Part shown: positions 1 through 64,000 of the stretch, piece after piece | Layout of the letters: each line of letters opens with the position of its first letter | How positions within the stretch are numbered: the stretch's first letter is position 1 | IMG/VR virus record: IMGVR_UViG_3300023174_000039 | Span: 62,001-126,000 of that record | DNA length: 64,000 bases | Strand: one strand, 5' to 3' | Position numbers and translations under genes: made by a program | The notes under the pieces: generated by a model | Seen by the model: the letters and a program-made list of their open reading frames with translations, nothing else | Databases searched by the model: none | Told to the model about the DNA's origin: nothing

Positions 1-7
1 TCCTGCC

Positions 8-268
8 TTGGCACAGCACTGGCAACATCACGGTTATAGACCCTACAGACCTTATGGACCTCCTGTATACAGTGGCGGTGGTTGGGTGGCACCACTCATA
101 ATTGGTGGTGTAGTGGGTGCGGCAATTGCCAATCGTCCTGTGCCGGCAGAAACTGTGATTGTGCAGAGACAACCCGTAATTGTGCAACAGCAAGAATCAT
201 GCACAGCTTGGAAAGAAATACAAACATCGGATGGTAACACCTACCGAGAAAGAACCTGTACACAATAA
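8..268 (+). CDS. hypothetical Pro/Tyr-rich membrane or secreted protein (probably 5'-truncated)
   Basis: Hydrophobic segment GWVAPLIIGGVVGAAIA and C-terminal Cys pair; ORF runs from the window edge. Confidence 0.6.
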   Translation: MAQHWQHHGYRPYRPYGPPVYSGGGWVAPLIIGGVVGAAIANRPVPAETVIVQRQPVIVQQQESCTAWKEIQTSDGNTYRERTCTQ

Positions 269-269
269 T

Positions 270-662
270 ATGGCATACTCACAAAAAGTTGTAGACCACT
301 ACGAAAACCCACGCAACGTGGGTTCCTTCTCCAAGGACGACACTGACATTGGCACAGGCATGGTAGGTGCTCCTGCCTGCGGTGATGTAATGAAATTGCA
401 GATCAAAGTTGTAGATGGAATAATTACAGATGCACGATTTAAAACATATGGCTGCGGGTCAGCCATTGCATCAAGTTCATTGATCACTGAAATGGTCAAA
501 GGCATGACACTAGATAATGCTTCACAAATTAAAAACTCAGAAATTGCTGAAGAACTAGCACTACCTCCTGTAAAAATACACTGTAGTATTCTTGCAGAAG
601 ATGCTATCAAAGCCGCAGTTGAAGACTACAGAAAGAAACATGACACAACGCATCTTAATTGA
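270..662 (+). CDS. iscU: Fe-S cluster scaffold protein IscU
   Basis: MAYSQKVVDHYENPRNVG, GAPACGDVM, TYGCGSAIAS, LPPVKIHC; true ATG at 270. Confidence 0.97.
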   Translation: MAYSQKVVDHYENPRNVGSFSKDDTDIGTGMVGAPACGDVMKLQIKVVDGIITDARFKTYGCGSAIASSSLITEMVKGMTLDNASQIKNSEIAEELALPPVKIHCSILAEDAIKAAVEDYRKKHDTTHLN

Positions 663-1539
663 CAAACTGGAATTTTATGTTACAAACGTTTGTAACTTGA
701 CCTGCAACGGGTGTAACCGCTACAATAATTATAAATTTGCCGGATGGCAAAGTTGGGACGAATATGGCCCCATACTAGAACGCTGGGCAGAAAAAATTGA
801 TATCCGCCATCCTGTTATTCTTGGCGGCGAGCCATTGCTCAATCCAGAAATCAACAAGTGGGTGGAAGGACTAAAACGCTTGTGGCCCGACCATTCCGGC
901 GTACAAATTCAGAGCAACGGCACACGAATTGACAAGGTCAAGGGTTTGTATGAAGCTCTGGGCAACGGGCAAGGACACTGGATTGGTATCAGCATACACA
1001 ATCCCGACGACAAAGAAGAAATCTTTTCACGCATTAGAAACTTCTTGACAGCACCCATTACAGAAACCAGTGATCCCAATCATCCCATTGGTTCAGACTT
1101 TCAGTTTACTGACGTAAACAAAAACTATGTGCATGCCTGGATGAGCAACAAGTTTGTACAAAGTAATATTTTAGAATTGCCCAATGGAAGATTTGGACTG
1201 TACAACAGCGATCCTGTCAAGGCACATGACAATTGTGCCTTTGCTAGATTTAAAAACTATCACATGATCCGTGGCAAGATCTACAAGTGCGGCCCTGCTG
1301 CCTTGATGCCAGAATTTGATGAGCAGTATCAATTTGATATCTCGGACGAAGATCGATTGTTGATGAAAGGTTACAAGCCCTTGGCCATTGACGAGTTTGA
1401 CACACGTGGTGCTGAGTTCTTGGGCAATATTGACAATGTGATTGATCAATGCAAATTTTGCCCAGAATCATATGACTACAAACCTATTACTTTCACCAAC
1501 TTGAAAAAGAACTGGAAGAAAGATGATGTTGTAGCATGA
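640..1539 (+). CDS. radical SAM protein
   Basis: CNLTCNGC (CX3CX2C), LGGEPLL, SNG; C-terminal YKC...CKFC. Confidence 0.9.
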   Translation: MTQRILIDKLEFYVTNVCNLTCNGCNRYNNYKFAGWQSWDEYGPILERWAEKIDIRHPVILGGEPLLNPEINKWVEGLKRLWPDHSGVQIQSNGTRIDKVKGLYEALGNGQGHWIGISIHNPDDKEEIFSRIRNFLTAPITETSDPNHPIGSDFQFTDVNKNYVHAWMSNKFVQSNILELPNGRFGLYNSDPVKAHDNCAFARFKNYHMIRGKIYKCGPAALMPEFDEQYQFDISDEDRLLMKGYKPLAIDEFDTRGAEFLGNIDNVIDQCKFCPESYDYKPITFTNLKKNWKKDDVVA

Positions 1540-1859
1540 TCTCTGTAACAGATATTGCAGCCAATAAAATCTTAAAGAGCATTGCCAAACGCGGCCGAGG
1601 GCAAGGCATTCAAGTAGGTGTTAGAACTACAGGTTGCTCAGGCCTGGCCTACGTGCTAGAATATGTAGACAACCCCAACTTACATTGTGTTAGACACTAC
1701 GATAGCAATGGGGTTAGGATATTTGTAGATCCCAAGAACATACCTTATCTTGACGGCATGATTATCGATTTCAAAAGAAATGGCCTCAATGAAGGCTTTG
1801 AATTTATCAACAAAAATGAACGTGACCGCTGTGGTTGCGGAGAATCTTTTCGAGTGTAA
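1536..1859 (+). CDS. iscA: Fe-S assembly protein IscA (HesB family)
   Basis: TTGCSGLAY and C-terminal CGCGESF. Confidence 0.95.
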   Translation: MISVTDIAANKILKSIAKRGRGQGIQVGVRTTGCSGLAYVLEYVDNPNLHCVRHYDSNGVRIFVDPKNIPYLDGMIIDFKRNGLNEGFEFINKNERDRCGCGESFRV

Positions 1860-1861
1860 CT

Positions 1862-2578
1862 TTGTACAATCCAAAATTTGACTATAAGCCTATCCCACGA
1901 GTTGTGTTAGAAGGCAAACGTTTCTATGCCACCCCAGATGGACGAAACCTTCCTAGTGTAACTACTATACTTGACAAAACCAAAAGTCCAGACAAAATTG
2001 AAGCTCTTAATCGTTGGCGTCGAAGTGTAGGTGTAGAAAAAGCACAGCAGATTACCACTGAAGCGGCCAATCGTGGCACACGTATGCACACCTATCTTGA
2101 ACAGTATGTGCGTGACGGTGCTATCAAAGAACCAGGATCGAACCCTTATTCATGGCCCAGCCATGCCATGGCTCAGGTTGTTGTGGACAAAGGCCTAAAG
2201 AATGTCAGTGAGTTCTGGGGCATTGAAGTGCCCTTGTACTTTCCCGGCATCTATGCAGGCACAACAGATGGTGCAGGGATACACCTAGATGAACAAGCCA
2301 TTCTGGACTACAAGCAAACCAACAAGCCCAAAAAACGTGAATGGATCGAAGACTACTTTGTGCAGTTGTGTGCCTACGCAGAAGCACATAATGAATTGCA
2401 CGGCACAAACATACGCAAGGGCGTTATTCTCATGTGTGTAAAACCTGATCTTGACGAACAATTCAATATCATTAAACCCCCAGAATATCAGGAGTTTGTG
2501 CTAGAGGGTGCAGAGTTTGACCGATACAGAGATTTATGGTGGCGCAAGGTTGAACAGTATTATCTGCTAAATACGTGA
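1862..2578 (+). CDS. PD-(D/E)XK exonuclease (T4-like phage, Cas4-like)
   Basis: LPSVTTIL, RGTRMH, AGTTD...ILDYKQ, QLCAYAEAH; start uncertain (TTG 1862, ORF from 1835). Confidence 0.85.
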   Translation: MYNPKFDYKPIPRVVLEGKRFYATPDGRNLPSVTTILDKTKSPDKIEALNRWRRSVGVEKAQQITTEAANRGTRMHTYLEQYVRDGAIKEPGSNPYSWPSHAMAQVVVDKGLKNVSEFWGIEVPLYFPGIYAGTTDGAGIHLDEQAILDYKQTNKPKKREWIEDYFVQLCAYAEAHNELHGTNIRKGVILMCVKPDLDEQFNIIKPPEYQEFVLEGAEFDRYRDLWWRKVEQYYLLNT

Positions 2579-2595
2579 TCAATTGAGGAATCATC

Positions 2596-4398
2596 GTGGC
2601 CATTTTACAAATATCTAGAATTACACAACGAAAAGGTCTTAAAACAGACTTACCTGAGCCATTGGCCTCAGCAGAACTAGGTTGGGCAGTTGATACCAGA
2701 CAACTTTACATCGGCAATGGAGAACTGGCCGAAGGTGCTCCTGCTGTGGGAAACACTGAGGTTTTAACAGAATTTTCTGATTTATTAAGCTACGTTACAG
2801 CCTATACCTATCAAGGCAATGCAGGTGGGTATACTGTGCAAACAGGTGCCACATCAGGTAGTCCGGTAACACAAAGTATTCAAAGTAGACTGGACAGTTA
2901 TGCTATTGTCACAGACTTTGGGGCCACCGGTGACGGTGTTACTGATGACACAGCGGCCATCAATCGAGCACTTTATCAATTGTACTGCCGACAGTCAAAT
3001 CCACAAGTACGCAGAAGTTTGTTTTTTCCTGCAGGAACTTATTTGGTAACCGACACAATATTGGTGCCGCCTTATGCAAAACTATATGGCGAAGGCGCTG
3101 ATTCCAGTATCATATACTTTGAAGTAAATGACTGGGTACCACTCACTGCGTATGCACAAGGAGTATTGGTTCGTTATAATGTGACCGGTAGTTATTATCG
3201 AGCATTGTCTAATGTGCCAGCAGAAGATCCGGCCAGTGCAGGAAGTTCTATTGCGCCAACCAACACTACATATTGGCAACTGAATCAGAGTTCAGTTATA
3301 CCGGGCAATTTGCCTGAGTATGTGGTTAGAACCGCAGATAGTCTACAACAAACAGGGGTAGACATTGGTACAAATGGTGCCACACCCCCGCAGAACGTTG
3401 AAATATCCAGCATGGGATTTGCCACAGCTAATTCTGCCAACGATAGCAGTAGCAGTCACAATATCTGTCTGATTGAAGATATTGATACCATGGCCATAAC
3501 TGATGTTAACTTTACTGGGCCTTTTACACTGGCAAACTCAAGCACTGCCAGTGATAACTTGTCTTGTGTGACATTTGCCAGTACAGGAAGTTTACCATGT
3601 ACACAAATCAACATGGATAGATGTAAATTTAACGGCGCAACATACGGTATACTTGCTGAGCAGGTCATCAATGGTTGCACAGTTAGTAATGGGTATTTTA
3701 ATGTATTGTATCAGGGAGTGGTACTAGATACCAACCCCACTGGTGTGAGAATTGTTGAAAATATTTTTGATAATATCTATCATGAAGGCATAGTGATCTC
3801 AGGTGCCACATTGAATGCATCTGCTTATAATATTTTCTATGATGTTGGCAACATATTCTTGGGTGTGGTTACTACACCAGTGATTGACATTGACACTGAC
3901 AACAATATCAGTATTGGTGACTTGTTTGAACGTAATACTGTTGAATCAACCAGTCATCCCCGAGTGGCGCTGAACAACACAGGATCTATTGTGTTGGGTA
4001 TGAACATTCGTGGAGTGAGTTATCAGACCAATGGTGTTGCTAATACCACTATTGCCAATCAAATGCAATTGGGTGAGTATACTCGCACCACAGGTGTAGC
4101 AGACGTACTGGCAGACAACTCATCTAAAAATTTGTTTGTGGTCAATACTGGATTGAGTGATCCTATTACTGCATTTAAAGTTGACTATACTATCACAAGG
4201 AATTCCGCATTTAGAAGTGGCACCATGAATATTGTGTCTGGCACTGCGTTTACCTATTCAGATGACTATGCAGAAAATTCATCAACCGGAATCACCATGA
4301 TAGCATCGCAGGCAGGTGGCAACGTGACAGTGTCTTACACTTCGACCAGCACTGGTACCGCCGGCGCAATTAAATATTCAATCACTCACTTATCTTGA
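2596..4398 (+). CDS. virion structural / tail fibre protein with beta-helix (pectate lyase 3-like) domain
   Basis: N-terminal QRKG..DLP.L..AELGWAVD..LYIGNG; DFGATGDGVTDDTAAINRA..FFPAGTY; preceded by TAAATA at 2568. Confidence 0.8.
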   Translation: MAILQISRITQRKGLKTDLPEPLASAELGWAVDTRQLYIGNGELAEGAPAVGNTEVLTEFSDLLSYVTAYTYQGNAGGYTVQTGATSGSPVTQSIQSRLDSYAIVTDFGATGDGVTDDTAAINRALYQLYCRQSNPQVRRSLFFPAGTYLVTDTILVPPYAKLYGEGADSSIIYFEVNDWVPLTAYAQGVLVRYNVTGSYYRALSNVPAEDPASAGSSIAPTNTTYWQLNQSSVIPGNLPEYVVRTADSLQQTGVDIGTNGATPPQNVEISSMGFATANSANDSSSSHNICLIEDIDTMAITDVNFTGPFTLANSSTASDNLSCVTFASTGSLPCTQINMDRCKFNGATYGILAEQVINGCTVSNGYFNVLYQGVVLDTNPTGVRIVENIFDNIYHEGIVISGATLNASAYNIFYDVGNIFLGVVTTPVIDIDTDNNISIGDLFERNTVESTSHPRVALNNTGSIVLGMNIRGVSYQTNGVANTTIANQMQLGEYTRTTGVADVLADNSSKNLFVVNTGLSDPITAFKVDYTITRNSAFRSGTMNIVSGTAFTYSDDYAENSSTGITMIASQAGGNVTVSYTSTSTGTAGAIKYSITHLS

Positions 4399-4823
4399 TG
4401 TGGCCCAAGACTTTTGGCGAGAGACTCGCTGCCTGGACTGAACTTCGTCGCCGCTGTGAAACCGGAGATGTTGAGTCTGTGGTAAAAAACATCAACTTCT
4501 GGTGGTTTAGCACTCCATGGCAACCATATCATTTACATTGGGATGATCGAACAAATTGGCCCGATCCCTGGCAACTACTTGAAGATAACTTGTACTGCGG
4601 CCTTGCTCGCGGACTAGGAATCATGTATACTATAGCTATAGTTGACAGACCAGACCTGCAAGACGCAGTGCTTGTAGAGGTGGATAGCGACAATTTAGTC
4701 CTCGTGAGCCAAGGAAAATATATATTGAATTGGGACCGAGACACTGTCGTAAATATCAACCAGAGTCCCAAAAAGACTAGACATCAGATAACACAAAACC
4801 AAATAAAACTACAGATAAAGTAG
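4395..4823 (+). CDS. conserved phage hypothetical protein (transglutaminase-like Cys protease fold possible)
   Basis: W.PDPWQLL...YC motif; overlaps the upstream stop codon. Confidence 0.6.
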   Translation: MMWPKTFGERLAAWTELRRRCETGDVESVVKNINFWWFSTPWQPYHLHWDDRTNWPDPWQLLEDNLYCGLARGLGIMYTIAIVDRPDLQDAVLVEVDSDNLVLVSQGKYILNWDRDTVVNINQSPKKTRHQITQNQIKLQIK

Positions 4824-4830
4824 GAGTAGA

Positions 4831-7149
4831 ATGAAAATAATAACAGTTGTAAAACGCTCAGGGCGTAGAGAGCCATTGGCATTGGAAAAATGGCAGACAC
4901 AGATTGCTAAAATTTGTGCAGGCACAGCAGACGTAAGTCAAAGCATGGTAGAGATCAAAGCACAATTGCATTTTTATGATGGAATTACCACCAAAGAGAT
5001 TGATGAAATCACGTTGCGGGCCATAGTTGACCTAATTGACGTGGAGTCAAATCCTGATGTGGGGCATACCAATTATCAGTTTGTTGCGGGCAAGCAACGG
5101 CTCAGCATGTTGCGTAAAGATGTGTACGGAAGCTACACACCACCACACTTGTATGAAATAGTAAAAACCAATGTGGCCACTGGACTATACACTCCTGAGT
5201 TGTTGGAGTGGTATTCAGAGGATGATTGGAACCGCATGAACGATATGCTGGATCACTCCAAGGACGAAACATATTCATATGCGGCAATTGAACAACTAAT
5301 AGAAAAGTACTTGGTTAAGAACCGTAGTACCAAACAAATATATGAAACTCCACAAATTAGATACATGGTCGCGGCCGCCACTGTATTTCACTCAGAAGAA
5401 CCGAATTCAGCGAGAATGCGATACATCAAAGAGTACTACACAGCCGCAAGTGACGGGCTATTTACATTGGCCACACCGGTGTTGGCAGGGCTTGGTACAC
5501 CTACTAAACAGTTTAGTAGTTGCGTTCTTATTCGCTCGGATGATGATTTGGACAGTATTTTCGCGTCCGGGGAAATGATGGCCAAGTATGCCAGCAAACG
5601 TGCTGGCATTGGCTTGGAGATTGGACGACTACGTCCATTAGGCTCGCCCATTCGTGGTGGCGAGATCATGCACACAGGCATGATACCCTTCTTGAAGAAG
5701 TGGTTTGGCGACTTAAGAAGTTGCTCACAAGGAGGCATTCGTAATGCAAGTGCTACTGTATTTTATCCCATTTGGCATCATCAGTTTGATGATCTTATCG
5801 TACTTAAAAACAATCAAGGAACAGACGAAACCCGTGTCAGGTTCATGGACTATGGGGTTGTTCTTAGTGCATTCTTCTGGAGAAGATTCAAAAACAAAGA
5901 AAACATAACATTCTTTGATCCCAACCAAGTACCAGACTTGTATGAAGCATTCTATCAAAATACAGAACTCTTTGAAAAACTCTATTGTGAATACGAAAAG
6001 CGCAAAGACTTGCGCACAAAAACAATGAGCGCCGAAGAAGTATTCAAAGGAGGCATCTTGAAAGAACGCACAGACACAGGCCGTATCTATCTTGTGTTTG
6101 TTGACAACGTGATGAAACAAGGACCATTTGATCCTGAGTATCACCCCATTTACCAGAGTAACCTTTGCTGTGAAATTCTTTTACCTACTAAATCCTTTAA
6201 ACGTTTGGATGACAGCGATGGTCGTATCGCTTTGTGTACCTTGGGCTCAATCAATTGGGGTGCGTTCCGCAATCCAGAAGACATGCGCCGTGCTTGCCGC
6301 ATACTGCATCGTAGCCTCAATAACATTCTTGACTATCAAGACTTCTTGTCAATTCAGTCTAAGTTGTCAAACGACGAAATTCGACCTCTCGGAATCGGAG
6401 TCACCAATCTTGCCTACTGGCACGCCAAGCGAAGCTTCCGCTACGGAGAACGAGATTCCTTGGCTGAAGTCAAGACGTGGATGGAACATCAAGCCTACTA
6501 CCTAACTGAAGCATCAGTTGAACTGGCCAAGGAACGTGGTCGTTGCAAAGACTCGGATAAAACACGCTACGGCAAAGGCATCTTCCCTTGGGAATTGCGA
6601 GCCAAGGGTGTCAACGACTTGACAGACTTCACACCTGAACTGAACTGGGAAGGCCTACGTGCAGAAATGCGCAGTTACGGTGTTCGCAATGCCACACAAA
6701 TGGCCATCGCTCCTGTAGAGTCCAGCTCGGTAGTGATCAACTCAACCAATGGTATTGAAATGCCCATGAGCTTGATCTCTGTAAAAGAATCCAAAGCAGG
6801 AAGCCTAACACAAGTGGTGCCCGAATATCACAAGTTGAAAAACAAATATCAACAGATGTGGGCACAGAAAGACTGTGACGGTTACTTGAAGACCGCGGCT
6901 GTGTTAGCGGCCTATATTGATCAAAGCATTAGTACCAACACATTCTACAATCCCGCACACTTTGCTGACCGTAAGGTGCCCACAACCTTGATTGCCAAGA
7001 ACTTGATGCAGGCACATTACTGGGGATTGAAAACATTCTACTACAGCTTGATCAACAAAGCAGGATCAAAACAAAAGGCCGACGAGGCAGCTCCTTTGGA
7101 GGAAATTGATTTTGATCTTGAAGAAGACTGCGAAGCATGTAAGCTATGA
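4831..7149 (+). CDS. nrdA: ribonucleotide reductase class Ia alpha subunit
   Basis: ATP cone (VVKRSG), QFSSC, SNLCCEI, APVESSS, C-terminal CEAC. Confidence 0.98.
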   Translation: MKIITVVKRSGRREPLALEKWQTQIAKICAGTADVSQSMVEIKAQLHFYDGITTKEIDEITLRAIVDLIDVESNPDVGHTNYQFVAGKQRLSMLRKDVYGSYTPPHLYEIVKTNVATGLYTPELLEWYSEDDWNRMNDMLDHSKDETYSYAAIEQLIEKYLVKNRSTKQIYETPQIRYMVAAATVFHSEEPNSARMRYIKEYYTAASDGLFTLATPVLAGLGTPTKQFSSCVLIRSDDDLDSIFASGEMMAKYASKRAGIGLEIGRLRPLGSPIRGGEIMHTGMIPFLKKWFGDLRSCSQGGIRNASATVFYPIWHHQFDDLIVLKNNQGTDETRVRFMDYGVVLSAFFWRRFKNKENITFFDPNQVPDLYEAFYQNTELFEKLYCEYEKRKDLRTKTMSAEEVFKGGILKERTDTGRIYLVFVDNVMKQGPFDPEYHPIYQSNLCCEILLPTKSFKRLDDSDGRIALCTLGSINWGAFRNPEDMRRACRILHRSLNNILDYQDFLSIQSKLSNDEIRPLGIGVTNLAYWHAKRSFRYGERDSLAEVKTWMEHQAYYLTEASVELAKERGRCKDSDKTRYGKGIFPWELRAKGVNDLTDFTPELNWEGLRAEMRSYGVRNATQMAIAPVESSSVVINSTNGIEMPMSLISVKESKAGSLTQVVPEYHKLKNKYQQMWAQKDCDGYLKTAAVLAAYIDQSISTNTFYNPAHFADRKVPTTLIAKNLMQAHYWGLKTFYYSLINKAGSKQKADEAAPLEEIDFDLEEDCEACKL

Positions 7150-7397
7150 AAATGTATTGGAGAGGAATTGTTACTGGCATATTAATATATTACATAGCTG
7201 GTATATTAATGTCATGTGTAACTGACCTTTACTATTACTATTTGCAGTGGGGTGCTAGTACTAAGGATTCAATTGAGGCCGGGCCTATTAAATTAACATT
7301 AAGTAATGCCACAGATTGGATCACAATATTTAAAATGATGTTCACATTGTTAGGAACATACGCAGGTATTAAAATAATTAACAAAGTAATAAAATGA
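7146..7397 (+). CDS. small AT-rich membrane protein between nrdA and nrdB
   Basis: Two hydrophobic segments; 4-nt overlap with nrdA (ATGA) and with nrdB. Confidence 0.6.
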   Translation: MKMYWRGIVTGILIYYIAGILMSCVTDLYYYYLQWGASTKDSIEAGPIKLTLSNATDWITIFKMMFTLLGTYAGIKIINKVIK

Positions 7398-8503
7398 GTA
7401 AAGCACAATACAATTTAAAAACAAAAACAGATTACTTGAACCGCAAGATGTTTCTGGACCCTGCAGGTCCTGTGACTATTCAACGCTTTGAAGAAGTCAA
7501 ATATCAGAAACTAGCCAAATATGAGCAAGAGGCACGTGGATTCTTTTGGGTACCAGAAGAAATCTCTCTAACCAAAGACTCGCAAGACTTTAAAGATGCA
7601 TCAGATACTGTCAAGCATATCTTTACATCAAATCTGCTTCGACAAACAGCTTTGGACAGTTTGCAAGGACGTGGACCCACCCAGGTGTTCACTCCTGTAT
7701 GCTCAATTCCTGAACTAGAAAGTTTGATGTACAACTGGGGATTCTTTGAAACTAACATTCACAGCCGCAGTTATAGTCACATCATTCGCAATATCTACAA
7801 TGTGCCCAAGGATGTGTTTAACACTATCCATGACACACAAGAAATTGTTAGCATGGCGTCAAGCGTGGGCAAGTACTACGACGACCTACATCAATTTAAT
7901 TGTATCAAAGAAGTCGACAGCGATCCAAATAACAGCCCGGAAGAAGGCCACATCAAAGCAATTTATATGGCACTACATGCCTCCTACGCACTGGAAGCAT
8001 TCCGCTTTATGGTTAGTTTTGCCACTTCATTGGCCATGGTAGAAAACAAGATCTTCATTGGCAACGGCAATATCATTCAACTAATCTTGCAAGACGAACT
8101 GCTACACAAAGAGTGGACTGCATTTTTGATCAATCAAGTTGTGAAAGAAGATCCACGCTTTGCTGCCGCCAAAGCAGAATGCGAAGCAGAAGTATATCAA
8201 CTGTACTTGGATGTGATCCGTGAAGAAAAAGAGTGGGCCGACTACTTGTTTAAACATGGCCCTGTGATTGGACTCAACGCCAACATCTTGAGAGACTTTG
8301 TGGACTACACTGCCAAGAACGCACTCAACGAAATTGGTATCAAGTACCAGGAACCTGCACCCAAGAGCACGCCTATCCCTTGGTTTAACAAACACGTTGA
8401 CACCAGCAAGAAACAAACTGCACTGCAGGAGAACGAATCGACTAATTATGTTATCGGCATAATGAGCGACAGCATTGACTATGAGGAGTTACCAGACCTA
8501 TGA
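7394..8503 (+). CDS. nrdB: ribonucleotide reductase class Ia beta subunit
   Basis: FFWVPEEI, ETNIHSRSY, LEAFRF, DELLH, QENESTNY. Confidence 0.98.
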   Translation: MSKAQYNLKTKTDYLNRKMFLDPAGPVTIQRFEEVKYQKLAKYEQEARGFFWVPEEISLTKDSQDFKDASDTVKHIFTSNLLRQTALDSLQGRGPTQVFTPVCSIPELESLMYNWGFFETNIHSRSYSHIIRNIYNVPKDVFNTIHDTQEIVSMASSVGKYYDDLHQFNCIKEVDSDPNNSPEEGHIKAIYMALHASYALEAFRFMVSFATSLAMVENKIFIGNGNIIQLILQDELLHKEWTAFLINQVVKEDPRFAAAKAECEAEVYQLYLDVIREEKEWADYLFKHGPVIGLNANILRDFVDYTAKNALNEIGIKYQEPAPKSTPIPWFNKHVDTSKKQTALQENESTNYVIGIMSDSIDYEELPDL

Positions 8504-8934
8504 TGCAACAAGATATTAGAAAACATTTAGACAAAATTAACGAGATGATGCAAATCAACGAAGATCCTATCACACAATTTGCCAGTTCAGCACACGAAGA
8601 ATGGCGTCGTAACTTTGATCCTACAGGAACAAAGCCCAGAATCAAAAAGAACAGCGACGGATCTGAAGGCGATATCAATCAGCCATTTGATAAGATTCAC
8701 CCAGACTGGCAAAGAGAAAATCTGGCTGCAGGTAAAGCTGCCGCCGACGCTGTGGCCAAATTCCCTACTGACATGGAAAAAGCCGCAGAGTACATTCACA
8801 TTGAATGGATGAAACGCAATCCCAAGGCTGACTATAATGCGGCACAACATGTGCCATACGATCAACTGCCAGAAGATGAAAAAGAAAAAGATCGTGTGCA
8901 TGTACGCACCATGATGAAACTATTAGGAAAATAA
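8500..8934 (+). CDS. RyR-repeat-like domain protein
   Basis: AHEEWRR...PFDKI and IHIEWMKRN...HVPYDQLPEDEKEKDR resemble RyR repeats. Confidence 0.6.
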   Translation: MMQQDIRKHLDKINEMMQINEDPITQFASSAHEEWRRNFDPTGTKPRIKKNSDGSEGDINQPFDKIHPDWQRENLAAGKAAADAVAKFPTDMEKAAEYIHIEWMKRNPKADYNAAQHVPYDQLPEDEKEKDRVHVRTMMKLLGK

Positions 8935-8935
8935 A

Positions 8936-9166
8936 ATGCAAGCTATTATATGGAGCAAATATCACTGTCCCTATTGCGATCAAGCAAAGGCACTGTTAAA
9001 ACAAAAGGGTATCCCATTTGAAGAGAAGAAAATTGGAGATGGATATACCCGAGAAGAATTGCTAGAAGCAATCCCTTCAGCACGAACGGTACCACAAATT
9101 ATCCTAGACGGAGAATTGATTGGTGGGTTTACAGAACTCAAAGAAAAATTAACAGAAAGCACATGA
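8936..9166 (+). CDS. grx: glutaredoxin
   Basis: CPYC, TVPQI, IGGF. Confidence 0.95.
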   Translation: MQAIIWSKYHCPYCDQAKALLKQKGIPFEEKKIGDGYTREELLEAIPSARTVPQIILDGELIGGFTELKEKLTEST

Positions 9167-9477
9167 TGTCATCACAACTAGCACTAGAACCCAACCAGGT
9201 ATACACGTTCAAAATGAACTCGGGCGAAGAAATGGTTGCCAAAGTCAAGCAATCTGGCGGGGACTGGATTGTTTTAGAAGAACCAGTAAGCATTGCCCCT
9301 GGCCCGCAAGGTATGGGTCTAGTGCCTAGCTTGTTTACCGCAGATCCCAAGGAAGAAATTAAGTTAAATAGTAATAGTATTTCATTGGTATCAAAGACTG
9401 ATGATTCGGTTAGAATGAAATATCTAGAAGCAACAACTGGTATTAAGGTACCAGAGAAGAAACTTATACTAGGATAA
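9163..9477 (+). CDS. Sm-like fold phage protein
   Basis: FKMNSGEEMVAKV...Y...TTGI pattern typical of T4-like phage Sm-like proteins. Confidence 0.6.
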   Translation: MMSSQLALEPNQVYTFKMNSGEEMVAKVKQSGGDWIVLEEPVSIAPGPQGMGLVPSLFTADPKEEIKLNSNSISLVSKTDDSVRMKYLEATTGIKVPEKKLILG

Positions 9478-9478
9478 T

Positions 9479-9745
9479 ATGCCAGCAGTACAGCGACAAG
9501 GTGATTCAGACACAGGCGGCGGGAAAATACTTTCAGGAGTAGGTTCAGTACGAACCAATGGAATCCCTACTGCCACAATCAACTTGGCTGTTAGTTGGCA
9601 TGGTAAACGAGCGCATTCAGCGGCAAAAACCACCACAGGTGTAAGCAGTGTACGAGTTGAAGGACAACCCATCAGTGTTGCCGGTAATCCCGACACCTGC
9701 GGACACTCTCGTACTGGTGGCAGTGGCGATGTGAGGGCAGGATAA
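9479..9745 (+). CDS. PAAR-repeat baseplate spike tip protein
   Basis: MPAVQRQGD, VRTNGIP, VRVEGQP, DTCGH. Confidence 0.9.
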   Translation: MPAVQRQGDSDTGGGKILSGVGSVRTNGIPTATINLAVSWHGKRAHSAAKTTTGVSSVRVEGQPISVAGNPDTCGHSRTGGSGDVRAG

Positions 9746-11049
9746 TGGCAGGCGCAGGGTTTGGACAACCGGGCACATACACGCCATTGCAATTGATTGC
9801 CTGTGCCGGACTACTACAAAATCAAGGTATCAGTGTTCCTACCACATTGACTAATGCAGTGAGTTCTTACAACTCCTTGACCTTTGTTCAAGATCTAATG
9901 AGCACAATTTCTCTTGGACCTGGGTTTGGGTTGAATGCCGGAGTTATTGCAAGTTTAAAAACACTGGGCAATACTGCATGTCCTGCACTTGGTGCCAGTA
10001 TCCCTTCGGCTTATGCCGGAGTCAATCCTTTGATCCCTACAACACAGACTGGTGGGTTTGGTAACCTGGTTGCAGATAATGCCGCACTGTATCTTGGTAA
10101 TGGTGAAGTTGATCGTTTTTGTCAAGCATACCAAATTGTTGCAGGTTACCGTGGCACAGCGAACGAGCTGATACAAAGTGCTGTGAATGCTACCACATAT
10201 CTTGGACCCACATTTACCACAATGAATGATTTGATCACCGGTCAATTTACCAGTGTGAATTTGGCGTTAAAATGTCTAGGCAGGGACCTTGCACAATTAG
10301 GCAATGCAATCAATCTAGCCAGGCTAGATGATTTTGGTACACCAGCCGCTATGTTACAGCAATTGAGTGATGAGGCAAAAATCACAGCAGGTACATTGAG
10401 TTGTGTGGCATTAAAATTAGCAGAGTATGGATTGACTGAAAGCGATATTGTGTTGTTGTGTACACCTGGTGCAAGTACCAGAACCCCTTCAATGAATGAA
10501 TTCAACACTCTCCAGAAGAAAGCATATCAAGCAATGACCGCAATTGACTCGGACTGTTTGAGTTATGTGCTAGATGTTCTAGGGGTAGTAACTCCCAACA
10601 TTGGCACCATGGCTGACCTGTTGGATTTGAAAAAAATCTTGCCTGAAAGTTGGATTTCTCTCACTGTACAGTCAACAGCACCGCCAGCACCGCCTCCTAG
10701 TCCAGGATCACCACCAGCATCGGAGTTGACAACTAATCCATTAGCAAGCTCAATATTGATATTCAACACCGACGGTTCAGTAAACCCAGCTTTACAAACT
10801 TCACTGGAATTGACAGCATCGTCTTCGGCATCGGTATCACCATCGTCGTCAGCATCGTCGTCGGGACAACTCCCCCCAACATTTACCAACAGTCTAGCAA
10901 TTACCTTGCCAGGCGGCTGTGACGAATTGGCCAAAATAATACCTCCAGACCAAGCAATAGCAAACAAGGCATTTCAGGCAGGATTACAAAGTGTGGGCGG
11001 AATTTCCACTACCACTTTGCCTAGAGTGGCAACAGCACTGTTAGGATAA
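9745..11049 (+). CDS. putative baseplate/tail structural protein
   Basis: Directly follows PAAR; long Ala/Gly/Thr-rich ORF. Confidence 0.55.
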   Translation: MAGAGFGQPGTYTPLQLIACAGLLQNQGISVPTTLTNAVSSYNSLTFVQDLMSTISLGPGFGLNAGVIASLKTLGNTACPALGASIPSAYAGVNPLIPTTQTGGFGNLVADNAALYLGNGEVDRFCQAYQIVAGYRGTANELIQSAVNATTYLGPTFTTMNDLITGQFTSVNLALKCLGRDLAQLGNAINLARLDDFGTPAAMLQQLSDEAKITAGTLSCVALKLAEYGLTESDIVLLCTPGASTRTPSMNEFNTLQKKAYQAMTAIDSDCLSYVLDVLGVVTPNIGTMADLLDLKKILPESWISLTVQSTAPPAPPPSPGSPPASELTTNPLASSILIFNTDGSVNPALQTSLELTASSSASVSPSSSASSSGQLPPTFTNSLAITLPGGCDELAKIIPPDQAIANKAFQAGLQSVGGISTTTLPRVATALLG

Positions 11050-11052
11050 CAC

Positions 11053-11742
11053 ATGGAAACACTCAAAGGTCTACCTCTAGTTGAAAATGTTACAAAACCT
11101 GTGCCAGACACAGTGACAACTTATTACAAAGATACATTTGCCAAAGGCACAGGAGAGTTTGGTACATTTACCATGCAAGACTTTTTAGGCTCGGCTATAG
11201 GTACAGTAACAACACCAACAATGCAAAATATAGTGGCCACACTGCGCAACATGAATATCACTGCTTTGACAAGTCTATATCACCAGATGTTGCTGACCGT
11301 GCAAGGTGCGTACAATGATCCGTTGTATCCTCCGCAGATAATTATACCTTCAGGACCAGCAGCAGGAACATATGCCAATGGCAATGCCGCATTTACTTCT
11401 GGACTTATACCAGCGGCAAACACATTGATATCAAGTTTGATCTCTACATATCCTTCTGCTACCAGTTCGTTGAACAATAGCACATCTGCCATTTGTGAAC
11501 AATATGTATATGAATATACCAATCAGACCAAAGCAGGGCTAGCATTTGCTGATCTTGTGTCTGGAAGTCAGCAGGCTACCATCAGTTTTGCAAGCGGACT
11601 AGCATCAGCAGGATTAGACACACAGATTGGCGGACAAAGCAGTTACCTTTCAACTGTGGCAAATACAGCGACTCAGACTGGACAAGCAATTCTTGGAGCA
11701 TTGCGAGAAGGTCGGAACAACACATTAATGGACAAAACATGA
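11053..11742 (+). CDS. putative structural protein (in frame with upstream ORF)
   Basis: Separated from 9745..11049 only by TAA-CAC. Confidence 0.55.
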   Translation: METLKGLPLVENVTKPVPDTVTTYYKDTFAKGTGEFGTFTMQDFLGSAIGTVTTPTMQNIVATLRNMNITALTSLYHQMLLTVQGAYNDPLYPPQIIIPSGPAAGTYANGNAAFTSGLIPAANTLISSLISTYPSATSSLNNSTSAICEQYVYEYTNQTKAGLAFADLVSGSQQATISFASGLASAGLDTQIGGQSSYLSTVANTATQTGQAILGALREGRNNTLMDKT

Positions 11743-12902
11743 GCATCAAACATGATAATGTTGTTCCCAGCAATTGGCCCGGAGTACAAGAGTCTACTGG
11801 AATTCCGTCGGCTATTGTATCGTCAGTTGATCCTGCCACACGAGGCACTGTTAGGTATCTTAATTCACGTGGCCAAGGGCAACAAGCACTGCTAGTAAAT
11901 AATACATTGCCACCTCAAGCATTGCCTCCGGTGGCCAAGTATCAAGTGCCTGGTAATGCAAACTCTACAGACTATTCATGTGGCAACGAAGCAAGAGAAA
12001 AAATATTAAATGAACCGATCCCAGCTCCACCAGTTATTGTTGAAGTACTGGGATTTTATGCAAATGACGACTCTATGCCCCTGGGATATGATCCCACACT
12101 ACCAGCAAGTCAGTTGATAGTCAACACTGACTTCTGGGTAAATCTAAGGATACAGCCCAGTGTCGGATTGGATGGATTTGATCCCACTATTATATTCTTA
12201 AACAACAACATTGACGGCACCGCTTATCCTAGCCCCGCTGGGTATCCAGGTACTTTTGCTGGTAATGGCGCATCAGACTTTGGCGGAGCAGTTTATAAAG
12301 TCCCTAGCTTTTATATAGGTCAAGTGGGCCTGGCCACAATGACATTCACTGCCGGACAGCCAACAGTTAATACAACATTTGGTACTGCAACAGGAGCGAT
12401 TCCAATTGTGTCTGTGCCCACAGTGGTAGTAGCCACCGTTGAACAACAAGGATGGTTTCCTGGGATACCGGCACCCTTACCTGAAGATCCTACACCTCCT
12501 GCGGCGACTGTTCCTGAAACAGCCGATGCAAATGTTGATTCGGTGTATGTTGGCCAGGCATTGCAACTGGCAATAGTTGGTCCTCCATCTGCAACATATT
12601 CTTACACTCTGCCCTGGGCATCAGGAACCAGCACTACTGACTCAAATGGTAGAGGCATCATACCTGGCATTGCCATGCAAGCCGGCACCTGGCCGTTTAC
12701 CGTGATATTCTCAGGAATTGCACCTGTGTCCAAAACATTCTTAGTGATGGATAGTTACACTGCACCTGACGGATTCAATGGCAGTGATGCCGACGGCAAT
12801 GCAGCCTCTGCCGATGGTGACGGTGACGGAGGTGATGGGGATGGTGGAGATGGCGGTGGCGGCGACGGTGGTGGTGGTGGCGGGGGCGGGGGCGCCATGT
12901 AA
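11739..12902 (+). CDS. putative structural protein with Ig-like beta domains and Gly/Asp tail
   Basis: Pro/Thr/Val-rich beta-type sequence; GGDG repeats at the C-terminus. Confidence 0.55.
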   Translation: MSIKHDNVVPSNWPGVQESTGIPSAIVSSVDPATRGTVRYLNSRGQGQQALLVNNTLPPQALPPVAKYQVPGNANSTDYSCGNEAREKILNEPIPAPPVIVEVLGFYANDDSMPLGYDPTLPASQLIVNTDFWVNLRIQPSVGLDGFDPTIIFLNNNIDGTAYPSPAGYPGTFAGNGASDFGGAVYKVPSFYIGQVGLATMTFTAGQPTVNTTFGTATGAIPIVSVPTVVVATVEQQGWFPGIPAPLPEDPTPPAATVPETADANVDSVYVGQALQLAIVGPPSATYSYTLPWASGTSTTDSNGRGIIPGIAMQAGTWPFTVIFSGIAPVSKTFLVMDSYTAPDGFNGSDADGNAASADGDGDGGDGDGGDGGGGDGGGGGGGGGAM

Positions 12903-12922
12903 AATAGCCCAAAAATTCACTC

Positions 12923-12952
12923 AAAAATGTGGCTTTTTAGCCACATTTTTTT
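12923..12952 (+). terminator. hairpin/palindrome AAAAATGTGGCT-TTTT-AGCCACATTTTT (terminator or operator)
   Basis: Perfect 12-bp inverted repeat followed by Ts, immediately before a promoter. Confidence 0.7.
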
Positions 12953-13008
12953 GGTTGACCAATAATTCCCCATTTGCTATAATACTTGTATAGTAATTAA
13001 AAAGGAGT
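12951..13008 (+). promoter_or_regulatory. phage early sigma70 promoter cassette, copy 1
   Basis: TTGACC(12955)-17-TATAAT(12978), then SD AAGGAG. Confidence 0.9.
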
Positions 13009-13013
13009 TAGCA

Positions 13014-13289
13014 ATGCGAGCACTTTCTACATTTATTGACAACAAAAACCGTTATGCCAGTCTGTTCCGAGGCCAGCGTACAGAACCCTTGTACGAAGTT
13101 CAAACAGTCGCTGGTCGCATGCGTGTGGCCAAAATGATTGATTCAGACCTGAGCCCAGAGAATCTTTCTTGCGATGGTGAATTGCCCAGAGCAGAAGTTA
13201 ACAGACGCTACCGCGAACTCACAGCGGCCGCCCGAGATCTTATTAAATTAGACCCTTCAATGGCTCAACACATGTACGAATTTGGTTGA
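13014..13289 (+). CDS. early hypothetical protein
   Basis: LSPENLSCDGE motif; SD AAGGAG; stop lies inside the next -35. Confidence 0.75.
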   Translation: MRALSTFIDNKNRYASLFRGQRTEPLYEVQTVAGRMRVAKMIDSDLSPENLSCDGELPRAEVNRRYRELTAAARDLIKLDPSMAQHMYEFG

Positions 13290-13337
13290 CCAATAAATCC
13301 CAATTTGTTATAATACTTGTATAGTAACTAAAAGGAG
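13282..13337 (+). promoter_or_regulatory. phage early sigma70 promoter cassette, copy 2
   Basis: TTGACC(13286)-17-TATAAT(13309), SD AAGGAG. Confidence 0.9.
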
Positions 13338-13343
13338 TCCTGA

Positions 13344-13616
13344 ATGAACGTCAAAGAAATTAATTCTGCTATTATGTTTGGTAATCTCACCAATGACGAA
13401 CTGTCTACAGTAATTGATGCTGTGAAGTTTGCTCGTTCTCAACTTACTCAACAAAAGAAACGTATTTTTTCAATTGGTGATTCCGTAAAGTTCACCAGCA
13501 ATCGCAACGGCCTAACCTACGTGGGCACCGTGCGCAAGGTCAAAATCAAATTTGTTCTGGTTAACACACCTGGCGGCCTGTTCAATGTACCGGCCAACAT
13601 GTTGGAGGCAGCATGA
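13344..13616 (+). CDS. early hypothetical protein (SH3/KOW-like C-terminus)
   Basis: IGDSVKF...GTVRKVKIK...NVPANML. Confidence 0.7.
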   Translation: MNVKEINSAIMFGNLTNDELSTVIDAVKFARSQLTQQKKRIFSIGDSVKFTSNRNGLTYVGTVRKVKIKFVLVNTPGGLFNVPANMLEAA

Positions 13617-13783
13617 CCATCAAGCCCTTTCGCATCTGGCTTACCGATGTATGGCGAGACAATTGTGAAGAGAACGATGGCTGGGGTCAGCCTAGAATGA
13701 CCATGCCAGAATATTTTGCAAAATACAAGTGGTGGCTCAAACGTGAGTACCAGTATCAAAAAGGAGTTAGACGTGGGTCTTGA
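13613..13783 (+). CDS. small hypothetical protein (56 aa, not in ORF track)
   Basis: MTIKPFRIWL...YFAKYKWWLKREY; ATGA overlap with upstream gene. Confidence 0.65.
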   Translation: MTIKPFRIWLTDVWRDNCEENDGWGQPRMTMPEYFAKYKWWLKREYQYQKGVRRGS

Positions 13784-14177
13784 TATGTATGCATATGTGG
13801 CCGCTAGAGCAGACCAGCAACGTGAATTCTACGATGGGTGTGAGCTCAAGGACGGTGAATACACCAATCCCAATGTAACACAACCACGTGAGATCGCTTA
13901 CTGGCGTAAACATCCTAACCTGCATGGCTGGATGCAAAAACTTTGGGAATCACGTGGTAACTCTGGCGACTTTAATGGTGATGAACTTGAGCTAACATAC
14001 GACGATCTTGAAATATTAGAACTTGATGTTATTGCTGGCACACTGCCTGGCACCACAGGATTCTTTTTTGGTAATGACGCCGATGACCACTACAGGGAAC
14101 AGGATCTTGAGTTCATTAAGAATGCTCGAGCAGAGTTGTTTATGGGTTTAAAAGTGTTTTATAATAGTTCCTGGTAA
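13773..14177 (+). CDS. conserved phage hypothetical protein
   Basis: GTG start after AGGAG; MGLDMY...YWRKHPNLHGWM...GFFFG...YNSSW. Confidence 0.75.
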   Translation: MGLDMYAYVAARADQQREFYDGCELKDGEYTNPNVTQPREIAYWRKHPNLHGWMQKLWESRGNSGDFNGDELELTYDDLEILELDVIAGTLPGTTGFFFGNDADDHYREQDLEFIKNARAELFMGLKVFYNSSW

Positions 14178-14189
14178 TCAAGTAAATAT

Positions 14190-15563
14190 ATGAATGAAAC
14201 AAACTTCTCAGACCCAAGGTTCAGCGGGATAATGGCGGCAGGTTGGATCCGCGATCTCGAAAGCTCGGACAGCCGTATACACAAAGAAAAAACAATTGAA
14301 AAGGCCTTGATGGCAGCCAAACTAGGCAGTGCCGATGCACAGGCCTTCTTGTTCAACTGTTACCAAGCCTACAATCCTTTCTATGTGTTTGGCGTTCGAC
14401 AAGTGCCAGAAACTCAAGGGTTGACTGGCCAACCAAACCATTGGCCTGGATTTTGGGCCTTGCTAGAAAGTCTGCGTACTCGTAGTATCACTGGCAATCG
14501 CGCAAGAGAAGCAATCGAAACTTGCAGTCAGATGTTTGACTCAGAAGAGTGGAATGGACTGGCTCGACGTGTGTTAATCAAAGACTTGCGATGCGGTATC
14601 ACAGACAAAACGCTCAACAAAGTACTGAGCAAAACAGAATACAAAATTCCCGTGTTCAGTTGCCAACTAGCACAAGACTCTACGGACCATCCCAAAAAGC
14701 TCAAAGGCATCAAGCGCCTTGAGTGCAAGCTAGATGGTGTACGTGTGTTGGCAGTGGTGTCAGGTGATGCGTGTACCTTGTACAGTCGCAATGGCAAAGA
14801 GTTTGAGAACTTCCCACAGATTGCTGACTTCATTGAAGAGCATCGTAAATCTTTTCAACACAGCTCGGGGTTCGGTGGACAGTTTGTGTTAGATGGTGAG
14901 ATTGTGGGCAAGAATTTTCAAGACTTGATGAAACAGGCTCAACGCAAGAGCAATGCCAAAACAACCAACATGGTTTATCATGTGTTTGACATCTTGCCTC
15001 TGACCGAGTTCCGTGAAGGCTTTTGTAATTTGCAACAGCACAAACGTATTGATTTGCTGAAACGTGCTCAAGCAACGTTGCCGGAAAAAGGTTGTGTGCA
15101 GATCATGCCTGGAATGGATGTGGACCTGGACACCGCAGAAGGACATGATGTCATGCGCAGATTTGCCGAAGCTTCAGTAGAAGAAGGTTACGAAGGCATC
15201 ATGATCAAGAGCATGGATGCACCTTATGAATGCAAACGCAGTGACTTTTGGATGAAATGGAAACCCACTATCACAGTTGATCTCGATATTGTGGGTTTTG
15301 AAGAAGGTACTGGTCGCAATGCAGGCCGGTTGGGTGCTATAATATGTGAAGGGGAAGACAGTGGGCGAAAAATTCGTGTTAATGTTGGCAGCGGCTTCAG
15401 CGATAGCGATCGTGATGAGTATTGGCTCAACCGGGATACACTTCTTGGTAACGTGGTTGAAGTCGAAGCTGACGTTGTTACCCAAAATCAAGACGGATCA
15501 TATAGCCTGAGATTCCCTCGCTTTATGAGATTTCGTGGATTTGAACCAGGAGAAAAACTTTGA
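14190..15563 (+). CDS. ATP-dependent DNA ligase
   Basis: ECKLDGVR (KxDG), LDGEI, EGIMIK, WMKWK, SLRFPRF. Confidence 0.96.
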   Translation: MNETNFSDPRFSGIMAAGWIRDLESSDSRIHKEKTIEKALMAAKLGSADAQAFLFNCYQAYNPFYVFGVRQVPETQGLTGQPNHWPGFWALLESLRTRSITGNRAREAIETCSQMFDSEEWNGLARRVLIKDLRCGITDKTLNKVLSKTEYKIPVFSCQLAQDSTDHPKKLKGIKRLECKLDGVRVLAVVSGDACTLYSRNGKEFENFPQIADFIEEHRKSFQHSSGFGGQFVLDGEIVGKNFQDLMKQAQRKSNAKTTNMVYHVFDILPLTEFREGFCNLQQHKRIDLLKRAQATLPEKGCVQIMPGMDVDLDTAEGHDVMRRFAEASVEEGYEGIMIKSMDAPYECKRSDFWMKWKPTITVDLDIVGFEEGTGRNAGRLGAIICEGEDSGRKIRVNVGSGFSDSDRDEYWLNRDTLLGNVVEVEADVVTQNQDGSYSLRFPRFMRFRGFEPGEKL

Positions 15564-15991
15564 AAATTGGACTCAGTTATAGTCGGTGTGTGCGAGACAT
15601 TGTTGATGGTCGAGTAGACATTGATGATGTGCTGGTTATCATTGCTCGCACTGATTTTGATCCCAACAATGACGAGCAATGGCAGGGTATCTGGGAAGGA
15701 TACGGAGGAGGTCAAACCTTTGGCAATCCATTTGGAGGCCACGAGTGGATGGACTACTCAGCTGAACACGAACACAAGTTTCGACAGGTCACAATTGACT
15801 TGTGGAATCAAGGCAAGTTTCACCAGCCACGTAAGTTTGGTGCACAACCTGCTCGCCGACCTGAATTTTGGTTGGAAGCGGTGTTACCCAGCGAAGAGCT
15901 GGAACACAATGCCGCGGCAAAAGATGCATGGAACAAGTTTCAAATGGTGGCCAGCCTAACCAATGTTAAATTAAACAAGGACTATCAATGA
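15560..15991 (+). CDS. hypothetical protein
   Basis: Overlaps ligase stop; IGLSYSRCVRDI...GKFHQPR. Confidence 0.7.
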   Translation: MKIGLSYSRCVRDIVDGRVDIDDVLVIIARTDFDPNNDEQWQGIWEGYGGGQTFGNPFGGHEWMDYSAEHEHKFRQVTIDLWNQGKFHQPRKFGAQPARRPEFWLEAVLPSEELEHNAAAKDAWNKFQMVASLTNVKLNKDYQ

Positions 15992-16215
15992 GTAGACGTA
16001 TTGGACCTATCACACTAGACGGCGACACCGCCGATCGTATTACCTTACTTACTTTAAAAGAGTACCGGGCGTATCTCAAGAAAGAACTTACAGAGTGGAA
16101 AAAGAATCCCAAGACTGATACCAACCCAGGAGGTGTTTGGTTGCACTCTGAAGATGTTGTGACCAACACTCAGGTAATTGAAGCACTGACCACAGTTATA
16201 AAGCAATACGAATGA
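15988..16215 (+). CDS. hypothetical protein
   Basis: ATGA-coupled ORF. Confidence 0.65.
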   Translation: MSRRIGPITLDGDTADRITLLTLKEYRAYLKKELTEWKKNPKTDTNPGGVWLHSEDVVTNTQVIEALTTVIKQYE

Positions 16216-16442
16216 AAGCACAATCAGCAAACGGTGTAACCGGACACCTAATACAGATATTCACAGGACAAACTGTGTTTCGAGTGTACGATGACAATCA
16301 AAACTTTGTTGACTACGACTTGCGACACAGCGATTTAACTGTTACAATTACAGATGAAGATGCATATTTTTATCGTGACGAATACAACGATGTGCTAGAT
16401 CACGCACCAGAAACATTAGGAAAATACGATGGCAAAAACTAA
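16212..16442 (+). CDS. hypothetical protein
   Basis: ATGA-coupled ORF. Confidence 0.65.
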   Translation: MKAQSANGVTGHLIQIFTGQTVFRVYDDNQNFVDYDLRHSDLTVTITDEDAYFYRDEYNDVLDHAPETLGKYDGKN

Positions 16443-16641
16443 AGCAGTAAATAAAATCAGTGACAAGTTGGCCAAGGTCAACGAGTCATTCACAGTATAC
16501 ATGTATGACAATGCATACATGATTGAAGTATCAGGGCGCGACAGCGAGAATGAATATAAAACGGTCAAGCTCATGGTTCCTACCTTGGACCAGCTACAGG
16601 CCTTGATCAAAGAAACTACAGAAATGGAAAAGGACGATTAA
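16429..16641 (+). CDS. hypothetical protein
   Basis: SD AGGA; operon context. Confidence 0.65.
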   Translation: MAKTKAVNKISDKLAKVNESFTVYMYDNAYMIEVSGRDSENEYKTVKLMVPTLDQLQALIKETTEMEKDD

Positions 16642-16643
16642 TT

Positions 16644-17168
16644 ATGACACAGAACAAAATACCCAGTGTAACATTTGCGTTTCGTGAGGGCGACGAAGAA
16701 CCCAAAGGCGGTGGCTGCCCAATTGGCGGAGCATTTGTTTTTAAAACAACCGATGAGTTGTTTGCCAAAAAGAAAGTGATACTGTTTAGCTTGCCCGGTG
16801 CATTCACACCCACTTGCTCAACATATCAGTTGCCCGGGTTTGAAAAACAATACAAGAACTTCCAGGCTCGCGGCATTGATGAGATCTACTGCATCAGCGT
16901 CAACGACGGGTTTGTTATGAATGAATGGGCACGTTCGCTAAAAATCAAGAATGTCAAGGTCATTCCTGATGGTGCTGGCTTGTTTACAGACGCCATGGGC
17001 ATGTTGGTTGACATGAGTGCCATTGGATTTGCCTGGCGCAGTCGCCGATATGCAGCCGTGATCAACGACGGTGTAATTGAGCACATGTTTTTAGAACCTG
17101 ATTCAAGCGAAACAGATCCTGATCCATATGGTGTTTCCAGTCCTGAAAATTTGATGAAGCACCTTTAA
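16644..17168 (+). CDS. peroxiredoxin (Prx5/redoxin family)
   Basis: LPGAFTPTCS, SVND.FVM..W, RSRRYA. Confidence 0.93.
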   Translation: MTQNKIPSVTFAFREGDEEPKGGGCPIGGAFVFKTTDELFAKKKVILFSLPGAFTPTCSTYQLPGFEKQYKNFQARGIDEIYCISVNDGFVMNEWARSLKIKNVKVIPDGAGLFTDAMGMLVDMSAIGFAWRSRRYAAVINDGVIEHMFLEPDSSETDPDPYGVSSPENLMKHL

Positions 17169-17177
17169 GGAAACGTC

Positions 17178-17543
17178 ATGTTCAGTGTTTTGAAGTTTAT
17201 TTACATTGTGTTCAAGGCCTTTAGAGACGGATTAAACCCCAATCTTAACAGCCTGCGGTATGCACCAACATATGTAAAATATCTAACCAGCATTTTGCTA
17301 GCCTGTTTTTGGTGTCTAGCATTTGGTATCTATATTGGCGAACTATTGATCATTGGTTATAACATGATTGGACACATTGCTCTCATCAGCATGGCCTTTG
17401 CCACAGGCATTGTCATGCAGGTGTTTAAACGCACATACGGCCCTAGGCTAGGAACTGAAGATTATCTCCGCCAGCCTGACAGAAGCAGTCGGTGTGATGA
17501 ACTCACAGATGAACAACGTAGAGAACTGGCCACACGAATATGA
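17178..17543 (+). CDS. membrane hypothetical protein
   Basis: Two TM-like segments. Confidence 0.65.
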   Translation: MFSVLKFIYIVFKAFRDGLNPNLNSLRYAPTYVKYLTSILLACFWCLAFGIYIGELLIIGYNMIGHIALISMAFATGIVMQVFKRTYGPRLGTEDYLRQPDRSSRCDELTDEQRRELATRI

Positions 17544-17704
17544 ACGATTTGAAATTTACCACTGCTGGTGAGTACATGAAGGACGACAGGTGCGATGGTA
17601 CCTGTATCATTGACACAGAAGATGAATGTTGGTGCGGACGCAAATGGGATGGACAAAAGATGTGTTTACCAACAGCAAATGACAATGTGTACTATGGAGC
17701 ATAA
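17540..17704 (+). CDS. small Cys-rich protein (54 aa, not in ORF track)
   Basis: MNDLKFTTAGEYM..C.GTC......CWCG......C; fills the gap with an ATGA overlap. Confidence 0.55.
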   Translation: MNDLKFTTAGEYMKDDRCDGTCIIDTEDECWCGRKWDGQKMCLPTANDNVYYGA

Positions 17705-17706
17705 CT

Positions 17707-18327
17707 GTGTTAGAAACCATTTGTGATACTCTAGTCGAAGCATACAAACGCAACTGGATTACCAGTCGTGACGGTAATGTTTCAATTCGTCATCATGACC
17801 GTGACCACTTTTATATCACGCCCAGCGGTGTGCGTAAACAGACCATGCAACCAGATCAATTTAAAAAGATCAGTATTCATGGTCTATTATGGCAAGAAGA
17901 ATTCTACACAGACATCAGTGCCAATCTAAGGCCTAGTGGAGAGATTCCCTTGCACTTTGGTCTACAACGAGCAATGGGCCAGCACAGTGCTGATGTTAGA
18001 GTTGTAGTACATCTACATCCTACATATTGTGTAGCGGCTATGCATCGTGGCATTGAATTAAGCAGTCTTGCCAATGACTTTCCAGAGTTAAGCAGGTACA
18101 CTAAGGTGGCACCAAATGTAGGAGATGTAGCACCAATCAGTCAAGAGCTGGCCGATCATTGCCATGAGAATTTGCAGTTAGATGACTCAGGTAACATTGC
18201 TTACGATATTGTAGGTATTAAAGGTCATGGAGTAGTTGCTATAGATACAAGTCCATGGAGGGCTTTTGAACACATTGAACGATTGGAACATATTTGTCAA
18301 ATTGTATTAGCATCAGGAAAATTTTAA
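17707..18327 (+). CDS. class II aldolase/adducin family protein
   Basis: DGNVS, ITPSG, PSGE..LH, HLHP, GHG. Confidence 0.9.
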   Translation: MLETICDTLVEAYKRNWITSRDGNVSIRHHDRDHFYITPSGVRKQTMQPDQFKKISIHGLLWQEEFYTDISANLRPSGEIPLHFGLQRAMGQHSADVRVVVHLHPTYCVAAMHRGIELSSLANDFPELSRYTKVAPNVGDVAPISQELADHCHENLQLDDSGNIAYDIVGIKGHGVVAIDTSPWRAFEHIERLEHICQIVLASGKF

Positions 18328-18337
18328 GGAGAAAATT

Positions 18338-19027
18338 ATGTTTGAAACAACTTATGAAAATGGAATGTCATATCGTTCCGCAAGTGAGATTAATTCAGCA
18401 ATGGGCCGTGTATATGGACACATGAGCCTTGCTGTCGTTGTATCAATGATTGTCAGTTACTTTGTGGGCACTAGTCCAGAGTTGTTGGCATTCTTTTTTA
18501 CAGGATGGATGAAGTGGATTGTAATTTTTGCACCACTAGTGGCTATTTTTGGTGTTAGCATGGTACTAAGTAATAATCCTAGTAAAGGCGTAGCACAGTT
18601 ATGTTTACACGGCTTTGCGGCTTTGATGGGATTGAGCTTTGCCACAATTTTTGCTGTGTTTAACATGGGCAGTATTGTGTCGGCCTTTATGGGCGCGGCC
18701 ATCTTGTTTGGTGTCATGAGTGGCTATGGCTACTTTACCAAACAGAGTCTAGACAGTATGGGTAAGTTTATGATTGTGGGTTTGATTGCCATCTGCATTG
18801 CCAGTATCGTTAATATCTTTATTGGCAGCACCGTGATGCAGATGGTGATCTCCGCATTGGCCATCATCATCTTCTTAGGCTTAACAGCCTATGACACACA
18901 AAAGATTCGTGAAGAACTTTCGGTAGAGACTGGAGATGCCGTCGAAGTAACTGGGGCATTGACTCTGTACATGGACTTTATCAACTTGTTCCTAAATCTG
19001 TTACAGTTATTTGGTGATAGGAAGTAA
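18338..19027 (+). CDS. Bax inhibitor-1/YccA family membrane protein
   Basis: 7 TM segments; AYDTQKI, LYMDFINLFLNLL. Confidence 0.93.
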   Translation: MFETTYENGMSYRSASEINSAMGRVYGHMSLAVVVSMIVSYFVGTSPELLAFFFTGWMKWIVIFAPLVAIFGVSMVLSNNPSKGVAQLCLHGFAALMGLSFATIFAVFNMGSIVSAFMGAAILFGVMSGYGYFTKQSLDSMGKFMIVGLIAICIASIVNIFIGSTVMQMVISALAIIIFLGLTAYDTQKIREELSVETGDAVEVTGALTLYMDFINLFLNLLQLFGDRK

Positions 19028-19028
19028 C

Positions 19029-19442
19029 ATGGCAAACTGGACACTAAAAACACTGCACAAAAAGTCTGCTATTGAAAAACAGTTCTGGTGCAAAGACGGC
19101 AAAGTCATCATTCGTGAAGAAGGATATCGCTGGGGAGAATTCTATTGCGAAAGCGATGAACAACCTGTTATCGAATCCATTGATGGAGAATACAATCTAA
19201 GCGAAAGCGAATACGATTGGGAACTTTCAAGTCTTGATGACGGGTGTTGGTCTGAATGGATATTTCCTGAAGACATGACGGAAGAAGAGCAATCAGAAAT
19301 TGAAACAGCCTGGGATGAAGATTACTTTGATGGCATGGAAGAATTGGGCTGGACCAATGATGACACAGACTACATCTTGCAAGGTCCGTTGGAATTAACC
19401 GACGAAGAAGGTAATGTAGTATACGAGGGCAAAGATGAGTAA
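19029..19442 (+). CDS. acidic hypothetical protein
   Basis: KKS..E...EGYRWG motif shared with the next ORF. Confidence 0.7.
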   Translation: MANWTLKTLHKKSAIEKQFWCKDGKVIIREEGYRWGEFYCESDEQPVIESIDGEYNLSESEYDWELSSLDDGCWSEWIFPEDMTEEEQSEIETAWDEDYFDGMEELGWTNDDTDYILQGPLELTDEEGNVVYEGKDE

Positions 19443-19917
19443 AGTATACGTAATCAAACCTCTGGAAAAGAAAAGCATTGTTTATCATGTAGAGATGTTT
19501 CGTGATAATCCGGATGGTAGTACCAGTTGGTTCAACATTGACGAAACCTATCGCTGGGGACAAGGATTTATTGAAGCTGACATGGATGTAAATCTTCCGT
19601 ACAAAGATGACAAGATTGCCTATGCCAAAACTGATGCGGGGTGGGGCTCAGAGTTTGATGACAGCATCAGCATTGATTGGGAATTCAGTGACGATATTAC
19701 AGAACTTGAACAACAAGAACTTAAAGAACTCTACTACGAAGGTGGAGCAGCCTGGCTCTATGACGGAGAGCATGAATGGCAGGAAGAAGACAGTGCTGTG
19801 CATATATACGGACCTTTCCAAGTTAGCCTATGCGAAGATGACGGTACTGTCATTGAAGAAAATGTTAAATTAAAACCTCGACCCGCTGCCAGCAATAACT
19901 GGCCTTTTCCAACGTAA
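19435..19917 (+). CDS. acidic hypothetical protein (paralog-like of previous)
   Basis: KKSI...ETYRWG...W.F.DD.TE.EQ.E. Confidence 0.7.
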   Translation: MSKVYVIKPLEKKSIVYHVEMFRDNPDGSTSWFNIDETYRWGQGFIEADMDVNLPYKDDKIAYAKTDAGWGSEFDDSISIDWEFSDDITELEQQELKELYYEGGAAWLYDGEHEWQEEDSAVHIYGPFQVSLCEDDGTVIEENVKLKPRPAASNNWPFPT

Positions 19918-19930
19918 TTAGCCAGACTCA

Positions 19931-19959
19931 TTGACAATCCTGGATCATGTTGTTATAAT
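19931..19959 (+). promoter_or_regulatory. consensus sigma70 promoter
   Basis: TTGACA-17-TATAAT. Confidence 0.9.
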
Positions 19960-19963
19960 TGTA

Positions 19964-20109
19964 GAGCATGATCAGGGAGATGGTGCTGTTCAATGGTATG
20001 GTGGGGTTCCTAGGCCTGCTGTTACCGTGGCATGTGAACGTTAGTCACATAGGTTGCGACACTGTCCCTGGATTCGTCCAAACCCCGGCTGATACCCGGG
20101 AGTATGCTC
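19964..20109 (+). ncRNA. candidate multi-branch structured RNA (or leader; a 50-codon ORF 19968..20120 also spans it)
   Basis: Nested stems GAGCAT/ATGCTC and CAGGGA..GGTG/CACTGTCCCTG, internal hairpins, GGA-TTCG-TCC. Confidence 0.45.
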
Positions 20110-20141
20110 ATAGGGATTAACACAGTGAAAGGATATTTCTA

Positions 20142-20462
20142 ATGTCTGTTGAAACAGAGACCTCTGCGTCGAGCATGTCTGCGTCACTCAGCTCGCTTGA
20201 ATCAACGCCCTTGGTCATGCACCGTATTTGGTTTGATTTGCGTGATACCCGAACTTGGTACGCAATCATGAAAGAAGCTAATGCACTATATGGTCGGGAC
20301 GGCTGGCGCAGTCAGCCCAGAGTCAAACGTAGACTAGATAAGTTTGTGTGGGAAAGAACTCGGGTGGAAAATCATGTTTGGTTTGAAGTGCCAGATCCGT
20401 CATTTGCAACATGGTGTGCAGTTAAACACGCTGTGATTGTAGTAAAAAATCCCGGTAAATAA
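20142..20462 (+). CDS. hypothetical protein (paralog family with C-terminal F-x-D...A/T-x-F-x-L-K/W motif)
   Basis: VWFEVPDPSFATWCAVK. Confidence 0.65.
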   Translation: MSVETETSASSMSASLSSLESTPLVMHRIWFDLRDTRTWYAIMKEANALYGRDGWRSQPRVKRRLDKFVWERTRVENHVWFEVPDPSFATWCAVKHAVIVVKNPGK

Positions 20463-20467
20463 ACACT

Positions 20468-22003
20468 ATGATATTTGGTTTCGGCATATTAGCCACAGCT
20501 CTGCTACTGAGCCTGGTGGCCGCTTATTACTCAGTAGCAGGCCTTACCGCCATATTTTCTGCGGCAGTTGTTCCTGTTGTTATCATGGGTGGCAGCTTGG
20601 AACTTGGCAAGATTGTGGCCACAGTATGGTTGCATAACAATTGGAAACGAGCCGGCTGGGCATTCAAAGCATATTTGATTCCGGCAGTGGCATTCCTTAT
20701 GATATTGACATCAATGGGCATCTTTGGATACTTGTCAAAAGCTCATAGTGATCAAAGTCTAGTGTCCGGTGACTCTATGAGCAAGGTCGCTATCTATGAT
20801 GAAAAAATTAAGATTGCAAAGGAAAATATCGATGCGAACCGTAAGGCGCTTAAACAGATGGATGAAGCTGTTGACCAAGTCATGGGCCGAAGTACATCAG
20901 AAACGGGGGCAGATAAAGCCGTGGCTGTCCGTAGGGCTCAACAAAAGGAACGTGGGCGTCTCATTGCTGAAATCTCGGCCGAACAGAAAACAATTACTAG
21001 CCTTAGTGAAGAAAGAGCGCCGTTGGCGGCAGAATTCCGCAAGGTCGAAGCCGAGGTTGGTCCTATAAAATATATTGCGGCATTGGTATACGGAGATAAT
21101 CCCGATGCCAATGTGTTAGAAAAAGCAGTGCGTCTTGTGATCATCCTGATTGTGCTGGTGTTTGATCCCTTGGCTCTCACACTTATTCTGGCTGCCAACA
21201 AACAGTTTGAATGGGCGCGACAGGGCCGGGGCGGATTTGTGCATGATGAACCGGCATATCCTCCAGATGACGGCCCACTAACTGATGAACAGATTGAACA
21301 GATAAAACAAACAGCAGACAAACCCAGTTGGGCGACACATGCAGATCCGTCACCACCGGGTTGGATGTACAACACTACCACAACAACATACCCTTCTACT
21401 GAACAAGAAGTTGAAGAATTAACGTCCGAGTTTGATCGTAGCCGCCATGCATATCTGGACAAACCATTTGTGCATTTTGAAAATCTCAAACCAATGGTTG
21501 CCAAAACTGAATCAATCTTGTCACCGGTTGCCACAGAACCTATTAACCCAGCACCTGTGCCACAGCAGGTGATTGATTTTGATCCGTTTGATCCCGAAGA
21601 CACTCCAGAAATGAAAGCAGCCAAAGGACAATGGAAAGAATTAAATCCCAACGATACTTTAAAGAATCAACGTATCATGATGGCCAAGGGTATGATTGCT
21701 GAGTTGCCTTGGATAAAGTACTTGAAACCTGTGCCCAACTCCAGCTTTGGTCCTACGTTCCCAGCCACTCCCGAGCGTGGCGATAGCTTTGTCAAAACAG
21801 ATGTCATACCCAATCAACTGTATAAATTCAACGGCAATACCTGGATTTTAGTTGACAAATCCACAATAGATAACTATACTTACGACACAGCATACATTGA
21901 TCATTTGATTGATAAAATTGCCACTGGTGAATATGATCCTGATTTACTAAATCCAGGTGAACAAGAACAAGTAGCACAACGTTTACAAACCAAAACAAAA
22001 TAA
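20468..22003 (+). CDS. membrane protein with coiled coil and Pro/acidic C-terminus
   Basis: 3 N-terminal TMs, SMGIFGYLSKAH, EAEVGPIKYIA, VFDPLA; TAAATA upstream. Confidence 0.75.
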   Translation: MIFGFGILATALLLSLVAAYYSVAGLTAIFSAAVVPVVIMGGSLELGKIVATVWLHNNWKRAGWAFKAYLIPAVAFLMILTSMGIFGYLSKAHSDQSLVSGDSMSKVAIYDEKIKIAKENIDANRKALKQMDEAVDQVMGRSTSETGADKAVAVRRAQQKERGRLIAEISAEQKTITSLSEERAPLAAEFRKVEAEVGPIKYIAALVYGDNPDANVLEKAVRLVIILIVLVFDPLALTLILAANKQFEWARQGRGGFVHDEPAYPPDDGPLTDEQIEQIKQTADKPSWATHADPSPPGWMYNTTTTTYPSTEQEVEELTSEFDRSRHAYLDKPFVHFENLKPMVAKTESILSPVATEPINPAPVPQQVIDFDPFDPEDTPEMKAAKGQWKELNPNDTLKNQRIMMAKGMIAELPWIKYLKPVPNSSFGPTFPATPERGDSFVKTDVIPNQLYKFNGNTWILVDKSTIDNYTYDTAYIDHLIDKIATGEYDPDLLNPGEQEQVAQRLQTKTK

Positions 22004-22006
22004 CAC

Positions 22007-23197
22007 ATGAAATCAACTGAAAATATCAGCACCTGCAGTTTTTGCAACAAACACAAAGATGCAGTAACCAAACTTATTGTAGGTGAAGAAGTTGCAATTT
22101 GCAACGAATGCGTGGACTTGTGCCAAACATTATTGGTAGATCAACCTGAGGCAAAATCCGAAGAAGCTAGTCTTGACCCTAGAGAGATTAAAAATCATCT
22201 TGACCAATATGTAATTGGGCAGGACAATGCCAAGGTCATGCTGAGTGTGGCCATTGCCAACCACTACAAACGCATTAGAAACAAAGATGTCAACACTGAA
22301 ATTGAAAAAGCCAACATTCTCATGCTTGGCCCCACAGGTTCGGGCAAAACATTGTTGGCTCGCACAGTGGCACGTTACCTAGATGTACCATTTGTGATTG
22401 CCGATGCTACTAGTCTAACCGAAGCAGGTTATGTGGGCGATGATGTGGAAAGTTTGATCAGTCGCTTGTATGCTGCCGCTGGGGGAGATGTTGAAAAAAC
22501 ACAACGCGGTATTGTGTTTGTAGACGAAATTGATAAAATCAGCCGCAAAAGCGAAAGCACCAGTATCACACGAGATGTATCCGGTGAAGGCGTACAGCAA
22601 GCCTTGTTAAAACTAGTAGAAGGCACCAAGTGTCGCATCGTGCCACAAGGTGGCCGCAAACATCCAGGCGGCGACAACATAGAAATTGACACACGCAACA
22701 TTTTGTTCATTGCCGGTGGCGCATTTGTTGGGCTAGACAACATTGTTAAAAGTCGTGTTCAAGGCACAGGCATTGGGTTTGGTGCAGAAGTAAACAGCAA
22801 AACAGCCGGAGATCTACACATTGACAAAACCACTCCTGACGATCTTGTGAGATTTGGACTTATTCCTGAGTTTGTGGGAAGGTTTCCTGCTTGGGTCGCA
22901 CTACGAGAACTAGACAAAAAAGATCTTGTGAGAATCCTTAAAGATGTCAAACATAACTATGTGAGTCAATATCAATGGTTGTTCAAACAGGACAATGTTG
23001 AACTTGAATTTACATCTGACAGCTTGGAGTTGATTGCAGAACGCACACTCAAAAACAAAACAGGCGCACGTGGATTACACAGTGAACTAGAGCGTGTGCT
23101 AATGCCACACATGTACAACCTAACACGCTATCGTACCAGCGGCATTAGCCATGTGGACATTGATCAGAATTTGGTAAATATTCCCAAGGAGCTTTAA
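22007..23197 (+). CDS. clpX: ATP-dependent Clp protease ATP-binding subunit ClpX
   Basis: C4 zinc finger, [23 protein letters not shown] loop, TGARGL. Confidence 0.97.
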
Positions 23198-23204
23198 TGC
23201 ATTT

Positions 23205-23429
23205 ATGGAAAAATTACACGGCAGATCAGTACTAGTCACGGACGGAAATGTTGATAGGGCATTGCGTAAATTCAAAAAGAAAATACAAGAAACAGGTTTG
23301 TTAAACGAACTTAGAGATCGAGAATTCTACACCAAGCCCACAACTCAACGCAAACTCAACGCCAGTGCTGCCAAAAATCGCTGGAAGAAAAAACTTCGAG
23401 ACCAACAGTTACCTAAAAAACAGTTCTAA
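23205..23429 (+). CDS. rpsU: 30S ribosomal protein bS21
   Basis: VDRALRKFKKK...ELRDREFYTKPT..RK. Confidence 0.92.
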   Translation: MEKLHGRSVLVTDGNVDRALRKFKKKIQETGLLNELRDREFYTKPTTQRKLNASAAKNRWKKKLRDQQLPKKQF

Positions 23430-23698
23430 TGTACATAGAGTTTTGTATCCCCAGTGGCGGAGGCGGCATGCCAGCACAATATGTCAACTACTGGTTGAAA
23501 CAAAATTTAGAATCTTGGGCCAAACGCTACAACGTTGAATACCAAACCAAGCATATCAAATACACTGTACGAGTAACGTTTGATGATGACAAATTGTATG
23601 ATTTTTTTGCCATGACCTGGCACCCAAAAAGCCAACACATGCAATCTGCTCTTGAACAATATCGCCTAATTGAACCAATGAAACTTGACAGAAGTTGA
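23429..23698 (+). CDS. hypothetical protein (same paralog family)
   Basis: VTFDDDKLYDFFAMTW. Confidence 0.65.
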   Translation: MYIEFCIPSGGGGMPAQYVNYWLKQNLESWAKRYNVEYQTKHIKYTVRVTFDDDKLYDFFAMTWHPKSQHMQSALEQYRLIEPMKLDRS

Positions 23699-23715
23699 GA
23701 TTTCCTGTATAAATA
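23685..23715 (+). promoter_or_regulatory. dual promoter: sigma70 TTGACA-17-TATAAA overlapping T4-type late TATAAATA
   Basis: TTGACA 23685, TATAAATA 23708. Confidence 0.75.
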
Positions 23716-23719
23716 TGTT

Positions 23720-23776
23720 TGTAGATGCCGATGGTCGGGTCTACATTTAACTAGTCATCTTGCTTAATAAAGGAGA
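23720..23776 (+). promoter_or_regulatory. ROSE-like RNA thermometer leader of hsp20
   Basis: 5' hairpin, then UCUUGCUU pairing with SD AAGGAGA with a bulged G. Confidence 0.65.
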
Positions 23777-23782
23777 AAACAA

Positions 23783-24241
23783 ATGACAAAAACTCTCACC
23801 CTTCGTTCTTTCGATATTCCCGCAATTCACAAATTTGGTATCGGGTTCGATAACATGTTTGATGAACTCATGCGTGTGAGTGCCCAACAAGGCAGCACCA
23901 ACTACCCACCTTATGATATTGTACAAGTCAACGATGACGAATACATGATCAGTGTGGCTGTGGCTGGATTTGGGTACGATGATCTCTCAGTGACCAAGGA
24001 TAAAAAGATTTTAGTTATCGAAGGCACACACAGTCGTGAAACTGTGGAAAATGAAGATTCAACTGCAAAATACCTGCACAAAGGAATCAGTGAGCGTAGT
24101 TTCCGTAGAGAATTTCAATTGGCGGATCATGTGGAAATTACCGGAGCACACCTTGAACTTGGTATCCTAAGTGTTCACTTAAAACGTGAAATACCTGAAG
24201 AAGCCAAGCCAAAGACCATTGCTATCACATACACTTCCTAA
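23783..24241 (+). CDS. small heat shock protein Hsp20 (IbpA-like)
   Basis: IGFD..FD, NYPPYDI, AVAGF, YLHKGISERSF.R.F.LAD. Confidence 0.96.
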   Translation: MTKTLTLRSFDIPAIHKFGIGFDNMFDELMRVSAQQGSTNYPPYDIVQVNDDEYMISVAVAGFGYDDLSVTKDKKILVIEGTHSRETVENEDSTAKYLHKGISERSFRREFQLADHVEITGAHLELGILSVHLKREIPEEAKPKTIAITYTS

Positions 24242-24296
24242 TATAATAGTGTAAATACAGTGACGGCACTGTGTCGTCACTGCAACAGGGAAAATC

Positions 24297-24605
24297 ATGT
24301 CACAATCAGAAACACGTACAAAAATTAAACCAAGTGAACAACTCAAAGAGCCACCAATGTACAAGGTCATCTATCTAAATGATAACCAAACCACAATGGA
24401 ATTTGTGATCGAAACCTTGATTGAATTTTTTAATTACAACACAGACACAGCGTTTACCATCACAGAAGACATTCACAATGCTGGATCAGCATGTGTTGCG
24501 GTGTTGCCATACGAGATTGCCGAACAAAAAGGTATTGAAGTAACCCTGGCAGCCAGAAATAATCAGTATCCTTTGCAGATCAAACTTGAGCCTGATCAGG
24601 CCTAA
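24297..24605 (+). CDS. clpS: ClpS N-degron adaptor
   Basis: PPMYKVIYLNDNQTTMEFV...IHNAG...YEIAEQK...YPL. Confidence 0.93.
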   Translation: MSQSETRTKIKPSEQLKEPPMYKVIYLNDNQTTMEFVIETLIEFFNYNTDTAFTITEDIHNAGSACVAVLPYEIAEQKGIEVTLAARNNQYPLQIKLEPDQA

Positions 24606-25393
24606 AACTCCACAGTGATTCGGCGAGGGTAGTACACATGCTGTCCGTACTCGGTATTGCCGCGGCCACGACAATGATTGAGATATCGGATGTTGTCGCG
24701 AATCTGATCAATAGGACTATGATAGTGCCCAAAACACCAGGTGTGTATTTTTCTTTCGGTATCTACCATGTGCGCCTGGCGCATGAGTTGGTTGCCCATG
24801 GTGTTGCATCTCCAGGTGCCTGCTAGATTGATGTCGTGACTGATCAGCACAGGATCAGGCACAGTGTGTGTTATCATTACAATTTTTTTAACATCCTGGT
24901 GTGTTTGTAATCGTTTCACAGAGTTGATCATGTACATGGCATCAGTTGTGGCCATCCTACCAATGGTTTTTACAGTGTCGCCGGTTAATTTGAATTTGTC
25001 TTGATACCACTGAGCACTTTGTGTGGGATCAATGGTTGGGTCAAAATCAAAACCAAACCAGCCATTGGTTCCCAGTATAGCAACACCGTCAATCACAACC
25101 ACATTGTCCTGTAGGTAAACCAAATTGGGGATCTTTTCAAGTCGTGTTACCAAATCAGCATAACTGTAGGTCAGGTTGTTGAGATAATTGGTATGTTCAT
25201 CATTGCCATCAATGTAGAAAACAGCCTGGTAATTTTTGCCCAGATGTGTAAGAACCTCCACTAGATCATTACGATCCATGGCTATGTCCCCTGCAACCAC
25301 AGCAACAGGGCTAGTGGCAATACCCGTCCAGTCAAATCGTGGCCAGGTATCAACGTGTAAATCAGAAATTAAATCAAAGCTAAATGTCATCAT
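24602..25393 (-). CDS. metallophosphoesterase
   Basis: SDLH, AGD, GNDEH, THTVP, FGHYH. Confidence 0.85.
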   Translation of the reverse strand: MMTFSFDLISDLHVDTWPRFDWTGIATSPVAVVAGDIAMDRNDLVEVLTHLGKNYQAVFYIDGNDEHTNYLNNLTYSYADLVTRLEKIPNLVYLQDNVVVIDGVAILGTNGWFGFDFDPTIDPTQSAQWYQDKFKLTGDTVKTIGRMATTDAMYMINSVKRLQTHQDVKKIVMITHTVPDPVLISHDINLAGTWRCNTMGNQLMRQAHMVDTERKIHTWCFGHYHSPIDQIRDNIRYLNHCRGRGNTEYGQHVYYPRRITVEF

Positions 25394-25414
25394 ACATATT
25401 TAAAAGGATTTAAC

Positions 25415-25765
25415 ATGCACATTATTTTTGGAGACGCTGTCAAAGAAATACCTGACAGCTATACTGTGTTAGAGCTCGACACAATAAACACCAACGGAAC
25501 TGTGGTCACAGCCTATTGTGTGGTAGAAAAAATACCATTGCAAGAGTTTCCCTTGATTGATGCTCATATCAAACTACATGAAGATGTGATCAAAAACTAC
25601 CGCCTGCAACACTGGGATTACTGTGAAAAAGCCATTGATGCGCTACAAGGCAAGTGGAACGGAGAAGTTGACAGCTTTTATCAAACGCTACTAGAGCGTA
25701 TAAAAACTCTTAAAGAATCTGTGTTGCCTGATAACTGGGATGGCGTTGTAATCAAAAACACCTAG
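25415..25765 (+). CDS. hypothetical protein
   Basis: YTVLELD...W.G; SD AGGA. Confidence 0.7.
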   Translation: MHIIFGDAVKEIPDSYTVLELDTINTNGTVVTAYCVVEKIPLQEFPLIDAHIKLHEDVIKNYRLQHWDYCEKAIDALQGKWNGEVDSFYQTLLERIKTLKESVLPDNWDGVVIKNT

Positions 25766-25810
25766 TAAATAAAACTTCCGGGCAAATGTAAATACCCAGG
25801 AGGAAAATAT

Positions 25811-25951
25811 ATGAGTTGGTTCAAAAGAAAACCGCATTTAAAAGCGCCGCCACAACAGCACCCGCATCACATCAGTCCAGCCACTGCAAAAGCACTGGAA
25901 AAAGCCAAAGAATCTGCGCCAAAAAAACAACCCGCCCCACCCGCTAAATAA
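25811..25951 (+). CDS. small basic Pro/Lys-rich protein (46 aa, not in ORF track)
   Basis: Strong SD GGAGG, TAAATA upstream; MSWFKRKPH... Confidence 0.55.
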   Translation: MSWFKRKPHLKAPPQQHPHHISPATAKALEKAKESAPKKQPAPPAK

Positions 25952-25971
25952 TTGATTAACAGGGGTCCAGA

Positions 25972-26832
25972 GTGAAAATAGCACGAGTTTTAATGGTCGG
26001 GGCACACCGCATTGGTGCCGCATGTTTGAGTCTGCAGTTTGATCATAATCTTAATAAATTTGACAAGACTTATGTGGTATGTCCACTTCCTGGCGATCGA
26101 CTACAAAAAGTATTTGAAAAATACAACATTGACACCCAAGGATTTGAATATATCAATGACTATGACCTAGTGAAAGAATTTCCTTTGATTTCCAATTGGT
26201 ATCTCACAGGAGAGTATCGTGGCACTTGGTTGATACAGCAGGCCATGAAGTTTTACATGCTTGATAAAATTGATGCAGATGTGGTATTCATCCACGATGC
26301 TGATAGTTTTTGTGTTGAGCCCTATGAGTGCGTGGTAGATGATAAATTAAATTTGTTTTATCTGCCAGAAACCACACATGCCTGGGAATACTACCGAGCA
26401 TTTGAGAATGTAACAGGATTGTCGAGACAGAGTACGGACTGTTATATTACAGAAATGATGCCAGTTTTTAAACATGACTGGAACAATTTAAAAACACTGA
26501 TTGCCAGCAAGTTTGACCAACCTTGGTCCAATGTGTTGATTGAGCAAACCCCTTGGGATCATGTGGGCAACATCAAATGGTTCAGCGAGTATGAATTCTT
26601 GGGCAACTGGACCACTAGTCAACACAGCGATTATATTCGAACTCAACAACACAGATACGATTATAAAAAGCTAGAAGATCTTACCTATCAAGATTTCCCT
26701 ACCGGCATCAACTGTGTGAGTGATAAAAACCCATTTGGTAATATATTACCTTTTGATTATGGCACCGATTCAGTGATGAACTTGGATACCGTGCTGGATC
26801 GTTTACAGCGCCTGGGCATATTACCTGATTAA
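25972..26832 (+). CDS. DUF6492-like (GT-A-like) protein
   Basis: WLIQQAMK, DAD, TEMMP, FSEYE.LG. Confidence 0.65.
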   Translation: MKIARVLMVGAHRIGAACLSLQFDHNLNKFDKTYVVCPLPGDRLQKVFEKYNIDTQGFEYINDYDLVKEFPLISNWYLTGEYRGTWLIQQAMKFYMLDKIDADVVFIHDADSFCVEPYECVVDDKLNLFYLPETTHAWEYYRAFENVTGLSRQSTDCYITEMMPVFKHDWNNLKTLIASKFDQPWSNVLIEQTPWDHVGNIKWFSEYEFLGNWTTSQHSDYIRTQQHRYDYKKLEDLTYQDFPTGINCVSDKNPFGNILPFDYGTDSVMNLDTVLDRLQRLGILPD

Positions 26833-28122
26833 CTGCTCAACCTCGTCCTGGTGTTGCATGCTTTCAAGTAATATTGCATCAGCCAATTTGAATTTTTCTG
26901 GACTATGAGTCCATGCCTGCCGAAACTCCAGCCAGTAACGCCCAGTTTTGTATTGTTCAATGATACTCAGTCCACGATTCAGGTTGTTGATAAATTCATC
27001 AAATATACTCTGTTGCCATCGATCACTGAAAAATAATTTTTTATTGTAATCAGCAATCTCATACAGGCGGTGCCACAGCTGATGTTTTTGCTCTAGCGGC
27101 AACTGACTAATTCTTTTCATTTCGGCACATATGCTGGCTAACCGTTTTGCAGGATCTTGAATGGCATCGTAGCTTTCGTCAATCATGCCAGCAAATGTTT
27201 TAAATCCATAGTTTCTAAGATATTGCAAACTACCTGCTGTGGCAGCCAATATAAATGGTCGTCCACATGCAATTGGCCGCAAGGACTTTTCGGTCAGGTG
27301 CCATCGTGCATCGTCAAACAATGTTTCTAGTACTACTTCTATAGCAGTAGTGCTATAGTCCAGAGTGGTGTAATCTGCGCTGGCAGTGGCGTCAACTTTG
27401 CATGGTTCAAAATAATTTTCCAAGTCTCTAGATTGTACAGTGAAGTCTGAGTTTTTGGGCTGAAAGGTAGTATAGTGCCCACTCTCACAATGTGAATTAA
27501 ATGTCATTTGACATTGATGTTGTAAATTGTGTTCTACCAACAGTTCGGTAAATTTCAGTCTATATTCCCGGGTACCGGACCAGGCACGATTGTACACTAA
27601 AAAATCTTTTTTGATTTGATTAAAGTTTGGCACCAGTCCGTAATCATTGGGTGCGTATCGATACCAGTCTGCGGCAATGGCAGCATGTGCCCACCAATAT
27701 ACTCCGACAAAATCTGCATTTTCGTACTGTGTTAGATTACTACTGTTCTGTTCACTGTGTACCAGCAACGTTTTATCATACACACTGTGTCTGGTGCCAA
27801 TGATTGAACGGAGATTTTGGTCAGTGACTAGTTTTTTTATTCTAGTCATGTTGTCCGGGTTATTGGCTATAGAGGGTGCATGCTTGACAAAATAATCCAT
27901 CATGATGTCATGTGTGTATTGATCAAAAAACAGCGGCTCTTGATCATGACACAATGCACCAGGCTTTTCAATCTGATGCCGCCATCCGTGCTGTTTAAAA
28001 TTGTACAAGGGCAACAGATCTACCAGATTTTTTGAGCCATGGGGATAGAAGCGATAAATTAATATGTCATGGTTGCATAAACCGTCTAAGTGATTGTATA
28101 ATCTATCTAAAGGAACACTCAT
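26821..28122 (-). CDS. phage glycosyltransferase-like hypothetical protein
   Basis: HDQEP, VVLET...LTEK..RPIA...PFI..A..GSL.YLR.YGF.TF...IDESYD; ATG at 28122. Confidence 0.6.
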   Translation of the reverse strand: MSVPLDRLYNHLDGLCNHDILIYRFYPHGSKNLVDLLPLYNFKQHGWRHQIEKPGALCHDQEPLFFDQYTHDIMMDYFVKHAPSIANNPDNMTRIKKLVTDQNLRSIIGTRHSVYDKTLLVHSEQNSSNLTQYENADFVGVYWWAHAAIAADWYRYAPNDYGLVPNFNQIKKDFLVYNRAWSGTREYRLKFTELLVEHNLQHQCQMTFNSHCESGHYTTFQPKNSDFTVQSRDLENYFEPCKVDATASADYTTLDYSTTAIEVVLETLFDDARWHLTEKSLRPIACGRPFILAATAGSLQYLRNYGFKTFAGMIDESYDAIQDPAKRLASICAEMKRISQLPLEQKHQLWHRLYEIADYNKKLFFSDRWQQSIFDEFINNLNRGLSIIEQYKTGRYWLEFRQAWTHSPEKFKLADAILLESMQHQDEVEQLIR

Positions 28123-28125
28123 AGT

Positions 28126-29364
28126 ATGAAAAAAATTGGATTTATTGGTATTGGTAAACTTGGCCTTGATTGCGCTGAAGTTATGGCAGAGAAGCACATG
28201 GTGCGGGGTTATGATATTTACCCACGTACCAGTGACACTGTAAAAGTTTGTGGCATTGACGAGCTGGTAAAAATGAGCGAATGGATCTTTATTGCTGTGC
28301 CAACCCCGCATGCAGAAGGATACGATGGATCCGTGCCATCAAGCCACATGACTCCCCGAGACTTTGGACATGATGCTGTGATTGATGCCATCAATAAAAT
28401 CAATCAACATGCTCAGACCAGCAAGAAGGTTGTGCTTATCTCTACTGTGCTACCAGGCACCACACGTGCCAAGTTTGTTACATTGCTGGACAAGAAACAT
28501 CAGTTCCTGTATAACCCTTATCTAATTGCCATGGGCAGTGTGAAGTGGGATATGGCCAATCCAGAGATGGTCATCATTGGCACCGAAGATGGTGAACTCA
28601 CAGGCATTGCTGGCGAACTGATTGAATTGTACAAGACCATCATGAACAACGATCCTCGTTATGAGATTGGCACATGGGACGAATGTGAAGCCATCAAGAT
28701 CTTCTATAACACATACATTTCTGCCAAGGTTGGCATTGTGAACATGATCCAGGACTTTGCCATGAAGATTGGCAACATCAATGTTGATGTTGTTACCAAT
28801 GCCCTGGCACGAAGCACCATGCGATTGCAAGGTCCCAAATACATGACAGCAGGCATGGGAGATGCAGGTGCATGCCATCCACGAGATAATATTGCCCTGC
28901 GTTGGTTGGCAGAACACTACGAAGTGGGCTATGACCTGTTTGACACAATCATGCATGCTCGTGAAATACAGGCCAAGAATCTGGGCTTGTTCTTGGTTGA
29001 ACAAGCCCGAGCCACAGGATTACCAATTGTGATTCATGGCAAAGCCTACAAGCCCGACGTTGAATACTGTATTGGTTCATACTCTACCTTGGTTGGACAC
29101 TATGTAAAAGAAGCAGGCATGCCTGTGGTATATGTTGATCCGCTGGCAGACAACCAGGATGAAGTGGTTGCGGAAGTCACAGGACCTGCTGTGTTTTTAT
29201 GGGCACACAACCGCAAGATCACCTACGAGTACACAGGCGAACAACAAGACACACAGGCCTATTGTGATATCAAACCAGGTTCGGTTATTGTTGATCCTTG
29301 GCGTAAACTGGCATCTACCGCAGATTACCGAGTAGTACACTATGGCAACACACGTGGTCAGTAA
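28126..29364 (+). CDS. UDP-glucose/GDP-mannose dehydrogenase family protein
   Basis: GIGKLG, AVPTP, STVLPG, IKIFYN, GACHPRD, AYKP, DP. Confidence 0.92.
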   Translation: MKKIGFIGIGKLGLDCAEVMAEKHMVRGYDIYPRTSDTVKVCGIDELVKMSEWIFIAVPTPHAEGYDGSVPSSHMTPRDFGHDAVIDAINKINQHAQTSKKVVLISTVLPGTTRAKFVTLLDKKHQFLYNPYLIAMGSVKWDMANPEMVIIGTEDGELTGIAGELIELYKTIMNNDPRYEIGTWDECEAIKIFYNTYISAKVGIVNMIQDFAMKIGNINVDVVTNALARSTMRLQGPKYMTAGMGDAGACHPRDNIALRWLAEHYEVGYDLFDTIMHAREIQAKNLGLFLVEQARATGLPIVIHGKAYKPDVEYCIGSYSTLVGHYVKEAGMPVVYVDPLADNQDEVVAEVTGPAVFLWAHNRKITYEYTGEQQDTQAYCDIKPGSVIVDPWRKLASTADYRVVHYGNTRGQ

Positions 29365-29860
29365 ATACAATCTTCCAGTATTCTGGAACGATGAGTACAA
29401 GACTCTTGACTATGTTCAAGAGCCTTTTAATGACCCTGTTAGTGTAGAACGTTGGCTTGAACAGGGCTACACCAACAAAATCACAGGCGATCTGTGCGAC
29501 ATGCGTCACCGTTTGCCCGTATGGACAGAAAGATTTATCAAAATTTATACTGAACTGGGATGGAAGGACATTGGACTTGCATTCTATCGCATGCCCACAG
29601 GAACAGTGATGCCGGTTCACAGTGACTTGTACAAACGCTATGTTGAACTGTTTGACTTGAAAGGCAAGGAACAGTCAATTCGCCGTGCGTTGGTTCTGAT
29701 GGAAGACTGGAAGTCGGGGCACTATCTTGAAGTCAATGGGCATCCTTATGTGAATTGGCAAGCAGGAACCACAGTGGAGTGGCAATATGATACTCCGCAC
29801 TCTGCAGCCAATATTGGTCTAGAAGATCGTTATACATTGCAAATTACTGGACACATATGA
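29342..29860 (+). CDS. 2OG-Fe(II) oxygenase-like protein
   Basis: PVHSD...PHSAANIG..DR..LQITG. Confidence 0.75.
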   Translation: MATHVVSKYNLPVFWNDEYKTLDYVQEPFNDPVSVERWLEQGYTNKITGDLCDMRHRLPVWTERFIKIYTELGWKDIGLAFYRMPTGTVMPVHSDLYKRYVELFDLKGKEQSIRRALVLMEDWKSGHYLEVNGHPYVNWQAGTTVEWQYDTPHSAANIGLEDRYTLQITGHI

Positions 29861-30780
29861 TAAGTTCACACAATGAATGGGACCCATTAAAAAAGATTGT
29901 GGTAGGCACAGCTGATTATGCCAACTGGCCATTACACGATCCTGTTTTTTCAAAGGAAAGTGAAAAGACCAGCTGGAAAGAAACTCCAGTACCCAGTGGC
30001 CCTGTGCCACAATGGATCATTGATGAAGCCAACGAAGACCTTGACGGCCTGGCCAAGATTTTAACAGATCAGGGTGTGGAAGTTGTGCGCCCAGAACCCT
30101 TGAACTTTCAAACACACGATGGCATGTACAATTACTGTCCCAGAGATAGATTGTTGATTGTTGGGGACAAGGTCATTGATACTGCCATGATGTATCCCTG
30201 CAGAGACATGGAACTACAATGCTATCACGAAATACTTGGAGATGCAGAAGTAATCACCATGCCTAGAGATCAAGGTCTTGTGCTAGATGCAGCCAACATA
30301 CTACGTCTTGGACCCAATAAGATGTTGTACTTGGAAAGCGCAAGCGGCAACAAAGCTGCCTACTATTGGTTGTTGGCCAACTTACCTCCCACCACCAGCA
30401 TTGAGCTGTGTAATTTTTACGCTGGAGTACACATTGATTCGACCATTGTGCCCTTGCGTGAAGGTGTTGTCATGTTGAATGCCAGCCGTGTGAGTTTTGA
30501 CAACGTTCCTCGAGCATTTGACGGCTGGCAAAAGATCTGGGTTCGTGACGTGGTAGCACAAGGATTTCATGAATACCCTTATGCATCAAAATGGATTGCA
30601 ATGAACCTGTTGGTAGTGGACCCAGAAACTGTTATAGTGGACCGGCACCAAACCGAATTGATCAAAACCTTGGAAAGTTACCGATTCCGAGTAATTCCGC
30701 ACGAATTACGTCATAGTAGGACCTTGGGCGGTGGATTTCATTGTGTTACATTAGACCTAATTCGGCAAGCAAGAAGTTGA
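29857..30780 (+). CDS. amidinotransferase (glycine/inosamine-phosphate amidinotransferase family)
   Basis: HNEWDPL, CPRD, DAAN, HIDST, GGGFHCVT. Confidence 0.92.
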   Translation: MISSHNEWDPLKKIVVGTADYANWPLHDPVFSKESEKTSWKETPVPSGPVPQWIIDEANEDLDGLAKILTDQGVEVVRPEPLNFQTHDGMYNYCPRDRLLIVGDKVIDTAMMYPCRDMELQCYHEILGDAEVITMPRDQGLVLDAANILRLGPNKMLYLESASGNKAAYYWLLANLPPTTSIELCNFYAGVHIDSTIVPLREGVVMLNASRVSFDNVPRAFDGWQKIWVRDVVAQGFHEYPYASKWIAMNLLVVDPETVIVDRHQTELIKTLESYRFRVIPHELRHSRTLGGGFHCVTLDLIRQARS

Positions 30781-30805
30781 CTTTTTGCACAATTGAGTAT
30801 ATAAT
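30777..30805 (+). promoter_or_regulatory. sigma70 promoter for uvsE (probably leaderless mRNA)
   Basis: TTGACT-17-TATAAT with ATG 6 nt later; -35 contains the upstream TGA. Confidence 0.8.
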
Positions 30806-30811
30806 ACTCAT

Positions 30812-31840
30812 ATGAACACACGAATTGGCTTTTGTTGCAAGTGGCTTAATGATCCGTACGAATGTGGCGGCATGAAAGTTAACGCAGTGGACCGTGACCT
30901 AAACGGCAGATCAACTACCATGAGATGGCTTCGCGAACATGCGTCCGAAGCCGACCAGCGTCAATGGGACATCATGAATCACAATGCGTCAGCGGCTGTG
31001 AGAATGATTGAACGTGTGGCCACACTACCGCCTGAACGTAGAATGGTACGACTTGGCTCAGAAATGCTACAAGGCTACACCGAACCCAACTGGATTGCTT
31101 GGTGGCAACGTCAGGAAATACAAGATCACTGTGCAAAGATCTTTGCTCCAATTGGTGAAGCCGCACGTAAATATGGTGTGCGTTTGAGCTTTCATCCTGG
31201 CCAGTTTTGTGTGCTAGCAAGCGAAGCAGATGAAATTGTAGAACGTAGCATACTGGAATTTGAATATCACGTGGATATGGCACGTTGGATGGGTTATGGT
31301 AGCACATGGCATGACAACGGGTTCAAGATCAACGTACACTTGAGCGGTAAAGGTGGACCCGCTAAATTCTTGCGTACCTTGGGTAGACTCAGTCCCGAAG
31401 CAAGAAACTTAATTACCATCGAGAATGATGAGATGACAAATGGACTTGACACTACTTTGGCTGTGGCTCAGCATGTGGCTCTTGTATTGGACCTACACCA
31501 CCACTGGATTAACTCGGGGGAATACATCTCCGCGCAGGACAGTCGTGTCCAGCGGGTTATTGACTCTTGGCGCGGCGCTCGTCCTGCACTTCATTACAGT
31601 GTTAGTCGCGAGGACCTTTTGGTTGACCATGACCGAGGAACTAGACCCGATCTTGCTGAACTTCTTGCTAGAGGTTATAAGAAACAGAAACTTCGAGCAC
31701 ACAGCGACTTCTATTGGAATGACGCTGTGACCGACTGGGCATTGACTTTTGCTGATGCATTTGATATTCAATGCGAAGCCAAAGGCAAAAACCTTGCCAG
31801 TGAACAAGTTTATGAACAATATATTTCTCAGCACTCTTGA
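30812..31840 (+). CDS. uvsE: UV damage endonuclease UvsE/UvdE
   Basis: IGFCCK, RLSFHPGQF, INVH, IENDE, DLHHH, HYS, AHSD, EAK.KN. Confidence 0.93.
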   Translation: MNTRIGFCCKWLNDPYECGGMKVNAVDRDLNGRSTTMRWLREHASEADQRQWDIMNHNASAAVRMIERVATLPPERRMVRLGSEMLQGYTEPNWIAWWQRQEIQDHCAKIFAPIGEAARKYGVRLSFHPGQFCVLASEADEIVERSILEFEYHVDMARWMGYGSTWHDNGFKINVHLSGKGGPAKFLRTLGRLSPEARNLITIENDEMTNGLDTTLAVAQHVALVLDLHHHWINSGEYISAQDSRVQRVIDSWRGARPALHYSVSREDLLVDHDRGTRPDLAELLARGYKKQKLRAHSDFYWNDAVTDWALTFADAFDIQCEAKGKNLASEQVYEQYISQHS

Positions 31841-32099
31841 ATGGATACGTGATGATTTTAAGTCTCACCCAGTTCGCTTTGTTGTTGAGCTTGTTGCTTG
31901 GGCTACTAGTGTTGGTTGCAGTATTACTATGGCACTCACAGTCCCCAATCCACCGCTTCTTGCTATGTATCCTGTTTGGATCTCTGGCTGTGCCATGTAT
32001 GCTTGGGCTAGTTGGTCTAGGAAATCTTTTGGCATGCTGGCTAACTATCTACTGTTGACCACCATTGACAGTGTGGGCTTGGCACGAATGTTAACCTAG
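31812..32099 (+). CDS. small membrane protein
   Basis: Three TM-like segments; ATG at 31812. Confidence 0.7.
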   Translation: MNNIFLSTLEWIRDDFKSHPVRFVVELVAWATSVGCSITMALTVPNPPLLAMYPVWISGCAMYAWASWSRKSFGMLANYLLLTTIDSVGLARMLT

Positions 32100-32118
32100 C
32101 ATGCAATAAATAGGTGTA

Positions 32119-32760
32119 ATGAAAACCATTGCCCTATTTGTACACCAACCCAAATGCTCTGTACAAAGTGCTAACGGAATTATCGAAGCATTGAGCCCGC
32201 ACTATCGATTCAAAATCTTTACCCGCCACGAAGTTGAGCGGGATTTTTTTGACGATGTGGATGCTGTTTGTTTCCCCGGTGGCATAGGCGATGCCAGCAG
32301 TTTTGATTACTTGACGCGAGAGAATATCACCAAGATTCAAGCCTTTGTGAGCACAGGCGGAGCATATATTGGCATCTGCATGGGTGCGTATTGGGCCAGC
32401 AGCAACTACTTTGACATACTCAAGCATGTTGATGCCAAACAGTACATGCGCAGACCCGGTACAGACACACGCCGACCACATGCTAAAAACATTGACATAA
32501 CCTGGAACAATGATCCAATGAAGATGTTTTGGTATGATGGGTGTGCTCTGGTTGGCGATGAGTCAAAGTTTACAACTGTGGCCCGCTATACAGGAAACAA
32601 CGACCCAATGGCCATCATACAAAACCGCATAGGACTAATAGGGTGTCATCCTGAAAGCACACCGCATTGGTATGAATCTTACAGTTGGATGCGTAGTCGA
32701 TATCATGATGGTTACCATCACGCATTATTATTAAATTTTGTCAACAGTTTATTAGTGTAA
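32119..32760 (+). CDS. BPL_N / class I glutamine amidotransferase-like protein
   Basis: FPGG, YIGICMGAY, GCHPE catalytic triad. Confidence 0.85.
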   Translation: MKTIALFVHQPKCSVQSANGIIEALSPHYRFKIFTRHEVERDFFDDVDAVCFPGGIGDASSFDYLTRENITKIQAFVSTGGAYIGICMGAYWASSNYFDILKHVDAKQYMRRPGTDTRRPHAKNIDITWNNDPMKMFWYDGCALVGDESKFTTVARYTGNNDPMAIIQNRIGLIGCHPESTPHWYESYSWMRSRYHDGYHHALLLNFVNSLLV

Positions 32761-32789
32761 CAAAATTGTAATAGTCTTCGTCTTAAATA
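32755..32789 (+). promoter_or_regulatory. Pho-box-like direct repeat plus late TAAATA promoter
   Basis: TGTAAC(32756)/TGTAAT(32767) with 11-bp period; TAAATA at 32784. Confidence 0.7.
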
Positions 32790-32793
32790 CTTG

Positions 32794-33606
32794 ATGAAGA
32801 CATATCGCTCAATCTTTGTTAGTGATGTCCACCTTGGAACCAAAGATTGTCAAGCCGATCGTCTCAACAACTTTCTCAAACACAACTCCTGTGATACCTT
32901 ATACCTAGTAGGTGATATCATTGACGCCTGGCGCATACAACAAAACCGCTGGCGTTGGAAGCAGAGCCACACCAACGTTGTTCGTCGGGTGTTAGGTCAT
33001 GCCAAGCGTGGTACTAGAGTTGTTTATGTAGCAGGCAACCATGACGAGTTCCTGAGACCAATGATACCATATGGTTTCAGTTTTGGACTTGTAGAAATAC
33101 ACAATCAAATTGAACATATAGGTGCCGACGGCAAGCACTATCTAGTCACTCACGGCGACTTGTTTGATGGTATAACAAGACTGGCACCATGGATAGCATT
33201 CTTAGGAGACAAAGCGTATGACATCGTTCTTACTATCAACTCTAAGTACAATTGGTTACGTCATCGCATGGGTTTTGGGTACTTTAGCATTAGCCAGTTT
33301 CTTAAGCACCGAGTTAAAAAAGCTGTAGACTTTATGTTCAAGTTTGAAGAAAATCTAGCAAACTATTGCAAGAAGCGTGGGTACGATGGAGTAATCTGTG
33401 GACACATACATCATGCAGAAATAAAAGAAATCAACGGTGTTATGTATATGAACGACGGAGACTGGGTTGAATCGTGTACTGCCTTAGTAGAACACTGGGA
33501 CGGACATTGGGAAATAATTACCTGGACCAAGGAGACAGACAATGTGGGTATTGATACTACTGGCAGTTCACTTAAACGACTCAAAAGACGTGCCGGGCCG
33601 AATTGA
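32794..33606 (+). CDS. PlcP-like phospholipase C (LpxH-like metallophosphoesterase)
   Basis: SDVHLGT..CQA, VGDIID.W, GNHDEFLR, HGDLFD, GDKAY, CGHIH, NDGDWVESCTAL. Confidence 0.85.
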   Translation: MKTYRSIFVSDVHLGTKDCQADRLNNFLKHNSCDTLYLVGDIIDAWRIQQNRWRWKQSHTNVVRRVLGHAKRGTRVVYVAGNHDEFLRPMIPYGFSFGLVEIHNQIEHIGADGKHYLVTHGDLFDGITRLAPWIAFLGDKAYDIVLTINSKYNWLRHRMGFGYFSISQFLKHRVKKAVDFMFKFEENLANYCKKRGYDGVICGHIHHAEIKEINGVMYMNDGDWVESCTALVEHWDGHWEIITWTKETDNVGIDTTGSSLKRLKRRAGPN

Positions 33607-33708
33607 ATTGCTATTTCAGGATCGCGCCACATGTGAACAAAGTCTGCAGAGCATGACATATTGGTTGAAGTTTAACCAATTCAAAATTGAAGGAAGGTGT
33701 GTGAAAAA

Positions 33709-34419
33709 ATGAAACTCAGCGATAAAATTACTATTGTAGTACCTTGCAAGAATGAAGAAAACTATATTCATCATTTGTTGGATGCCTTGCGTGGCCAAGA
33801 CATTGGCAACACCAGAATCATCATAGCTGACTGTTCCACTGACGCAACTAGACAAGTGATACAAGATAATAGTGCAGGACTGAATGTTGAAATCATTGAT
33901 GGTGGTCCCGTGAGTATAGCCAAGAACCGCGGAGCAAGATTAGCAACCACTCCATACATCTTGTTTATTGATGCCGATGTACGCTTCTTTAAACCCACAG
34001 TTATTCAAGATGCTGTCAACGCCATTGAACAAAAGAACTTGGATTTAATAGGATTGAAAATTAAATGTTATGACCAAGATCCAAGAGCAAAGATAGGGTT
34101 TATTATTTTTAATACTATAAATCAAGCATTGAAATATTTCTCACCTTTTGCAGTTGGTGCATTCATGCTCACACGCAAAGATCGGTTTGAAGAATTTGGC
34201 GGTTTCCCTGAACAGCTTAGTACCTCTGAGGACTACTTCCTATCAAAGAAATACAATCCCAGAAAGTTTAAAATCATCCGACACCACCTTGGGCAAGACT
34301 CGCGCAGATTCAAGAAGATGGGATATTTAGGTATGGCCAAGTATTTGGTGAAAAATTTTGTCAATCGTAATAATCAAGCATATTGGCACAAATCAGATCA
34401 TAATCGTTACTGGATGTAA
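33709..34419 (+). CDS. glycosyltransferase family 2
   Basis: VVPCKNEE, D.STD, AKNRGA, FIDAD, GGF, ED, SRR. Confidence 0.9.
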   Translation: MKLSDKITIVVPCKNEENYIHHLLDALRGQDIGNTRIIIADCSTDATRQVIQDNSAGLNVEIIDGGPVSIAKNRGARLATTPYILFIDADVRFFKPTVIQDAVNAIEQKNLDLIGLKIKCYDQDPRAKIGFIIFNTINQALKYFSPFAVGAFMLTRKDRFEEFGGFPEQLSTSEDYFLSKKYNPRKFKIIRHHLGQDSRRFKKMGYLGMAKYLVKNFVNRNNQAYWHKSDHNRYWM

Positions 34420-34448
34420 CATTACTGTAACTATCAATCACGTAAATA
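34414..34448 (+). promoter_or_regulatory. Pho-box-like direct repeat plus late TAAATA promoter
   Basis: TGTAAC(34415)/TGTAAC(34426); TAAATA at 34443. Confidence 0.7.
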
Positions 34449-34495
34449 ACACTGTACCATGTCGGTACGCACTCATAACACCTTAAGGAGAACCC

Positions 34496-35443
34496 ATGAG
34501 ATTAGAAGACCTAGCCACAAGATTATCGGCTGTTGAAGCCAAGTTAGCTACCCTAACTGGAACCACAGTTAACACAGACAGTGCCACAAGCATTGAAGAA
34601 CTAGACACAAGACTATCCATTGTTGAAATTCAAATTGAGCAGTTAATTGCTGTAAAAACACAACAACACGTTGACGCTATTGTTGCCGCAGCCGCACAAG
34701 CAGTTGAAAGCATCCAGGACGCTGTTGCAGAAGTAGTTGCACTTTCTCCAAGTGCAGAAGTACCAGCAGCCGCTGACATTGTGGCTGACGTTGTTCAAAC
34801 TCAAGCAGAAGCACCGGCTGTAGAGCACTCAGAAGTTGCTGACATTGTTTCAGCCGCTGTTCAAGCAGTTGTTGCTGCCGAGCCAGAAGTTGTCATTGAT
34901 ACAGTGGCAATTACAGAAGCTATTATAGCCGCTGTTGCTGATGCACCTTTGCCAACCAAAGCAGGAAATTCCATAGCAAATCAAAATATCTGCGCACCTG
35001 GCAATGAGCGAGTATGGTTATACCAAGGCAACATGAGCTCTACTCAGTGGGAAGATACACTGTTGATCAAGAGTGGTTACACTTGGTTTGCTCCAGAAGC
35101 AGACGTGACTTCTGGTGTTGTTATTGATGGTGATAGCCATGATGGAATCTATCACATTACTGTGGCCGATGCTGGTGGTAATGTTGTCATTCCAACTTCT
35201 GGCAAAGTATATACTTTTGTTCCACCAGCATCTGCAACAGAACCAGCACCAGAAGTGGTGCAACAGGTTGTTGACGCAGTTGTTGAAATCATTGCTGCCG
35301 CAACAGGTGTTGACACAGTTGCTCCTGAAATTGTACAACAAGTTGCTGATGCAATTGCAACTCCAGCAGATCCAGCACTAGACGCTATTGAAGCACGTTT
35401 AAATGTTGCTGAAGCCAAAGTTGATACCTTATTGGGCAAGTGA
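34496..35443 (+). CDS. acidic Ala/Val-rich protein with terminal coiled-coil repeats
   Basis: RLSAVEAK / RLSIVE / RLNVAEAK; SD AAGGAG. Confidence 0.75.
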   Translation: MRLEDLATRLSAVEAKLATLTGTTVNTDSATSIEELDTRLSIVEIQIEQLIAVKTQQHVDAIVAAAAQAVESIQDAVAEVVALSPSAEVPAAADIVADVVQTQAEAPAVEHSEVADIVSAAVQAVVAAEPEVVIDTVAITEAIIAAVADAPLPTKAGNSIANQNICAPGNERVWLYQGNMSSTQWEDTLLIKSGYTWFAPEADVTSGVVIDGDSHDGIYHITVADAGGNVVIPTSGKVYTFVPPASATEPAPEVVQQVVDAVVEIIAAATGVDTVAPEIVQQVADAIATPADPALDAIEARLNVAEAKVDTLLGK

Positions 35444-35504
35444 TCAACAGTATTTTTAAACCGGGCACAAAATAGCGTGCCGCTGGATTTGCGTAACCAG
35501 CACT

Positions 35505-35525
35505 AGCACCTTCGGGTGCTTTTTT
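35505..35525 (+). terminator. intrinsic terminator
   Basis: AGCACC-TTCG-GGTGCT-TTTTT. Confidence 0.9.
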
Positions 35526-35582
35526 ATACTCACTAAATCTTTGTTCTAGTGCAATAAATATTAACATAATAATAACTATAAG

Positions 35583-36890
35583 GTGAGTAAGATGATAAAA
35601 AGAATTGCCCTAGGTCTGGCCAGCCTTGTGCTGGTAGCAGTTGCCACTGCACAAACTACCACTACGTCGGGTACAACTGGTGGAACAACCACAGGTACTA
35701 GTACGCTGATCAATCAAAATTCATCATTGACCGGCGGATACTCTTCAACCAGTCTAGTAGACACCAACAGCACCAGCAACAGCACCAGCTTGGTTAACTC
35801 AAACAGCAATACCACCAGCAACAGCAACAGTACCAGCAACAGCACAATCAACAGTACCAGCACAAACAACAACAATAACAACAGCACCAGTACCAGTGTA
35901 AACACCAACAACAATATTCAAAGCGGTACGGTGACCAACAACAACAACAATGTCAACAGCGGCACAATGACCTACAACAACAACAATGTGAACTCTGGTA
36001 CAATGACCTACAACAACAACAATGTCAATACTAGCACCAGTGTAAACACCAACAACAACAACAATGTCAACACTGGCACGATGACCTACAACAACAACAA
36101 TGTGAGCACAAGTAACAGCACCAGTGTAAACACCAACAACAATATCAACACTGGTGACATGACCTATAGAAACATCAACACAAGTACCAGCACAAGTACT
36201 GCCACCAACAACAACAACAATGTGAACACAGGCACGATGACCTACAACAACAACAATGTGAGTACCAGTGCTGCCACAGTTAACAATAACAATGTCAGCT
36301 CCAGCACTGCCACCAACAACAATGTCAACACTGGTGACATGACCAATAGAAACATCAGCACTTCATCTAGTACTGCCACAAACACCAATATCAATCAAAA
36401 TGCAAACGTAAACACCAACATTCAAGCAGGTGAGTTGACCAACAAGAACATCAACACCACTGAGATTACACAGCGAGTTATTCAACCACCTCCAACAGCA
36501 GTAGCACCAGCTATGTTGAGTGGCGGCAACGCTGACCTATGCTCAACTGGTAGTAGTGGCAGTATACAAACACAGGTATTTGGCATAAGTTCAGGTGGTA
36601 CCATGCGTGATATGAATTGCGAACGTCTAAAGCTATCCAAGACTCTGTACGACATGGGCATGAAGGTTGCCGCAGTTGCCACAATGTGTCAAGACCGTCG
36701 CGTGTTTGATGCCATGTTGGCTGCTGGAACACCTTGTCCATACGAAGGCAAAATTGGTGAGCAGGCCCGAGCACAATGGGATGCAAATCCAGACAAGATC
36801 CCAAAGATGCCAGAGGAAAAAATAGATGACACTTATAAGAAAATTGGTATTGGCGCTTTGCTTGGCGTTATTGTCAACAAGTTATTCTAA
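35583..36890 (+). CDS. secreted/membrane protein with long Asn/Thr/Ser repeat and conserved Cys-rich C-terminal domain
   Basis: Signal peptide; repeats; DMNCERLKLSK.LYDMGMKVAAV..MCQD..AGTPCP; C-terminal TM. Confidence 0.8.
   Translation: MSKMIKRIALGLASLVLVAVATAQTTTTSGTTGGTTTGTSTLINQNSSLTGGYSSTSLVDTNSTSNSTSLVNSNSNTTSNSNSTSNSTINSTSTNNNNNNSTSTSVNTNNNIQSGTVTNNNNNVNSGTMTYNNNNVNSGTMTYNNNNVNTSTSVNTNNNNNVNTGTMTYNNNNVSTSNSTSVNTNNNINTGDMTYRNINTSTSTSTATNNNNNVNTGTMTYNNNNVSTSAATVNNNNVSSSTATNNNVNTGDMTNRNISTSSSTATNTNINQNANVNTNIQAGELTNKNINTTEITQRVIQPPPTAVAPAMLSGGNADLCSTGSSGSIQTQVFGISSGGTMRDMNCERLKLSKTLYDMGMKVAAVATMCQDRRVFDAMLAAGTPCPYEGKIGEQARAQWDANPDKIPKMPEEKIDDTYKKIGIGALLGVIVNKLF
35760..36460 (+). repeat. 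coding AAC/ACC-rich repeat (GTMTYNNNNV units)
   Basis: ATGACCTACAACAACAACAATGT occurs four times, plus GDMT variants. Confidence 0.9.
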
Positions 36891-38694
36891 CAGCCAACAA
36901 GTTGATACAACAGGTAACCTGACTAACTTTACTAATCAGGCCAACAGTACAACCTCTACTTGGCAAAATGCCGGCACAATTGGTCAGCAGTTGACCTGCT
37001 GGGAAGCTGGCGGCCCGGGCTATTGTGGACCATTGCCCAGAGTTGCGGCCTGGGGTGCAGGGTCAAATGTCATCAACTTCTCCTATGGGTTAACTGACTT
37101 GAATCAAGTGGTCAATATTAAAAACGCATTGCCCAATTCAGGCACAGGACTACAAGTAAACGGATTTAATTTTACGTTCCAGGCCAAAAACGGCAACGGC
37201 TGGGACAATGGAATGACCGACACCTTGAGTGCTTATGTAAACATCTACAACAACACAAACTCAAAAGTATTGGAGAACTACAACTGGAATTTATCCTACA
37301 ACACACAGGGGTGGAGAAACTTTGATCTCAGCAAGACTTTCACAAGCCCATATGGTGCTCCTGATTTAGGCAACGCCCAGTATGGATTTGTGGGCAAGGA
37401 CAATAACTTTTGGGTTGGCCCTTATGGCCCTGAAATTATAAATGTTAATTTTGGTTTGAAGTATAGTGTTGATCCATGTGCCACCAATCCCTTGTACTCG
37501 CCTAGCTGTAAAGGATATGCAGACGCTCTTGCTAAATTGGCCCCAACACCGGTGGCTATAGCTACTGATGCACTACCACCCCCGCCCCCAGAATCTGGCC
37601 CACCACCACCAGGATCTCCACCACCTCCTGGCAGTCCTCCACCGTCAGATGCACCCATGGCAGGTCCGCCTCCACCCCCAGGAGCACCTGGCGCAGGCAA
37701 TAATCCCAATGCACCACCTCCAGCAAATCAACCACCACCCGGTGGAGGACAACCGGCTCGTCCTGGTGAAACAAAAACAGCCAATGACAGCAAAGCGGGT
37801 CCCAGTCTTGGCAATGTACTAAGCATGATCAGCAGTAATCAAGCCAGAATTGGCAACGAAACAAAAGCAGTAGTTCAAGCCGCAGAGTCGGCTGCTGCCA
37901 AAGATGCACAACAGGCACAGTCGCAAGCCGAATCTGTGGCTGCCACAGCAGTGATGCAAAGTCAGTCAGATACTGCAACCACTAATAACAATAGCACCAC
38001 AGCTAAATCTACCAGCAGTCAGACTCAGAATTCATCAATTGCATTGGCGTCGGCCACACAAACCACAGTGGGCAAAGTTGAAACATTGAAATCTGGCACC
38101 ACTGCTCAAGAAGCAACCGCTGCATCTCAAGCGCCTGCAGGACAAATTGAAACACTAAAAGGTGCAACTCCTCCGGTGGTCACAACTGATGTGGCCACTG
38201 TGGCTTCTGCGCCAGCAACTAACACAGGCCCTGCACCACAGTCTGCGGTCAACACAGCAACTGTCCAACCCACTACTGGTGCAGTTGAATCTTCACGTTA
38301 TGAGTTGTTTACATTGCGTGGCCCAACCAACACTGTTGAATTTGAAATACCGCAACTGGAAGGCATCAAGATAGGCACACGATCAGCACTGATGGATGCA
38401 ATAGAACAGCAGCCGATGGTTCAACAAACCGCAACACAAACACAGTCAACTTCTGCGGTGAATCGCAATGTGCAGGCCAATGAACTAGCCGGAGGTGTTG
38501 ACATTGCCAACATAGCACGTCAGCCTGCAGGCTATCAAGCATACTCAACTGCCATGCCTGATGTGGCATTTTATGCACCACGTGAAATATATCGTAATCA
38601 AGTCAACGTGGACAACGCAAGATTATTGCGTGGCTTGGGTAGTGATAGACTGCACCAAGAAATGGTTAACCAGCAGTATAAACTGGGAGAATAA
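36826..38694 (+). CDS. secreted protein with N-terminal beta domain and Pro/Ala/Thr-rich linker
   Basis: Signal peptide; DPC..NPLYSPSC.GY; poly-Pro; HQEMVNQQY. Confidence 0.75.
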   Translation: MTLIRKLVLALCLALLSTSYSNSQQVDTTGNLTNFTNQANSTTSTWQNAGTIGQQLTCWEAGGPGYCGPLPRVAAWGAGSNVINFSYGLTDLNQVVNIKNALPNSGTGLQVNGFNFTFQAKNGNGWDNGMTDTLSAYVNIYNNTNSKVLENYNWNLSYNTQGWRNFDLSKTFTSPYGAPDLGNAQYGFVGKDNNFWVGPYGPEIINVNFGLKYSVDPCATNPLYSPSCKGYADALAKLAPTPVAIATDALPPPPPESGPPPPGSPPPPGSPPPSDAPMAGPPPPPGAPGAGNNPNAPPPANQPPPGGGQPARPGETKTANDSKAGPSLGNVLSMISSNQARIGNETKAVVQAAESAAAKDAQQAQSQAESVAATAVMQSQSDTATTNNNSTTAKSTSSQTQNSSIALASATQTTVGKVETLKSGTTAQEATAASQAPAGQIETLKGATPPVVTTDVATVASAPATNTGPAPQSAVNTATVQPTTGAVESSRYELFTLRGPTNTVEFEIPQLEGIKIGTRSALMDAIEQQPMVQQTATQTQSTSAVNRNVQANELAGGVDIANIARQPAGYQAYSTAMPDVAFYAPREIYRNQVNVDNARLLRGLGSDRLHQEMVNQQYKLGE

Positions 38695-38695
38695 T

Positions 38696-38788
38696 ATGAA
38701 CGGCGAACGCATCTACAATTTAGTGTGTGAAGCGATAATAGTCGTGGGATTTGCTGTAGTAGGGTGGTATCTAATTTTAGGAGAATGA
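38696..38788 (+). CDS. 30-aa single-TM peptide
   Basis: SD GGAG; MNGERIYNLVCEAIIVVGFAVVGWYLILGE. Confidence 0.5.
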   Translation: MNGERIYNLVCEAIIVVGFAVVGWYLILGE

Positions 38789-38789
38789 A

Positions 38790-39377
38790 ATGACGGAAGA
38801 AATAAAAGACGTAAATGCCAAGGTTGATGAACTAGAAGCAGCCGCAAAGAAGTATGCCAGCAAAGACACAGTGATCTCAATTGGCGGGTACGAGTTTACA
38901 CCAGCCAAGCTGATGGTGGCATTTACCATTGTGAGCTCCACACTGGGCGGGCTGTATGGCACATTTGAAGTGTACAAAGATTACATGGGTATGAAGAAAA
39001 AGATTGCCGAATACACTGCTCCGGACTTGAGTGGTTTTGACAAGCGACTGGCAGTGATTGAAGAAAACAGCCAAAAGACCAGCGACTATACTCGTGACAT
39101 CAAGACGGATTTGAAGAACGATTTGCGTCGTAATGAATCAGTAACTGAGCAAGTAGAACGCAGTGTCAAGACAGCACAACGTGAAACTGAAAGTGAAATG
39201 CGTGACATGCGTCGAGCTGTGCGTGAAGATCTAGAAAAAGCTCGTAACGAAGCCAGTGTTATCCGCAAGGAAATGGCTGATGCTCGCAGAGAAATTGAGC
39301 GTGAAGTTGTTCAGCTAAAGAAAGAAGTTGATGGCAAGATACAACGAGCCATCGATAATCCATTGGCCAACAAGTGA
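38790..39377 (+). CDS. membrane-anchored coiled-coil protein
   Basis: TM segment, then heptads; ends DNPLAN. Confidence 0.75.
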   Translation: MTEEIKDVNAKVDELEAAAKKYASKDTVISIGGYEFTPAKLMVAFTIVSSTLGGLYGTFEVYKDYMGMKKKIAEYTAPDLSGFDKRLAVIEENSQKTSDYTRDIKTDLKNDLRRNESVTEQVERSVKTAQRETESEMRDMRRAVREDLEKARNEASVIRKEMADARREIEREVVQLKKEVDGKIQRAIDNPLANK

Positions 39378-39686
39378 TCACACGCCTGTAAATGAATACG
39401 CAGAGCCACTGACAAACACGCCGCCTGTGATAGTGACTGTTTGACTTGGTGCATTTGTGCTGACCACTGTGGCACCTGGCAACCCAACCACAGTCCACCC
39501 GGCCTGGATATCATAATAACTTGGTGATGGAGTAGTTGCCCAACTGCCACCTTGAAAGAAGAATCCAACAGTGCCGTTGCTGCCTGCCACGTTCTGAAAA
39601 CTTTGTGTTGTTTGTCCGGCATAGTTGCCTGGACCGATAGTCCATCCGCCTTGAATTGACCATCCGGGTCCAATTGATACTGGCAT
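39378..39686 (-). CDS. small putative virion decoration protein
   Basis: N-terminal IGPGW.I.GGW.IG motif. Confidence 0.6.
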   Translation of the reverse strand: MPVSIGPGWSIQGGWTIGPGNYAGQTTQSFQNVAGSNGTVGFFFQGGSWATTPSPSYYDIQAGWTVVGLPGATVVSTNAPSQTVTITGGVFVSGSAYSFTGV

Positions 39687-39756
39687 AATTTTTCCTTTGT
39701 GTAAAAGACTTACAGGGGAAAAATGCTACCACTTCCAGTGTTAATGTTTGTTTTAT

Positions 39757-40443
39757 TTATGCTGATTTTTTAATTACCGCTTGAACAAGGCTGTCTATGC
39801 TGTTCACAATGGGCACACCTTGTTCACTAGCAATACCGATGCTTAGGGGCAATTCAGTACAGCCCAGCACAATAGCTTGAGCTCCATGTGTGATCAGGCT
39901 GTGAATCACCTGCATCAGCAATACCTGAGATTCCCCAATCTTGCCAGCCTTGATAAAGTCAATTGCAGGTTGTACAAAAAAGTCCATTTCAGCACGGTCA
40001 GGAACAATACATTTCCATCCCTGTTGCTCTAGTTTGTGTTGATAGATACCGTTGTCTATTGTGCCTTGTGTGCCCATGATGCCAATGGTGGTGTTGGCAA
40101 GTCCTAGTTCACGCAGTTGATCTGCTATGCTGTCCACTATGTGAGTGATGGGCACACCCATTTTTGCCATGTCATCATACCAATAGTGTGCAGAGTTGCA
40201 AGGGATCACAACATGATCACAGCCCACAGTTTTCAGTGCCTGTATGCCCTGCAACAACCACAGCATGGGTTGATTGTCACCGGCTTGCATGGCTCGGCTA
40301 CGGTCAGGTATTCTTGGCTCGTTCCACAACACAAAAGGTATGTGTTCTTGATCGGTTGTGGCAGGCGTTTGTTTTATGAGTCTAGTCACAAACTCTGCTG
40401 ATGCCGCAGGACCCATGCCACCTAGTATGCCCAATCGTTTCAT
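39757..40443 (-). CDS. aspartate/glutamate racemase
   Basis: MKRLGILGGMGP, PDR, IPCNSAH, LGCTELP (two catalytic Cys). Confidence 0.93.
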   Translation of the reverse strand: MKRLGILGGMGPAASAEFVTRLIKQTPATTDQEHIPFVLWNEPRIPDRSRAMQAGDNQPMLWLLQGIQALKTVGCDHVVIPCNSAHYWYDDMAKMGVPITHIVDSIADQLRELGLANTTIGIMGTQGTIDNGIYQHKLEQQGWKCIVPDRAEMDFFVQPAIDFIKAGKIGESQVLLMQVIHSLITHGAQAIVLGCTELPLSIGIASEQGVPIVNSIDSLVQAVIKKSA

Positions 40444-41219
40444 ACTTTGCTGTGTTGCAACAACAACACAGTGTTGTTGTGTTGATTGGGATGAAAATCT
40501 CTGCGCATGAAGCTCAACCAAGGTCCGACCAACCCAGTCACAAATCCATTTTTCCAGTTGAACAACACAATCACAGCATCTTTTGCTGTGCGCCATTTCC
40601 ACAGTTGACGATCTGCACGTAGCAACACCAGGGTATTTCTGGCAATATCCCACACAAAGTTTGCAGTGGTCAACAGCATGCTGAGTCGCAGTTTACCGCC
40701 GCCAATGGCGTTGATAGTGTCCATGGCAACTGCTTTGTGTTCTATTTCTTCCACAGCATGCCAAGTCCACAACTGACGAAAGTGAGGATGCATGCTGTCC
40801 AACAGTTCAGGATGTGTCAACAAGTGTTCGGCAAAGATGGCAGTGATGTGCTCTAGACTCACTGTGCTGGCCAGTTGACCTTTTTTGCTGATTTTGGTTT
40901 TGATGTATTCTAGTTTGGCCAGTGCCAGTGCTTCCAAACGTTCAGCAGGCAAGCCTTGCTTGGTCAGCCAAAGATTGTATTGTTGGTGAGCATAACGATG
41001 CCAGTTTTCTTGTTTGACAAATGTGGCAATTGCTTGTTGTTGGTCAGCATCGGTGATTCTGTGTTGATAGTTTTTCACGCTGTCAATAAAGAAACGTTCA
41101 CCATGTGGGAATGTGATGCTCAAGGCATTTAAAAAATGTGTTTTGAACGCACTGTTATCAAAATAGTATTTTGGTAATTCCTGTGTCCAGTCTTGCTTTA
41201 GTGGTTGTTCTTTGAACAT
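40440..41219 (-). CDS. predicted metal-dependent hydrolase (PF10118-like, di-metal)
   Basis: NALS.TFP.GE.FFI, QE..H...H, LEH.TA, WHA.EE.EHK.VA, FHP. Confidence 0.85.
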   Translation of the reverse strand: MFKEQPLKQDWTQELPKYYFDNSAFKTHFLNALSITFPHGERFFIDSVKNYQHRITDADQQQAIATFVKQENWHRYAHQQYNLWLTKQGLPAERLEALALAKLEYIKTKISKKGQLASTVSLEHITAIFAEHLLTHPELLDSMHPHFRQLWTWHAVEEIEHKAVAMDTINAIGGGKLRLSMLLTTANFVWDIARNTLVLLRADRQLWKWRTAKDAVIVLFNWKNGFVTGLVGPWLSFMRRDFHPNQHNNTVLLLQHSKV

Positions 41220-41224
41220 ATTAG

Positions 41225-42133
41225 TTAGAAGGTAATTGATCCTGACCCCACAGTGGTCCACTTGTACACTCTATAGCCACCGGCAACTGTGACAGTTGGG
41301 CTACCAGTAGTGGCAGTTGCGGCTGCATATGAGTCTGGGTAACGAATGATCACGATACCTGATCCGCCACCTGCGCCAGACCCGTCGTTTCCCGGAGTCC
41401 CGCCGCCTGAGCCACCGCCGCCTCCACCAGTGTTTGGAGTTCCGGCAGTTGCAGTGGTTGCTCCTGTTGCTCCTGCACCACCGCCACCTGCACCACCAGA
41501 TCCAGCTGTACCACTGCCACCGCCACCAGCGTATCCACCGCCACCACCGCCACCTGCATAGGTTACAGATGTTCCAGATATTGAACTTGCTGTGCCTCCT
41601 CCACCATTTCCACCATTAGCTCCAGCATTGCCACCAACCGCACTGGCGCCGCCACCGCCACCAGCATGATAAGGAGGAGAAGTTGAACCTGATCCCCCGG
41701 AATTTCCTTGGCTTCCTGTCCCAGAACCACCCGATCCCGGCGCCGACACGCCGTACCCACCACCGCCACCAGATCCACCTGTTCCGCCGCCACTGGTACT
41801 ACTGGTATATGAATACGCACCGGCGCCACCACCAATAGATGTTATAGTGCTAAAAATAGAATCACCACCAGATGCACCTGCTTGTGTGCTTGAGTTTGGT
41901 GCGCCACCTGCGCCAACAGTGACCGTGATGGGTGTACCACTGGCTACTGCAAATCCTGTTGCGGTTCTAAATCCACCTGCACCCCCGCCCCCGCCATGTC
42001 GTGTACCACCTGCCCCGCCACCGCCAACCACAAGATATTCAACTGTGGGCGTAACTGACGGGCCACCACCTGTGGTATCGCCAATGGCCCATGCACCTGT
42101 AATTGCCCATCCGGGCCCGATTGTGAATCCCAT
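41225..42133 (-). CDS. glycine-rich domain virion/fibre protein
   Basis: VEYLVVGGGG, NTGGGGGG, GGSGIVIIRY; shares the N-terminal IGPGW motif. Confidence 0.75.
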   Translation of the reverse strand: MGFTIGPGWAITGAWAIGDTTGGGPSVTPTVEYLVVGGGGAGGTRHGGGGGAGGFRTATGFAVASGTPITVTVGAGGAPNSSTQAGASGGDSIFSTITSIGGGAGAYSYTSSTSGGGTGGSGGGGGYGVSAPGSGGSGTGSQGNSGGSGSTSPPYHAGGGGGASAVGGNAGANGGNGGGGTASSISGTSVTYAGGGGGGGYAGGGGSGTAGSGGAGGGGAGATGATTATAGTPNTGGGGGGSGGGTPGNDGSGAGGGSGIVIIRYPDSYAAATATTGSPTVTVAGGYRVYKWTTVGSGSITF

Positions 42134-42158
42134 GCTTGTGTCCTTATTAGACTCTTAT

Positions 42159-42761
42159 TTATTTTTTAAACAACAATGATGAAGCGATGACCAAGGCAGT
42201 CTGTGCAGCCTCTACGTCATCAGGCTGTTGTTTCCAACCCACGCTGATTTGTCCTATAAACACCCCGGGCTCGGCAGGCACACTGATACGGCACATGTAA
42301 TTCACACCGTTTTCTCTGTAGGCAAATCCAATTAGACTTTGTGGTTTGAGATAGGGACTGCACGGTATTTTACCAGACATGAGTCCAATCACATCATTGT
42401 TGTTGTCGTAGTTTTTGCTGAACAAGCCCACATCCAGGCCGTCGTACTGCTTGATTCTGCCACCATTGCGTGTGGACACAAACACAATTTTTCTTGTGTT
42501 TACCAGGGTATTGACCTCCATGATAGACACCAGTTCTACATCGGTGTTTTTCAACAAGAAATTGTAGGCTTCTTCATATCGGCCATTCATCTTGGGCAGG
42601 GCCTGTTGGGCACGATATGTGGCCATCATGGCATCTTTTTCGCTGTAAACAAACCAGCCCACAAAGCCCAGCACACACAGTAATATTACTGTGAATAATC
42701 TAAAAGGACTTTGCCCGATCCAGTTTAGTATTTCAAGCAGGGCTTCTTTGATCTTGTCCAT
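42159..42761 (-). CDS. single-TM protein with GAF-like periplasmic domain (T4 holin T-like?)
   Basis: N-terminal TM; C-terminal YMCRISVP....FIGQISVGW. Confidence 0.45.
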   Translation of the reverse strand: MDKIKEALLEILNWIGQSPFRLFTVILLCVLGFVGWFVYSEKDAMMATYRAQQALPKMNGRYEEAYNFLLKNTDVELVSIMEVNTLVNTRKIVFVSTRNGGRIKQYDGLDVGLFSKNYDNNNDVIGLMSGKIPCSPYLKPQSLIGFAYRENGVNYMCRISVPAEPGVFIGQISVGWKQQPDDVEAAQTALVIASSLLFKK

Positions 42762-44022
42762 GTGCCTGTTCTTTGTCACAAACAAATGCTGTCACTGCTA
42801 CGTTACCATGCACATGACTTGCTGTGCGAATCATGTCCATCAGAGGATCAACTGCAATCAACAGTACCAACACAGCTTCGCTGGGCAGTTTCAACAAGTC
42901 ACAAACAACTGCTACAGTGGCCACTGTGAGAATACCTGTTGTACCTGCTGATGCAAGCCCTGCCAAGATACTACCAAATAGCACAACTAGTAATCCTGTT
43001 AAGCCTAGTGGTGCATCATAAATGTTGGCAATGAATACTGTGGCAATGGCATAGTAAACGATACTACCAATGCGATTAACAGTGAAGCTGAGTGGCACAG
43101 TTAGTTCAACGCCGCCCTTGTCAAAGTGTAGTTTGTGCAGGGCTTCTTGTGCGTATGGGATACAGGCCAAACTTGAGCGTGAACTCACAGCAACAATCAG
43201 TGTTTCTTTGGTTTCTCGGATCACGGTAGCAAGGCTTAGACCTGAACGTGCCCAGATCACAGCAGTACCTGCCGCAACAACCAACACCCCCCCAACAAAC
43301 TGCTGGAACACAAAGTCAAACATGGTCATGAAGATGCCCACACCAACCTTGCCAACCTGCGATGAAATCATGGCCAACAGCGCAATTGGCAAGAAATAGT
43401 TTAGGAACTTGAAGATGCTGATACTGGCCTGTTGAATACTCTTTAGCACTTCCACCAACATCTTTTGACCTTCTGTTTTCAGGTGCCCCAGTGCCACACC
43501 AAAGATCAAACAAAAGATCACAATCTTTAAGCTCTCACCATTGTTTAGTGTGTTGAAGATGTTTTCAGGAATGAACTTTTCTGCCATCTTGCCTGCATTG
43601 ACAGGTGGTGCAACAGGCATGGGCTCGTGTAAAGTGATATTCAAATCAGTACCACTGTCTTTGTTGTTGACCAGCACACCCAGTTGTGTTTTCTTCTCTG
43701 GTGTCATTTCTGTACCTGTGACCAGCACAGTGCCCACACCAATCACAGCGGCCAGGAACATACTGCCCACAAAGCCAATGATGATTTTGCGTATCAATTC
43801 TTGACTGCCTTCTTTCTGCAGTAGGCCAATGATACCCACCAGGATAGTGGCCAACAAGAATGGTAACACAACAACTTTGAGCAGGCTGATGTAGATGCTG
43901 CCAATGCTGTCAAGACCTGTGCTGAACTCTGGAGCATACACACCAGCTAGAATGCCCACAATGATTGAACCAAGTATGGTCCAGGGGCTGATCAAAAATG
44001 TTTTTAAATGTGCAGTTGTCAT
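42733..44022 (-). CDS. dicarboxylate/amino acid:cation symporter (DAACS, GltP family)
   Basis: Multi-TM; IPENIF, SSRSS hairpin, D...DM.RT in TM8. Confidence 0.92.
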   Translation of the reverse strand: MTTAHLKTFLISPWTILGSIIVGILAGVYAPEFSTGLDSIGSIYISLLKVVVLPFLLATILVGIIGLLQKEGSQELIRKIIIGFVGSMFLAAVIGVGTVLVTGTEMTPEKKTQLGVLVNNKDSGTDLNITLHEPMPVAPPVNAGKMAEKFIPENIFNTLNNGESLKIVIFCLIFGVALGHLKTEGQKMLVEVLKSIQQASISIFKFLNYFLPIALLAMISSQVGKVGVGIFMTMFDFVFQQFVGGVLVVAAGTAVIWARSGLSLATVIRETKETLIVAVSSRSSLACIPYAQEALHKLHFDKGGVELTVPLSFTVNRIGSIVYYAIATVFIANIYDAPLGLTGLLVVLFGSILAGLASAGTTGILTVATVAVVCDLLKLPSEAVLVLLIAVDPLMDMIRTASHVHGNVAVTAFVCDKEQAHGQDQRSPA

Positions 44023-44031
44023 GGGGTGTCC

Positions 44032-44850
44032 TTATTTCTTTTCAGCTTTGTAGCGATCCATCAACTTCTTGGTGTCGATGTTGTTGTATTCATTTTTAAT
44101 CACGTAGTTGACCACGCTCAACAGTTGAATAGCCCGGGGATTCACTGCCACAGCAATGTTGTCTACACTGTCAGAGATGGTGATTGACTTGGTAGTAATT
44201 GCCGCATCTGGCTTTTCAAATGCAATTTTCTTGATTTCAAATTCATCACGGTAAGCGGCAGCGATGTCGCCACGTGTGACTTTGTCAATGATCACATCCC
44301 ACTTGTCTTCAGGCAGGAATTGTGCATTGGGAAAGTTAATTCTAGCAAATGTGTCATAACTGGAGTTGCGGATAAAACTTATCTTGCCGTTGAATTCTCT
44401 AATCACTTGATACACTTCTCTGCCCTGAGTATTCTGGCTCAACCATAGTCGATTCACAACTAAACTTTGGCGCAGTTTGATATAGGGATCACTGAATCTA
44501 ACTACTTGTAACCGTGGACCAGTTACGGATAGTTTACTAACAGCAATATCTGCTCTGCCATCTCTGACCTGTTCTACAACTTCTGCGAAGCTTTCTGCGT
44601 CTCGTCTAAACTGTACAGGAACTCCAAGTAACACCCCAATGCGTCGAGCGATCTCAACGTCAAGGCCGTGTATGGTATCCTCGTCTCCGGAAAAGAATGG
44701 AGGATTGTCTTTTTTGGTCATTGCCACCACAAGCACATTGGCTTTTTTGATTGCGGCAATATCTGCGGGTAGTGGTACAGTTGATGTTGGTAACTGTGCA
44801 GAAGCAACAGTGGCCAACACAAGTAATACGGTGGCGAATAGTTTTTTCAT
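44032..44850 (-). CDS. periplasmic amino-acid substrate-binding protein (SBP family 3)
   Basis: Signal peptide; NPPF, GLDVEIA, ADIAVS.LS.T..R...V.FSDPY. Confidence 0.92.
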   Translation of the reverse strand: MKKLFATVLLVLATVASAQLPTSTVPLPADIAAIKKANVLVVAMTKKDNPPFFSGDEDTIHGLDVEIARRIGVLLGVPVQFRRDAESFAEVVEQVRDGRADIAVSKLSVTGPRLQVVRFSDPYIKLRQSLVVNRLWLSQNTQGREVYQVIREFNGKISFIRNSSYDTFARINFPNAQFLPEDKWDVIIDKVTRGDIAAAYRDEFEIKKIAFEKPDAAITTKSITISDSVDNIAVAVNPRAIQLLSVVNYVIKNEYNNIDTKKLMDRYKAEKK

Positions 44851-44911
44851 TTGTATGTGTCCATAATGTAGGTATTTAATACCCAACGTTATTTATGTTT
44901 TTAGATGTTAC

Positions 44912-44940
44912 AAAAAAAAGTCCCTTGCGGGACTCTTTTT
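44912..44940. terminator. bidirectional-type terminator hairpin
   Basis: A-tract, AGTCCC-TTGC-GGGACT, T-tract. Confidence 0.8.
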
Positions 44941-45208
44941 ATTTTGCCGCTGGCTTGGGTGCTTTTGGCTTGGGTTCTGCTTTGGGTTTTGCAGGTGCCC
45001 GGGGTTTTGGTGTTGCCTTGGGTTTTGCAGGTGCTTTGGGGACAGGAGCGGCAATTGTTGCCTCAGTCCCTGCTGGCACAACTTCAACCTTGGTTTCAAC
45101 CACGGGTGCTGATTCAACCTTGGTTTCAGGTGCTGGTGCTTCGACTTTGTATGGTGCTTCGGGAATTGAAGGCTTGCCAAACAAGAATTCTTTGATTTTT
45201 GCTAACAT
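44939..45208 (-). CDS. Pro/Ala/Lys-rich small protein
   Basis: SD AGGAG and TAAATA upstream; KAPAKPK repeats. Confidence 0.7.
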   Translation of the reverse strand: MLAKIKEFLFGKPSIPEAPYKVEAPAPETKVESAPVVETKVEVVPAGTEATIAAPVPKAPAKPKATPKPRAPAKPKAEPKPKAPKPAAK

Positions 45209-45266
45209 AATGTTCTCCTATACAATTATTTATTAGTGATTGTTCACTAGAAAAAATTAAGATAAT

Positions 45267-45297
45267 TGTTGCAGTGCAAGGTAAATAATGTTACAAT
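45267..45297 (+). promoter_or_regulatory. PhaR-like box overlapping sigma70 and late promoters
   Basis: TGTTGCAGTGCAA; TTGCAG-17-TACAAT; TAAATA at 45282. Confidence 0.6.
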
Positions 45298-45302
45298 AGA
45301 AC

Positions 45303-45353
45303 ATAGGGTGCTGAATAGGTCGGGCCTTATAGTAAACTCGCTTAAATTAGGAG
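45303..45353 (+). promoter_or_regulatory. ROSE-like leader similar to the hsp20 leader
   Basis: Hairpin with TGC.GA...GGTCGGG; CTCGCTT opposite AGGAG. Confidence 0.55.
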
Positions 45354-45359
45354 AAAATT

Positions 45360-45635
45360 ATGTTTACATTAGACGCAACAATCGACGCCGTTCAAACCGG
45401 TAAAAAACAATTTGTCAAGACATTTGTGCAAAACGAAAAAATTGCCGACGCAATGAACACTTTCATTGATGAGCAAGCCGCTTACACAAAGAAAGCTGCC
45501 AAAGTTGGCACAGACACATTTGCCACTTTGACCAGCGAAATGGTCAAAGCTTCACAAGAAGCCATGAAGTTTGACTACACCAAGTTTGGTGAAGGTATCA
45601 TGAAGGCCTACTCTGCTACTACTTCTAAAAAGTAA
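45360..45635 (+). CDS. phasin-like protein
   Basis: Small amphipathic helical Ala/Lys/Thr-rich protein preceded by a PhaR-like box. Confidence 0.55.
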   Translation: MFTLDATIDAVQTGKKQFVKTFVQNEKIADAMNTFIDEQAAYTKKAAKVGTDTFATLTSEMVKASQEAMKFDYTKFGEGIMKAYSATTSKK

Positions 45636-45659
45636 TTGCCCTGTACTTTTAACAAGTAC

Positions 45660-45710
45660 TTGACATCTAATCCGGTTCGTGCTATAATAACGCATGTACC
45701 GGATTTTTTT
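45660..45710 (+). promoter_or_regulatory. consensus sigma70 promoter overlapping an intrinsic terminator
   Basis: TTGACA-17-TATAAT with the -10 in the loop of AATCCGGT..GC / GC..ACCGGATT-TTTT. Confidence 0.8.
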
Positions 45711-45721
45711 ATGGAGCAATT

Positions 45722-45874
45722 GTGAAACCTATAACTTTTGTATTACAAATACCCAGACTGCGTAGACGTGCTGTGGAGTTGTATAGCCGCGACACCCCGT
45801 TCAAATCACGTGCAGAAAAATCTAAAATAGTGTACAATCGCAAGATCAAACATCGCAACAAGGACAAAACATAA
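45722..45874 (+). CDS. ArfA-like (alternative ribosome rescue factor-like) small basic protein, not in ORF track
   Basis: GTG start, SD GGAG; DTPFKSRAEKSKIVYNRKIKHRN. Confidence 0.55.
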   Translation: MKPITFVLQIPRLRRRAVELYSRDTPFKSRAEKSKIVYNRKIKHRNKDKT

Positions 45875-46047
45875 TGGGCGGTAAAGCAAAATCAATCTAT
45901 CTCACTGTACTCCCGAAAGGATCACACATGAGCGTGTTTAAAAAAATGTTCTTTGAGGCCAAGAGCTACAACGAATATGTCAAGTCGGAAGAGTTCAAGA
46001 CCAAATATCCCCGAGAACAGTTTGATATTGTAAAAGAAACCTACTGA
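45874..46047 (+). CDS. small hypothetical protein (57 aa, not in ORF track)
   Basis: TAATG overlap; MGGKAKSIYLTV...VKETY. Confidence 0.65.
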   Translation: MGGKAKSIYLTVLPKGSHMSVFKKMFFEAKSYNEYVKSEEFKTKYPREQFDIVKETY

Positions 46048-46048
46048 C

Positions 46049-46285
46049 ATGCACAAACGAATTCAAGAGCTTGCTCAAGAGGCAGGCATGTATGTTGACC
46101 TTGATGGCAAGCCTTGGCCCAAATGGATGGGTGCCGAAGAATGTGAACTAGCATACCAAAAGTTTGCCGAGTTGATTGTGGAAGAATGCACCACAGTGAT
46201 TGACCGAAACCTGTTCCAAAACATTGGATGGAACACCAGCCGGGCTGTTAGACGTCATTTTGGTATTGATCAAGTTGACGAATAA
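46049..46285 (+). CDS. hypothetical protein (RI.ELA..A...KFAELIV.EC phage family)
   Basis: Characteristic motif; ends HFG. Confidence 0.75.
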   Translation: MHKRIQELAQEAGMYVDLDGKPWPKWMGAEECELAYQKFAELIVEECTTVIDRNLFQNIGWNTSRAVRRHFGIDQVDE

Positions 46286-46303
46286 ATCGTTTTGCGTTAC
46301 AAT
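46275..46303 (+). promoter_or_regulatory. sigma70 promoter
   Basis: TTGACG-17-TACAAT. Confidence 0.75.
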
Positions 46304-46332
46304 ACACTATCTTAACCTTTTTGGAGATTGAA

Positions 46333-46968
46333 ATGAAGTTCACAGCACTAGCCCTGGTATCCGCATTGACCATTGCAGGATGTTCTACCACAGCAGTTAC
46401 CAACAGTAACGAGCAGATTCGAAATCAGAAGTTGTCCACAAGTTTTGTTGGTGAAGGTATCCGAATTGAAACTGACTGCAAGTGGTACAAGCCCTGGAAA
46501 GAAGACTGCGAGATTGTGAGCATTGAAGCAGTGGCAACTGCACCCACTTTTGGTAATACAGTGCCCAATCGTAAAAATGCACTCACAGTGGCCGAGATGA
46601 ACGCCGGTGCCAATGTGTCGCACTTTATCAAACAAAACATCACCAGTTCAAGAGTCACATCTACCATTGCCAAAAACGTAGAGAAAGCCCGAGACAAGCT
46701 GAACACCAATCATGGCGACCATGATGTGGTTGAAATGTCAGACAAAGAAGCCCGGGCCACCAATGTGAGTGTGCGTGAAAACAGCAACGACACAGCCGTG
46801 CAATTGACTACTACTGTGCAGGCCAACAGTGCCGCAATCCTGCGTGGCTTCAAAGTGATCAAACAAGAAGTCATTGGCGCTCAAGAAGTGGCAGTGACTA
46901 TTCGTTGGGACAAGAACAGCGAACGCACCGCCAAGCTGTTAGAAAGCAAATTTGGTGCTGGTCGTTGA
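46333..46968 (+). CDS. lipoprotein (LPP20-like)
   Basis: Lipobox IAGC; LRG...V.VTIRW. Confidence 0.75.
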   Translation: MKFTALALVSALTIAGCSTTAVTNSNEQIRNQKLSTSFVGEGIRIETDCKWYKPWKEDCEIVSIEAVATAPTFGNTVPNRKNALTVAEMNAGANVSHFIKQNITSSRVTSTIAKNVEKARDKLNTNHGDHDVVEMSDKEARATNVSVRENSNDTAVQLTTTVQANSAAILRGFKVIKQEVIGAQEVAVTIRWDKNSERTAKLLESKFGAGR

Positions 46969-46974
46969 TTGGCC

Positions 46975-48036
46975 ATGAAAAAGTTAATTATGGCAGCCGC
47001 CATGTTGTTGTCAACTGCGGCACAGGCACTGAATCCCAGCATTGTGCTCACAGTAGGCCAATGGGTACTCAAGAATTCAGATCGTGTGTACTACGTGCAA
47101 GTGGAAGGCCGCGGCTACACTGAAGCTGAAGCCAGACGCAATGGATTTGCACTGGCAGTGGAGCAGGCCGTGGGTACTCTGGTGCTAAGTGAACGAGAAG
47201 CGGTACAACAACGGCTGGCCAGAAATGAAATCACCAACTATAGCAGTGGCTACGTTGATAACTTTCAAATTCTAGACAAAACCATGCGTCACAACGAAGT
47301 CACAGTGACCATGGATGTGTGGGTGGCTCACAGTGCTATTGCTAACAGACTGTTTGGTCGATCAGAAGTAGCAGGCCAAGTTGATGGCGCAAGAATCGGG
47401 GCACAGGTGCAAACCATGCAACAGAGCTTGTCAGATGGTGATCAAATTGTGTCCCGGGTGTTGAAAGACTTTCCTCGACGTGCATTTGACATCTCCCTGA
47501 GCAATGCTCGGTTTAGAATGGATGCGGACCGGCGCACCCTACTTGAAATACCATTCGTGCTGAAATGGAACTACAACTACATTGTGAGCCTGCACGAAGC
47601 ACTACAAGCTACATCGCAAAATCCGCGAGCAAAAAACTGTTGGAACTACAATCAGGACTGCGCCAATCAGACCTACATTAGAGTAGTGGCCAAAGACCCT
47701 GCAAGATTTGCCAAATGGGACAATACTCTGGGATTCAATGACTACCAAAAACACCACTTGGTTAATGACGCATTCATTAACTCAGTGCCAGTTATGCACT
47801 TGGTGATCCGGGATCCGCACAATCGCATTGTATTTCGGGACTGTTACAGATGGTCAAACATGACTTGGTCCAGCACCGAATCCTTTGTGGAAACACGCAA
47901 CAACCAAATTGGGGTGTACGGCGATCTGGTGCGTAGCAGTAGAATTGTGGTGGATTTAGGGTGGGATTCCCGTGGAATAGACGCATTAAGCAACATTGAA
48001 TTGTCAGTTGTCAAAGCTGACTCGTGCAAGGCATAA
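46975..48036 (+). CDS. secreted protein (FlgT-N/LPP20-like N-terminus)
   Basis: Signal peptide; V.G.G....EA..N....AVEQAVG.LV.SE. Confidence 0.7.
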   Translation: MKKLIMAAAMLLSTAAQALNPSIVLTVGQWVLKNSDRVYYVQVEGRGYTEAEARRNGFALAVEQAVGTLVLSEREAVQQRLARNEITNYSSGYVDNFQILDKTMRHNEVTVTMDVWVAHSAIANRLFGRSEVAGQVDGARIGAQVQTMQQSLSDGDQIVSRVLKDFPRRAFDISLSNARFRMDADRRTLLEIPFVLKWNYNYIVSLHEALQATSQNPRAKNCWNYNQDCANQTYIRVVAKDPARFAKWDNTLGFNDYQKHHLVNDAFINSVPVMHLVIRDPHNRIVFRDCYRWSNMTWSSTESFVETRNNQIGVYGDLVRSSRIVVDLGWDSRGIDALSNIELSVVKADSCKA

Positions 48037-48081
48037 GTAATTATCTAAGCAGTTTATTGTTTAGATAATCATTTGTACATT

Positions 48082-48654
48082 ATGGCACTAGATACTACCA
48101 CAACCGAAAACTCTCACAGTCAAGACCTAGCCGATAACGGCATGTATGTTTTCATGGGCGAAGTAGACAATGAAAGCATCCGACCCATTATTGAATGGAT
48201 CTTGCACGAAAACTTTGTTGTAAAGAAAAAGCGCAAAGAACTCCTGCTGATGATCTGTAGTGAGGGTGGCGATATGAGTGCCGCCTTTGCCTTAATAGAT
48301 GTGATGAAGAGTTCCAACATCTTTATTAAAACCGTGGGCCTGGGGCAAATTGCATCAGCAGGCCTGTTGATCTTTCTAGCAGGATCACCGGGACGCAGAA
48401 CACTCACACCTAATACTTCAATCATGAGTCATCAATATGCCTGGGGCAGTGACGGAAAACATCATGAGTTGTTGGCTACCATTAGAGAATTTGAACTCAC
48501 GCAACGTCGCATGGTTCAGCATTACATAACCTGTACAGGATTGAGTGAAGAAGATATCAAGCAACACCTGTTGCCACCACATGATGTTTACTTGAGTGCC
48601 GAAGATGCCCTGAGACTAGGCATCTGTGATCATATCAGCCAGCTGGCTCGTTAA
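48082..48654 (+). CDS. ClpP-like protease (divergent)
   Basis: ICSEGG, GQIASAG (Ser), MSHQ (His), HDVYLSAE.A..LGICD. Confidence 0.88.
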   Translation: MALDTTTTENSHSQDLADNGMYVFMGEVDNESIRPIIEWILHENFVVKKKRKELLLMICSEGGDMSAAFALIDVMKSSNIFIKTVGLGQIASAGLLIFLAGSPGRRTLTPNTSIMSHQYAWGSDGKHHELLATIREFELTQRRMVQHYITCTGLSEEDIKQHLLPPHDVYLSAEDALRLGICDHISQLAR

Positions 48655-50258
48655 CGTTTTCTACGCCCTGTAGTTTTTTCGTCAAAGTCAGGTTCTTTAC
48701 CACGTGCGGCTCGGGCACCAGGGCCGCTGAGTCTAGGTGCTCGGCCAACCTGATCCAGTTGCTCAGTATCATCACCTGGGCCCATAAAATCACCCAGTTC
48801 GCCGGCCTCGCTGTCACCGGGTGCATCAGTAGTGGAACTGTTTTCTACGTTGGGAATGGCTCGGGGTTCTTTGTTGATGTTGAACACCAACTTGCCGCCT
48901 GAACTAGCAGTTGAGCTATAACTCTTTTGTGCTTCAAGTGTTACTTGAGTAAACAACTTACTGGGCCAAACTGTGTTGAATTCTAATACAAATTCGCCAT
49001 CTTTGGTCTTGGTAGCATTGGTATACATTTGCACAAATGCCGAGTTGTTGAGAATGTCTGCTGCCGCTTCTGAGAAGTTGGTTTTTAAATTGATCTCGTT
49101 ACACACCTTGTAGGCAATTGAACTAACCAGGTGGTTTAGTGGCACCACTTTGCTGGGGTCGTCTGCTGTGCGATCTTTGTAGAGTTTTTTGAGGTTGGGC
49201 GATATTTTGGTTTTGTCAATGTCAAAATTCTTGTCTCCGGCATACTGTTTAAGACTCATCACCTGTGGAATTTCGTCAGGGGTGATGATGCCAAATTGCA
49301 CGCCAAGATCCAGCGGGCCAGAGTCGTGATTGCCTTTGTCAATGGTTTTGAGAATGTCAATAACATCACTATAGTTGGCAGCAAACTCCGTCATACCGGC
49401 TGCTTCTAGTTCACGTACTGCCACCAACAAATTGATCGAGCTGGCCATGGCGCCCTTGGCGCCCTTGCTTGACAACTTGATTTGTTTGCCTTCAGGACTG
49501 ACCAACAACGAGTCATACAGTCCACCGGACACGTTTTGATTAAAACTTACAACACAATCAGAGAATCCATTTCTACCCATGAACAACTCAGCTGCCTTGG
49601 CAGCATTGCCCTTGACCTGACCACCGTTGATCAACACACATGGTTGTAGCATTTCACAGAAGTAATCTCGAAATCCTTTGAAGTCCATGTTGCCACCATC
49701 TACTGCGGTAGGGAAACGAGCAGAATTCATCACAGTGGCAGCCGCTTGATATTCAGTGCTTTGGTTGCCAAATTTAGCACCAATCTGTGCCAGGATGCTT
49801 TCGGGCGTTTGACTTTTGAAATTGGTCAATACATCACTGGGTTTGTACCCTGCCTTCTCTTTTGATCCACGAGCATCAGTCTGGCTGAAGTTGCCGGGAA
49901 TGTCCTTGGTCTGGAAAAAGGTATTTTGTGTTTTTACTGGCTTGATCTCTTTGGTAAATTTTGCTAGATATCTAGTGCCCACAGCAGTATCAAATGCCGC
50001 AATACCAAATGCTCGCATGCCAGCATTGGGTTGATTGACCTTTTCAATTGGGTGTCCGGCAGCTTGCTCCACTTCAGACCAGGCTGCCATAAATTCATCG
50101 GGTGTGGCATAACTGCCAACTTCCGGGTAGAATGTTAAAGATTTAAACACAATCTTGTCGTCGGCAGTGTCACCTCTGGAATAGGTCTCGCCAGGTGCTC
50201 GGCCACTAAGCCCACGGGCTTCGGTTAATGAATCGAGTAAATCAAGTAGGTCTCTCAT
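48651..50258 (-). CDS. large hypothetical protein, possibly head-packaged, with PD-(D/E)XK-like motif
   Basis: N-terminal ...LTE; FCE, GLYDS....IKLSSKG. Confidence 0.6.
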   Translation of the reverse strand: MRDLLDLLDSLTEARGLSGRAPGETYSRGDTADDKIVFKSLTFYPEVGSYATPDEFMAAWSEVEQAAGHPIEKVNQPNAGMRAFGIAAFDTAVGTRYLAKFTKEIKPVKTQNTFFQTKDIPGNFSQTDARGSKEKAGYKPSDVLTNFKSQTPESILAQIGAKFGNQSTEYQAAATVMNSARFPTAVDGGNMDFKGFRDYFCEMLQPCVLINGGQVKGNAAKAAELFMGRNGFSDCVVSFNQNVSGGLYDSLLVSPEGKQIKLSSKGAKGAMASSINLLVAVRELEAAGMTEFAANYSDVIDILKTIDKGNHDSGPLDLGVQFGIITPDEIPQVMSLKQYAGDKNFDIDKTKISPNLKKLYKDRTADDPSKVVPLNHLVSSIAYKVCNEINLKTNFSEAAADILNNSAFVQMYTNATKTKDGEFVLEFNTVWPSKLFTQVTLEAQKSYSSTASSGGKLVFNINKEPRAIPNVENSSTTDAPGDSEAGELGDFMGPGDDTEQLDQVGRAPRLSGPGARAARGKEPDFDEKTTGRRKR

Positions 50259-50319
50259 TGTATTTCCGTAAGAATTATGTTATACTTATGCAAGAGCATT
50301 ACATAACACAGGAGAATTT

Positions 50320-50943
50320 ATGCCCAGTTTGATCCCAATGGTTGTAGAACAAACCTCAAAAGGCGAGCGCAGTTACGACATTTACAGTCGGCTGCTTCGA
50401 GACCGTGTCATCATGTTGGACACCGAAGTAAGCGAACACATAGCCAGTTTGATTGTGAGTCAATTGTTGTACCTTGAAAGTGAAGACCCTGACAAGGATA
50501 TTTCGCTATATATAAACAGTCCCGGCGGTAGTGTCACTGCTGGACTTGCAATCTACGATACCATGCAGTTTATCAAACCAGACGTTCATACCATTGTTAT
50601 AGGACAAGCTGCCAGCATGGGCAGTTTCTTGGCACAAGCAGGTGCACCGGGCAAGCGTTTTGTGCTGCCTGAAAGTCGCACCATGATTCACCGTGTGAGT
50701 TCAGGTACTCCCAGCACACGTGGCTCAATCCATGTGCAGGAACTGGAGTTTGAAGATGCTCGCAGAATGTTTGAAGAATCAAAACGCATCAACCAACGTC
50801 TTACTGAATTGTATGTCAAACACAACACAGCAGGCAAAACCTATGAAGAACTGTACGAGGCCATGAAGTTTGACACCTTCTTGAGCGCCGAGCAAGCAGT
50901 GGCATATGGACTTGCTGACAAAATTGTAACCAAACGAGTCTAA
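50320..50943 (+). CDS. clpP: ATP-dependent Clp protease proteolytic subunit
   Basis: [42 protein letters not shown]. Confidence 0.97.
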
Positions 50944-52106
50944 TGTTTTTTTCAATCACACACCACCCTGACACAAATTTTTCACATCAATGGCACAGCC
51001 CATCTCTAGTTGTCAACACTGACGCAGGATGGAATCATGTTGTGATTGATGATCAAATGGTGGTGTACAAAGGTTATGCTGAATCGGGTGTGTTGATTGA
51101 TCTGTTGCCACAAATACTGCAACAGTCTGAGCCAATGATGTTGGGCAATTTTTGTGCAATTGTGATTGGTAAAGATACATTAAAAATCAAAACAGACAGG
51201 TATCGTAGTTTTCCAATCTGGGTCAATGCCGGCAAAGAAATTACCAATTTGCAGGCATTGTCTCACACTGTGTGGACTGACATATACATTGAGTCAGATT
51301 TGGATCTAAACATTGTTCAGCACAAGTTCAATGTGATTGGCAAAATTGACACCACCCCAATTTCTGAATCAGATGCCTTGGAGCAGATAGATCAAATATT
51401 GCTGACTCGCACTGCTGACTTTGTCAAGTACAACACTCTGCCCATACGTTCTTTTCTAACAGGCGGGGTTGATTCGTTGCTGGTGTACAGTTATCTTGTG
51501 AGAGTCGGTGCACCAGTTGAAGTAATAGATTACTTGCATATTGACTATGATCACTTTTGGAAATCAAACTCTCATTATCTAAAAAAGTTCTGGGGGTACA
51601 GTCAGATACATCACTGGAACGACCCCACAGTTCTTGCCAGCGGCGCACCTGGTGATGAGTTTATGTTGCGCAGTCCCACAACTGCGTCAATGTATTTGCA
51701 GTTTCACCAATTGAACATGACGGATCTGTTGGAGGCCAATCCCACCTGTTTGCATTACTCGTATTTTAATCAAGCCAAAAATCTTGATGCCATACGACGA
51801 CCTTATGCTGTGACACGTCCGCAACAAATGGCCTGGGATATATGCAACATCCTGGTGAATGATTGGCAGCACTGGCACATTGGCAATACTTTGACCTGGA
51901 CCTTGTTGCGTGACATTGAAGTACTAAAACTATTGCTTAGAGTACCGGTAGAATCTGCTGTTGGTCAGATTCTCAACAGTGATCTTTCAAACCAGCTGAC
52001 TGAACGTAATCTTCCAGGGTCAACTGTTTGGATCAGTGACCAAAAGAACACAGGTGCTATGCGGAAAAATCTAACACGCCCGCTAAAAATTCGCAATGAT
52101 CTTTGA
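50943..52106 (+). CDS. asparagine synthetase-like (Ntn + PP-loop) protein
   Basis: GNFCAI, D.YRSFP, FLTGGVDS, GAPGDE. Confidence 0.7.
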   Translation: MFFSITHHPDTNFSHQWHSPSLVVNTDAGWNHVVIDDQMVVYKGYAESGVLIDLLPQILQQSEPMMLGNFCAIVIGKDTLKIKTDRYRSFPIWVNAGKEITNLQALSHTVWTDIYIESDLDLNIVQHKFNVIGKIDTTPISESDALEQIDQILLTRTADFVKYNTLPIRSFLTGGVDSLLVYSYLVRVGAPVEVIDYLHIDYDHFWKSNSHYLKKFWGYSQIHHWNDPTVLASGAPGDEFMLRSPTTASMYLQFHQLNMTDLLEANPTCLHYSYFNQAKNLDAIRRPYAVTRPQQMAWDICNILVNDWQHWHIGNTLTWTLLRDIEVLKLLLRVPVESAVGQILNSDLSNQLTERNLPGSTVWISDQKNTGAMRKNLTRPLKIRNDL

Positions 52107-53184
52107 CAGACACATGTTTTACTTGATCCATCCGGCTCACAAATTCCGTTAGCGTCTGATGACTTGGCTGGTCCCACGGGTATGTTTTTAAATTTGCAAT
52201 GATGGACCGTAATGCATTGATAGCATTGCTTTTTTGATCTGGCAGTATATCAGCCTTTAAAAGTTGTACACATGCTTGATACAGTTTTTGAATCACTACA
52301 TCTCTTTGAGCAACAGGCACAACACCTTCCAACAGGTGCGGCGCCCCTGGACTGCCAAACGTTACCACACTGGGCCAATTCTGCGCCAACAGCTCTATCA
52401 CTTGATCCAGATGATAATAGTTGTAGATTGAAGTTGTGATGTTTACCCGCAAACTTATCTTGGGATTGGCTCTTGCTTGTTCAAAGTTTTTCAACACCAC
52501 AGGCCAGTTGGTGCCAAATCTCACATACTCTGCTGCCTTGCCCACAGCGTCAATGCTGAACACCATGGTGATCTTGCCGGCATAACTTTCTACCCATGCC
52601 CAATCCACTGTGCTGCCATTGGTAAACATTGTGATATTGCTGTGTAGGTTTGCATGTGCCCAGGCCAGAAACTGTTTGCAATTGGGATCATAAAACGGTT
52701 CTCCACCCAACAACACCACGTCCCGTATGCGGTCAGCAATGGGCAACAAAAAATCAAAGTTGTCTATTCGAGTGCTGTTGATAGATTTTATATCGATCAA
52801 TCCGGCCTGTGCATGATGCTGGCTCACACGGCTACTGGCTTCGGGCCAACAAGTTTGACAGCTGAAGTTGCACACATTGCCTGGGCGTATCTCCAGGGTA
52901 ATATCGTCATTGGCATAGTGAGCATAGGCATGTTCGCCACCCAGCCGAGTGCTGTCGTTGCGTTGCTGAAGTTCTCTACGCTCACAACGAGTGCAGGCCG
53001 CGGGCCACACACCATTGGCCAACTGCTGTTCAAATGGGATATTTTGTTGATGCCAAGTTGTCAGATTTACTTGACTGATGTGATTTTGGGTTGAGTAATT
53101 GGAATCCTGCTGCCATTCGCAACAGGGTTTGACCACATGGTCATAACTGATAGCCAGGCCATGCTTTAGAAATTTACATTGCAT
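52057..53184 (-). CDS. radical SAM protein with twitch/SPASM-like N-terminus
   Basis: PCC, C..C, CNFSCQTC, LGGEPF, TNG, SID....YVR.G..W. Confidence 0.9.
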   Translation of the reverse strand: MQCKFLKHGLAISYDHVVKPCCEWQQDSNYSTQNHISQVNLTTWHQQNIPFEQQLANGVWPAACTRCERRELQQRNDSTRLGGEHAYAHYANDDITLEIRPGNVCNFSCQTCWPEASSRVSQHHAQAGLIDIKSINSTRIDNFDFLLPIADRIRDVVLLGGEPFYDPNCKQFLAWAHANLHSNITMFTNGSTVDWAWVESYAGKITMVFSIDAVGKAAEYVRFGTNWPVVLKNFEQARANPKISLRVNITTSIYNYYHLDQVIELLAQNWPSVVTFGSPGAPHLLEGVVPVAQRDVVIQKLYQACVQLLKADILPDQKSNAINALRSIIANLKTYPWDQPSHQTLTEFVSRMDQVKHVSVKDHCEFLAGVLDFSA

Positions 53185-53216
53185 GGTCTATTTAATGTGT
53201 AGACCTAGAACAAAAT

Positions 53217-53315
53217 TTAAAACCAGCCGTCAAAGTCGCTGTCAATTATGGGATGCACTTCCCATCCTTGTTGTTTCCATCGCAACAACATCACAAGAGT
53301 TTCTATAAATGTCAT
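53217..53315 (-). CDS. 32-aa micro-protein
   Basis: MTFIETLVMLLRWKQQGWEVHP...; ATGA-coupled. Confidence 0.5.
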   Translation of the reverse strand: MTFIETLVMLLRWKQQGWEVHPIIDSDFDGWF

Positions 53316-53395
53316 TCGTTAAACTCCTCAGCCATATACACTAGAATTATTATTCCAAATATTATAATCTGAATTGCCGCTAGTTCTATGGGCAT
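53312..53395 (-). CDS. 27-aa single-TM micro-protein
   Basis: MPIELAAIQIIIFGIIILVYMAEEFNE. Confidence 0.5.
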   Translation of the reverse strand: MPIELAAIQIIIFGIIILVYMAEEFNE

Positions 53396-53397
53396 GA

Positions 53398-53502
53398 TTA
53401 TTTCCAATAATTGTACTTGCTGGCAGGGCTCTGACGATACTGGTGAATCATTTCGGCCCAGTTGATTAGACCTTGGTAAATTGTGTTGATGATGTTTTTC
53501 AT
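53398..53502 (-). CDS. 34-aa micro-protein
   Basis: MKNIINTIYQGLINWAEMIHQYRQ...; SD AAGGA, ATGA overlap. Confidence 0.55.
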   Translation of the reverse strand: MKNIINTIYQGLINWAEMIHQYRQSPASKYNYWK

Positions 53503-53666
53503 AGATAGCTTTCCTTTTGAGAGTTAAATTGCTTAATGTAGTTTTCAAGCTGGGCGGCATCGGTAATGCCTTTAGTGCTTAGATATGCATCCAAGCGGCT
53601 TTGGTAATCAGATCCCGGAAACATTTCACCTAAACGTTCCAGTAATCGTGCTATGGTTTGTGTCAT
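53499..53666 (-). CDS. 55-aa DUF3563-like protein
   Basis: RLDAYLS.K...DAAQLENYIKQF; SD AAGGA; TAAATA upstream. Confidence 0.55.
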   Translation of the reverse strand: MTQTIARLLERLGEMFPGSDYQSRLDAYLSTKGITDAAQLENYIKQFNSQKESYL

Positions 53667-53685
53667 GATTTTATTTCCTTCTCAG

Positions 53686-53715
53686 TATTTACCATTAGAG
53701 TCTGTTGCACTGCAA
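53686..53715 (-). promoter_or_regulatory. PhaR-like box plus late TAAATA promoter
   Basis: TTGCAGTGCAACA on the minus strand, 11 nt upstream of TAAATA. Confidence 0.6.
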
Positions 53716-53745
53716 AAAACTAGTGGTTTTCACTGATTTTTATCA

Positions 53746-53781
53746 GTTGACCATTAAATCACAATTTGCTATAATACTTGT
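53746..53781 (+). promoter_or_regulatory. early promoter cassette, copy 3 (leaderless variant)
   Basis: TTGACC-17-TATAAT-ACTTGT-ATG. Confidence 0.85.
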
Positions 53782-54192
53782 ATGCTATATTTTTCTTATG
53801 GAATGAACACAAATCAGGCCGAAATGGCCGCACGGTGCCCAGGCGCTCAGGCGCTAGGACATGCCCGTTTGATTGATCATGTGTTTCGGTTTGCTACTCA
53901 TGCTGATGTTGTAAAATGTCGCGGGTCTTTTGTGGACGGAGTACTGTGGGAAATCAACAACAGTGATTTGCGAGCTCTTGACAGCCTTGAAGGCTTCCCT
54001 TACTATTACAATCGTCGTGCTCTAAGAGTGGCGTTTGAGGGCAGGACTGTGTTGGCCGAAACTTACTACATGCAACCGGGGCACTTGGACTCAGAACCCA
54101 GCCGTGGTTATTTTGCAACAGTTTTAGAGGGCTATCGTCAGCACAATATACCCCTGGATCAGCTGTACAACAGCATGGAAATCTTTGGTTGA
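53782..54192 (+). CDS. gamma-glutamylcyclotransferase (AIG2/GGCT-like)
   Basis: YFSYGMN, RCP, GVLW, LD.LEG. Confidence 0.88.
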   Translation: MLYFSYGMNTNQAEMAARCPGAQALGHARLIDHVFRFATHADVVKCRGSFVDGVLWEINNSDLRALDSLEGFPYYYNRRALRVAFEGRTVLAETYYMQPGHLDSEPSRGYFATVLEGYRQHNIPLDQLYNSMEIFG

Positions 54193-54242
54193 CCAATAAT
54201 TCTCCTTTTGCTATAATACTTGTATAGTAATTAAAAAGGAGT
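54185..54242 (+). promoter_or_regulatory. early promoter cassette, copy 4
   Basis: TTGACC(54189)-17-TATAAT(54212), SD. Confidence 0.9.
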
Positions 54243-54247
54243 GACAC

Positions 54248-54649
54248 ATGGAATTTCATGTTGACGGCCGAGGCCAACCCAAACGGTTTGTTGAGAGCTT
54301 GCTTCCATCCATGCTAGAGCAGTTGAAACTGACTACCAGCAAAAAGTTCCTGCATATTATACTAGACCGAGACCTTGAGGAACTGGGCACCACCATGCCA
54401 CTCAACGGCCTTGACACTTACCTGGTTGTGATCAAACCTGTAAAAGACCGTGCCGCCTTGGGCGCCACCCTGGCACACGAGCTCACCCATGTGGCACAGT
54501 TTGCCAAAGGTACCCTGCAGTTGACACCACGTGGCAAGCTGTGGAAAGGCAAGTACTACGGCCGCCGAGTGCCGTACCTGGACCAACCCTGGGAGATCCA
54601 GGCTTTTGCCAAGCAAGAAATCATCATGCGCAGGGCCATTGAGCTATAA
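54248..54649 (+). CDS. HEXXH zinc metallopeptidase-like phage protein
   Basis: LAHELTHVAQ...PWEIQA. Confidence 0.8.
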   Translation: MEFHVDGRGQPKRFVESLLPSMLEQLKLTTSKKFLHIILDRDLEELGTTMPLNGLDTYLVVIKPVKDRAALGATLAHELTHVAQFAKGTLQLTPRGKLWKGKYYGRRVPYLDQPWEIQAFAKQEIIMRRAIEL

Positions 54650-54650
54650 G

Positions 54651-54732
54651 TGTTGTTTTTTTGCAACACACAAAAAGGTTGACCAAAATATCCCAATTTG
54701 CTATAATACTTGTATAGTAATTAAAAAGGAGT
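54651..54732 (+). promoter_or_regulatory. early promoter cassette, copy 5, with upstream TGT-N12-ACA palindrome
   Basis: TGTTG-N8-CAACA; TTGACC(54679)-17-TATAAT(54702). Confidence 0.9.
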
Positions 54733-54737
54733 TCGAA

Positions 54738-55016
54738 ATGTCTTATGTAATCGTAGCTAAAGGTACCGGTCTTATCGTTACAGACGGTCCCAACAAAACC
54801 CGTGCATACAAAACTTTTGGTGCCGCCAAAGCAACCCGCACACGTCTTTGTACAAAAGCAGGGTGGAACGAAAGCCAATTGAACATTGTGGCCCGTGACA
54901 CATACACCGCACCCCGGATCACTGTTCGTAATTTGATGACAGGCAAGCCTGTGGAAATTGACGCAGACACACCTTGGGCTTGCCGAGTTGACAGCGAAGC
55001 ATACTGGAGCAACTAA
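54738..55016 (+). CDS. early hypothetical protein
   Basis: AAKATRTR...V.NLMTG...DTPW.C...SE.YWS. Confidence 0.75.
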   Translation: MSYVIVAKGTGLIVTDGPNKTRAYKTFGAAKATRTRLCTKAGWNESQLNIVARDTYTAPRITVRNLMTGKPVEIDADTPWACRVDSEAYWSN

Positions 55017-55099
55017 TGACAGACTTACAAATTCTTGTAACAACAGCAGTGGTCATTGTGATCTTTGCTGTGAAGGTTTGGATTCTTACAAAGATTTAA
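55016..55099 (+). CDS. 27-aa single-TM peptide
   Basis: TAATG overlap; hydrophobic. Confidence 0.5.
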   Translation: MTDLQILVTTAVVIVIFAVKVWILTKI

Positions 55100-55111
55100 G
55101 GAGCATCTGAT

Positions 55112-55345
55112 ATGAGAAATGCTACACCACGTACATTTACATTTAACGTCATGGTCAGAGAAACTGCCGACGGTCGTGTCACTAGATCCTCCACAGGCGG
55201 ACCGTGGTTACGATTGGCTAGAAAAATGGCCAAGAATGGCCATGCCACGTTGACCTGTAACGGAAGCCAGTTTGCCGGATATGGTGGATCTTATGATGTT
55301 GGTTATTACAGTTTGAACTATACAGTAACGGAGATTGTAAAATGA
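55112..55345 (+). CDS. hypothetical protein
   Basis: SD AAGGAG. Confidence 0.65.
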   Translation: MRNATPRTFTFNVMVRETADGRVTRSSTGGPWLRLARKMAKNGHATLTCNGSQFAGYGGSYDVGYYSLNYTVTEIVK

Positions 55346-55575
55346 TGCATCAAAACGTACAAAAACTCATCAACGATTATCAGGCAATTCTAGACCGAGA
55401 TCCCATGGATCAGATGGAAGACACTCAAAGCATTCTCACTCGCTTTGCGCAGTTGGTGGCCGCAGAGATAGGCGAGATTGTGGTAGCAAGCCCTTACATG
55501 GAAGGTACTCGCATGTACTTTGACGAGAAGATTGCTCGCTATGAGATCAAGAAAAGCGTGGGCCTAGCAGAATGA
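55342..55575 (+). CDS. hypothetical protein
   Basis: Coupled ORF. Confidence 0.65.
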   Translation: MMHQNVQKLINDYQAILDRDPMDQMEDTQSILTRFAQLVAAEIGEIVVASPYMEGTRMYFDEKIARYEIKKSVGLAE

Positions 55576-55916
55576 AGTGGTACTCGGAAACAACCGCATA
55601 CACAGACAGCATGCCCAACGGCACCTATCTCTTGAACGACTCCAAGACCAAACTGTATGCCTACGTAAGACCCGGAAGCGGCACTCCCAAACAGTTTAAG
55701 AACCCAATCAAAATTGACACCCGCGGCCGCAAGTTTGTGGAGAGCTCTACTCAGTACAAGATTCTTACTAAAGAGGAGCCCGAAGGTCGTGTATGGGAAG
55801 TGGCTGGTTCAAAAGGCGACGTGTACCGAGTAACTGAGGCCAATGGCTATCTCTCTTGCACCTGTTCAGGATTTCGGTTCCGAGGTGATTGTAAACACGT
55901 CAAAAGCATAGTATGA
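55572..55916 (+). CDS. SWIM zinc finger protein
   Basis: GSKG..Y.V....SCTC.GF.FRG.CKH. Confidence 0.8.
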   Translation: MKWYSETTAYTDSMPNGTYLLNDSKTKLYAYVRPGSGTPKQFKNPIKIDTRGRKFVESSTQYKILTKEEPEGRVWEVAGSKGDVYRVTEANGYLSCTCSGFRFRGDCKHVKSIV

Positions 55917-56146
55917 CCAAAAGAATTAAATTCTTTCACCTCAATGAGTTTCATAGACTTAGTGACACAATTCACCGTCGGTTTGGCCAAAGACTATGTA
56001 CTTTTGATCAAGATGTAATGCTTCAAGCTCGCAGTGAAGCCATTGAGTTTTTACGATCCAACGGATTTGATGTTGATGATGAATTGAATTGGGTCACTTG
56101 GGAAGACCCGAAAGACTACACCCTGGCTTTGTTAAAGTGGACATGA
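55913..56146 (+). CDS. hypothetical protein (same paralog family)
   Basis: VTWEDPKDYTLALLKWT. Confidence 0.65.
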   Translation: MTKRIKFFHLNEFHRLSDTIHRRFGQRLCTFDQDVMLQARSEAIEFLRSNGFDVDDELNWVTWEDPKDYTLALLKWT

Positions 56147-56188
56147 TATTTTAGACCAATAAGTACTTACTTAACAACCAAAACACAC

Positions 56189-56219
56189 AAGAATCAGGCC
56201 TAACCAGCCTGATTCTTTT
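56189..56219 (+). terminator. intrinsic terminator
   Basis: AAGAATCAGGC-CTAACCA-GCCTGATTCTT-TT. Confidence 0.8.
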
Positions 56220-56279
56220 GGAGACCCTTAAATAATTGTTGCAGATCATTGAGTCTGCTTTTTTAAGGAGTCTATTATT

Positions 56280-56510
56280 ATGGACAAAGCGTTTGAAATG
56301 GCCACAGGCCTTCTAAGTCATGTCATTGACCTAGGTATTAAGTTGATTGCTGCCGGAGTAGTATTGCAAATCCTATTTGGATCTGCTGTGCCATTCTTGT
56401 CAATTGATGTTGTTGCAAGTATTACCAAGTTGGTTGCCGCATTGGGCAGTCAAGGATTGGTTGGCTTGGTAGCAATTGCAGTGATATATTGGACTTTTAA
56501 CAAGAAGTAA
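56280..56510 (+). CDS. small membrane protein
   Basis: Two TMs; SD AAGGAG; TAAATA at 56229. Confidence 0.75.
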   Translation: MDKAFEMATGLLSHVIDLGIKLIAAGVVLQILFGSAVPFLSIDVVASITKLVAALGSQGLVGLVAIAVIYWTFNKK

Positions 56511-56528
56511 AATAGACTTTGATATCAC

Positions 56529-56560
56529 AAAAAAGCCACCCTAGGGTGGCTTTTGTTTTT
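56529..56560. terminator. bidirectional terminator
   Basis: AAAAGCCACC-CTAG-GGTGGCTTTT between convergent genes. Confidence 0.9.
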
Positions 56561-56787
56561 TACGCTTGGTCTACAAACTTCTTGAGTGCTTCCGCCTCAC
56601 TCACAATAGCCGTTGTTGACGGAAAGTCAGGCATGGTTGGAAACGGTAAACTGTCACGATTGGCATCAGTTAGTTTAGAGTGATACTCGTCTAAAAGCTG
56701 ACTGCGTTTTTCGTAAATTGGCGCCTGGAGGATTTCCTTGGCCAGGGTGAGAAGTTCGAGACGGATCTCGTAAGGTGTTTTGCTCAT
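56560..56787 (-). CDS. conserved phage hypothetical protein
   Basis: MSKTPYEIRLELL.LAK...P....I...A..L..FV; SD AGGAG. Confidence 0.75.
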   Translation of the reverse strand: MSKTPYEIRLELLTLAKEILQAPIYEKRSQLLDEYHSKLTDANRDSLPFPTMPDFPSTTAIVSEAEALKKFVDQA

Positions 56788-56859
56788 GTTTTTCTCCTGT
56801 GTATGTGTGTGTCGTTCAAGTCCCGCCCTATGCAGGACAAGATTGCTACACGAGCATGT

Positions 56860-57291
56860 TTACTTATAGATGTAGTTGATGGTGGTAGAATTTTCGCGGT
56901 AGATACCAGCACCATTCTTCAAATGGAAACGTCGAGCCATTTCGGTCTTGGGACTCAAGGTCACATAGGTATCAATGCCGGGAAATTCGGCTTCGATTGA
57001 CTTCTGGGCTTCTTGGATTAGGATACGACCTGCACCACTGGCGTAACTCCAAATTGTGTAAAATACCGCAGTTGTGGCACTCTCCACAATACCAGCCATG
57101 TCCTCCACAGCTTCAGGAATTGAGTTTAGGAATTTTACACAGGTTACAGCTTCGGTCTTGTCACCGTCCTTGAGCACATACATTCGACTGTTGATATTGA
57201 CGCGGTCGGTCAATGGAATCTCAGGACGAACAGGGTCGTCTTTGATCAGAGTTTCTAGGTCTTCTGTGATGCTTGTGATTGTGTATAACAT
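56860..57291 (-). CDS. GNAT-like phage protein
   Basis: DDPVRP, FYTIWSY..GAGR, TLSP.TEMA..FHL.NGA. Confidence 0.7.
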   Translation of the reverse strand: MLYTITSITEDLETLIKDDPVRPEIPLTDRVNINSRMYVLKDGDKTEAVTCVKFLNSIPEAVEDMAGIVESATTAVFYTIWSYASGAGRILIQEAQKSIEAEFPGIDTYVTLSPKTEMARRFHLKNGAGIYRENSTTINYIYK

Positions 57292-57348
57292 AATGTACGC
57301 CGTTTCTTTATGTATAGTTATTTATCATCGTAATATTACAAAACCATT

Positions 57349-57377
57349 AAAAAACCTGCCTTACGACAGGTTTTTTT
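57349..57377. terminator. intrinsic terminator
   Basis: AAAAAACCTG...CAGGTTTTTT. Confidence 0.8.
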
Positions 57378-57560
57378 GCCTTTTAGGTCCATGCCTCTTG
57401 ATGTTTTTTCAAGGCCAACATCCTGGCCAAGAACAATCTATCTAGCACATAATCGGAAAGGTCTTCATCTTCGTGTATGACTTTTCCAAACTCCAAACTT
57501 CTCCGATTACGTCCAAACGTGACTTCGTCATCTATGACAATGTCATCGTTGTCTTCAAGA

Positions 57561-57779
57561 TTATTTGGCGGCTGGTGCGGCTGCTTTGGCGTCTGCTTTA
57601 GCTGCGTCTTTCTTGGCAGGCTCACTTTTGGCAGGCGTTGCTGGCGCAGGTGCGGCAGGGGCTGGTGCTGTGACAGCAGGTTTGGCTTCCACTTTCTTTT
57701 CTTCTTTCTTGGCAGGTTCTGCGGCAAAAGCGGAAACTGCAAATGCAGTGGTAGCAATAAGAGCGATAAGTTGTTTCAT
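57561..57779 (-). CDS. small secreted Ala/Lys/Pro-rich protein
   Basis: Signal peptide MKQLIALIATTAFAVSAFA; EPAKK repeats; SD AAGGAG. Confidence 0.8.
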   Translation of the reverse strand: MKQLIALIATTAFAVSAFAAEPAKKEEKKVEAKPAVTAPAPAAPAPATPAKSEPAKKDAAKADAKAAAPAAK

Positions 57780-57998
57780 GGTAATCTCCTTGATTAGAAA
57801 CTGGTAGACCAAGACCTTCCTGGCTACACATATACAACGCCATAGCCCTAGAAAACGTTTACGTGTTTTGGTTATATTGCCAAACTATTTTGTTTTGGCA
57901 AATGCTGTGCCAAATATCATTGCGTTTGTGTTACAATACCCGTATAATAGTGACATACTGTACGCAAACAGTATTTTTACATGAAAGGTAAATTTAAC

Positions 57999-58265
57999 AT
58001 GCGATTCAATCCTGAAACAAAAACTTACAAACTGTTCTCTGCTTTGCACAAAGGCGAGACAGTTACCGCTAGCCAAGCTGAAAAACGTTTTGGTGTCAAA
58101 AACATCAGCGCCGAAGTCAGCCGCATCCGCCAAGCTGGCTTTGCAGTATATGCCAATCAGCGTGTGGCTGGTAATGGTGTAAAAGTTACTGAGTACCAAA
58201 TTGGCAAGCCAAGCCGCAAGTTGATTGCCGCTGGTTACAAAGCCATGGCACTTGGTTTGGTCTAA
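57999..58265 (+). CDS. winged HTH phage protein
   Basis: G..VT..QA..RFG..N.SA.VS.IR..G.AVY.N; promoter TTGCGT-17-TATAAT at 57920. Confidence 0.75.
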   Translation: MRFNPETKTYKLFSALHKGETVTASQAEKRFGVKNISAEVSRIRQAGFAVYANQRVAGNGVKVTEYQIGKPSRKLIAAGYKAMALGLV

Positions 58266-58299
58266 ATTAGACTCGCTGGCTCCCCAAAAGAGCCACACC

Positions 58300-58357
58300 A
58301 AAAAACCCACCGCCCTGGTGGGTTTTTATTGACTTTTTATTCTGTCTGTTGTATAAT
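58300..58357 (+). promoter_or_regulatory. terminator followed by sigma70 promoter
   Basis: AAAAACCCACC-GCCCT-GGTGGGTTTTT, then TTGACT-17-TATAAT. Confidence 0.8.
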
Positions 58358-58378
58358 TGTGTTGTAAAGGAGTAGCCA

Positions 58379-58831
58379 ATGCTATTAAAACTTTTAGACC
58401 GTTTGGGACGCAAACGTATTGTAATGGATCGAGTAGAAAATGAACCATATCTTGAACGCTATTATCTGTTTCTCCGGGATCGTGAACGATTTCCGTTTAA
58501 TATATTTTTGCACAAGTTTCTCAAATCTGATCCCGATGATGTGCATGACCATCCTTGGCCTTATGCCACTGTTATACTAAAAGGTGGGTACTGGGAATGG
58601 ATACCTGTGTTTGATACTATAGGGAGAAAAATTGGTGAAGTCCAACATTGGCGCAAGCCTGGCCATTTTCGCACTTGTAGTGCTAGTAGTTTTCATCGCA
58701 TTGAGCTAGACCCCAACGTTACTTGTTGGACCTTGTTCATGCCTGGACCCAAGCAACGTGATTGGGGATTCATGGTCAAGAACAAGTGGGTACAATGGGA
58801 ACAATATTTAAAACAAAGGAAGTCAGTATGA
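58379..58831 (+). CDS. cupin-like protein
   Basis: LHKF..SD....HDHPW....L.GGY.E...HRIEL...WGF. Confidence 0.8.
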   Translation: MLLKLLDRLGRKRIVMDRVENEPYLERYYLFLRDRERFPFNIFLHKFLKSDPDDVHDHPWPYATVILKGGYWEWIPVFDTIGRKIGEVQHWRKPGHFRTCSASSFHRIELDPNVTCWTLFMPGPKQRDWGFMVKNKWVQWEQYLKQRKSV

Positions 58832-59133
58832 AGTGGTTGAAACGCATGATCTATCGATGGTATCAAGATGGTCGAGACATGTATGACGAAGAACCAGCTA
58901 CTCTTAGTAGCAAACCGTTTCGAAACAGAGTTGCCATACGAGGCAATGACATTGACTCAGATGAAGGCCTCAACATCACAGTTCGCAAAGCTGTGGGCGG
59001 TAAGATTGTGTCATTCCGTTACTATGACAACAAACAAGATCGCACCAACTACAAACTGTATGTGATTCCAGATGACCTGGACTTTGACAAGGAACTGGGC
59101 AAGATGATCACTTTAGAATCAATGCGGATGTAA
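58828..59133 (+). CDS. hypothetical protein
   Basis: ATGA-coupled; AVGG.IV....YD. Confidence 0.7.
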   Translation: MKWLKRMIYRWYQDGRDMYDEEPATLSSKPFRNRVAIRGNDIDSDEGLNITVRKAVGGKIVSFRYYDNKQDRTNYKLYVIPDDLDFDKELGKMITLESMRM

Positions 59134-59141
59134 ATACAATC

Positions 59142-59516
59142 ATGGACTTTGTAGAATTTTTAGTAGACAGTTTGTTGATTTTTGTAACCATCCAGGTTGG
59201 ATTGAATTTAGTGGCCTGGGTGCTCAAACGACGTGTAGAGTCAAACTTGAATACAGTATCTGCTGATATTGAACTCGAACGTCTGATTCCGCTCACCATT
59301 GAGGTTGTAGACAATCAGTATTTCTGCTACAATAGCATAACACAAGATTTTGTGTGTCAAGGGGTTAACTTGGTTGAAATAGTAAAAAGATTCAAACAAC
59401 GCTATCCTGACAAGTCAGCTGCCATCTTCAATGGCGATGAAACAGCAGTGCGTACACTTAAATCACAATTGAAAGAACTTGATGAAAATAGCAGTAGCGT
59501 CAGATATACATCTTGA
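59142..59516 (+). CDS. hypothetical membrane-anchored protein
   Basis: N-terminal TM; FVCQG. Confidence 0.65.
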   Translation: MDFVEFLVDSLLIFVTIQVGLNLVAWVLKRRVESNLNTVSADIELERLIPLTIEVVDNQYFCYNSITQDFVCQGVNLVEIVKRFKQRYPDKSAAIFNGDETAVRTLKSQLKELDENSSSVRYTS

Positions 59517-60330
59517 ATTTGGAGACTTGGACTTTGAAAACACTGACGGTGCTGAAGTCCTAATCCTGTCGGGTGATATCTGCGTGGCCAATGATCTTGG
59601 CCACAACACCATTGAAAGCACAGTGATGTATCGTAGCACTCGGTATCATGGCTTCTTTAAAAGATGTTGTGAGAGATTCCCGCATGTGATCTATGTGCTG
59701 GGCAATCATGAACACTATCATGGTGATGTGGCCACCACACTAGATCAAATGCGATCGGTGTTGGCGTATTTGCCCAATCTCTATATCATGGAAAAAGAGA
59801 GTCGGGTTATTGGTGATACCACATTTGTGGCAGGTACCTTGTGGACTGATATGAATCAAGAAGATCTGCATACCTTGGCTCACATGCGTGGTTACATGAA
59901 TGACTTCCGTATTATCAGCGACAGCCGTGCTCTAGTGCATTTTAAAGATCGGGATGGTAAGTTCCAGACACGAGTCGGTAAATGGACTCCAGAGGCATCA
60001 GTCACTGATCACAAGGCCATGAAGGGCATGATCCGGGAAACTGTGGAAGCCGATCCCACTGCTCGCTATGTGGTAGTGGGACATCATGCACCCAGTAGAT
60101 TAAGCACCAAACCGCGATATCAGAAGGATGTAGTGGTAAATGGTGGATACAGTTCCAGCCTGGATGATTTTATCTTGGATCATCCACAGATTCGGCTGTG
60201 GACACACGGGCACACACATGATACATTTGACTACCAGATTGGGTCAACCCGCATTGTGTGTAATCCACGTGGGTATGCAGGACATGAAGAGCAAGCAAAC
60301 TTATGGCAATTGATTACCGTGGATGTATGA
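59482..60330 (+). CDS. metallophosphoesterase
   Basis: SDIHLE, GD, GNHEHY, TLWTD, HHAP, HGHTH, NPRGY. Confidence 0.9.
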   Translation: MKIAVASDIHLEFGDLDFENTDGAEVLILSGDICVANDLGHNTIESTVMYRSTRYHGFFKRCCERFPHVIYVLGNHEHYHGDVATTLDQMRSVLAYLPNLYIMEKESRVIGDTTFVAGTLWTDMNQEDLHTLAHMRGYMNDFRIISDSRALVHFKDRDGKFQTRVGKWTPEASVTDHKAMKGMIRETVEADPTARYVVVGHHAPSRLSTKPRYQKDVVVNGGYSSSLDDFILDHPQIRLWTHGHTHDTFDYQIGSTRIVCNPRGYAGHEEQANLWQLITVDV

Positions 60331-60509
60331 AATGGATTCGCTATAGCGGTGCCAGTGTTATTGTCACACTGAATCCGCTACACTGGAGTTGGATACCTAG
60401 GGCTCGGCATGAAAAAACTGTGGAGTGGCCTAGTCCCAACGAAAACACCTACATGGTGTCGTGGTTATTTTTAACTGTTCGAGCGTGGACAGACAACGGA
60501 GATTGGTAA
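60327..60509 (+). CDS. hypothetical protein
   Basis: ATGA-coupled, Trp-rich. Confidence 0.6.
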   Translation: MKWIRYSGASVIVTLNPLHWSWIPRARHEKTVEWPSPNENTYMVSWLFLTVRAWTDNGDW

Positions 60510-61234
60510 TGAAAGTTTATATCAGCGGATATCGAGATCACTGGATCTCCCCTTACACCATGTTGGACTATGCATTCTTTTGGACTGACTGGTCAAAGTG
60601 TGCTCGATGGAAACTTCTACAAACCCTGGAAGATGAAAGTCGAGAAAAGTCCACATACGTGGAACGCCCTGAATGGTGTGAAAAGTGGAGTGATCGCCTG
60701 GAACCCATTAGTAAAGCCATCCAGTGGGTATGGGATCGAGTGCATCCACCCATCAACTATGTGAAAATTGATCACTACGATACCTGGAGCATGGATCATA
60801 CCTTGGCTCACATTGTGTTGCCCATGCTGAAACAACTACAGGAAAAAAAGCACGGCTCGGCTCTGGTGGCAGATGAGGATGTGCCCGAACATCTCAGAAG
60901 CACCGCCGCACCGCCCAAAAAAAATGAGTGGGACACTGATGACAACCTGCACCTTCGTTGGGAGTGGGTCATGAACGAAATGATCTTTGCGTTTGAGTGC
61001 AAGATGGACGACTCCTGGGAAGATGCTTATCGCTCAGGAGAACATGATCTACTATGGATTCCTGTGGACAAGGATGGCAACGAAGTGCCTAAAGGTGAGC
61101 ACAAGCATTACCAAATGACGCACGGTCCCAAAGACACATACAAGTGTGATTATGAAGGCATGAAGAAGGTAGAAGACCGTATTCAAAACGGCTTCCGCTT
61201 GTTTGGCAAGTACTATCAAGGCCTGTGGGATTGA
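60509..61234 (+). CDS. conserved phage hypothetical protein
   Basis: DTWSMD.TLA.I.LPML.QL...HG...GF.LFGKYY..LWD. Confidence 0.75.
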   Translation: MKVYISGYRDHWISPYTMLDYAFFWTDWSKCARWKLLQTLEDESREKSTYVERPEWCEKWSDRLEPISKAIQWVWDRVHPPINYVKIDHYDTWSMDHTLAHIVLPMLKQLQEKKHGSALVADEDVPEHLRSTAAPPKKNEWDTDDNLHLRWEWVMNEMIFAFECKMDDSWEDAYRSGEHDLLWIPVDKDGNEVPKGEHKHYQMTHGPKDTYKCDYEGMKKVEDRIQNGFRLFGKYYQGLWD

Positions 61235-61704
61235 TGGCAGACGACGCCAACTCTGCCAAAGGACGAACCAGTTTTGATGTTGCCACAGGCAACACCTTGG
61301 TTCAATTCTTCAATCGAAACGTAACACCCTACGCTACCGAATCCAGCGGACCCAAGTTTGACCTAATCCCTGTTGAAAAACAAAAAGACATCATGGTCAA
61401 TGTTGCCCGTTTGCATGCCCAACAAGAGTATGACCGAATCATGGACTTGGTTGCGGTACTAAGCAAACAGGCCGAACAGATCAAGCATAGATTGGACATC
61501 ACAGACATGGTGCATGCGGCCAAATATGATTTCCAAACCTATCACGGCAACACCTATTGGTTGCTGTATGATCGCAGGAAGGACTGTACTAGGTTAAGTA
61601 TCAATGGCCCCGACGACTGGAATACCGGTATCCCTGACGGCTACGAGTACATTACTCGGATCAAATGGTTGGGAGATTACACCTGGATTGAAGTTGACGA
61701 ATAA
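61234..61704 (+). CDS. DUF2452-like protein
   Basis: PY.T....P.F, AKY.F....G..Y.LY, LS...P..W, D.TW. Confidence 0.65.
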   Translation: MADDANSAKGRTSFDVATGNTLVQFFNRNVTPYATESSGPKFDLIPVEKQKDIMVNVARLHAQQEYDRIMDLVAVLSKQAEQIKHRLDITDMVHAAKYDFQTYHGNTYWLLYDRRKDCTRLSINGPDDWNTGIPDGYEYITRIKWLGDYTWIEVDE

Positions 61705-61738
61705 TACAACTCTGTGCTATAATCAATGACCAATAACT

Positions 61739-61993
61739 ATGACTGATTCAATGTTTGACTCAATGATCCACGACCTATTATCTCGACATGATCCACGCCA
61801 AACTAATCTACCAATTAAACTAGCAGACTATGAATCTTGGCAGAAGTTATATACATTTGACGCCCTGCAAGACATGAGATATGGGCAGAGTTTTTGCAAT
61901 CACTTTGACATTCAAGATCATAGAATTTACTATGAGCGAGATTGGGTGCGATGTGATACACTCATAAGGAGAGAATGGATTGAAAGACCTTGA
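61739..61993 (+). CDS. hypothetical protein
   Basis: RYGQSFCNHF; upstream TTGACG-18-TATAAT. Confidence 0.6.
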   Translation: MTDSMFDSMIHDLLSRHDPRQTNLPIKLADYESWQKLYTFDALQDMRYGQSFCNHFDIQDHRIYYERDWVRCDTLIRREWIERP

Positions 61994-62222
61994 TTTTCCG
62001 CACGGTGCTAGAATCAAATGGGGCAGACCGTTTGATTCAATTACACAATGGGACGAAGTGGCCACCTGGGGCATAGAGTTCTTTGGCCTGCCTGGTGATC
62101 GCTATGTCACCGACATCAACATCAACGAAATGGTTTGGTGGTTCCGAGACCCACGTGATCAAACCCTGTTTACCTTGCGCAATGGATCAGCACAATGCAT
62201 CCAATTACAATTCGAGACGTGA
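61980..62222 (+). CDS. hypothetical protein (same paralog family)
   Basis: FGLPGDRY...WFRDPRDQTLFTLR. Confidence 0.65.
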   Translation: MKDLDFPHGARIKWGRPFDSITQWDEVATWGIEFFGLPGDRYVTDININEMVWWFRDPRDQTLFTLRNGSAQCIQLQFET

Positions 62223-62410
62223 GTCCGTTTGACGCAATTGGATACAAGTTTCAATTGATACAGGCAGGCTTGGTCATGGATGATGATTTTTCTTGGTCGT
62301 ATGTTCCATCCACCTGGGACAACTTCACCGGCGAAACACACGGCAAATATGTGGTGTTTCAATTTCGTGAAGCTAATCTAGCAACTTTTTATCAATTAAA
62401 ATGGACATGA
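62195..62410 (+). CDS. hypothetical protein (same paralog family)
   Basis: FQFREANLATFYQLKWT. Confidence 0.65.
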   Translation: MHPITIRDVSPFDAIGYKFQLIQAGLVMDDDFSWSYVPSTWDNFTGETHGKYVVFQFREANLATFYQLKWT

Positions 62411-63219
62411 AATACTTTTTACTTGCACTTGCTCTTGTGGTGTCTCCAGCCTGGAGCAAGACCAAAACAGCTAACTTGCCCACAGAGTCCGTGTTGATAT
62501 TCAATGTGTCAACCAATAAATCTGAATATGAACGCAACGCCACAGAGCAACGTGCCATTGCGTCGATCACCAAGATCATGACTGCCATGGTTACCCTGGA
62601 TTATGATCGTGACCTGGGCAAACAACTCATGCACCGGCCAAGTGTGAGCACAAGTTTGCCCCGGCAACTGTACACACGACAAGACTTGCTCACTGCCATG
62701 TTGGTCAAAAGTGACAATGGGGCCGCAGAGACCCTGGCCCAAGACTATCCCGGGGGTGTGTCTGCTTTTGTGCAACGCATGAATCTACAGGCACGCGAAT
62801 GGGGCATGAGCCGAACTGAATTTGTAGATCCACATGGCCTTAGTTCTGGCAACATCAGCACAGCACATGATGTAGCTGACATGATTACTACCTCCACCGG
62901 CTACTGGTTCATTCGAGAAACCTCAATCAAGAAACAAGTGGCCATTGAAACTCAACAAAAGAAACGAGTGCGTACCATCAGTCTTGCCCATACCAGCGCA
63001 CCCATGTTGTTTGAGTTTGACAACATCATTGTGAGCAAAACTGGACTGACATCGGCAGCAGGTTGGTGCGTGGGCATGGCAGTGAATCAGCGCCAGCAAC
63101 AGTATGTTATTGTGGTGTTGGGCGCACCCAACAAGGCACATCGTTTTGAAGTGGTCAAAGACATGATGTACAACCATGTGCTGGATCAGAATATTCCCTA
63201 CTCCTTGGATTTGCAATAA
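62407..63219 (+). CDS. D-alanyl-D-alanine carboxy/endopeptidase (peptidase S11, PbpG-like)
   Basis: Signal peptide; SITK (SxxK), SDN, DPHGL, KTG. Confidence 0.92.
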   Translation: MKYFLLALALVVSPAWSKTKTANLPTESVLIFNVSTNKSEYERNATEQRAIASITKIMTAMVTLDYDRDLGKQLMHRPSVSTSLPRQLYTRQDLLTAMLVKSDNGAAETLAQDYPGGVSAFVQRMNLQAREWGMSRTEFVDPHGLSSGNISTAHDVADMITTSTGYWFIRETSIKKQVAIETQQKKRVRTISLAHTSAPMLFEFDNIIVSKTGLTSAAGWCVGMAVNQRQQQYVIVVLGAPNKAHRFEVVKDMMYNHVLDQNIPYSLDLQ

Positions 63220-63226
63220 TTACAAC

Positions 63227-63460
63227 ATGCTAGAAGAAAGAGTTATAGACTCTAGAAAACGAGAAAGTTTCCAGTACTCCCGGGAAATTTCCAAACCTTT
63301 TGGCAAATTAGATCATGTGCTGGATTGGTGCAAAACCGAACTTGTAGGCGACTGGCGTTGGCAATTGGTAGATGTGAGTTCGGATAGTCGTCCGGGACGC
63401 TACATTTTCTACTTTGATTTGGAACGAGACTTTTTTGCCTTTACTCTACAATGGTCCTAG
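63227..63460 (+). CDS. hypothetical protein (same paralog family)
   Basis: WCK...GDWRW...FYFDLERDFFAFTLQWS. Confidence 0.65.
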   Translation: MLEERVIDSRKRESFQYSREISKPFGKLDHVLDWCKTELVGDWRWQLVDVSSDSRPGRYIFYFDLERDFFAFTLQWS

Positions 63461-63462
63461 CC

Positions 63463-63494
63463 TGGTTGACCAATAAATCCCCTTATGCTATACT
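63463..63494 (+). promoter_or_regulatory. early promoter cassette, copy 6 (diverged)
   Basis: GGTTGACCAATAAATCCC...TATACT, 17-bp spacer. Confidence 0.8.
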
Positions 63495-63520
63495 GTTCAT
63501 AACACCTTGGGAGAAACTTT

Positions 63521-63754
63521 ATGATTCAAATTGAAAACCTTACACCCTACCAGTGCGAGATGCTGGACATAATGTGGGAACTAGAAAGCCAAGAACAATA
63601 TGTTGAATGGTATGAACTGTTGGATCCAGAAGATCAACTGTTGGCCGAATCCCTGCAATGCTTGATCATCATGGAAAGTCTTGAGCCCACAATTGCAGGC
63701 ATGGACAATTACTGGTTGGCCACTAACTACCTTAAGAAATTTCAACTGCAATGA
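63521..63754 (+). CDS. hypothetical protein
   Basis: I.NLT..Q.EMLD.MW; SD GGAG. Confidence 0.7.
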   Translation: MIQIENLTPYQCEMLDIMWELESQEQYVEWYELLDPEDQLLAESLQCLIIMESLEPTIAGMDNYWLATNYLKKFQLQ

Positions 63755-64000
63755 ATCACAAATTTTTGGTCATGTGGTGCAACGAAGGTCTTGAGTGTGT
63801 GGTTGACCTAACCGAGGATGAAAAAAATCGTACTTGGTCTGTACTCGCGGGAAAACCTCCGGTGAGTCAATTGCCCAGCCTACACCACTTGATTCTACGT
63901 GCTAGATACAACCAACAACGCCATTATGAAATTTACACCGTGGAAGCCACAGAAGGCATCTCAGCAGATGACATCCGCGATATGTTTGAAGGTTCTCCAC
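63751..64000 (+). CDS. hypothetical protein (3'-truncated)
   Basis: MNHKFLVMWCNEGLE...LRARYN.QRHYEIY; open to the window end. Confidence 0.65.
   Translation, partial: MNHKFLVMWCNEGLECVVDLTEDEKNRTWSVLAGKPPVSQLPSLHHLILRARYNQQRHYEIYTVEATEGISADDIRDMFEGSP

What the first reader, a model, noticed from the sequence alone, without database searches (positions are those of the whole stretch)
23685..57913. Phage appears wired into several host stress/nutrient regulons at once
Inference from the separate observations: candidate PhoB (phosphate), PhaR (carbon storage), ROSE (heat) and sigma54/ECF (envelope) inputs occur in the window. The first three sit next to functionally fitting genes, often combined with the phage's own TAAATA element. 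This would be a lytic phage tuning accessory expression to host physiology.
Basis: inference. Interest (0 to 1): 0.68.

Follow-up and report, generated by a model that had tools for sequence, protein, structure and literature searches.

The report
Host-type sensors on phage accessory genes
A giant freshwater phage carries three bacterial-type regulatory switches (a heat-shock RNA leader, a carbon-storage operator and a phosphate-box-like repeat) in front of matching borrowed genes, so it probably reads its host's condition; the fourth proposed switch (sigma-54/ECF) is chance.

Summary
The window lies in a 332-kb T4-related jumbo phage from lake metagenomes. None has been shown to function.

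1. ROSE: the genome has exactly two ROSE-type leaders, before hsp20 and before a 91-aa gene. Each has two hairpins, with U(U/C)GCU paired to the AGGAG ribosome-binding site. Covariation is strong. Six cultured phages carry the same leader on hsp20.

2. PhaR: a palindrome (core TTGCA-N-TGCAA) lies over the -35 of the 91-aa gene and before a 55-aa ORF. It matches published PhaR consensuses and the boxes I found before 31 of 36 bacterial phasin genes. The 91-aa protein is a divergent phasin.

3. PhoB: a tandem repeat (TGTAAY-N5-TGTAAY, then 12 nt, then TAAATA) precedes a PlcP-type phospholipase C plus glycosyltransferase, and also the next gene. Some relatives carry canonical TGTCA Pho boxes at this site. 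Bacterial homologues of the phospholipase carry Pho boxes too.

TAAATA is the most enriched upstream hexamer, and the phage encodes a gp55 homologue. It is most likely a T4-type late promoter.

Sigma-54/ECF matches occur at chance frequency.

The phage encodes no detectable PhaR or PhoB homologue. Binding by host factors and any response to conditions remain untested.

The parts
23685..23715 (+). hsp20 promoter: TTGACA (23685-23690), a 17-nt spacer, then TATAAATA (23708-23715). A sigma-70-type promoter overlaps the phage TAAATA element.
   Evidence: Read directly from the sequence. In relatives the same place holds either this arrangement or TATAATAAATA.
23719..23788 (+). ROSE-type leader of hsp20. 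Hairpin 1 is 23720-23745 and has a bulged G. The anti-SD CUUGCU (23759-23764) lies opposite the SD AGGAG (23771-23775). The AUG is at 23783.
   Evidence: ROSE_3 scores 23.0 bits, local E 0.0094. The MFE fold gives both hairpins. The leader is conserved in 52 distinct relatives, with G:C to C:G swaps in hairpin 1.
23783..24241 (+). Small heat-shock protein (Hsp20 family), 152 aa.
   Evidence: Pfam HSP20, E 6e-17.
32756..32789 (+). Pho-box-like composite promoter: direct repeats TGTAAC-N5-TGTAAT (32756-32771), 12 nt, then TAAATA (32784-32789). The start codon follows 4 nt later and there is no SD.
   Evidence: The composite is conserved before the same gene in relatives. Some relatives have TGTCAC-N5-TGTCAY there, which matches the E. 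coli Pho box at 15 of 18 positions.
32791..33606 (+). PlcP-type metallophosphoesterase (phospholipase C used in lipid remodelling under phosphate limitation).
   Evidence: Pfam Metallophos. It is 51-57% identical to single-copy bacterial genes. Those genes are followed by GT4 genes in 3 of 4 genomes checked and preceded by tandem GTCA Pho boxes. The plcP-agt operon is described in PMC4796936.
33697..34419 (+). Family-2 glycosyltransferase immediately downstream of the PlcP homologue.
   Evidence: Pfam Glycos_transf_2, E 1.4e-20, and Glyco_transf_21, E 4.4e-8.
34415..34448 (+). Second Pho-box-like composite: TGTAAC-N5-TGTAAC, 12 nt, then TAAATA (34443-34448). It lies before the gene at 34496-35443.
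   Evidence: Second sites at the equivalent position occur in relatives.
34496..35443 (+). 315-aa protein of unknown function, behind the second composite promoter.
   Evidence: No family found in Pfam, PHROGs, NCBIfam or the ESM Atlas.
45267..45297 (+). Promoter of the phasin-like gene. The PhaR-type palindrome is 45267-45281 (centre 45274), followed by TAAATA (45282-45287) and a -10 TACAAT (45292-45297).
   Evidence: Of 62 distinct relatives, 40 keep a strict YGCRNYGCR core (background 0.018 per 130 nt). The centre lies 18-19 nt before the -10 in 32 of 39.
45302..45365 (+). ROSE-type leader of the phasin-like gene. Hairpin 1 is 45303-45330. The anti-SD CUCGCU (45337-45342) lies opposite AGGAG (45349-45353). 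The AUG is at 45360.
   Evidence: ROSE_3 scores 25.7 bits, local E 0.002. Fold. Across 50 sequences 95.3% of cells pair, 9 pairs show compensatory change, and 0 of 500 shuffles reach the observed score.
45360..45635 (+). 91-aa all-helical protein, a divergent member of the phasin family.
   Evidence: Pfam Phasin_2 is the only hit (E 0.014; 16.1 bits against a cut-off of 24.9). Of 80 family representatives, 4 hit Phasin_2. The nearest ESM clusters are PHA-related. hhalign gives probability 62%, P 7e-5. The family HMM scores real phasins up to 26.7 bits, against a maximum of 8.2 for 720 shuffled phasins.
53686..53718 (-). Second PhaR-type palindrome (53702-53718, centre 53710), 19 nt upstream of TAAATA (53691-53686 on the minus strand).
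   Evidence: 17 of 17 match to YTKNTGCRNYGCANMAR (consensus from PMC12849132). Relatives carry related boxes followed by TAAATA before the same ORF.
53499..53666 (-). Conserved 55-aa ORF downstream of the second palindrome. Function unknown.
   Evidence: 235 relatives at 75-93% identity in viral contigs. Only a weak DUF3563 hit, E 0.026.
57897..57912 (-). Sigma-54-like string with one mismatch. Judged a chance match, or part of an inverted repeat inside the 3' end of ORF 57885-58310.

Best explanation
The window belongs to a T4-related jumbo phage of freshwater lakes, about 332 kb long. Three accessory modules of bacterial origin have kept the cis-regulatory sensor typical of their bacterial counterparts. 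Each sensor has been grafted onto phage promoters.

(1) ROSE leaders. hsp20 and a divergent phasin gene are each transcribed with a two-hairpin ROSE-type leader. The 3' hairpin pairs U(U/C)GCU, with a bulged G, to the AGGAG ribosome-binding site. Translation would therefore be held back until the hairpin opens. The trigger could be higher temperature or titration of a small heat-shock protein.

(2) PhaR operator. The phasin gene and a 55-aa ORF carry a palindrome (core TTGCA-N-TGCAA) centred near -30. It is indistinguishable from PhaR operators of bacterial phasin genes. Free host PhaR would block these promoters. PhaR bound to polyhydroxyalkanoate granules would release them.

(3) Pho-box-like repeat. 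A PlcP-type phospholipase C plus a glycosyltransferase, and the next gene, sit behind a tandem direct repeat with 11-bp period, 12 nt upstream of TAAATA. This is the geometry of a PhoB-dependent promoter. Phosphate-starved hosts would switch on the breakdown of phospholipids.

TAAATA is the phage's own late-promoter core, read by a gp55-type sigma factor.

Shown: the motifs, their rarity, their conservation and covariation, and the gene identities. Inferred: which proteins bind, and every response to conditions.
For: Phage type. There are T4 gp43, gp44, gp46 and gp47 homologues, and a gp55 homologue (E 1.2e-6) lying next to the gp47 and gp46 homologues. TAAATA is enriched 7.7-fold upstream of genes and has no -35 partner.

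ROSE. Only two such leaders exist in the genome. ROSE_3 is the best Rfam match for both. In the alignment 95.3% of cells pair, against 33-61% for slid controls; 9 pairs show compensatory change; 0 of 500 shuffles reach the observed score. Bacterial homologues of this Hsp20 carry the same two-hairpin leader behind CTTGAA-type promoters. Six cultured phages have it before hsp20.

PhaR. The boxes match the consensuses in PMC12849132 and PMC12542648. Of 36 bacterial phasin genes examined, 31 have such boxes, and some 15-mers are identical to phage boxes. Position relative to the -10 is conserved. The 91-aa family HMM scores real phasins up to 26.7 bits, against at most 8.2 for shuffled ones.

PhoB. 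The composite is rare in the genome and conserved with a fixed length of 34 nt. Some relatives have TGTCA half-sites there. The gene is 51-57% identical to bacterial plcP-type genes that carry Pho boxes and GT4 neighbours (PMC4796936).

No PhaR, PhoB-type or MotA homologue was found in the phage.

Precedent. Cyanophage genes are controlled by host PhoBR (PMC10976474).
Against: - There are no expression or binding data. No RNA run holds this phage.
- Both ROSE hits fall below the Rfam gathering score. The energy model shows no clear temperature switch: the hsp20 SD is about as accessible as control sites (0.35 against 0.39).
- The half-site in this phage is TGTAA, so the match to the E. coli Pho box is only 13 of 18.
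- PhoB acts through sigma-70 region 4, which gp55 lacks. A PhoB box in front of a late-type TAAATA needs TAAATA to serve sigma-70 as well.
- Many relatives have palindromes with a 4-nt rather than 3-nt centre, which is odd for a single dimeric regulator.
- The host is unknown, so its PhaR, PhoB and PHA metabolism cannot be checked.
- The phasin assignment is below Pfam's threshold.
- The degenerate PhaR consensus is not enriched genome-wide.
Confidence: 0.6

Rival explanations
1. The elements form the phage's own regulon. The ROSE-type leaders are binding sites through which the phage Hsp20 represses its own mRNA and the phasin mRNA, which would make them a sensor of aggregated protein. The palindromes and direct repeats are read by uncharacterised phage-encoded factors that time middle or late expression. 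Host PhaR and PhoB are not involved.
For: E. coli IbpA represses its own translation through its 5' UTR (PMC10474464, found). Only two phage genes share the leader. Bacterial phasin leaders lack it, with 1 of 36 showing the pattern. Half-sites switch together within a phage, either TGTAA throughout or TGTCA throughout. Centres of 4 nt are common in relatives. All three DNA elements are tied to the phage-specific TAAATA.
Against: The phage has no homologue of PhaR, of PhoB/OmpR winged-helix proteins or of MotA. The palindrome is identical to boxes upstream of bacterial phasin genes. The downstream genes are exactly the classic targets of PhaR and PhoB. It would be a coincidence for phage factors to copy both the specificities and the targets.
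Confidence: 0.2
2. The elements are inert passengers. They were carried in with horizontally acquired hsp20, phasin and plcP genes and have no regulatory role in the phage.
For: All three genes have close bacterial counterparts that carry the same elements.
Against: The elements persist in dozens of relatives whose flanking intergenic sequence has diverged. Both leaders show compensatory changes. Spacing to the phage promoter elements is fixed. The bacterial sigma-32-type promoter has been replaced while the leader was kept. The phasin gene combines an operator and a leader that do not occur together in bacteria.
Confidence: 0.07
3. All four motif classes are chance resemblances to well-known consensus sequences in an AT-rich phage genome.
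For: Genome-wide counts for the PhaR consensus, the Pho box, sigma-54 and sigma-E patterns do not exceed Markov simulations. The sigma-54/ECF candidates fit this reading.
Against: For ROSE, the PhaR boxes and the direct repeats, chance does not explain their restriction to intergenic promoters of fitting genes, their conservation, or their covariation.
Confidence: 0.03

Closest known systems
Short ROSE-like RNA thermometers of ibpA/hsp20 genes (Rfam ROSE_3, RF02523; Pseudomonas ibpA, PMC3669281)
   Same: Two hairpins. Hairpin 1 has the GAUGCC...GGGUC core and a bulged G. The 3' hairpin pairs U(U/C)GCU with the SD. The element lies directly before a small heat-shock gene.
   Different: The scores are below the gathering threshold. 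The leader sits behind a phage sigma-70/TAAATA promoter instead of a sigma-32 promoter. A second copy controls a phasin-like gene. Temperature response is untested.
PhaR (AniA) operators of phasin promoters in alpha- and beta-proteobacteria (PMC12849132, PMC12542648)
   Same: Same TGC-RNY-GCA core and flanks. The operator overlaps the -35 of a phasin-family gene.
   Different: It is located in a lytic phage genome that encodes no PhaR. It is combined with a ROSE-type leader and with TAAATA. Relatives often have a centre one base longer.
PhoB-dependent promoters, and cyanophage genes controlled by host PhoBR (PMC10976474; plcP-agt operons with Pho boxes, PMC4796936)
   Same: A tandem direct repeat with 11-bp period replaces the -35 and lies about 11-12 nt upstream of the -10-like element. 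The downstream gene is a known Pho-regulon member, plcP, followed by a glycosyltransferase.
   Different: In this phage the half-site is TGTAA, though it is TGTCA in some relatives. The -10 element is the late-type TAAATA. The glycosyltransferase is GT2, not GT4. The mRNA is apparently leaderless.
T4 late promoters (TATAAATA, gp55)
   Same: An AT-rich -10-type element without a -35, and a gp55 homologue next to gp47 and gp46 homologues.
   Different: The conserved core is only TAAATA. A gp45 homologue was not clearly detected with the T4 protein (E 0.048).

Membership tests
ROSE-like RNA thermometer (ROSE_3) | Lies in the 5' UTR of a small heat-shock gene and ends at the start codon | tested here: met
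   23719-23788 ends at the hsp20 AUG. The second copy precedes a phasin-like gene, not an hsp gene.
ROSE-like RNA thermometer (ROSE_3) | 3' hairpin pairs U(U/C)GCU, with a bulged G, to the SD | tested here: met
   CUUGCU/AGGAG and CUCGCU/AGGAG. Helix 2 is 99.2% paired across 50 relatives, with CG-to-UA and C/U alternation.
ROSE-like RNA thermometer (ROSE_3) | Score at or above the Rfam gathering threshold (43 bits) | tested here: not met
   23.0 and 25.7 bits. The Melnitz phage hsp20 leader scores 34.1 bits.
ROSE-like RNA thermometer (ROSE_3) | Temperature-dependent opening of the SD hairpin and temperature-dependent translation | tested here: inconclusive
   In the ViennaRNA ensemble the phasin-gene leader opens gradually (0.05 to 0.24 between 4 and 42 degrees C). 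The hsp20 leader does not differ from controls. This needs an experiment.
PhaR operator | Palindrome with TGC-RNY-GCA core matching the published consensus | tested here: met
   53702-53718 matches at 17 of 17 positions and 45267-45281 at 14 of 17. The boxes are identical or near-identical to those before 31 of 36 bacterial phasin genes.
PhaR operator | Overlaps core promoter elements of a phasin gene | tested here: met
   The centre lies 18-19 nt upstream of the -10 hexamer in 32 of 39 relatives. The gene is a divergent phasin.
PhaR operator | Bound by PhaR and relieved by PHA granules; host has PhaR and makes PHA | not testable with these tools
   The host is unknown. The phage encodes no PhaR.
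Pho box / PhoB-dependent promoter | Two 7-bp direct repeats CTGTCAT with 11-bp period | tested here: inconclusive
   The period is met. The half-sites are TGTAA, so the match to the E. coli consensus is 13 of 18. Relatives have TGTCA half-sites with 15 of 18.
Pho box / PhoB-dependent promoter | Replaces the -35, about 10-12 nt upstream of the -10 element | tested here: met
   Exactly 12 nt to TAAATA at both sites and in all relatives carrying the composite.
Pho box / PhoB-dependent promoter | Controls a phosphate-starvation gene | tested here: met
   The gene is a PlcP-type homologue. Its bacterial counterparts have Pho boxes and GT4 neighbours (PMC4796936).
Pho box / PhoB-dependent promoter | PhoB binding and induction by phosphate limitation | not testable with these tools
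   No RNA runs hold this phage. PMC10976474 warns that predicted phage Pho boxes often fail in binding assays.
Sigma-54 promoter | TGGCAC-N5-TTGCW in an intergenic region, more frequent than chance, with an enhancer-binding activator | tested here: not met
   40 sites with at most 1 mismatch against 26.5 expected; 39 of the 40 lie in coding sequence, and the one exception lies outside the window. The site at 57897-57912 lies in an ORF. The PF00158 hits are ClpX and a ClpA-like AAA+ protein.
ECF sigma promoter | GGAACTT-N16-TCNAA or GAAC...CGTC type site, more frequent than chance, before an envelope gene | tested here: not met
   Counts are near simulation (10 against 5.4, and 5 against 15.4). 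No convincing intergenic site was found. The phage has no Sigma70_r2 protein.
Phasin (Pfam Phasin_2) | Scores above the Pfam gathering threshold | tested here: not met
   16.1 bits against 24.9.
Phasin (Pfam Phasin_2) | Profile-level similarity to bona fide phasins beyond what composition explains | tested here: met
   The family HMM scores real phasins up to 26.7 bits (8 of 36 above 17), against at most 8.2 for 720 shuffled phasins. hhalign gives P 7e-5.
T4-type late promoter | TATAAATA-like -10 element without a -35, plus a gp55 sigma factor | tested here: met
   gp45 is inconclusive (E 0.048).

The most novel reading that the evidence does not exclude
A single lytic jumbo phage gates three borrowed modules with three different host signals. 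PlcP plus a glycosyltransferase respond to phosphate status through PhoB. A phage phasin and a 55-aa protein respond to carbon-storage status through PhaR. Hsp20 and the phasin respond to temperature or proteotoxic stress through ROSE-type leaders. In addition, ROSE-type leaders would be a general feature of phage hsp20 genes, from cyanophages to pelagiphages, which I found described nowhere in the searched library.
Probability: 0.4. Interest if true: 0.8.

Novelty: new variant of a known kind. Interest (0 to 1): 0.64.

Why it matters
Control of phage auxiliary genes by host regulators is established only for the phosphate system of cyanophages. Here the same logic appears for two further signals, and all three occur in one genome.

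It also points to gene types that I did not find reported for phages in the searchable library:
- a phasin;
- a PlcP-type lipid-remodelling phospholipase C;
- an RNA-thermometer-type leader that recurs before hsp20 in unrelated cultured phages.

If this is confirmed, it gives testable handles on how abundant freshwater jumbo phages adjust infection to host nutrient and stress state. It would also re-interpret a published 'Pho box' before cyanophage hsp20 that did not bind PhoB.

Tried and rejected
- No megablast match to cultured phages. The 91-aa protein has no tblastn match among them.
- The genome search with ROSE_3 on the phage's own genome missed both leaders, because its first-look filter is too coarse. 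I replaced it with a pattern scan.
- A PDB profile search and structure searches of the 91-aa protein were uninformative; it is a short helical protein.
- The first hhalign, against only 7 phasins, was negative. It improved with 36 phasins.
- The DUF3563 lead for the 55-aa ORF went nowhere: the family was not found in 5 bacterial genomes or in the control genomes.
- Host identification through the closest Hsp20 and PlcP homologues failed. Identities stay at 45-57% across proteobacteria, and genome names are hidden. Two Bacteroidota MAG contigs with 76-82% Hsp20 identity look like mis-binned phage DNA, because the phage uses strong SD sites and sigma-70 promoters.
- The 315-aa protein at 34496-35443 remains without a family.
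- No RNA run holds the window.
- The sigma-54 and ECF scans gave nothing above chance.
- One Pfam call failed on a wrong frame and was repeated.
- One Python scan timed out and was vectorised.
- Two unpublished genomes (G044, G345) were counted only in tallies. No locus or claim rests on them.

Full report
**What the window is.** The window is bases 62,001-126,000 of a 331,654-bp IMG/VR virus record that CheckV rates 95% complete. It has no near relative among cultured phages. It does belong to a large group of 320-365-kb phage contigs. Near-identical DNA occurs in lake and freshwater metagenomes from 14 studies. tblastn with T4 proteins finds homologues of gp43 (E 1e-55), gp44, gp46 and gp47. 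It also finds a gp55 late sigma factor (35% identity over 74 residues, E 1.2e-6) lying next to the gp47 and gp46 homologues. The phage is therefore a distant T4-type jumbo phage. Its genes use strong AGGAG ribosome-binding sites and TTGACA/TATAAT promoters. That points to a proteobacterial-type host rather than a Bacteroidota host.

**Gene content of the flagged interval.** In order along the window:
- ClpX (22007-23197)
- ribosomal protein S21 (23205-23429)
- Hsp20 (23783-24241)
- ClpS (24297-24605)
- a UDP-glucose dehydrogenase-like protein
- UvdE
- a Metallophos protein (32791-33606)
- a GT2 glycosyltransferase (33697-34419)
- a block of cellular-type genes on the minus strand (39757-44886)
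- a 91-aa protein (45360-45635)
- two ClpP paralogues
- a radical-SAM protein
- a GGACT protein
- many small ORFs

**The phage's own TAAATA element is real.** TAAATA is the most enriched hexamer in the 58 nt upstream of genes (7.7-fold). Of its 170 copies, 67 lie in the 5.4% of the genome that is intergenic. Aligned sites show no conserved -35 partner. Together with the gp55 homologue, this fits a T4-type late promoter core (T4 consensus TATAAATA). That assignment is an inference; no transcript ends are available.

**ROSE: the hits.** An E-value-mode Rfam scan of the window gives two sub-threshold ROSE_3 hits (gathering score 43). One is at 23719-23788 (23.0 bits) and one at 45302-45365 (25.7 bits). 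Each ends at a start codon. The first precedes hsp20, the classic ROSE target.

**ROSE: the structure.** Both leaders fold into the family's two hairpins:
- Hairpin 1 has the GAUGCC...GGGUC core and a bulged G.
- The 3' hairpin pairs CUUGCU or CUCGCU with AGGAG around a bulged G.
- An outer helix reaches the AUG region.

**ROSE: rarity and conservation.** A genome-wide pattern scan finds only these two leaders before genes; about 2 random in-ORF matches are expected and 3 were seen. Upstream of hsp20, 52 distinct relatives keep the leader. Hairpin 1 swaps G:C for C:G. For the 91-aa gene, I tested a named structure on 50 distinct sequences:
- 95.3% of cells form standard pairs, against 33-61% when the partners are slid.
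- 9 pairs have compensatory changes.
- 80 cells have changes on both sides, against 24.9 in shuffles.
- 0 of 500 shuffles reach the observed covariation score.
- The anti-SD/SD helix is 99.2% paired, and it includes CG-to-UA changes that track AGGAG-to-AGGAA variants.

**ROSE: comparison with bacteria and other phages.** Bacterial homologues of this Hsp20 are mostly alphaproteobacterial and 40-48% identical. They carry the same two-hairpin leader, but behind CTTGAA-type heat-shock promoters. The phage has replaced that promoter with TTGACA-N17-TATAAATA, or TATAATAAATA in relatives. The same leader stands before hsp20 in six cultured phages of different lineages: three cyanophages, a pelagiphage, a Methylophilales phage and a Sinorhizobium jumbo phage. 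In most of them it follows TAAATA. The Melnitz leader reaches 34.1 bits. I found no paper that links phage hsp20 with an RNA thermometer. PMC10976474 lists a 'putative Pho box' before S-PM2 hsp20 that did not bind PhoB. The string it lists contains the anti-SD motif (ACTCGCTTAAAT) of this leader type.

**ROSE: caveats.**
- Nearest-neighbour energy predictions do not show a clear thermal switch.
- E. coli IbpA represses translation of its own mRNA through its 5' UTR (PMC10474464), so the signal read may be chaperone load rather than temperature.

**PhaR: the sites.** Upstream of the 91-aa gene lies TGTTGCAGTGCAAGG (45267-45281). A second site, CTGTTGCACTGCAAAAA (53702-53718), lies before a 55-aa ORF on the minus strand. 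These are the only two intergenic TTGC-N3-GCAA palindromes in the genome.

**PhaR: match to known operators.**
- The second site matches the R. eutropha PhaR consensus YTKNTGCRNYGCANMAR at all 17 positions, and the first at 14 of 17 (PMC12849132).
- Both contain the S. meliloti core YGCRNYGCR (PMC12542648).
- The degenerate consensus alone is not enriched in the genome, with 1 perfect site against 0.58 expected. The case therefore rests on location and conservation.
- Of 62 distinct relatives, 40 keep the strict core before the 91-aa gene (background 0.018 per 130 nt). Most of the rest have near-variants.
- The centre lies 18-19 nt upstream of the TACAAT/TATAAT -10 in 32 of 39 cases. The left half-site therefore coincides with the -35.

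**PhaR: comparison with bacterial phasin genes.** I fetched 36 bona fide Phasin_2 genes from alpha- and beta-proteobacterial genomes. Of these, 31 have the same boxes within 300 nt upstream. They include 15-mers identical to those of phage relatives, such as TGTTGCACTGCAACA and TGTTGCAGTGCAACA.

**The 91-aa protein is a divergent phasin.** It is all-helical and belongs to a very large, conserved phage family with 2,349 clusters. The evidence for a phasin assignment:
- Pfam gives Phasin_2 as its only hit, though below threshold (E 0.014).
- Of 80 family representatives, 4 hit Phasin_2 (best E 1.2e-4), while every other family is hit only once.
- The nearest named ESM clusters are Phasin_2, PHB_acc and PHA_synth_III_E.
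- hhalign against the 36 phasins gives probability 62%, P 7e-5.
- An HMM of the phage family scores real phasins up to 26.7 bits (8 above 17), whereas 720 composition-matched shuffles reach at most 8.2 bits.

Bacterial phasin leaders lack the ROSE motif: only 1 of 36 shows the pattern. The pairing of a PhaR-type operator with a ROSE-type leader is therefore specific to the phage.

**PhaR: remaining points.** The phage encodes no detectable PhaR domain. The 55-aa ORF is a real, conserved gene with 235 relatives. In relatives it is preceded by related palindromes followed by TAAATA. Many of those palindromes have a 4-nt instead of a 3-nt centre, and I cannot explain this.

**PhoB: the sites.** No intergenic site comes within 4 mismatches of the E. 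coli Pho box, and genome-wide counts are below simulation. Two sites match at 13 of 18: 32755 and 34414. Both have the form TGTAAC-N5-TGTAAY followed by exactly 12 nt and then TAAATA. TGTAA-N6-TGTAA occurs only three times in the genome, and these are the two intergenic cases.

**PhoB: conservation.** In relatives the composite keeps a fixed length of 34 nt. It recurs before the same gene and at one or two neighbouring promoters. In a subset of phages every half-site is TGTCA, which gives canonical Pho boxes with 15 of 18 matches.

**PhoB: the gene is a PlcP-type enzyme.**
- The gene behind the first site (32791-33606, Metallophos) is 51-57% identical to single-copy genes found in 82 of 301 sampled genomes of one proteobacterial class, and in alphaproteobacteria.
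- In three of four genomes inspected that bacterial gene is followed by a GT4 glycosyltransferase.
- It is preceded by tandem GTCA(T/C) repeats in several.
- This is the plcP-agt lipid-remodelling operon with its Pho box, as described in PMC4796936.

The phage gene is followed by a GT2 glycosyltransferase. Its start codon lies 4 nt after TAAATA with no SD, which suggests a leaderless mRNA. That is an inference.

**PhoB: regulators and precedent.** No PhoB/OmpR-type or MotA-type protein is encoded by the phage. Control of cyanophage genes by host PhoBR is the known precedent. The same paper warns that predicted phage Pho boxes often fail experimentally (PMC10976474).

**PhoB: mechanistic difficulty.** PhoB activates through sigma-70 region 4, which gp55 lacks. 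For PhoB to act here, TAAATA would have to serve the sigma-70 holoenzyme as a weak -10 as well.

**Sigma-54 and ECF.** Counts of sigma-54 and sigma-E/ECF-type patterns are close to Markov expectations. The site at the finding's right edge (57897-57912, minus strand) has one mismatch and lies inside the 3' end of ORF 57885-58310. It is part of an inverted repeat. It is kept only in the closest of five relatives. The weak Sigma54_activat hits are ClpX and a ClpA-like AAA+ protein. No Sigma70_r2 protein is present. I reject this part of the finding.

**Synthesis.** Three modules of bacterial origin each keep the sensor typical of their bacterial counterparts: hsp20; a phasin with a 55-aa gene; and plcP with a glycosyltransferase and a neighbouring gene. 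In each case the bacterial core promoter has been replaced by, or fused to, phage promoter elements.

Conservation, fixed spacing and covariation argue that the elements are functional. They argue against inert passengers and against chance. Whether host PhaR and PhoB or unknown phage factors read the DNA sites remains open. So does the question of whether the leaders sense temperature or chaperone load. I put about 0.6 on the host-wiring reading for at least two of the three inputs.

**Limits.**
- The host is unknown.
- There are no RNA data, and read laying was not used.
- No alternative genetic code was needed.
- Two unpublished genomes (G044, G345) appear only in tallies.

Noticed in passing
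window 22007-24605, 48073-48654 and 50320-50943: A proteostasis set: ClpX, ribosomal protein S21, an 89-aa ORF, Hsp20 and ClpS lie in a row, with two ClpP paralogues further on. A ClpA-like 757-aa AAA+ gene lies elsewhere in the genome (G000 173543-174796).
   Followed up: partly
window 39757-44886 (minus strand): A block of cellular-type genes whose middle (about 40,001-42,000) has higher GC (0.50 against about 0.44): an Asp/Glu racemase, a PF10118 metal hydrolase, a Gly-rich protein, a Na:dicarboxylate symporter family transporter and an SBP_bac_3 binding protein. It looks like a recent host-derived island.
   Followed up: no
window 45233-45250; compare 53726-53741: An AT-rich inverted repeat (TTAGTGA-N4-TCACTAG type) is conserved upstream of the phasin-like gene in most relatives. 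A similar AGTG-N5-CACT repeat lies at the 55-aa ORF locus. In the closest relatives it takes the place of the PhaR-type box there. Its role is unknown.
   Followed up: partly
L225-L304 and L082-L161 (relatives): Many relatives carry palindromes of the type TGTGC-N4-GCACA. This is the PhaR-type box with one extra central base, at the same promoter positions. It is unexplained for a single dimeric regulator.
   Followed up: partly
L395-L400 (cultured phages S-SSM4, S-PRM1, P-RSM1, HTVC115P, Melnitz, Phosso): All six hsp20 genes have a ROSE-type two-hairpin leader, most of them behind TAAATA. The 'putative Pho box' reported before S-PM2 hsp20 (PMC10976474), which did not bind PhoB, contains the anti-SD motif of this leader type.
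   Followed up: partly
window 53766-53782 and 54207-54223: An identical 17-mer promoter-like string (TTTGCTATAATACTTGT) precedes two consecutive genes: GGACT at 53782 and a DUF6782-like gene at 54248.
   Followed up: no
window 45636-45715: Downstream of the phasin-like gene, a consensus sigma-70 promoter (TTGACA-N17-TATAAT) is interleaved with a GC-rich hairpin followed by a T-run. A terminator and the next promoter therefore overlap. The following 400 nt contain only very short ORFs.
   Followed up: no
window 32784-32796, and genome-wide: TAAATA often lies 0-9 nt before start codons: 32 of 82 upstream occurrences in a crude gene map. Examples include the PlcP homologue, which has no SD. This may indicate leaderless mRNAs, or it may be partly an artefact of ORF start calls and TAA stop codons.
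   Followed up: no
L163, L164 (genome contigs): Two short contigs binned into Bacteroidota MAGs (Sediminibacterium, Haliscomenobacter) encode Hsp20 at 76-82% identity to the phage protein. L164 also carries the 3' end of the phage-type leader (the contig starts 22 nt before the gene). L163 starts inside the gene, so its leader cannot be seen. They are probably phage DNA binned by mistake, not evidence for the host.
   Followed up: partly

What the first reader, a model, noticed from the sequence alone, without database searches (positions are those of the whole stretch)
23720..45353. Shared structured RNA leader (ROSE-like thermometer) on hsp20 and on the phasin-like gene
Seen: hsp20 leader GTAGATGCCGATGGTCGGGTCTAC...TCTTGCTTAATAAAGGAGA and phasin leader ATAGGGTGCTGAATAGGTCGGGCCTTAT...CTCGCTTAAATTAGGAGA share a hairpin core (TGCYGA...GGTCGGG) with altered but still pairing outer stems. 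Both have UYGCU opposite the SD. Known: UYGCU/SD pairing defines ROSE thermometers of small heat shock genes. Inference: two genes 21 kb apart share one temperature- or protein-controlled RNA switch, which suggests a stress/chaperone role for the phasin-like protein.
Basis: partly seen in the sequence, partly recalled or inferred. Interest (0 to 1): 0.62.

Follow-up and report, generated by a model that had tools for sequence, protein, structure and literature searches.

The report
Shared ROSE-type leader in a jumbo phage
A 332-kb freshwater phage puts its small heat-shock gene and an unrelated 91-residue gene behind the same two-hairpin "ROSE" RNA leader that bacteria use as a thermometer on ibpA; relatives also use it on groES-groEL, which points to a phage-encoded, translationally controlled chaperone regulon.

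Summary
Both quoted leaders are at the stated places. They are homologous. A covariance model built only from leaders of the 91-aa gene in 50 related phage contigs finds the window's hsp20 leader as the second-best hit in the 331,654-bp genome (47 bits, E 2.7e-9). It also finds all 43 distinct hsp20 leaders of relatives.

Both window leaders align end to end with Rfam ROSE_3, the Pseudomonas ibpA thermometer. They score 23.0 and 25.7 bits, below the curated 43. The same model hits a bacterial ibpA leader that scores 59 bits on ROSE_3.

Hairpin I has strong covariation. The SD hairpin keeps the U(U/C)GCU motif with a bulged G and shows modest covariation. In relatives the same leader also precedes groES-groEL.

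Temperature sensing is untested, and folding energies do not single out the SD helices. Repression by the phage IbpA is a live alternative or addition, because the protein keeps the RNA-binding Arg93 and Tyr34.

Homology of the 91-aa protein to phasins is not supported by profile tests. However, its promoter carries a conserved PhaR-type operator (TGTTGC-N3-GCAA), the same one found upstream of true phasin genes.

Verdict: a new member of a known kind, the first ROSE-type leader family seen in phages.

The parts
23685..23713 (+). Inferred sigma-70-type promoter of hsp20: TTGACA (23685-23690), 17-nt spacer, TATAAA (23708-23713). The predicted start is about 23720, at the foot of hairpin I.
   Evidence: Read from the sequence. 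Relatives keep a -10 box (TATAAATA or TATAATAAATA) at the same distance. The tool's scan does not list it, because the hexamer ends in A. No PhaR-type motif is present here.
23721..23744 (+). hsp20 leader hairpin I: GUAGAU[G]CCGA-UGG-UCGGGUCUAC. The core is a U.G pair, a bulged G and a C-G pair.
   Evidence: Predicted fold. 17 of 18 core bases equal the ROSE_3 consensus GAUGCCGAAgUCGGGUC. Four pairs show compensatory changes among 44 hsp20 leaders, including a C-G/G-C swap.
23754..23787 (+). hsp20 leader hairpin II. Anti-SD CUUGCU (23759-23764, bulged G at 23762) lies opposite SD AGGAG (23771-23775). A possible GUCA/UGAC clamp (23754-23757 with 23784-23787) covers the start codon.
   Evidence: Folds (-4.0 kcal/mol at 37 C). 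These pairs are nearly invariant in relatives, so they give no covariation evidence.
23783..24241 (+). hsp20 gene, IbpA-type, 152 aa.
   Evidence: Pfam HSP20 E 6e-17. PHROG Hsp20 E 1e-38. NCBIfam IbpA 123.7 bits, below the equivalog cut-off of 212. It keeps the residues equivalent to E. coli IbpA Tyr34, Arg93 and Arg97, here Y41, R105 and R109.
45267..45297 (+). Promoter of the 91-aa gene with a PhaR-type operator. TGTTGCAGTGCAA (45267-45279) overlaps the -35 box TTGCAG (45269-45274). The -10 box TACAAT lies at 45292-45297.
   Evidence: Sequence. TGC-N3-GCA lies at this position in 43 of 62 distinct relatives and in 0 of 55 hsp20 upstream regions. It matches the published motifs TG-N-TGC-N3-GCAA (PMC3206438) and TGCRNYGCASMA (PMC6201568). 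The same 15-mer lies upstream of 6 of 9 true Phasin_2 genes.
45303..45330 (+). 91-aa gene leader hairpin I: AUAGGGU[G]CUGA-AUAGG-UCGGGCCUUAU. The core is the same U.G pair, bulged G and C-G pair.
   Evidence: Fold. 8 of 11 pairs show compensatory changes among 50 leaders, with 97% of cells paired.
45337..45353 (+). 91-aa gene leader hairpin II: anti-SD CUCGCU (bulged G at 45340) paired with SD AGGAG (45349-45353).
   Evidence: Fold of -2.7 kcal/mol at 37 C and -5.0 at 20 C. One pair switches C-G to U-A in 7 sequences, and three pairs vary on one side only, C-G to U.G.
45360..45635 (+). 91-aa gene of unknown function. It encodes three helices and an invariant C-terminal motif KFDYxKFGEG.
   Evidence: AlphaFold2 pLDDT 88.5. 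More than 2000 relatives, mostly viral. 375 clusters at 50% identity. No Pfam family over its cut-off. A metatranscriptome contig covers 45348-45671.
45669..45712 (+). Intrinsic terminator of the 91-aa gene: a hairpin followed by a run of U.
   Evidence: Fold of -22.2 kcal/mol, z -3.2. The RNA-derived contig ends at 45671.

Best explanation
Both leaders are copies of one two-hairpin ROSE-type 5' untranslated region, of the kind described for Pseudomonas ibpA (Rfam ROSE_3).

How it is built:
- Transcription by the host RNA polymerase starts at the foot of a stable hairpin I.
- After a short spacer, a weak hairpin II pairs U(U/C)GCU, with a bulged G, to the Shine-Dalgarno AGGAG.

How it most likely works (inferred from the studied bacterial homologues): at low temperature the ribosome-binding site is masked. 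Warming melts hairpin II and translation rises. Hairpin I stays folded and stabilises the transcript or helps hairpin II fold.

The phage most likely took ibpA with its leader from a proteobacterium and then copied the leader onto other genes. These are the 91-aa gene in this genome and groES-groEL in relatives. A set of proteostasis genes therefore answers to one translational signal while being transcribed from different promoters. The phage IbpA may add a second layer by binding these leaders.

Shown here: homology, conservation, covariation and gene context. Inferred: SD masking in vivo, the temperature response and IbpA binding.
For: Homology between the two leaders:
- Model R1, built from 91-aa-gene leaders only, finds the hsp20 leader at 47 bits, E 2.7e-9.
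- It also finds all 43 distinct hsp20 leaders of relatives, each match ending at the ATG.

Link to ROSE_3:
- Both window leaders align over positions 1-69 of 69 of ROSE_3, with E 0.006 and 0.001 in 201-nt searches.
- R1 hits the leaders of bacterial ibpA homologues. One of them, from Pigmentiphaga, scores 59 bits on ROSE_3 against a cut-off of 43.

Structure:
- 97 leaders give 96.9% paired cells, against 43-57% with slid partners. 10 of 16 pairs show changes on both sides. Searches agree.
- The Y.G pair, bulged G and C-G pair are invariant in both hairpins.

Context:
- Five near-complete relatives have two such leaders each. One has a third, on groES-groEL.
- At least 17 phage groES loci carry the leader.

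Anatomy and RNA evidence:
- The UTR of about 60 nt, the two hairpins and the G-C/C-G swap in hairpin I match Krajewski et al. 2013 (PMC3669281).
- An RNA-library contig covers the 91-aa gene.
Against: - Both leaders score below the Rfam gathering score, 23.0 and 25.7 bits against 43. Nothing passed that threshold in the window-wide scan.
- Nearest-neighbour energies do not single out the SD helices: z is -1.1 and -0.6.
- SD accessibility ranks at 0.21-0.45 among 53 AGGAG-bearing genes of this genome.
- Local shuffles pair the SD almost as often, 0.63 against 0.76.
- The predicted melting is gradual and lies above lake temperatures.
- Hairpin II has only one pair with changes on both sides.
- Two relatives (L054, L066) have no leader on the 91-aa gene, and nine have a simpler hairpin I.
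- The hsp20 promoter does not look like a sigma-32 promoter, unlike bacterial ibpA.
Confidence: 0.65

Rival explanations
1. The main signal is protein, not temperature. The phage IbpA binds the ROSE-type leaders of hsp20, the 91-aa gene and, in relatives, groES, and represses their translation. When IbpA is drawn onto aggregating proteins during infection, repression is lifted. This is an aggregation sensor of the E. coli IbpA type. It can coexist with thermosensing.
For: - E. coli, Cedecea and Vibrio IbpA repress their own translation by binding the ibpA 5' UTR. Arg93 is irreplaceable, positions 97 and 98 need a positive charge, and an aromatic residue is needed at position 34 (PMC10474464).
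- The phage protein keeps Tyr34, Arg93 and Arg97, whereas E. coli IbpB has Gln at position 93.
- The same Y.G, bulged G, C-G core is invariant in both hairpins across 95 sequences. That pattern fits recognition by a trans-acting factor better than mere stability.
- All five near-complete genomes examined carry both the hsp20 leader and the 91-aa-gene leader.
Against:
- The Lys98 equivalent is Glu in the phage proteins.
- Which RNA features IbpA recognises is not known.
- Hairpin I sequences of the two genes do not change together within a genome: compare L004 with L084, and the two window leaders.
Confidence: 0.3
2. The leader is only an expression cassette. A 5'-terminal hairpin protects the mRNA from decay, and a strong AGGAG site drives translation. 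There is no switch, and the U(U/C)GCU motif is inherited baggage.
For: - Hairpin I sits at the predicted 5' end.
- Krajewski et al. suggest that hairpin I stabilises the transcript.
- Energy tests for SD masking are inconclusive.
- clpS also has a 5' hairpin after its own promoter.
Against: - The anti-SD motif and its bulged G are kept at a fixed distance from the SD in more than 100 diverged leaders of three gene families.
- The motif changes together with the SD: CUC/GAG becomes UUC/GAA in 7 sequences, and some lineages use a shifted register that still leaves a bulged G.
- The hairpin I core is conserved in sequence, which stability alone does not require.
Confidence: 0.12
3. The likeness is chance, or a very recent local duplication without function.
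For: With only two copies in one genome, this could not be excluded from the window alone.
Against: - E 2.7e-9 for the cross-hit.
- Both gene families carry the leader in dozens of diverged contigs. The proteins are down to 56% and 76% identical.
- Compensatory changes are present.
Confidence: 0.01

Closest known systems
Short ROSE-like RNA thermometer of Pseudomonas ibpA (Rfam RF02523 ROSE_3; Krajewski et al. 2013, PMC3669281)
   Same: - A UTR of about 60 nt with two hairpins.
- Hairpin I core GAUGCC..GGGUC, including the same G-C/C-G swap.
- Hairpin II with U(U/C)GCU and a bulged G opposite AGGAG.
- The downstream gene is an IbpA-type sHsp.
   Different: - The phage leaders are AU-rich and score 23-26 bits against the cut-off of 43.
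- There are no G-C clamps around the SD core.
- The promoter is sigma-70-like rather than sigma-32-like.
- The element lies in a virus and also sits on a non-sHsp gene and, in relatives, on groES-groEL.
IbpA self-repression through the ibpA 5' UTR (Miwa, Cheng and Taguchi; PMC10474464, bioRxiv 10.1101/2020.04.20.050740)
   Same: An IbpA-type protein with Arg93 and Tyr34, together with thermometer-type leaders.
   Different: It has been shown only for gamma-proteobacterial proteins. Here several genes would be targets, which would make a regulon. Nothing has been tested.
ROSE-like elements on non-heat-shock genes (ABC transporters, PMC11342760 and PMC12857270)
   Same: A ROSE motif recruited to genes other than sHsp genes.
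   Different: Those elements are bacterial, and I did not compare them in sequence. Here the recruited genes sit beside chaperone genes in a phage.
Known phage RNA thermometers: lambda cIII, SPbeta blyA and a gut-phage sigma-70 gene (listed in PMC11182007)
   Same: Temperature-responsive 5' UTRs encoded by phages.
   Different: As described in the paper, lambda cIII works through alternative mRNA structures and the gut-phage sigma-70 element is fourU. None of the three is described there as ROSE-type, and none is reported on more than one gene of a phage.
PhaR/PhbF repression of phasin (phaP) promoters (PMC3206438, PMC6201568)
   Same: The promoter of the 91-aa gene has TG-N-TGC-N3-GCAA over its -35 box, as phaP promoters do. 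The same 15-mers lie upstream of true phasin genes.
   Different: The gene product is not demonstrably a phasin. No phaR was found in the phage. Binding is untested.

Membership tests
ROSE-like RNA thermometer (ROSE_3 type) | Lies in the 5' UTR of a small heat-shock gene | tested here: met
   Met for hsp20 (Pfam HSP20 E 6e-17). Not met for the 91-aa gene, whose function is unknown.
ROSE-like RNA thermometer (ROSE_3 type) | [quoted passage not shown] | tested here: met
   Predicted folds. 96.9% of cells are paired in 97 leaders, and hairpin I has 9 of 11 pairs with changes on both sides.
ROSE-like RNA thermometer (ROSE_3 type) | U(U/C)GCU opposite the SD, with a bulged G | tested here: met
   CUUGCU at 23759-23764 and CUCGCU at 45337-45342. 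In the 97-leader alignment, the pair before the bulged G is U.G in 65 and C-G in 29 of 95 sequences. The pair after it is C-G in 89 of 95.
ROSE-like RNA thermometer (ROSE_3 type) | Reaches the Rfam gathering score (43 bits) | tested here: not met
   23.0 and 25.7 bits over the full model length. No hit in the window-wide gathering scan. A bacterial leader that R1 also hits scores 59 bits.
ROSE-like RNA thermometer (ROSE_3 type) | The SD helix is more stable or more occluding than chance | tested here: inconclusive
   z -1.1 and -0.6. Accessibility rank 0.21-0.45 among 53 AGGAG-bearing genes. Shuffles pair the SD at 0.63 against an observed 0.76.
ROSE-like RNA thermometer (ROSE_3 type) | Temperature-dependent melting and translation | not testable with these tools
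   Only a nearest-neighbour melting curve could be computed: -7.0 kcal/mol at 5 C, falling to -0.9 at 50 C.
IbpA with mRNA-binding self-repression | Arg93, an aromatic residue at position 34, and basic residues at positions 97 and 98 (E. coli numbering) | tested here: met
   R105, Y41 and R109 are present. The residue at position 98 is Glu, and an extra Arg sits at position 96. RNA binding itself was not tested.
Phasin (Pfam Phasin_2) | Sequence or profile homology to the phasin domain | tested here: not met
   16.1 bits against a cut-off of 24.9. 15 of 61 and 4 of 68 family members give sub-threshold hits. hhalign against 8 true Phasin_2 domains gives a probability of 2.9%. The atlas rows for Phasin_2, PHB_acc and PHA_synth_III_E score 0.84-0.88, which makes them leads only.
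PhaR-controlled promoter | TGC-N3-GCA palindrome over or beside the -35 box | tested here: met
   45267-45279. Conserved in 43 of 62 relatives and absent from 0 of 55 controls. The same 15-mer lies upstream of 6 of 9 true phasin genes. Binding by PhaR was not tested.

The most novel reading that the evidence does not exclude
A clade of freshwater jumbo phages runs its own post-transcriptional proteostasis regulon. Phage IbpA, acting as an RNA-binding sensor of aggregation or temperature, controls translation of ibpA, groES-groEL and a conserved 91-aa protein through a shared ROSE-type leader. The leader's bulged-G core is presented twice, once in each hairpin. The 91-aa gene is also gated by the host PhaR repressor, so its output would combine the host's PHB storage state with stress. 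This fits a granule- or inclusion-coating protein that works alongside IbpA. IbpA's involvement in PHA production is the subject of PMC10646324, of which I saw only the title and the start of the abstract. That IbpA coats PHA granules is my own recollection, not a tool result.
Probability: 0.15. Interest if true: 0.85.

Novelty: new member of a known kind. Interest (0 to 1): 0.64.

Why it matters
- By the count in PMC11182007, only three RNA thermometers are described in phages. None of them is described there as ROSE-type.
- Here one leader family occurs in more than 100 phage contigs and on three gene families.
- That gives a natural test of two open questions: what the conserved hairpin I of short ROSE elements is for, and whether IbpA-type proteins regulate genes other than their own.
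- It attaches a testable regulatory context to an abundant viral protein family of unknown function, which has more than 2000 members.
- It suggests that these uncultured jumbo phages infect PHB-storing proteobacteria that use Shine-Dalgarno sites.

Tried and rejected
- **ROSE_3 scan of the whole genome**: it missed both leaders because its first-look filter did not pass them. I scanned the genome with my own model instead.
- **Megablast of the hsp20 region against known phages**: no match.
- **tRNA scan and Rfam gathering scan of the window**: nothing.
- **Fold searches for the 91-aa protein** and **PDB sequence searches**: only generic helical matches.
- **PHROGs and NCBIfam for the 91-aa protein**: weak, unrelated hits. 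JGI's name for the family, 'ATP phosphoribosyltransferase', looks like an artefact of a weak HisG hit.
- **Phasin homology**: rejected at the profile level.
- **PhaR domains and Cpn10 in the phage genome**: none found. The tool's first look can miss matches.
- **Energy-based tests of SD masking**: inconclusive.
- **A clamp helix over the start codon** (GUCA/UGAC in hsp20, GUAAAC/GUUUAC in the 91-aa leader): appears in the MFE folds. It never varies in hsp20, and by eye the spacer variants of the 91-aa gene do not keep it. I do not claim it.
- **Co-variation of hairpin I between the two genes within one genome**: none seen by eye.
- **Complex prediction**: not used, because the partner in question is RNA.


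Full report
**Setting.** The window is bases 62001-126000 of a 331,654-bp IMG/VR virus record. CheckV estimates it 95% complete, and its G+C content is 44%. It belongs to a large clade of uncultured phages of about 300-360 kb that is common in freshwater metagenomes.

**The observation.** Both quoted strings are present once each, at 23721-23744 and 45303-45330.
- The first lies 62 nt before the ATG of an IbpA-type hsp20 gene at 23783-24241 (Pfam HSP20 E 6e-17; PHROG Hsp20). A clpS gene follows directly at 24297-24605.
- The second lies 57 nt before the ATG of a 91-codon ORF at 45360-45635.
- The shared core TGCYGA..GGTCGGG occurs nowhere else in the genome.

**Anatomy.** Each unit has the same order of parts.
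- First comes a sigma-70-like promoter, which is my reading of the sequence: TTGACA-17-TATAAA at 23685-23713, and TTGCAG-17-TACAAT at 45269-45297.
- Hairpin I starts about where transcription should start.
- A spacer follows, and then a weak hairpin II in which C-U-Y-[G]-C-U pairs with AGGAG, leaving the G bulged.
- The 91-aa gene ends in a strong intrinsic terminator at 45669-45712 (-22.2 kcal/mol, z -3.2), so it is a one-gene unit.

**Relatedness of the two leaders.**
- I collected 80 loci each for the 91-aa protein and for Hsp20 from viral contigs and read their upstream regions.
- A covariance model (R1) built from 50 distinct leaders of the 91-aa gene only was run over the whole genome.
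- After its own leader (81 bits), the best hit is the hsp20 leader, at 47 bits and E 2.7e-9. The next hit has 22 bits.
- The same model finds all 43 distinct hsp20 leaders of relatives at 28-51 bits, each match ending at the ATG.

**Relation to ROSE.**
- In targeted Rfam searches both leaders align over the full ROSE_3 model, positions 1-69 of 69. They score 23.0 and 25.7 bits, with E 0.006 and 0.001 for 201-nt searches.
- This is below the curated 43 bits, and nothing passed in the window-wide scan.
- The ROSE_3 consensus for hairpin I, GAUGCCGAAgUCGGGUC, is almost letter for letter the window's GAUGCCGAUGGUCGGGUC.
- R1 also hits the leaders of bacterial ibpA homologues found with the phage protein: a Rickettsiales MAG at 32.9 bits, Rhodospirillaceae at 21-27 bits, and Pigmentiphaga at 22 bits.
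- The Pigmentiphaga leader scores 59 bits on ROSE_3. This links the phage leaders to the curated family.
- The anatomy fits Krajewski et al. 2013 (PMC3669281). They describe a 61-62-nt UTR with two hairpins. Hairpin I is conserved, heat-stable and carries a G-C/C-G swap. Hairpin II is sufficient for thermoregulation.

**Covariation.**
- 91-aa gene leaders (50 sequences, MAFFT alignment, my structure): 96.8% of cells are paired, against 31-58% with slid partners. In hairpin I, 8 of 11 pairs change on both sides. In hairpin II, one pair switches C-G to U-A in 7 sequences and three pairs vary on one side only, C-G to U.G.
- hsp20 leaders (44 sequences): 98.5% are paired, and four hairpin I pairs show changes on both sides. 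Hairpin II hardly varies, so it gives no evidence either way.
- All 97 leaders aligned to R1: 96.9% are paired and 10 of 16 pairs show changes on both sides. This alignment leans towards the model's structure.
- In both hairpins the same core is fixed: a Y.G or Y-G pair, a bulged G, and a C-G pair.

**A third gene family.**
- In five near-complete relatives of 343-353 kb, R1 finds two leaders per genome.
- One genome has a third leader. It precedes groES-groEL (Cpn10 E 1e-32, Cpn60 E 2e-53).
- Of 23 phage groES loci, at least 17 carry the leader.
- No Cpn10 was found in the window's genome.
- The leader is therefore a movable cassette, used mainly on chaperone genes. This is the best argument that the 91-aa protein belongs to a stress or proteostasis module.

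**Mechanism.**
- By homology, the most likely mechanism is SD masking that heat relieves.
- I could not support this from energies. The hairpin II segments are no more stable than shuffles (z -1.1 and -0.6).
- SD accessibility is ordinary among 53 AGGAG-bearing genes of the genome.
- Shuffled spacers pair the SD almost as often as the real ones.
- The computed free energy of the 91-aa gene's SD helix falls smoothly from -7.0 kcal/mol at 5 C to -0.9 at 50 C.
- Nearest-neighbour models do not describe the non-canonical ROSE core, so I treat these results as inconclusive.

**A second possible layer.**
- E. coli-type IbpA represses its own translation by binding its thermometer-type UTR. Arg93 is irreplaceable (PMC10474464).
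- The phage protein keeps Tyr34, Arg93 and Arg97, here Y41, R105 and R109. Lys98 is Glu in the phage protein. E. coli IbpB has Gln at position 93.
- The core conserved twice per leader would suit recognition by a protein. This is inference.

**The 91-aa protein.**
- It is predicted to form three helices (pLDDT 88.5).
- It has an invariant C-terminal KFDYxKFGEG motif and a very large, mostly viral family.
- Phasin_2 is the only Pfam family that recurs, but always below its cut-off.
- A profile-profile comparison with eight true Phasin_2 domains gives a probability of 2.9%.
- Structure searches give nothing specific. Homology to phasins is not supported.

**An unexpected promoter signal.**
- The -35 region of the 91-aa gene carries TGTTGCAGTGCAA at 45267-45279.
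- This is an exact match to the Herbaspirillum PhbF/PhaR motif TG-N-TGC-N3-GCAA (PMC3206438).
- It is close to the Bradyrhizobium PhaR consensus TGCRNYGCASMA (PMC6201568). The published sites TGCATTGCAACA and TGCGCCGCAGCA occur letter for letter in relatives' promoters.
- TGC-N3-GCA sits at this position in 43 of 62 distinct relatives. Most of the rest differ by one letter or one spacer base. It occurs in 0 of 55 hsp20 upstream regions.
- The 15-mer TGTTGC-N3-GCARCA also lies upstream of 6 of 9 true phasin genes in Caenispirillum, Nisaea and Pigmentiphaga.
- The two relatives that lack the ROSE leader (L054, L066) keep this operator.
- No phaR was found in the phage, so a host PhaR would have to act.
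- The gene is thus regulated like a phasin gene even though its product is not recognisably a phasin.

**RNA evidence.** One freshwater metatranscriptome run holds part of the stretch. Laid on 42700-48600, a 324-nt contig covers 45348-45671, which is the gene up to its terminator. The other 5 kb are almost bare. Contigs cannot show transcript ends, strand or level, and DNA can be present in RNA libraries.

**Host.** The sigma-70-like promoters, the strong SD sites, the ROSE_3-type leader and the PhaR operator together suggest a PHB-storing proteobacterium. This is inference with low confidence. The two closest 'bacterial' Hsp20 hits, in Sediminibacterium and Haliscomenobacter MAGs at 76-82% identity, lie on short contigs or at contig ends. 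They are probably phage DNA binned into those MAGs.

**Novelty.** PMC11182007 lists three phage RNA thermometers, and none of them is described there as ROSE-type. My literature searches found no phage ROSE element. ROSE-like elements on non-heat-shock genes are known in bacteria (PMC11342760). The element itself is a known kind. Its presence in phages, its spread to groES-groEL and to an unknown gene, and its pairing with a PhaR-type promoter are new.

Noticed in passing
window 45267-45297: The promoter of the 91-aa gene carries a conserved PhaR/PhbF-type operator, TGTTGC-N3-GCAA, over its -35 box. The same 15-mer lies upstream of true phasin genes in alpha- and beta-proteobacteria. The motif is absent from hsp20 promoters.
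   Followed up: partly
window 53703-53715: A second intergenic copy of the PhaR-type motif (TGTTGCACTGCAA). It lies about 45 nt upstream of a TTGACC-17-TATAAT promoter of ORF 53782-54192, an AIG2/GGACT-like gamma-glutamyl cyclotransferase. The other five full-motif hits in the genome lie inside open reading frames.
   Followed up: partly
L245:1219-1565 (relative G003) and L255-L274: Related phages carry groES-groEL behind the same two-hairpin ROSE-type leader. No Cpn10 was found in the window's own genome.
   Followed up: yes
window 56785-56843 (-): An element resembling hairpin I only (GUCCUGCAUAGGGCGGGAC), with no anti-SD motif, lies just before ORF 56560-56787. It is the third-best R1 hit, at 22 bits.
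   Followed up: no
window 45660-45688: A perfect sigma-70 consensus promoter (TTGACA-17-TATAAT, with TG) is embedded in the terminator hairpin of the 91-aa gene. The same bases would end one transcript and start the next.
   Followed up: no
window 24219-24605: clpS (Pfam ClpS E 6e-25) follows hsp20 directly. It has its own promoter-like site (TTGCTA-17-TATAAT) and a different 5' hairpin (GTGACGGCACTGTGTCGTCAC). A phage that pairs an sHsp with a Clp adaptor is unusual.
   Followed up: no
window 42733-44886 (-): Two transport genes are transcribed divergently from the 91-aa gene. They are a sodium:dicarboxylate symporter (E 2e-65) and a family-3 solute-binding protein (E 2e-17). Small RNA-library contigs touch them.
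   Followed up: no
L181, L182 (MAG contigs): Contigs assigned to Sediminibacterium and Haliscomenobacter MAGs encode Hsp20 proteins 76-82% identical to the phage protein, and L182 shows the 3' end of the leader. They are probably phage DNA binned into MAGs and are not evidence for the host.
   Followed up: no
protein family of window 45360-45635: JGI names many members 'ATP phosphoribosyltransferase'. This seems to rest on a weak, sub-threshold HisG hit and is probably a mis-annotation.
   Followed up: partly
L054, L066; L013, L023, L025, L035, L042, L053, L064, L065, L081: Two relatives have no leader hairpins on the 91-aa gene: the promoter runs straight into the SD. Nine have a simpler hairpin I without the bulged-G core. 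All keep the U(U/C)GCU..AGGAG part or the PhaR-type operator.
   Followed up: partly

What the first reader, a model, noticed from the sequence alone, without database searches (positions are those of the whole stretch)
25972..30780. Phage biosynthetic cluster: nucleotide-sugar dehydrogenase + 2OG-Fe(II) oxygenase + amidinotransferase + two GT-like proteins
Seen: UGD-family, oxygenase and amidinotransferase genes overlap in one operon. It is divergent from a GT-like gene (start codons only 3 nt apart) and next to a DUF6492-like protein. Known: amidinotransferases make guanidino groups (creatine, streptidine). Inference: synthesis of an unusual guanidinylated or uronic glycan for virion, host-surface or DNA modification.
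Basis: partly seen in the sequence, partly recalled or inferred. Interest (0 to 1): 0.6.

Follow-up and report, generated by a model that had tools for sequence, protein, structure and literature searches.

The report
Phage guanidino-sugar tailoring gene cluster
A widespread group of freshwater giant phages carries a tightly conserved enzyme set (sugar dehydrogenase, iron oxygenase, arginine-dependent amidinotransferase, with a glycosyltransferase alongside) that most likely builds a sugar carrying a guanidino group; no phage product of this kind has been described, and its target is unknown.

Summary
Window 25972-30780 lies in a 331,654-bp virus record. It carries a DUF6492 gene, a divergent 433-aa gene, and an overlapping operon: UGD-family dehydrogenase, 172-aa oxygenase, 307-aa amidinotransferase.

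- **Amidinotransferase:** matches streptomycin enzyme StrB1 at E 3e-66, catalytic Asp/His/Cys invariant.
- **Oxygenase:** confident 2OG-Fe(II) fold, invariant HxD...H...R.
- **433-aa protein:** no sequence family, but a GT-B glycosyltransferase fold. The best match is T4 DNA beta-glucosyltransferase (Z 11.8).
- **Dehydrogenase:** keeps the catalytic Cys/Lys/Asn/Asp but has invariant NPYLIAMG where the family has NPEFLREG.

The three-gene operon keeps its order in 78-80 of 80 related viral loci, and the GT-B gene is present in 72. DUF6492 is in only 4, so it is accessory.

A second phage clade (330 contigs, including Synechococcus phage S-SCSM2R) places a short DegT-type aminotransferase, the oxygenase and the amidinotransferase together beside several glycosyltransferases. 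This genome encodes that aminotransferase elsewhere, next to GalE.

Best reading: oxidation, transamination, then arginine-dependent amidination of a nucleotide sugar, followed by glycosyl transfer. This mirrors streptidine chemistry. The acceptor (virion or host glycoconjugate, or DNA) is unresolved, and no functional study was found. I class it as a new variant of a known kind, interest 0.6.

The parts
25993..26832 (+). DUF6492-family protein. The ORF is open from GTG 25972; the likely start is ATG 25993. It is an accessory neighbour, not a core member.
   Evidence: Pfam PF20102 at E 4e-7, 29.8 bits against a cut-off of 22.9. The ESM Atlas holds the sequence from residue 8 and finds only viral DUF6492 clusters. 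A homologue is present in 4 of 80 related loci. Its 3' end overlaps the 3' end of the next gene by 12 nt.
26821..28122 (-). 433-aa soluble glycosyltransferase with a GT-B fold and no described sequence family. It is transcribed divergently from the operon.
   Evidence: No hit in Pfam, PHROGs, NCBIfam or PDB sequences. AlphaFold2 pLDDT 93.9. Every top Foldseek hit is a GT-B enzyme. The VIA-align top hit is T4 beta-glucosyltransferase 1c3j (Z 11.8, 270 residues aligned, rmsd 4.2); T4 alpha-glucosyltransferase scores Z 9.9 and POGLUT and fucosyltransferases score Z about 10. Present in 72 of 80 loci at 28-65% identity. 4001 cluster representatives in metagenomes. pI 6.1, no transmembrane segment.
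28126..29364 (+). Nucleotide-sugar dehydrogenase of the UDP-glucose/GDP-mannose dehydrogenase family, in a virus-specific clade. First gene of the operon.
   Evidence: PF03721 at 53 bits and PF00984 at 52 bits, both above cut-off. phrog_9148 at 2e-84. TIGR03026 at 124 bits, below its cut-off of 189.8. Catalytic Cys250 within GDAGACHPRD is kept, as are Lys191 and Asn195, but NPYLIAMG replaces NPEFLREG in 19 of 19 homologues. 55% identical to Synechococcus phage Bellamy gp227 and 46.5% to Pelagibacter phage HTVC008M gp162.
29342..29860 (+). 172-aa minimal 2-oxoglutarate/Fe(II)-dependent oxygenase. Second gene of the operon; overlaps the first by 23 nt.
   Evidence: Invariant H93-x-D95, H153 and R163 in 30 sequences. 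pLDDT 91.8. Foldseek top hit is P. putida prolyl-4-hydroxylase at E 1e-5. The VIA-align top rows, at Z 13.0 to 11.8, are all 2OG oxygenases: PiuC, P4H, PHDs, AsqJ, ALKBH3, PolD. Present in 80 of 80 loci. Homologous to S-SCSM2R ORF308 (hhalign probability 99.6%).
29857..30780 (+). 307-aa L-arginine-type amidinotransferase, closest to StrB1. Third gene of the operon; overlaps the second by 4 nt (ATGA).
   Evidence: phmmer against PDB: StrB1 1bwd 3e-66, HsvA 8e-32, AGAT 1e-31, SxtG 1e-25. D144, H192 and C296 align with StrB1 D179, H227 and C332, and D97 with D108; all are invariant in 21 sequences. 215 viral contigs encode a relative.
30777..30805 (+). Best sigma-70-like promoter match of the region, between the amidinotransferase stop and the UvdE start. 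It marks the likely downstream boundary of the operon.
   Evidence: 11 of 12 hexamer matches (TTGACT, 17 nt, TATAAT). This is a consensus match only, and the promoter types this phage uses are unknown.

Best explanation
The core is a four-gene module: three co-translated enzymes and a divergently transcribed GT-B glycosyltransferase. It tailors a sugar-type small molecule, most likely a UDP-hexose, so that it carries a guanidino group, and then transfers it to an acceptor inside the infected cell.

Proposed order (inferred):
1. The UGD-like dehydrogenase and/or the 2OG-Fe(II) oxygenase oxidise the sugar, creating a carbonyl and possibly a further hydroxyl or acid.
2. A short DegT-type PLP aminotransferase converts the carbonyl to an amine. 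It is encoded at genome 203768-204397, next to a GalE epimerase.
3. The StrB1-like amidinotransferase takes the amidino group from L-arginine onto its active-site Cys296 and passes it to that amine, giving a guanidino sugar and ornithine.
4. The GT-B enzyme attaches the sugar to a macromolecule.

This is the dehydrogenase, aminotransferase, amidinotransferase logic of streptidine biosynthesis, moved onto a phage glycosylation system.

Shown: enzyme families, catalytic residues, folds and conserved linkage. Inferred: substrate, order of steps and acceptor. For the acceptor I rank a virion or host glycoconjugate slightly ahead of phage DNA.
For: **Enzyme identity**
- Amidinotransferase with all catalytic residues.
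- 2OG oxygenase triad and fold.
- Nucleotide-sugar dehydrogenase family domains with the catalytic Cys.
- GT-B fold.

**Operon**
- Overlapping genes.
- Same order in 78-80 of 80 loci at 66-94% amidinotransferase identity, with the GT-B gene in 72 of 80.

**Link to a sugar aminotransferase, seen in three lineages**
- Second clade of 330 viral contigs, 80 analysed: the short DegT-like gene lies within 6 kb of the amidinotransferase in 74. The oxygenase homologue does so in 66. Each of four glycosyltransferase genes does so in 65-70. The UGD-like gene sits directly downstream in 11 (isolate S-SCSM2R).
- Contig L107 has UGD-like, oxygenase, short DegT, FolE and amidinotransferase contiguous. It is syntenic with genome 190-205 kb of this phage.
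- This genome has the short DegT gene next to a GalE equivalog (300 bits against a cut-off of 262). So do 4 of 4 near-complete relatives.
- The short DegT keeps the PLP-lysine motif.

**Nearest characterised homologue**
- StrB1 amidinates an amino-cyclitol phosphate, a sugar-like small molecule (established knowledge; similarity).

**Location**
- All proteins are soluble and lack transmembrane segments, so the chemistry is cytoplasmic.
Against: - No substrate or product has been observed, and no RNA run holds the region.
- In this genome the aminotransferase lies about 112 kb from the operon, so its participation is inferred from other lineages.
- The dehydrogenase lacks both Glu residues of the NPEFLREG motif and falls below the NCBIfam cut-off, so its substrate and the extent of oxidation are unknown.
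- The role of the oxygenase is not specified by any evidence. Its fold neighbours include protein, nucleic-acid and small-molecule oxygenases at tied Z scores.
- Cellular amidinotransferase homologues (34-42% identity) sit in amino-acid or polyamine-like natural-product contexts, not sugar ones: AMP-binding enzymes, ornithine decarboxylase-type enzymes, class-III aminotransferase, ABC exporters. One exception lies next to a GlmS-like enzyme.
- The GT-B gene is missing next to the operon in 8 of 80 loci.
- To my knowledge no natural guanidino sugar attached to a glycan, protein or DNA is known. This rests on memory, not on a test.
Confidence: 0.5

Rival explanations
1. DNA hypermodification. 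The module decorates the phage's own DNA. One version: the GT-B enzyme acts like the T4 glucosyltransferases on a hydroxylated base, with the small oxygenase possibly serving as the DNA-base hydroxylase. Another version: the amidinotransferase guanidinylates an amine-bearing base such as a 7-deazaguanine derivative. Either would protect the genome from host nucleases.
For: - In a search of 48,161 chains, the best structural match of the GT-B protein is T4 beta-glucosyltransferase (Z 11.8); T4 alpha-glucosyltransferase ranks sixth (Z 9.9).
- The cluster lies among DNA-metabolism genes: ribonucleotide reductase, ligase, UvdE and phosphoesterases.
- In L107, FolE sits between the oxygenase and the amidinotransferase.
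- This genome has FolE, QueD-like and QueE-like genes beside the short DegT gene.
- ALKBH3 and AlkB are among the oxygenase's fold neighbours (Z 12.0 and 10.9).
- Bacillus phage SP-15, whose DNA carries a glucuronate-containing hypermodification (from memory), also encodes a UGD.
Against: - The genome shows no thymidylate-synthase-type hydroxymethylase, TGT/DpdA or QueC. The Tet/JBP search also found nothing, but its control rang in none of the 14 control genomes, so that result is uninformative.
- The Z margin over protein O-glycosyltransferases and fucosyltransferases is only about 1.6 to 2.
- The GT-B family is acidic to neutral (median pI 6.1).
- In the second clade the amidinotransferase travels with three to five GT-A-type glycosyltransferases, including GT25. 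That looks more like oligosaccharide assembly.
Confidence: 0.2
2. A free guanidino metabolite. The operon makes a diffusible or intracellular small molecule that is never attached by a glycosyltransferase. Candidates are an amidinated aminocyclitol or amino-sugar phosphate, an amidinated polyamine for DNA condensation in the large capsid, or an arginine-derived compound. It would act on the host, on competitors or on DNA packaging.
For: - Every characterised relative (StrB1, AGAT, HsvA, SxtG) makes a free small molecule (established knowledge).
- Cellular homologues lie in natural-product-like clusters with adenylating enzymes, decarboxylases, aminotransferases and exporters.
- The operon persists without the adjacent GT-B gene in 8 of 80 loci.
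- The authors of the S-SCSM2R paper call their copy an 'antibiotic synthesis gene', without a test (PMC12801897).
- The genome holds four amidinotransferase-fold genes, which suggests broad guanidino chemistry.
Against: - No exporter or kinase lies in the phage cluster.
- Glycosyltransferases are linked to the amidinotransferase in both phage clades, in 72 of 80 and 65-70 of 80 loci.
- A nucleotide-sugar dehydrogenase, GalE and a DegT-family enzyme all point to NDP-sugars.
Confidence: 0.2
3. There is no common pathway. The genes are independent auxiliary genes that happen to be neighbours in a gene-dense phage genome.
For: - The flanks are mosaic: DUF6492 and the GT2 gene at 33697-34419 each occur in only 4 of 80 loci, and insertions occur between the amidinotransferase and UvdE.
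- Close relatives share a core genome, so linkage within one clade is weak evidence by itself.
Against: - The stop and start codons overlap.
- The order is the same in 78-80 of 80 loci, down to 57% dehydrogenase identity.
- The oxygenase-amidinotransferase adjacency recurs in a distant clade at 37% amidinotransferase identity and 29% oxygenase identity.
- It recurs again in L107, with the dehydrogenase.
Confidence: 0.05

Closest known systems
Streptidine branch of streptomycin biosynthesis (dehydrogenase, StsC aminotransferase, StrB1 amidinotransferase; Streptomyces griseus)
   Same: StrB1 is the closest characterised protein (E 3e-66, catalytic D/H/C conserved). The same three-step logic applies: oxidise, transaminate with a DegT/StrS-family enzyme, then amidinate from L-arginine.
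   Different: No inositol-type dehydrogenase or kinase is present. The phage uses a UDP-glucose-dehydrogenase-family enzyme plus a 2OG oxygenase, a truncated (about 200 aa) DegT-like protein, and glycosyltransferases unrelated to the Str enzymes. The amidinotransferase is about 40 residues shorter than StrB1, with a gap corresponding to StrB1 residues 139-172. The producer is a lytic-type jumbo phage, not an actinomycete.
Phage and giant-virus glycosylation systems (T4 alpha/beta-glucosyltransferases on hmC DNA; mycobacteriophage and chlorovirus/mimivirus virion glycosylation with virus-encoded sugar-nucleotide enzymes)
   Same: Virus-encoded nucleotide-sugar tailoring enzymes next to glycosyltransferases. 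The GT-B protein's best fold match is T4 beta-glucosyltransferase.
   Different: No hydroxymethylase is present. An amidinotransferase has not been shown to take part in any of these systems. The GT-B protein has no detectable sequence relationship to GT63 or GT72 (10% identity).
Gene cluster of Synechococcus phage S-SCSM2R ORF301-310, and Campylobacter phage CP220/CPt10 amidinotransferase clusters
   Same: S-SCSM2R has homologues of the oxygenase (hhalign 99.6%) and the amidinotransferase (37% identity) adjacent, together with the short DegT-like gene (44% identity) and glycosyltransferases. CP220 has an amidinotransferase (24% identity) beside two GT-A genes.
   Different: These are annotated only, as 'antibiotic synthesis genes' or 'possible glycine amidinotransferase', and were never tested (PMC12801897, PMC2853527). 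They use GT-A glycosyltransferases and radical SAM enzymes rather than the GT-B protein. The UGD-like gene is adjacent in only 11 of 80 loci of that clade. CP220 gp085 is not an oxygenase homologue.
UGD-like gene clusters of Synechococcus phage Bellamy and Pelagibacter phage HTVC008M
   Same: The same virus-specific dehydrogenase clade (55% and 46.5% identity, same NPYLIA(M/Q)G motif), again next to glycosyltransferase and sugar-tailoring genes.
   Different: The partners there are a NadE-like amidating enzyme, a carbamoyltransferase and a methyltransferase. This genome has homologues of those genes, but scattered. No amidinotransferase is present in those clusters.

Membership tests
Amidinotransferase (StrB1/AGAT family, guanidino-group-modifying enzyme superfamily) | Full-length sequence similarity to structurally characterised members | tested here: met
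   1bwd StrB1 at 3e-66 over residues 1-303; AGAT at 1e-31, HsvA at 8e-32, SxtG at 1e-25.
Amidinotransferase (StrB1/AGAT family, guanidino-group-modifying enzyme superfamily) | Catalytic Cys-His-Asp triad and arginine-binding Asp | tested here: met
   C296, H192, D144 and D97 align with StrB1 C332, H227, D179 and D108 and are invariant in 21 phage sequences. The residue roles come from published StrB1/AGAT structures, recalled from memory.
Amidinotransferase (StrB1/AGAT family, guanidino-group-modifying enzyme superfamily) | Curated family model above threshold | tested here: not met
   Pfam PF02274 reaches only E 0.056, 12.9 bits against a cut-off of 22.8. NCBIfam gives only a weak dimethylargininase hit. 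The models are insensitive for this clade; the direct PDB match is decisive.
Amidinotransferase (StrB1/AGAT family, guanidino-group-modifying enzyme superfamily) | Transfer of an amidino group from L-arginine to an amine acceptor | not testable with these tools
   Needs an enzyme assay.
UDP-glucose/GDP-mannose dehydrogenase family | NAD-binding N-terminal domain and central domain | tested here: met
   PF03721 at 53.2 bits (cut-off 27) and PF00984 at 51.8 bits (cut-off 25.4). GxGxxG motif at residues 8-13.
UDP-glucose/GDP-mannose dehydrogenase family | Catalytic Cys with Lys/Asn/Asp | tested here: met
   GDAGAC250HPRD aligns with GYGGSCFPKD. K191 and N195 are kept. Conserved in 19 of 19 homologues.
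UDP-glucose/GDP-mannose dehydrogenase family | NPEFLREG motif with its two Glu residues (recalled from memory as involved in the second oxidation or thioester hydrolysis) | tested here: not met
   NPYLIAMG(S/T) in 18 of 19 viral homologues and NPYLIAQGT in the other.
UDP-glucose/GDP-mannose dehydrogenase family | Curated nucleotide-sugar dehydrogenase model (TIGR03026) and C-terminal UDP-binding domain | tested here: not met
   TIGR03026 at 124 bits against a cut-off of 189.8. PF03720 was not detected in the window protein, and scored 25.9 against a cut-off of 30 in the L107 homologue.
2-oxoglutarate/Fe(II)-dependent oxygenase | Double-stranded beta-helix fold | tested here: met
   Model pLDDT 91.8. 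135 Foldseek hits at E <= 0.001, led by 2OG oxygenases and cupin-fold proteins. VIA-align Z 13.0 with 153 residues aligned at rmsd 3.0; the top 50 rows are almost all solved 2OG oxygenases.
2-oxoglutarate/Fe(II)-dependent oxygenase | HxD/E...H iron triad and a basic residue for the 2OG C5 carboxylate | tested here: met
   H93, D95, H153 and R163 are invariant in 30 sequences. Assigning R163 to 2OG binding rests on its position only.
2-oxoglutarate/Fe(II)-dependent oxygenase | Curated sequence family above threshold | tested here: not met
   PF05118 at 16.3 bits against a cut-off of 22.6.
GT-B glycosyltransferase | Two Rossmann-like domains with the GT-B arrangement | tested here: met
   Model pLDDT 93.9. 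All listed Foldseek hits are GT-B enzymes (best E 1.3e-3, probability 0.99). VIA-align gives 26 chains at Z >= 8, most of them GT-B enzymes.
GT-B glycosyltransferase | Membership of a described sequence family (Pfam/CAZy-type) | tested here: not met
   No hit in Pfam (even at E 10), NCBIfam, PHROGs, PDB sequences or phage tblastn. The Atlas neighbours are unnamed viral clusters.
T4-type DNA glucosyltransferase system | A hydroxymethyl-pyrimidine handle made by a phage hydroxymethylase or a TET/JBP oxygenase | tested here: not met
   PF00303 is absent, with a valid control. PF12851 is absent, but its control rang nowhere, so that half is inconclusive.
Phage 7-deazaguanine DNA modification system | FolE, QueD, QueE and QueC plus the DpdA transglycosylase | tested here: not met
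   FolE-like, QueD-like and QueE-like genes are present, all below the equivalog cut-offs. QueC and TGT/DpdA are absent. A very divergent DpdA could escape PF01702.
DUF6492 | Pfam model above the gathering score | tested here: met
   29.8 bits against a cut-off of 22.9.

The most novel reading that the evidence does not exclude
A large, globally distributed group of freshwater jumbo phages, and a parallel clade of cyanophage-like viruses, attach an arginine-derived guanidino sugar to their own DNA, or otherwise carry a guanidinylated base. This would be a positively charged hypermodification of a chemical type never seen in nucleic acids. It would be made by a streptidine-like pathway and installed by a T4-BGT-like GT-B enzyme of a new sequence family.
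Probability: 0.15. Interest if true: 0.85.

Novelty: new variant of a known kind. Interest (0 to 1): 0.6.

Why it matters
Phage-encoded amidinotransferases have been noted in genome papers for 15 years, in Campylobacter phages and cyanophages, and in the papers found here they were simply labelled creatine or antibiotic genes. No functional test was found.

This analysis makes three points:
- They form conserved modules with a small 2OG oxygenase, a truncated sugar aminotransferase, a virus-specific UGD-like dehydrogenase and glycosyltransferases.
- The modules occur in at least 545 viral contigs across two clades.
- The gene content matches the chemical logic of streptidine biosynthesis.

If the product is a guanidino sugar on virions, host envelope or DNA, it would be a new kind of cationic glycan or nucleic-acid modification. 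That would bear on receptor masking, resistance to nucleases and DNA packaging. It would also provide a new enzyme set for making guanidinylated sugars.

The work also defines three families for biochemical study. The first is a GT-B family with no sequence annotation (4001 cluster representatives). The second is a UGD clade lacking the canonical Glu residues. The third is a roughly 200-aa DegT-like protein.

Tried and rejected
- **Near-identical DNA in isolated phages:** none found. tblastn with the GT-B protein also found nothing.
- **CP220 gp085 and HTVC008M gp163 as oxygenase homologues:** rejected (hhalign probability below 1%).
- **The 360-aa L107 protein and the 400-aa locus-B protein as GT-B433 homologues:** rejected.
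- **Carboxymethylcytosine (CmoX/CmoY) pathway as an explanation for the Bellamy-type cluster:** the paper mentions none of these enzymes.
- **Complete 7-deazaguanine DNA system:** rejected for lack of QueC and DpdA.
- **hmC/hmU route:** no thymidylate-synthase-type enzyme.
  - Five are phage-like contigs binned into MAGs.
  - One more, L107 (binned in a Legionellales MAG), carries the dehydrogenase and the oxygenase and is syntenic with this phage.
  - None of the remaining 16 cellular homologues (34-42% identity) has the dehydrogenase or the oxygenase nearby. The scan used only two peptide patterns, so absence is weak evidence.
- **Locus-B genes in the immediate flanks of the operon in close relatives:** none found.
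- **Expression evidence:** no RNA run holds the region. Laying contigs showed the same DNA in an independent freshwater study, in fragmentary pieces only.
- **Literature:** five full-text searches found no functional study of any phage amidinotransferase.
- **Big profile search:** not used, because family scans and folds had already assigned every protein.

Full report
**What is there**

The window is bases 62001-126000 of a 331,654-bp IMG/VR virus record estimated 95% complete. It has PHROG hits to a tail fibre, class I ribonucleotide reductase and ATP-dependent ligase, so it is a jumbo phage. Its DNA occurs in lake and freshwater metagenomes, including an independent study that holds 0.82 of the sampled words.

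The region contains five genes:

| Coordinates | Strand | Product | Length |
|---|---|---|---|
| 25972/25993-26832 | + | DUF6492 protein | 286 aa from GTG 25972; 279 aa from ATG 25993 |
| 26821-28122 | - | GT-B glycosyltransferase | 433 aa |
| 28126-29364 | + | UGD-like dehydrogenase | 412 aa |
| 29342-29860 | + | 2OG-Fe(II) oxygenase | 172 aa |
| 29857-30780 | + | amidinotransferase | 307 aa |

The divergent start codons are 3 nt apart. The three plus-strand genes overlap by 23 nt and 4 nt. The best sigma-70-like site of the region lies just after the amidinotransferase stop, ahead of the UvdE gene. That fits an operon of exactly three genes.

**Gene identities**

*Amidinotransferase.* It has no Pfam hit at default thresholds. 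It matches the solved inosamine-phosphate amidinotransferase StrB1 at E 3e-66 over its whole length, and AGAT, HsvA and SxtG at 1e-25 to 1e-31. D144, H192, C296 and D97 align with StrB1 D179, H227, C332 and D108, and are invariant in 21 phage sequences.

*Oxygenase.* It has only a sub-threshold PF05118 hit. An alignment of 30 homologues shows invariant H93-x-D95, H153 and R163. The AlphaFold2 model (pLDDT 91.8) matches 2OG-Fe(II) oxygenases by Foldseek (P. putida prolyl-4-hydroxylase, E 1e-5). An independent all-against-all alignment agrees (Z 13.0 to 11.8 for PiuC, P4H, PHDs, AsqJ, ALKBH3 and PolD). The fold is certain. The substrate class is not.

*Dehydrogenase.* It has the N-terminal and central domains of the UDP-glucose/GDP-mannose dehydrogenase family and belongs to phrog_9148. 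It keeps the catalytic Cys250, Lys191, Asn195 and Asp. The family's NPEFLREG motif reads NPYLIAMG in 18 of 19 viral homologues and NPYLIAQG in HTVC008M, so both Glu residues are lost throughout the clade. Cyanophage Bellamy is among the 18. It scores below the NCBIfam nucleotide-sugar dehydrogenase cut-off. It is therefore a distinct viral clade whose product may not be a simple uronic acid.

*433-aa protein.* It has no hit in any sequence library. Its model is very confident (pLDDT 93.9) and is a GT-B glycosyltransferase. Among 48,161 chains the best match is T4 DNA beta-glucosyltransferase (Z 11.8, 270 residues, rmsd 4.2). Next come protein O-glucosyltransferases and fucosyltransferases (Z about 10) and T4 alpha-glucosyltransferase (Z 9.9).

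*DUF6492.* It passes the Pfam threshold. Its fold was not tested.

All five proteins are soluble and acidic, with no transmembrane segment.

**Conservation**

- 215 IMG/VR contigs encode a close relative of the amidinotransferase.
- In the best 80 loci (66-94% identity), dehydrogenase, oxygenase and amidinotransferase are adjacent in the same order in 78-80.
- The GT-B gene sits divergently upstream in 72, but is much more variable (28-65% identity).
- DUF6492 and the nearby GT2 gene (33697-34419) each occur in only 4.
- The GT-B and oxygenase families have 4001 and 1574 cluster representatives in metagenomes. Among the best 120 listed for each, all are unnamed or 'hypothetical'.

The core is therefore four genes.

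**The module extends beyond the window**

Synechococcus phage S-SCSM2R carries an oxygenase homologue (hhalign 99.6%) directly upstream of a StrB1-like amidinotransferase (37% identity). The pair lies inside a run of glycosyltransferases that also holds a 195-aa DegT-family protein and a radical SAM enzyme.

Searching with that amidinotransferase found 330 further viral contigs. Counts within 6 kb of the amidinotransferase in the best 80:

| Gene | Loci (of 80) |
|---|---|
| Short DegT-like gene | 74 |
| Oxygenase homologue | 66 |
| Each of four glycosyltransferase genes | 65-70 |
| UGD-like gene, directly downstream, about 55% identical to the window's | 11 |

A third arrangement is contig L107. 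It is binned in a marine Legionellales MAG but is syntenic with genome 190-205 kb of this phage. Its order is UGD-like (54%), oxygenase (43%), short DegT (46%), FolE (68%), amidinotransferase (42%), all contiguous.

This genome encodes the same short DegT protein (209 aa, PLP-lysine motif kept) at 203768-204397, between a GalE equivalog and FolE. So do all four near-complete relatives tested.

The genome also holds:
- a full-length DegT aminotransferase with an SDR epimerase/dehydratase;
- homologues of the NadE-like enzyme, methyltransferase and carbamoyltransferase that flank the UGD-like gene in Bellamy and HTVC008M;
- three further amidinotransferase-fold genes, one preceded by an oxygenase paralogue.

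**Mechanism**

A dehydrogenase or oxygenase, a DegT/StrS-family aminotransferase and a StrB1-type amidinotransferase together follow the logic of streptidine biosynthesis: oxidise a hydroxyl to a carbonyl, transaminate, then amidinate from L-arginine (established pathway knowledge).

Here the enzymes are of nucleotide-sugar type (UGD family, GalE neighbour, DegT family), and they travel with glycosyltransferases in both clades. The most economical reading is a pathway to an NDP-activated guanidino sugar that a glycosyltransferase then transfers.

- Shown: families, catalytic residues, folds and linkage.
- Inferred: the substrate, the order of steps, the role of the oxygenase and the acceptor.

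**Which acceptor**

For DNA:
- the fold ranking of the GT-B protein;
- the DNA-metabolism neighbourhood;
- the FolE/QueD/QueE-like genes next to the short DegT gene.

Against DNA:
- no hydroxymethylase, QueC or DpdA, and no Tet/JBP hit, although that control was silent;
- a small Z margin;
- a non-basic GT-B family;
- the multi-glycosyltransferase architecture of the second clade, which includes GT25 and a large 2OG oxygenase. That architecture looks like oligosaccharide or protein glycosylation.

A free metabolite is also possible. All characterised relatives make small molecules, cellular homologues sit in natural-product-like clusters, and 8 of 80 loci lack the adjacent GT-B gene.

My estimates: about 0.5 for the guanidino-sugar glycosylation reading with the acceptor left open, 0.2 for DNA specifically, 0.2 for a free metabolite, and 0.05 for no common pathway.

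**Comparison with what is known, and novelty**

Each enzyme is a member, or a divergent member, of a known superfamily. The GT-B protein and the short DegT protein lack any described sequence family.

Phage amidinotransferases appear in the literature only as annotations. They are called 'possible glycine amidinotransferase' in CP220/CPt10 (PMC2853527) and 'antibiotic synthesis gene' in S-SCSM2R (PMC12801897). A global AMG survey treats the creatine pathway only by KEGG mapping (PMC11360552). No functional study was found in five searches.

The combination described here is not described in the papers I could search. It is a conserved oxygenase-amidinotransferase pair with a truncated sugar aminotransferase, a Glu-less UGD clade and glycosyltransferases, across at least 545 viral contigs. 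I class it as a new variant of a known kind (virus-encoded sugar tailoring and glycosylation).

**Limits**

- No expression data exist.
- The bacterial-genome scan used only two peptide patterns.
- The host is unknown. Two related contigs binned in a Haliscomenobacter MAG are only a hint.

Noticed in passing
outside the window: genome 166556-168965, 227459-228514, 251461-252486 (loci L116, L117, L118): The phage encodes three more amidinotransferase-fold proteins (best PDB hits AGAT 9e-10, HsvA 2e-6, StrB1 3e-13). One is preceded by a 238-aa paralogue of the small oxygenase and a sulfotransferase-like gene. One is followed, after a 222-aa ORF, by a radical SAM/SPASM enzyme, an arrangement reminiscent of Campylobacter phage CP220. 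In six related loci an AmT2-like gene lies 2-4 kb downstream of the operon.
   Followed up: partly
outside the window: genome 198919-209517 (locus L091): A second tailoring locus: twitch-domain radical SAM, two unknown genes (one with a weak GT-B signal), a GalE equivalog, short DegT, FolE-like, QueD/PTPS-like, a weak GT2, a methyltransferase (46% identical to Bellamy gp226) and QueE-like. The genome has no QueC or TGT/DpdA, so this is a 7-deazaguanine or pterin-type route without the known end steps.
   Followed up: partly
window 28126-29364 and homologues in L084, L085, L107: The virus-specific UGD clade (phrog_9148) replaces the family's NPEFLREG motif with NPYLIAMG (NPYLIAQG in HTVC008M) in 19 of 19 sequences while keeping the catalytic Cys. 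It may stop at the aldehyde, or use a nucleophile other than water.
   Followed up: partly
window 30777-30805 and 30812-31840: A near-consensus sigma-70-like promoter (11 of 12) lies directly upstream of a UV-damage endonuclease UvdE gene (Pfam 2e-30). UvdE follows the operon in 66 of 80 relatives, often after insertions of 0.3 to 6.5 kb.
   Followed up: no
window 23783-24241, 24602-25393, 32119-32760, 32791-33606, 33697-34419: The neighbours are an IbpA-like small heat-shock protein, two metallophosphoesterases, a class-I glutamine-amidotransferase-like protein (BPL_N/GATase) and a GT2 glycosyltransferase. The GT2 is present in only 4 of 80 relatives.
   Followed up: no
window 592-1539: A 315-aa ORF is 24% identical (E 2e-14) to the radical SAM protein ORF306 of the S-SCSM2R cluster.
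   Followed up: no
locus L122 (G003:C1:30320-30940): The short DegT homologue of a complete 364-kb relative (with direct terminal repeats) contains one in-frame TGA. It could be a pseudogene, a sequencing error or recoding.
   Followed up: no
loci L093-L097 and L107 (genome contigs): Contigs carrying this phage cluster are binned in MAGs labelled Haliscomenobacter (two contigs), Terrimicrobiaceae, Bacteroidetes UBA11400, Legionella and Legionellales. This reflects either viral contamination of MAGs or a weak host hint (Haliscomenobacter).
   Followed up: no
locus L104 (Paenibacillus turicensis DSM 14349), 9995-15436: A cellular StrB1-like amidinotransferase (38% identity) lies next to a GlmS-like SIS/glutamine-amidotransferase protein, a kinase-like protein, an NDK-like protein and an ABC-2 exporter. 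This may be an uncharacterised guanidino amino-sugar phosphate cluster.
   Followed up: no
window 28700-29130: Contigs laid from the lake samples show several co-occurring variants and summed depth peaks over the dehydrogenase gene. Many related phage strains appear to share this conserved segment in the same water.
   Followed up: no
outside the window: genome 243088-249231, minus strand: A 2047-aa ORF lies beside the ThyX, SDR and full-length DegT genes. It was not analysed.
   Followed up: no
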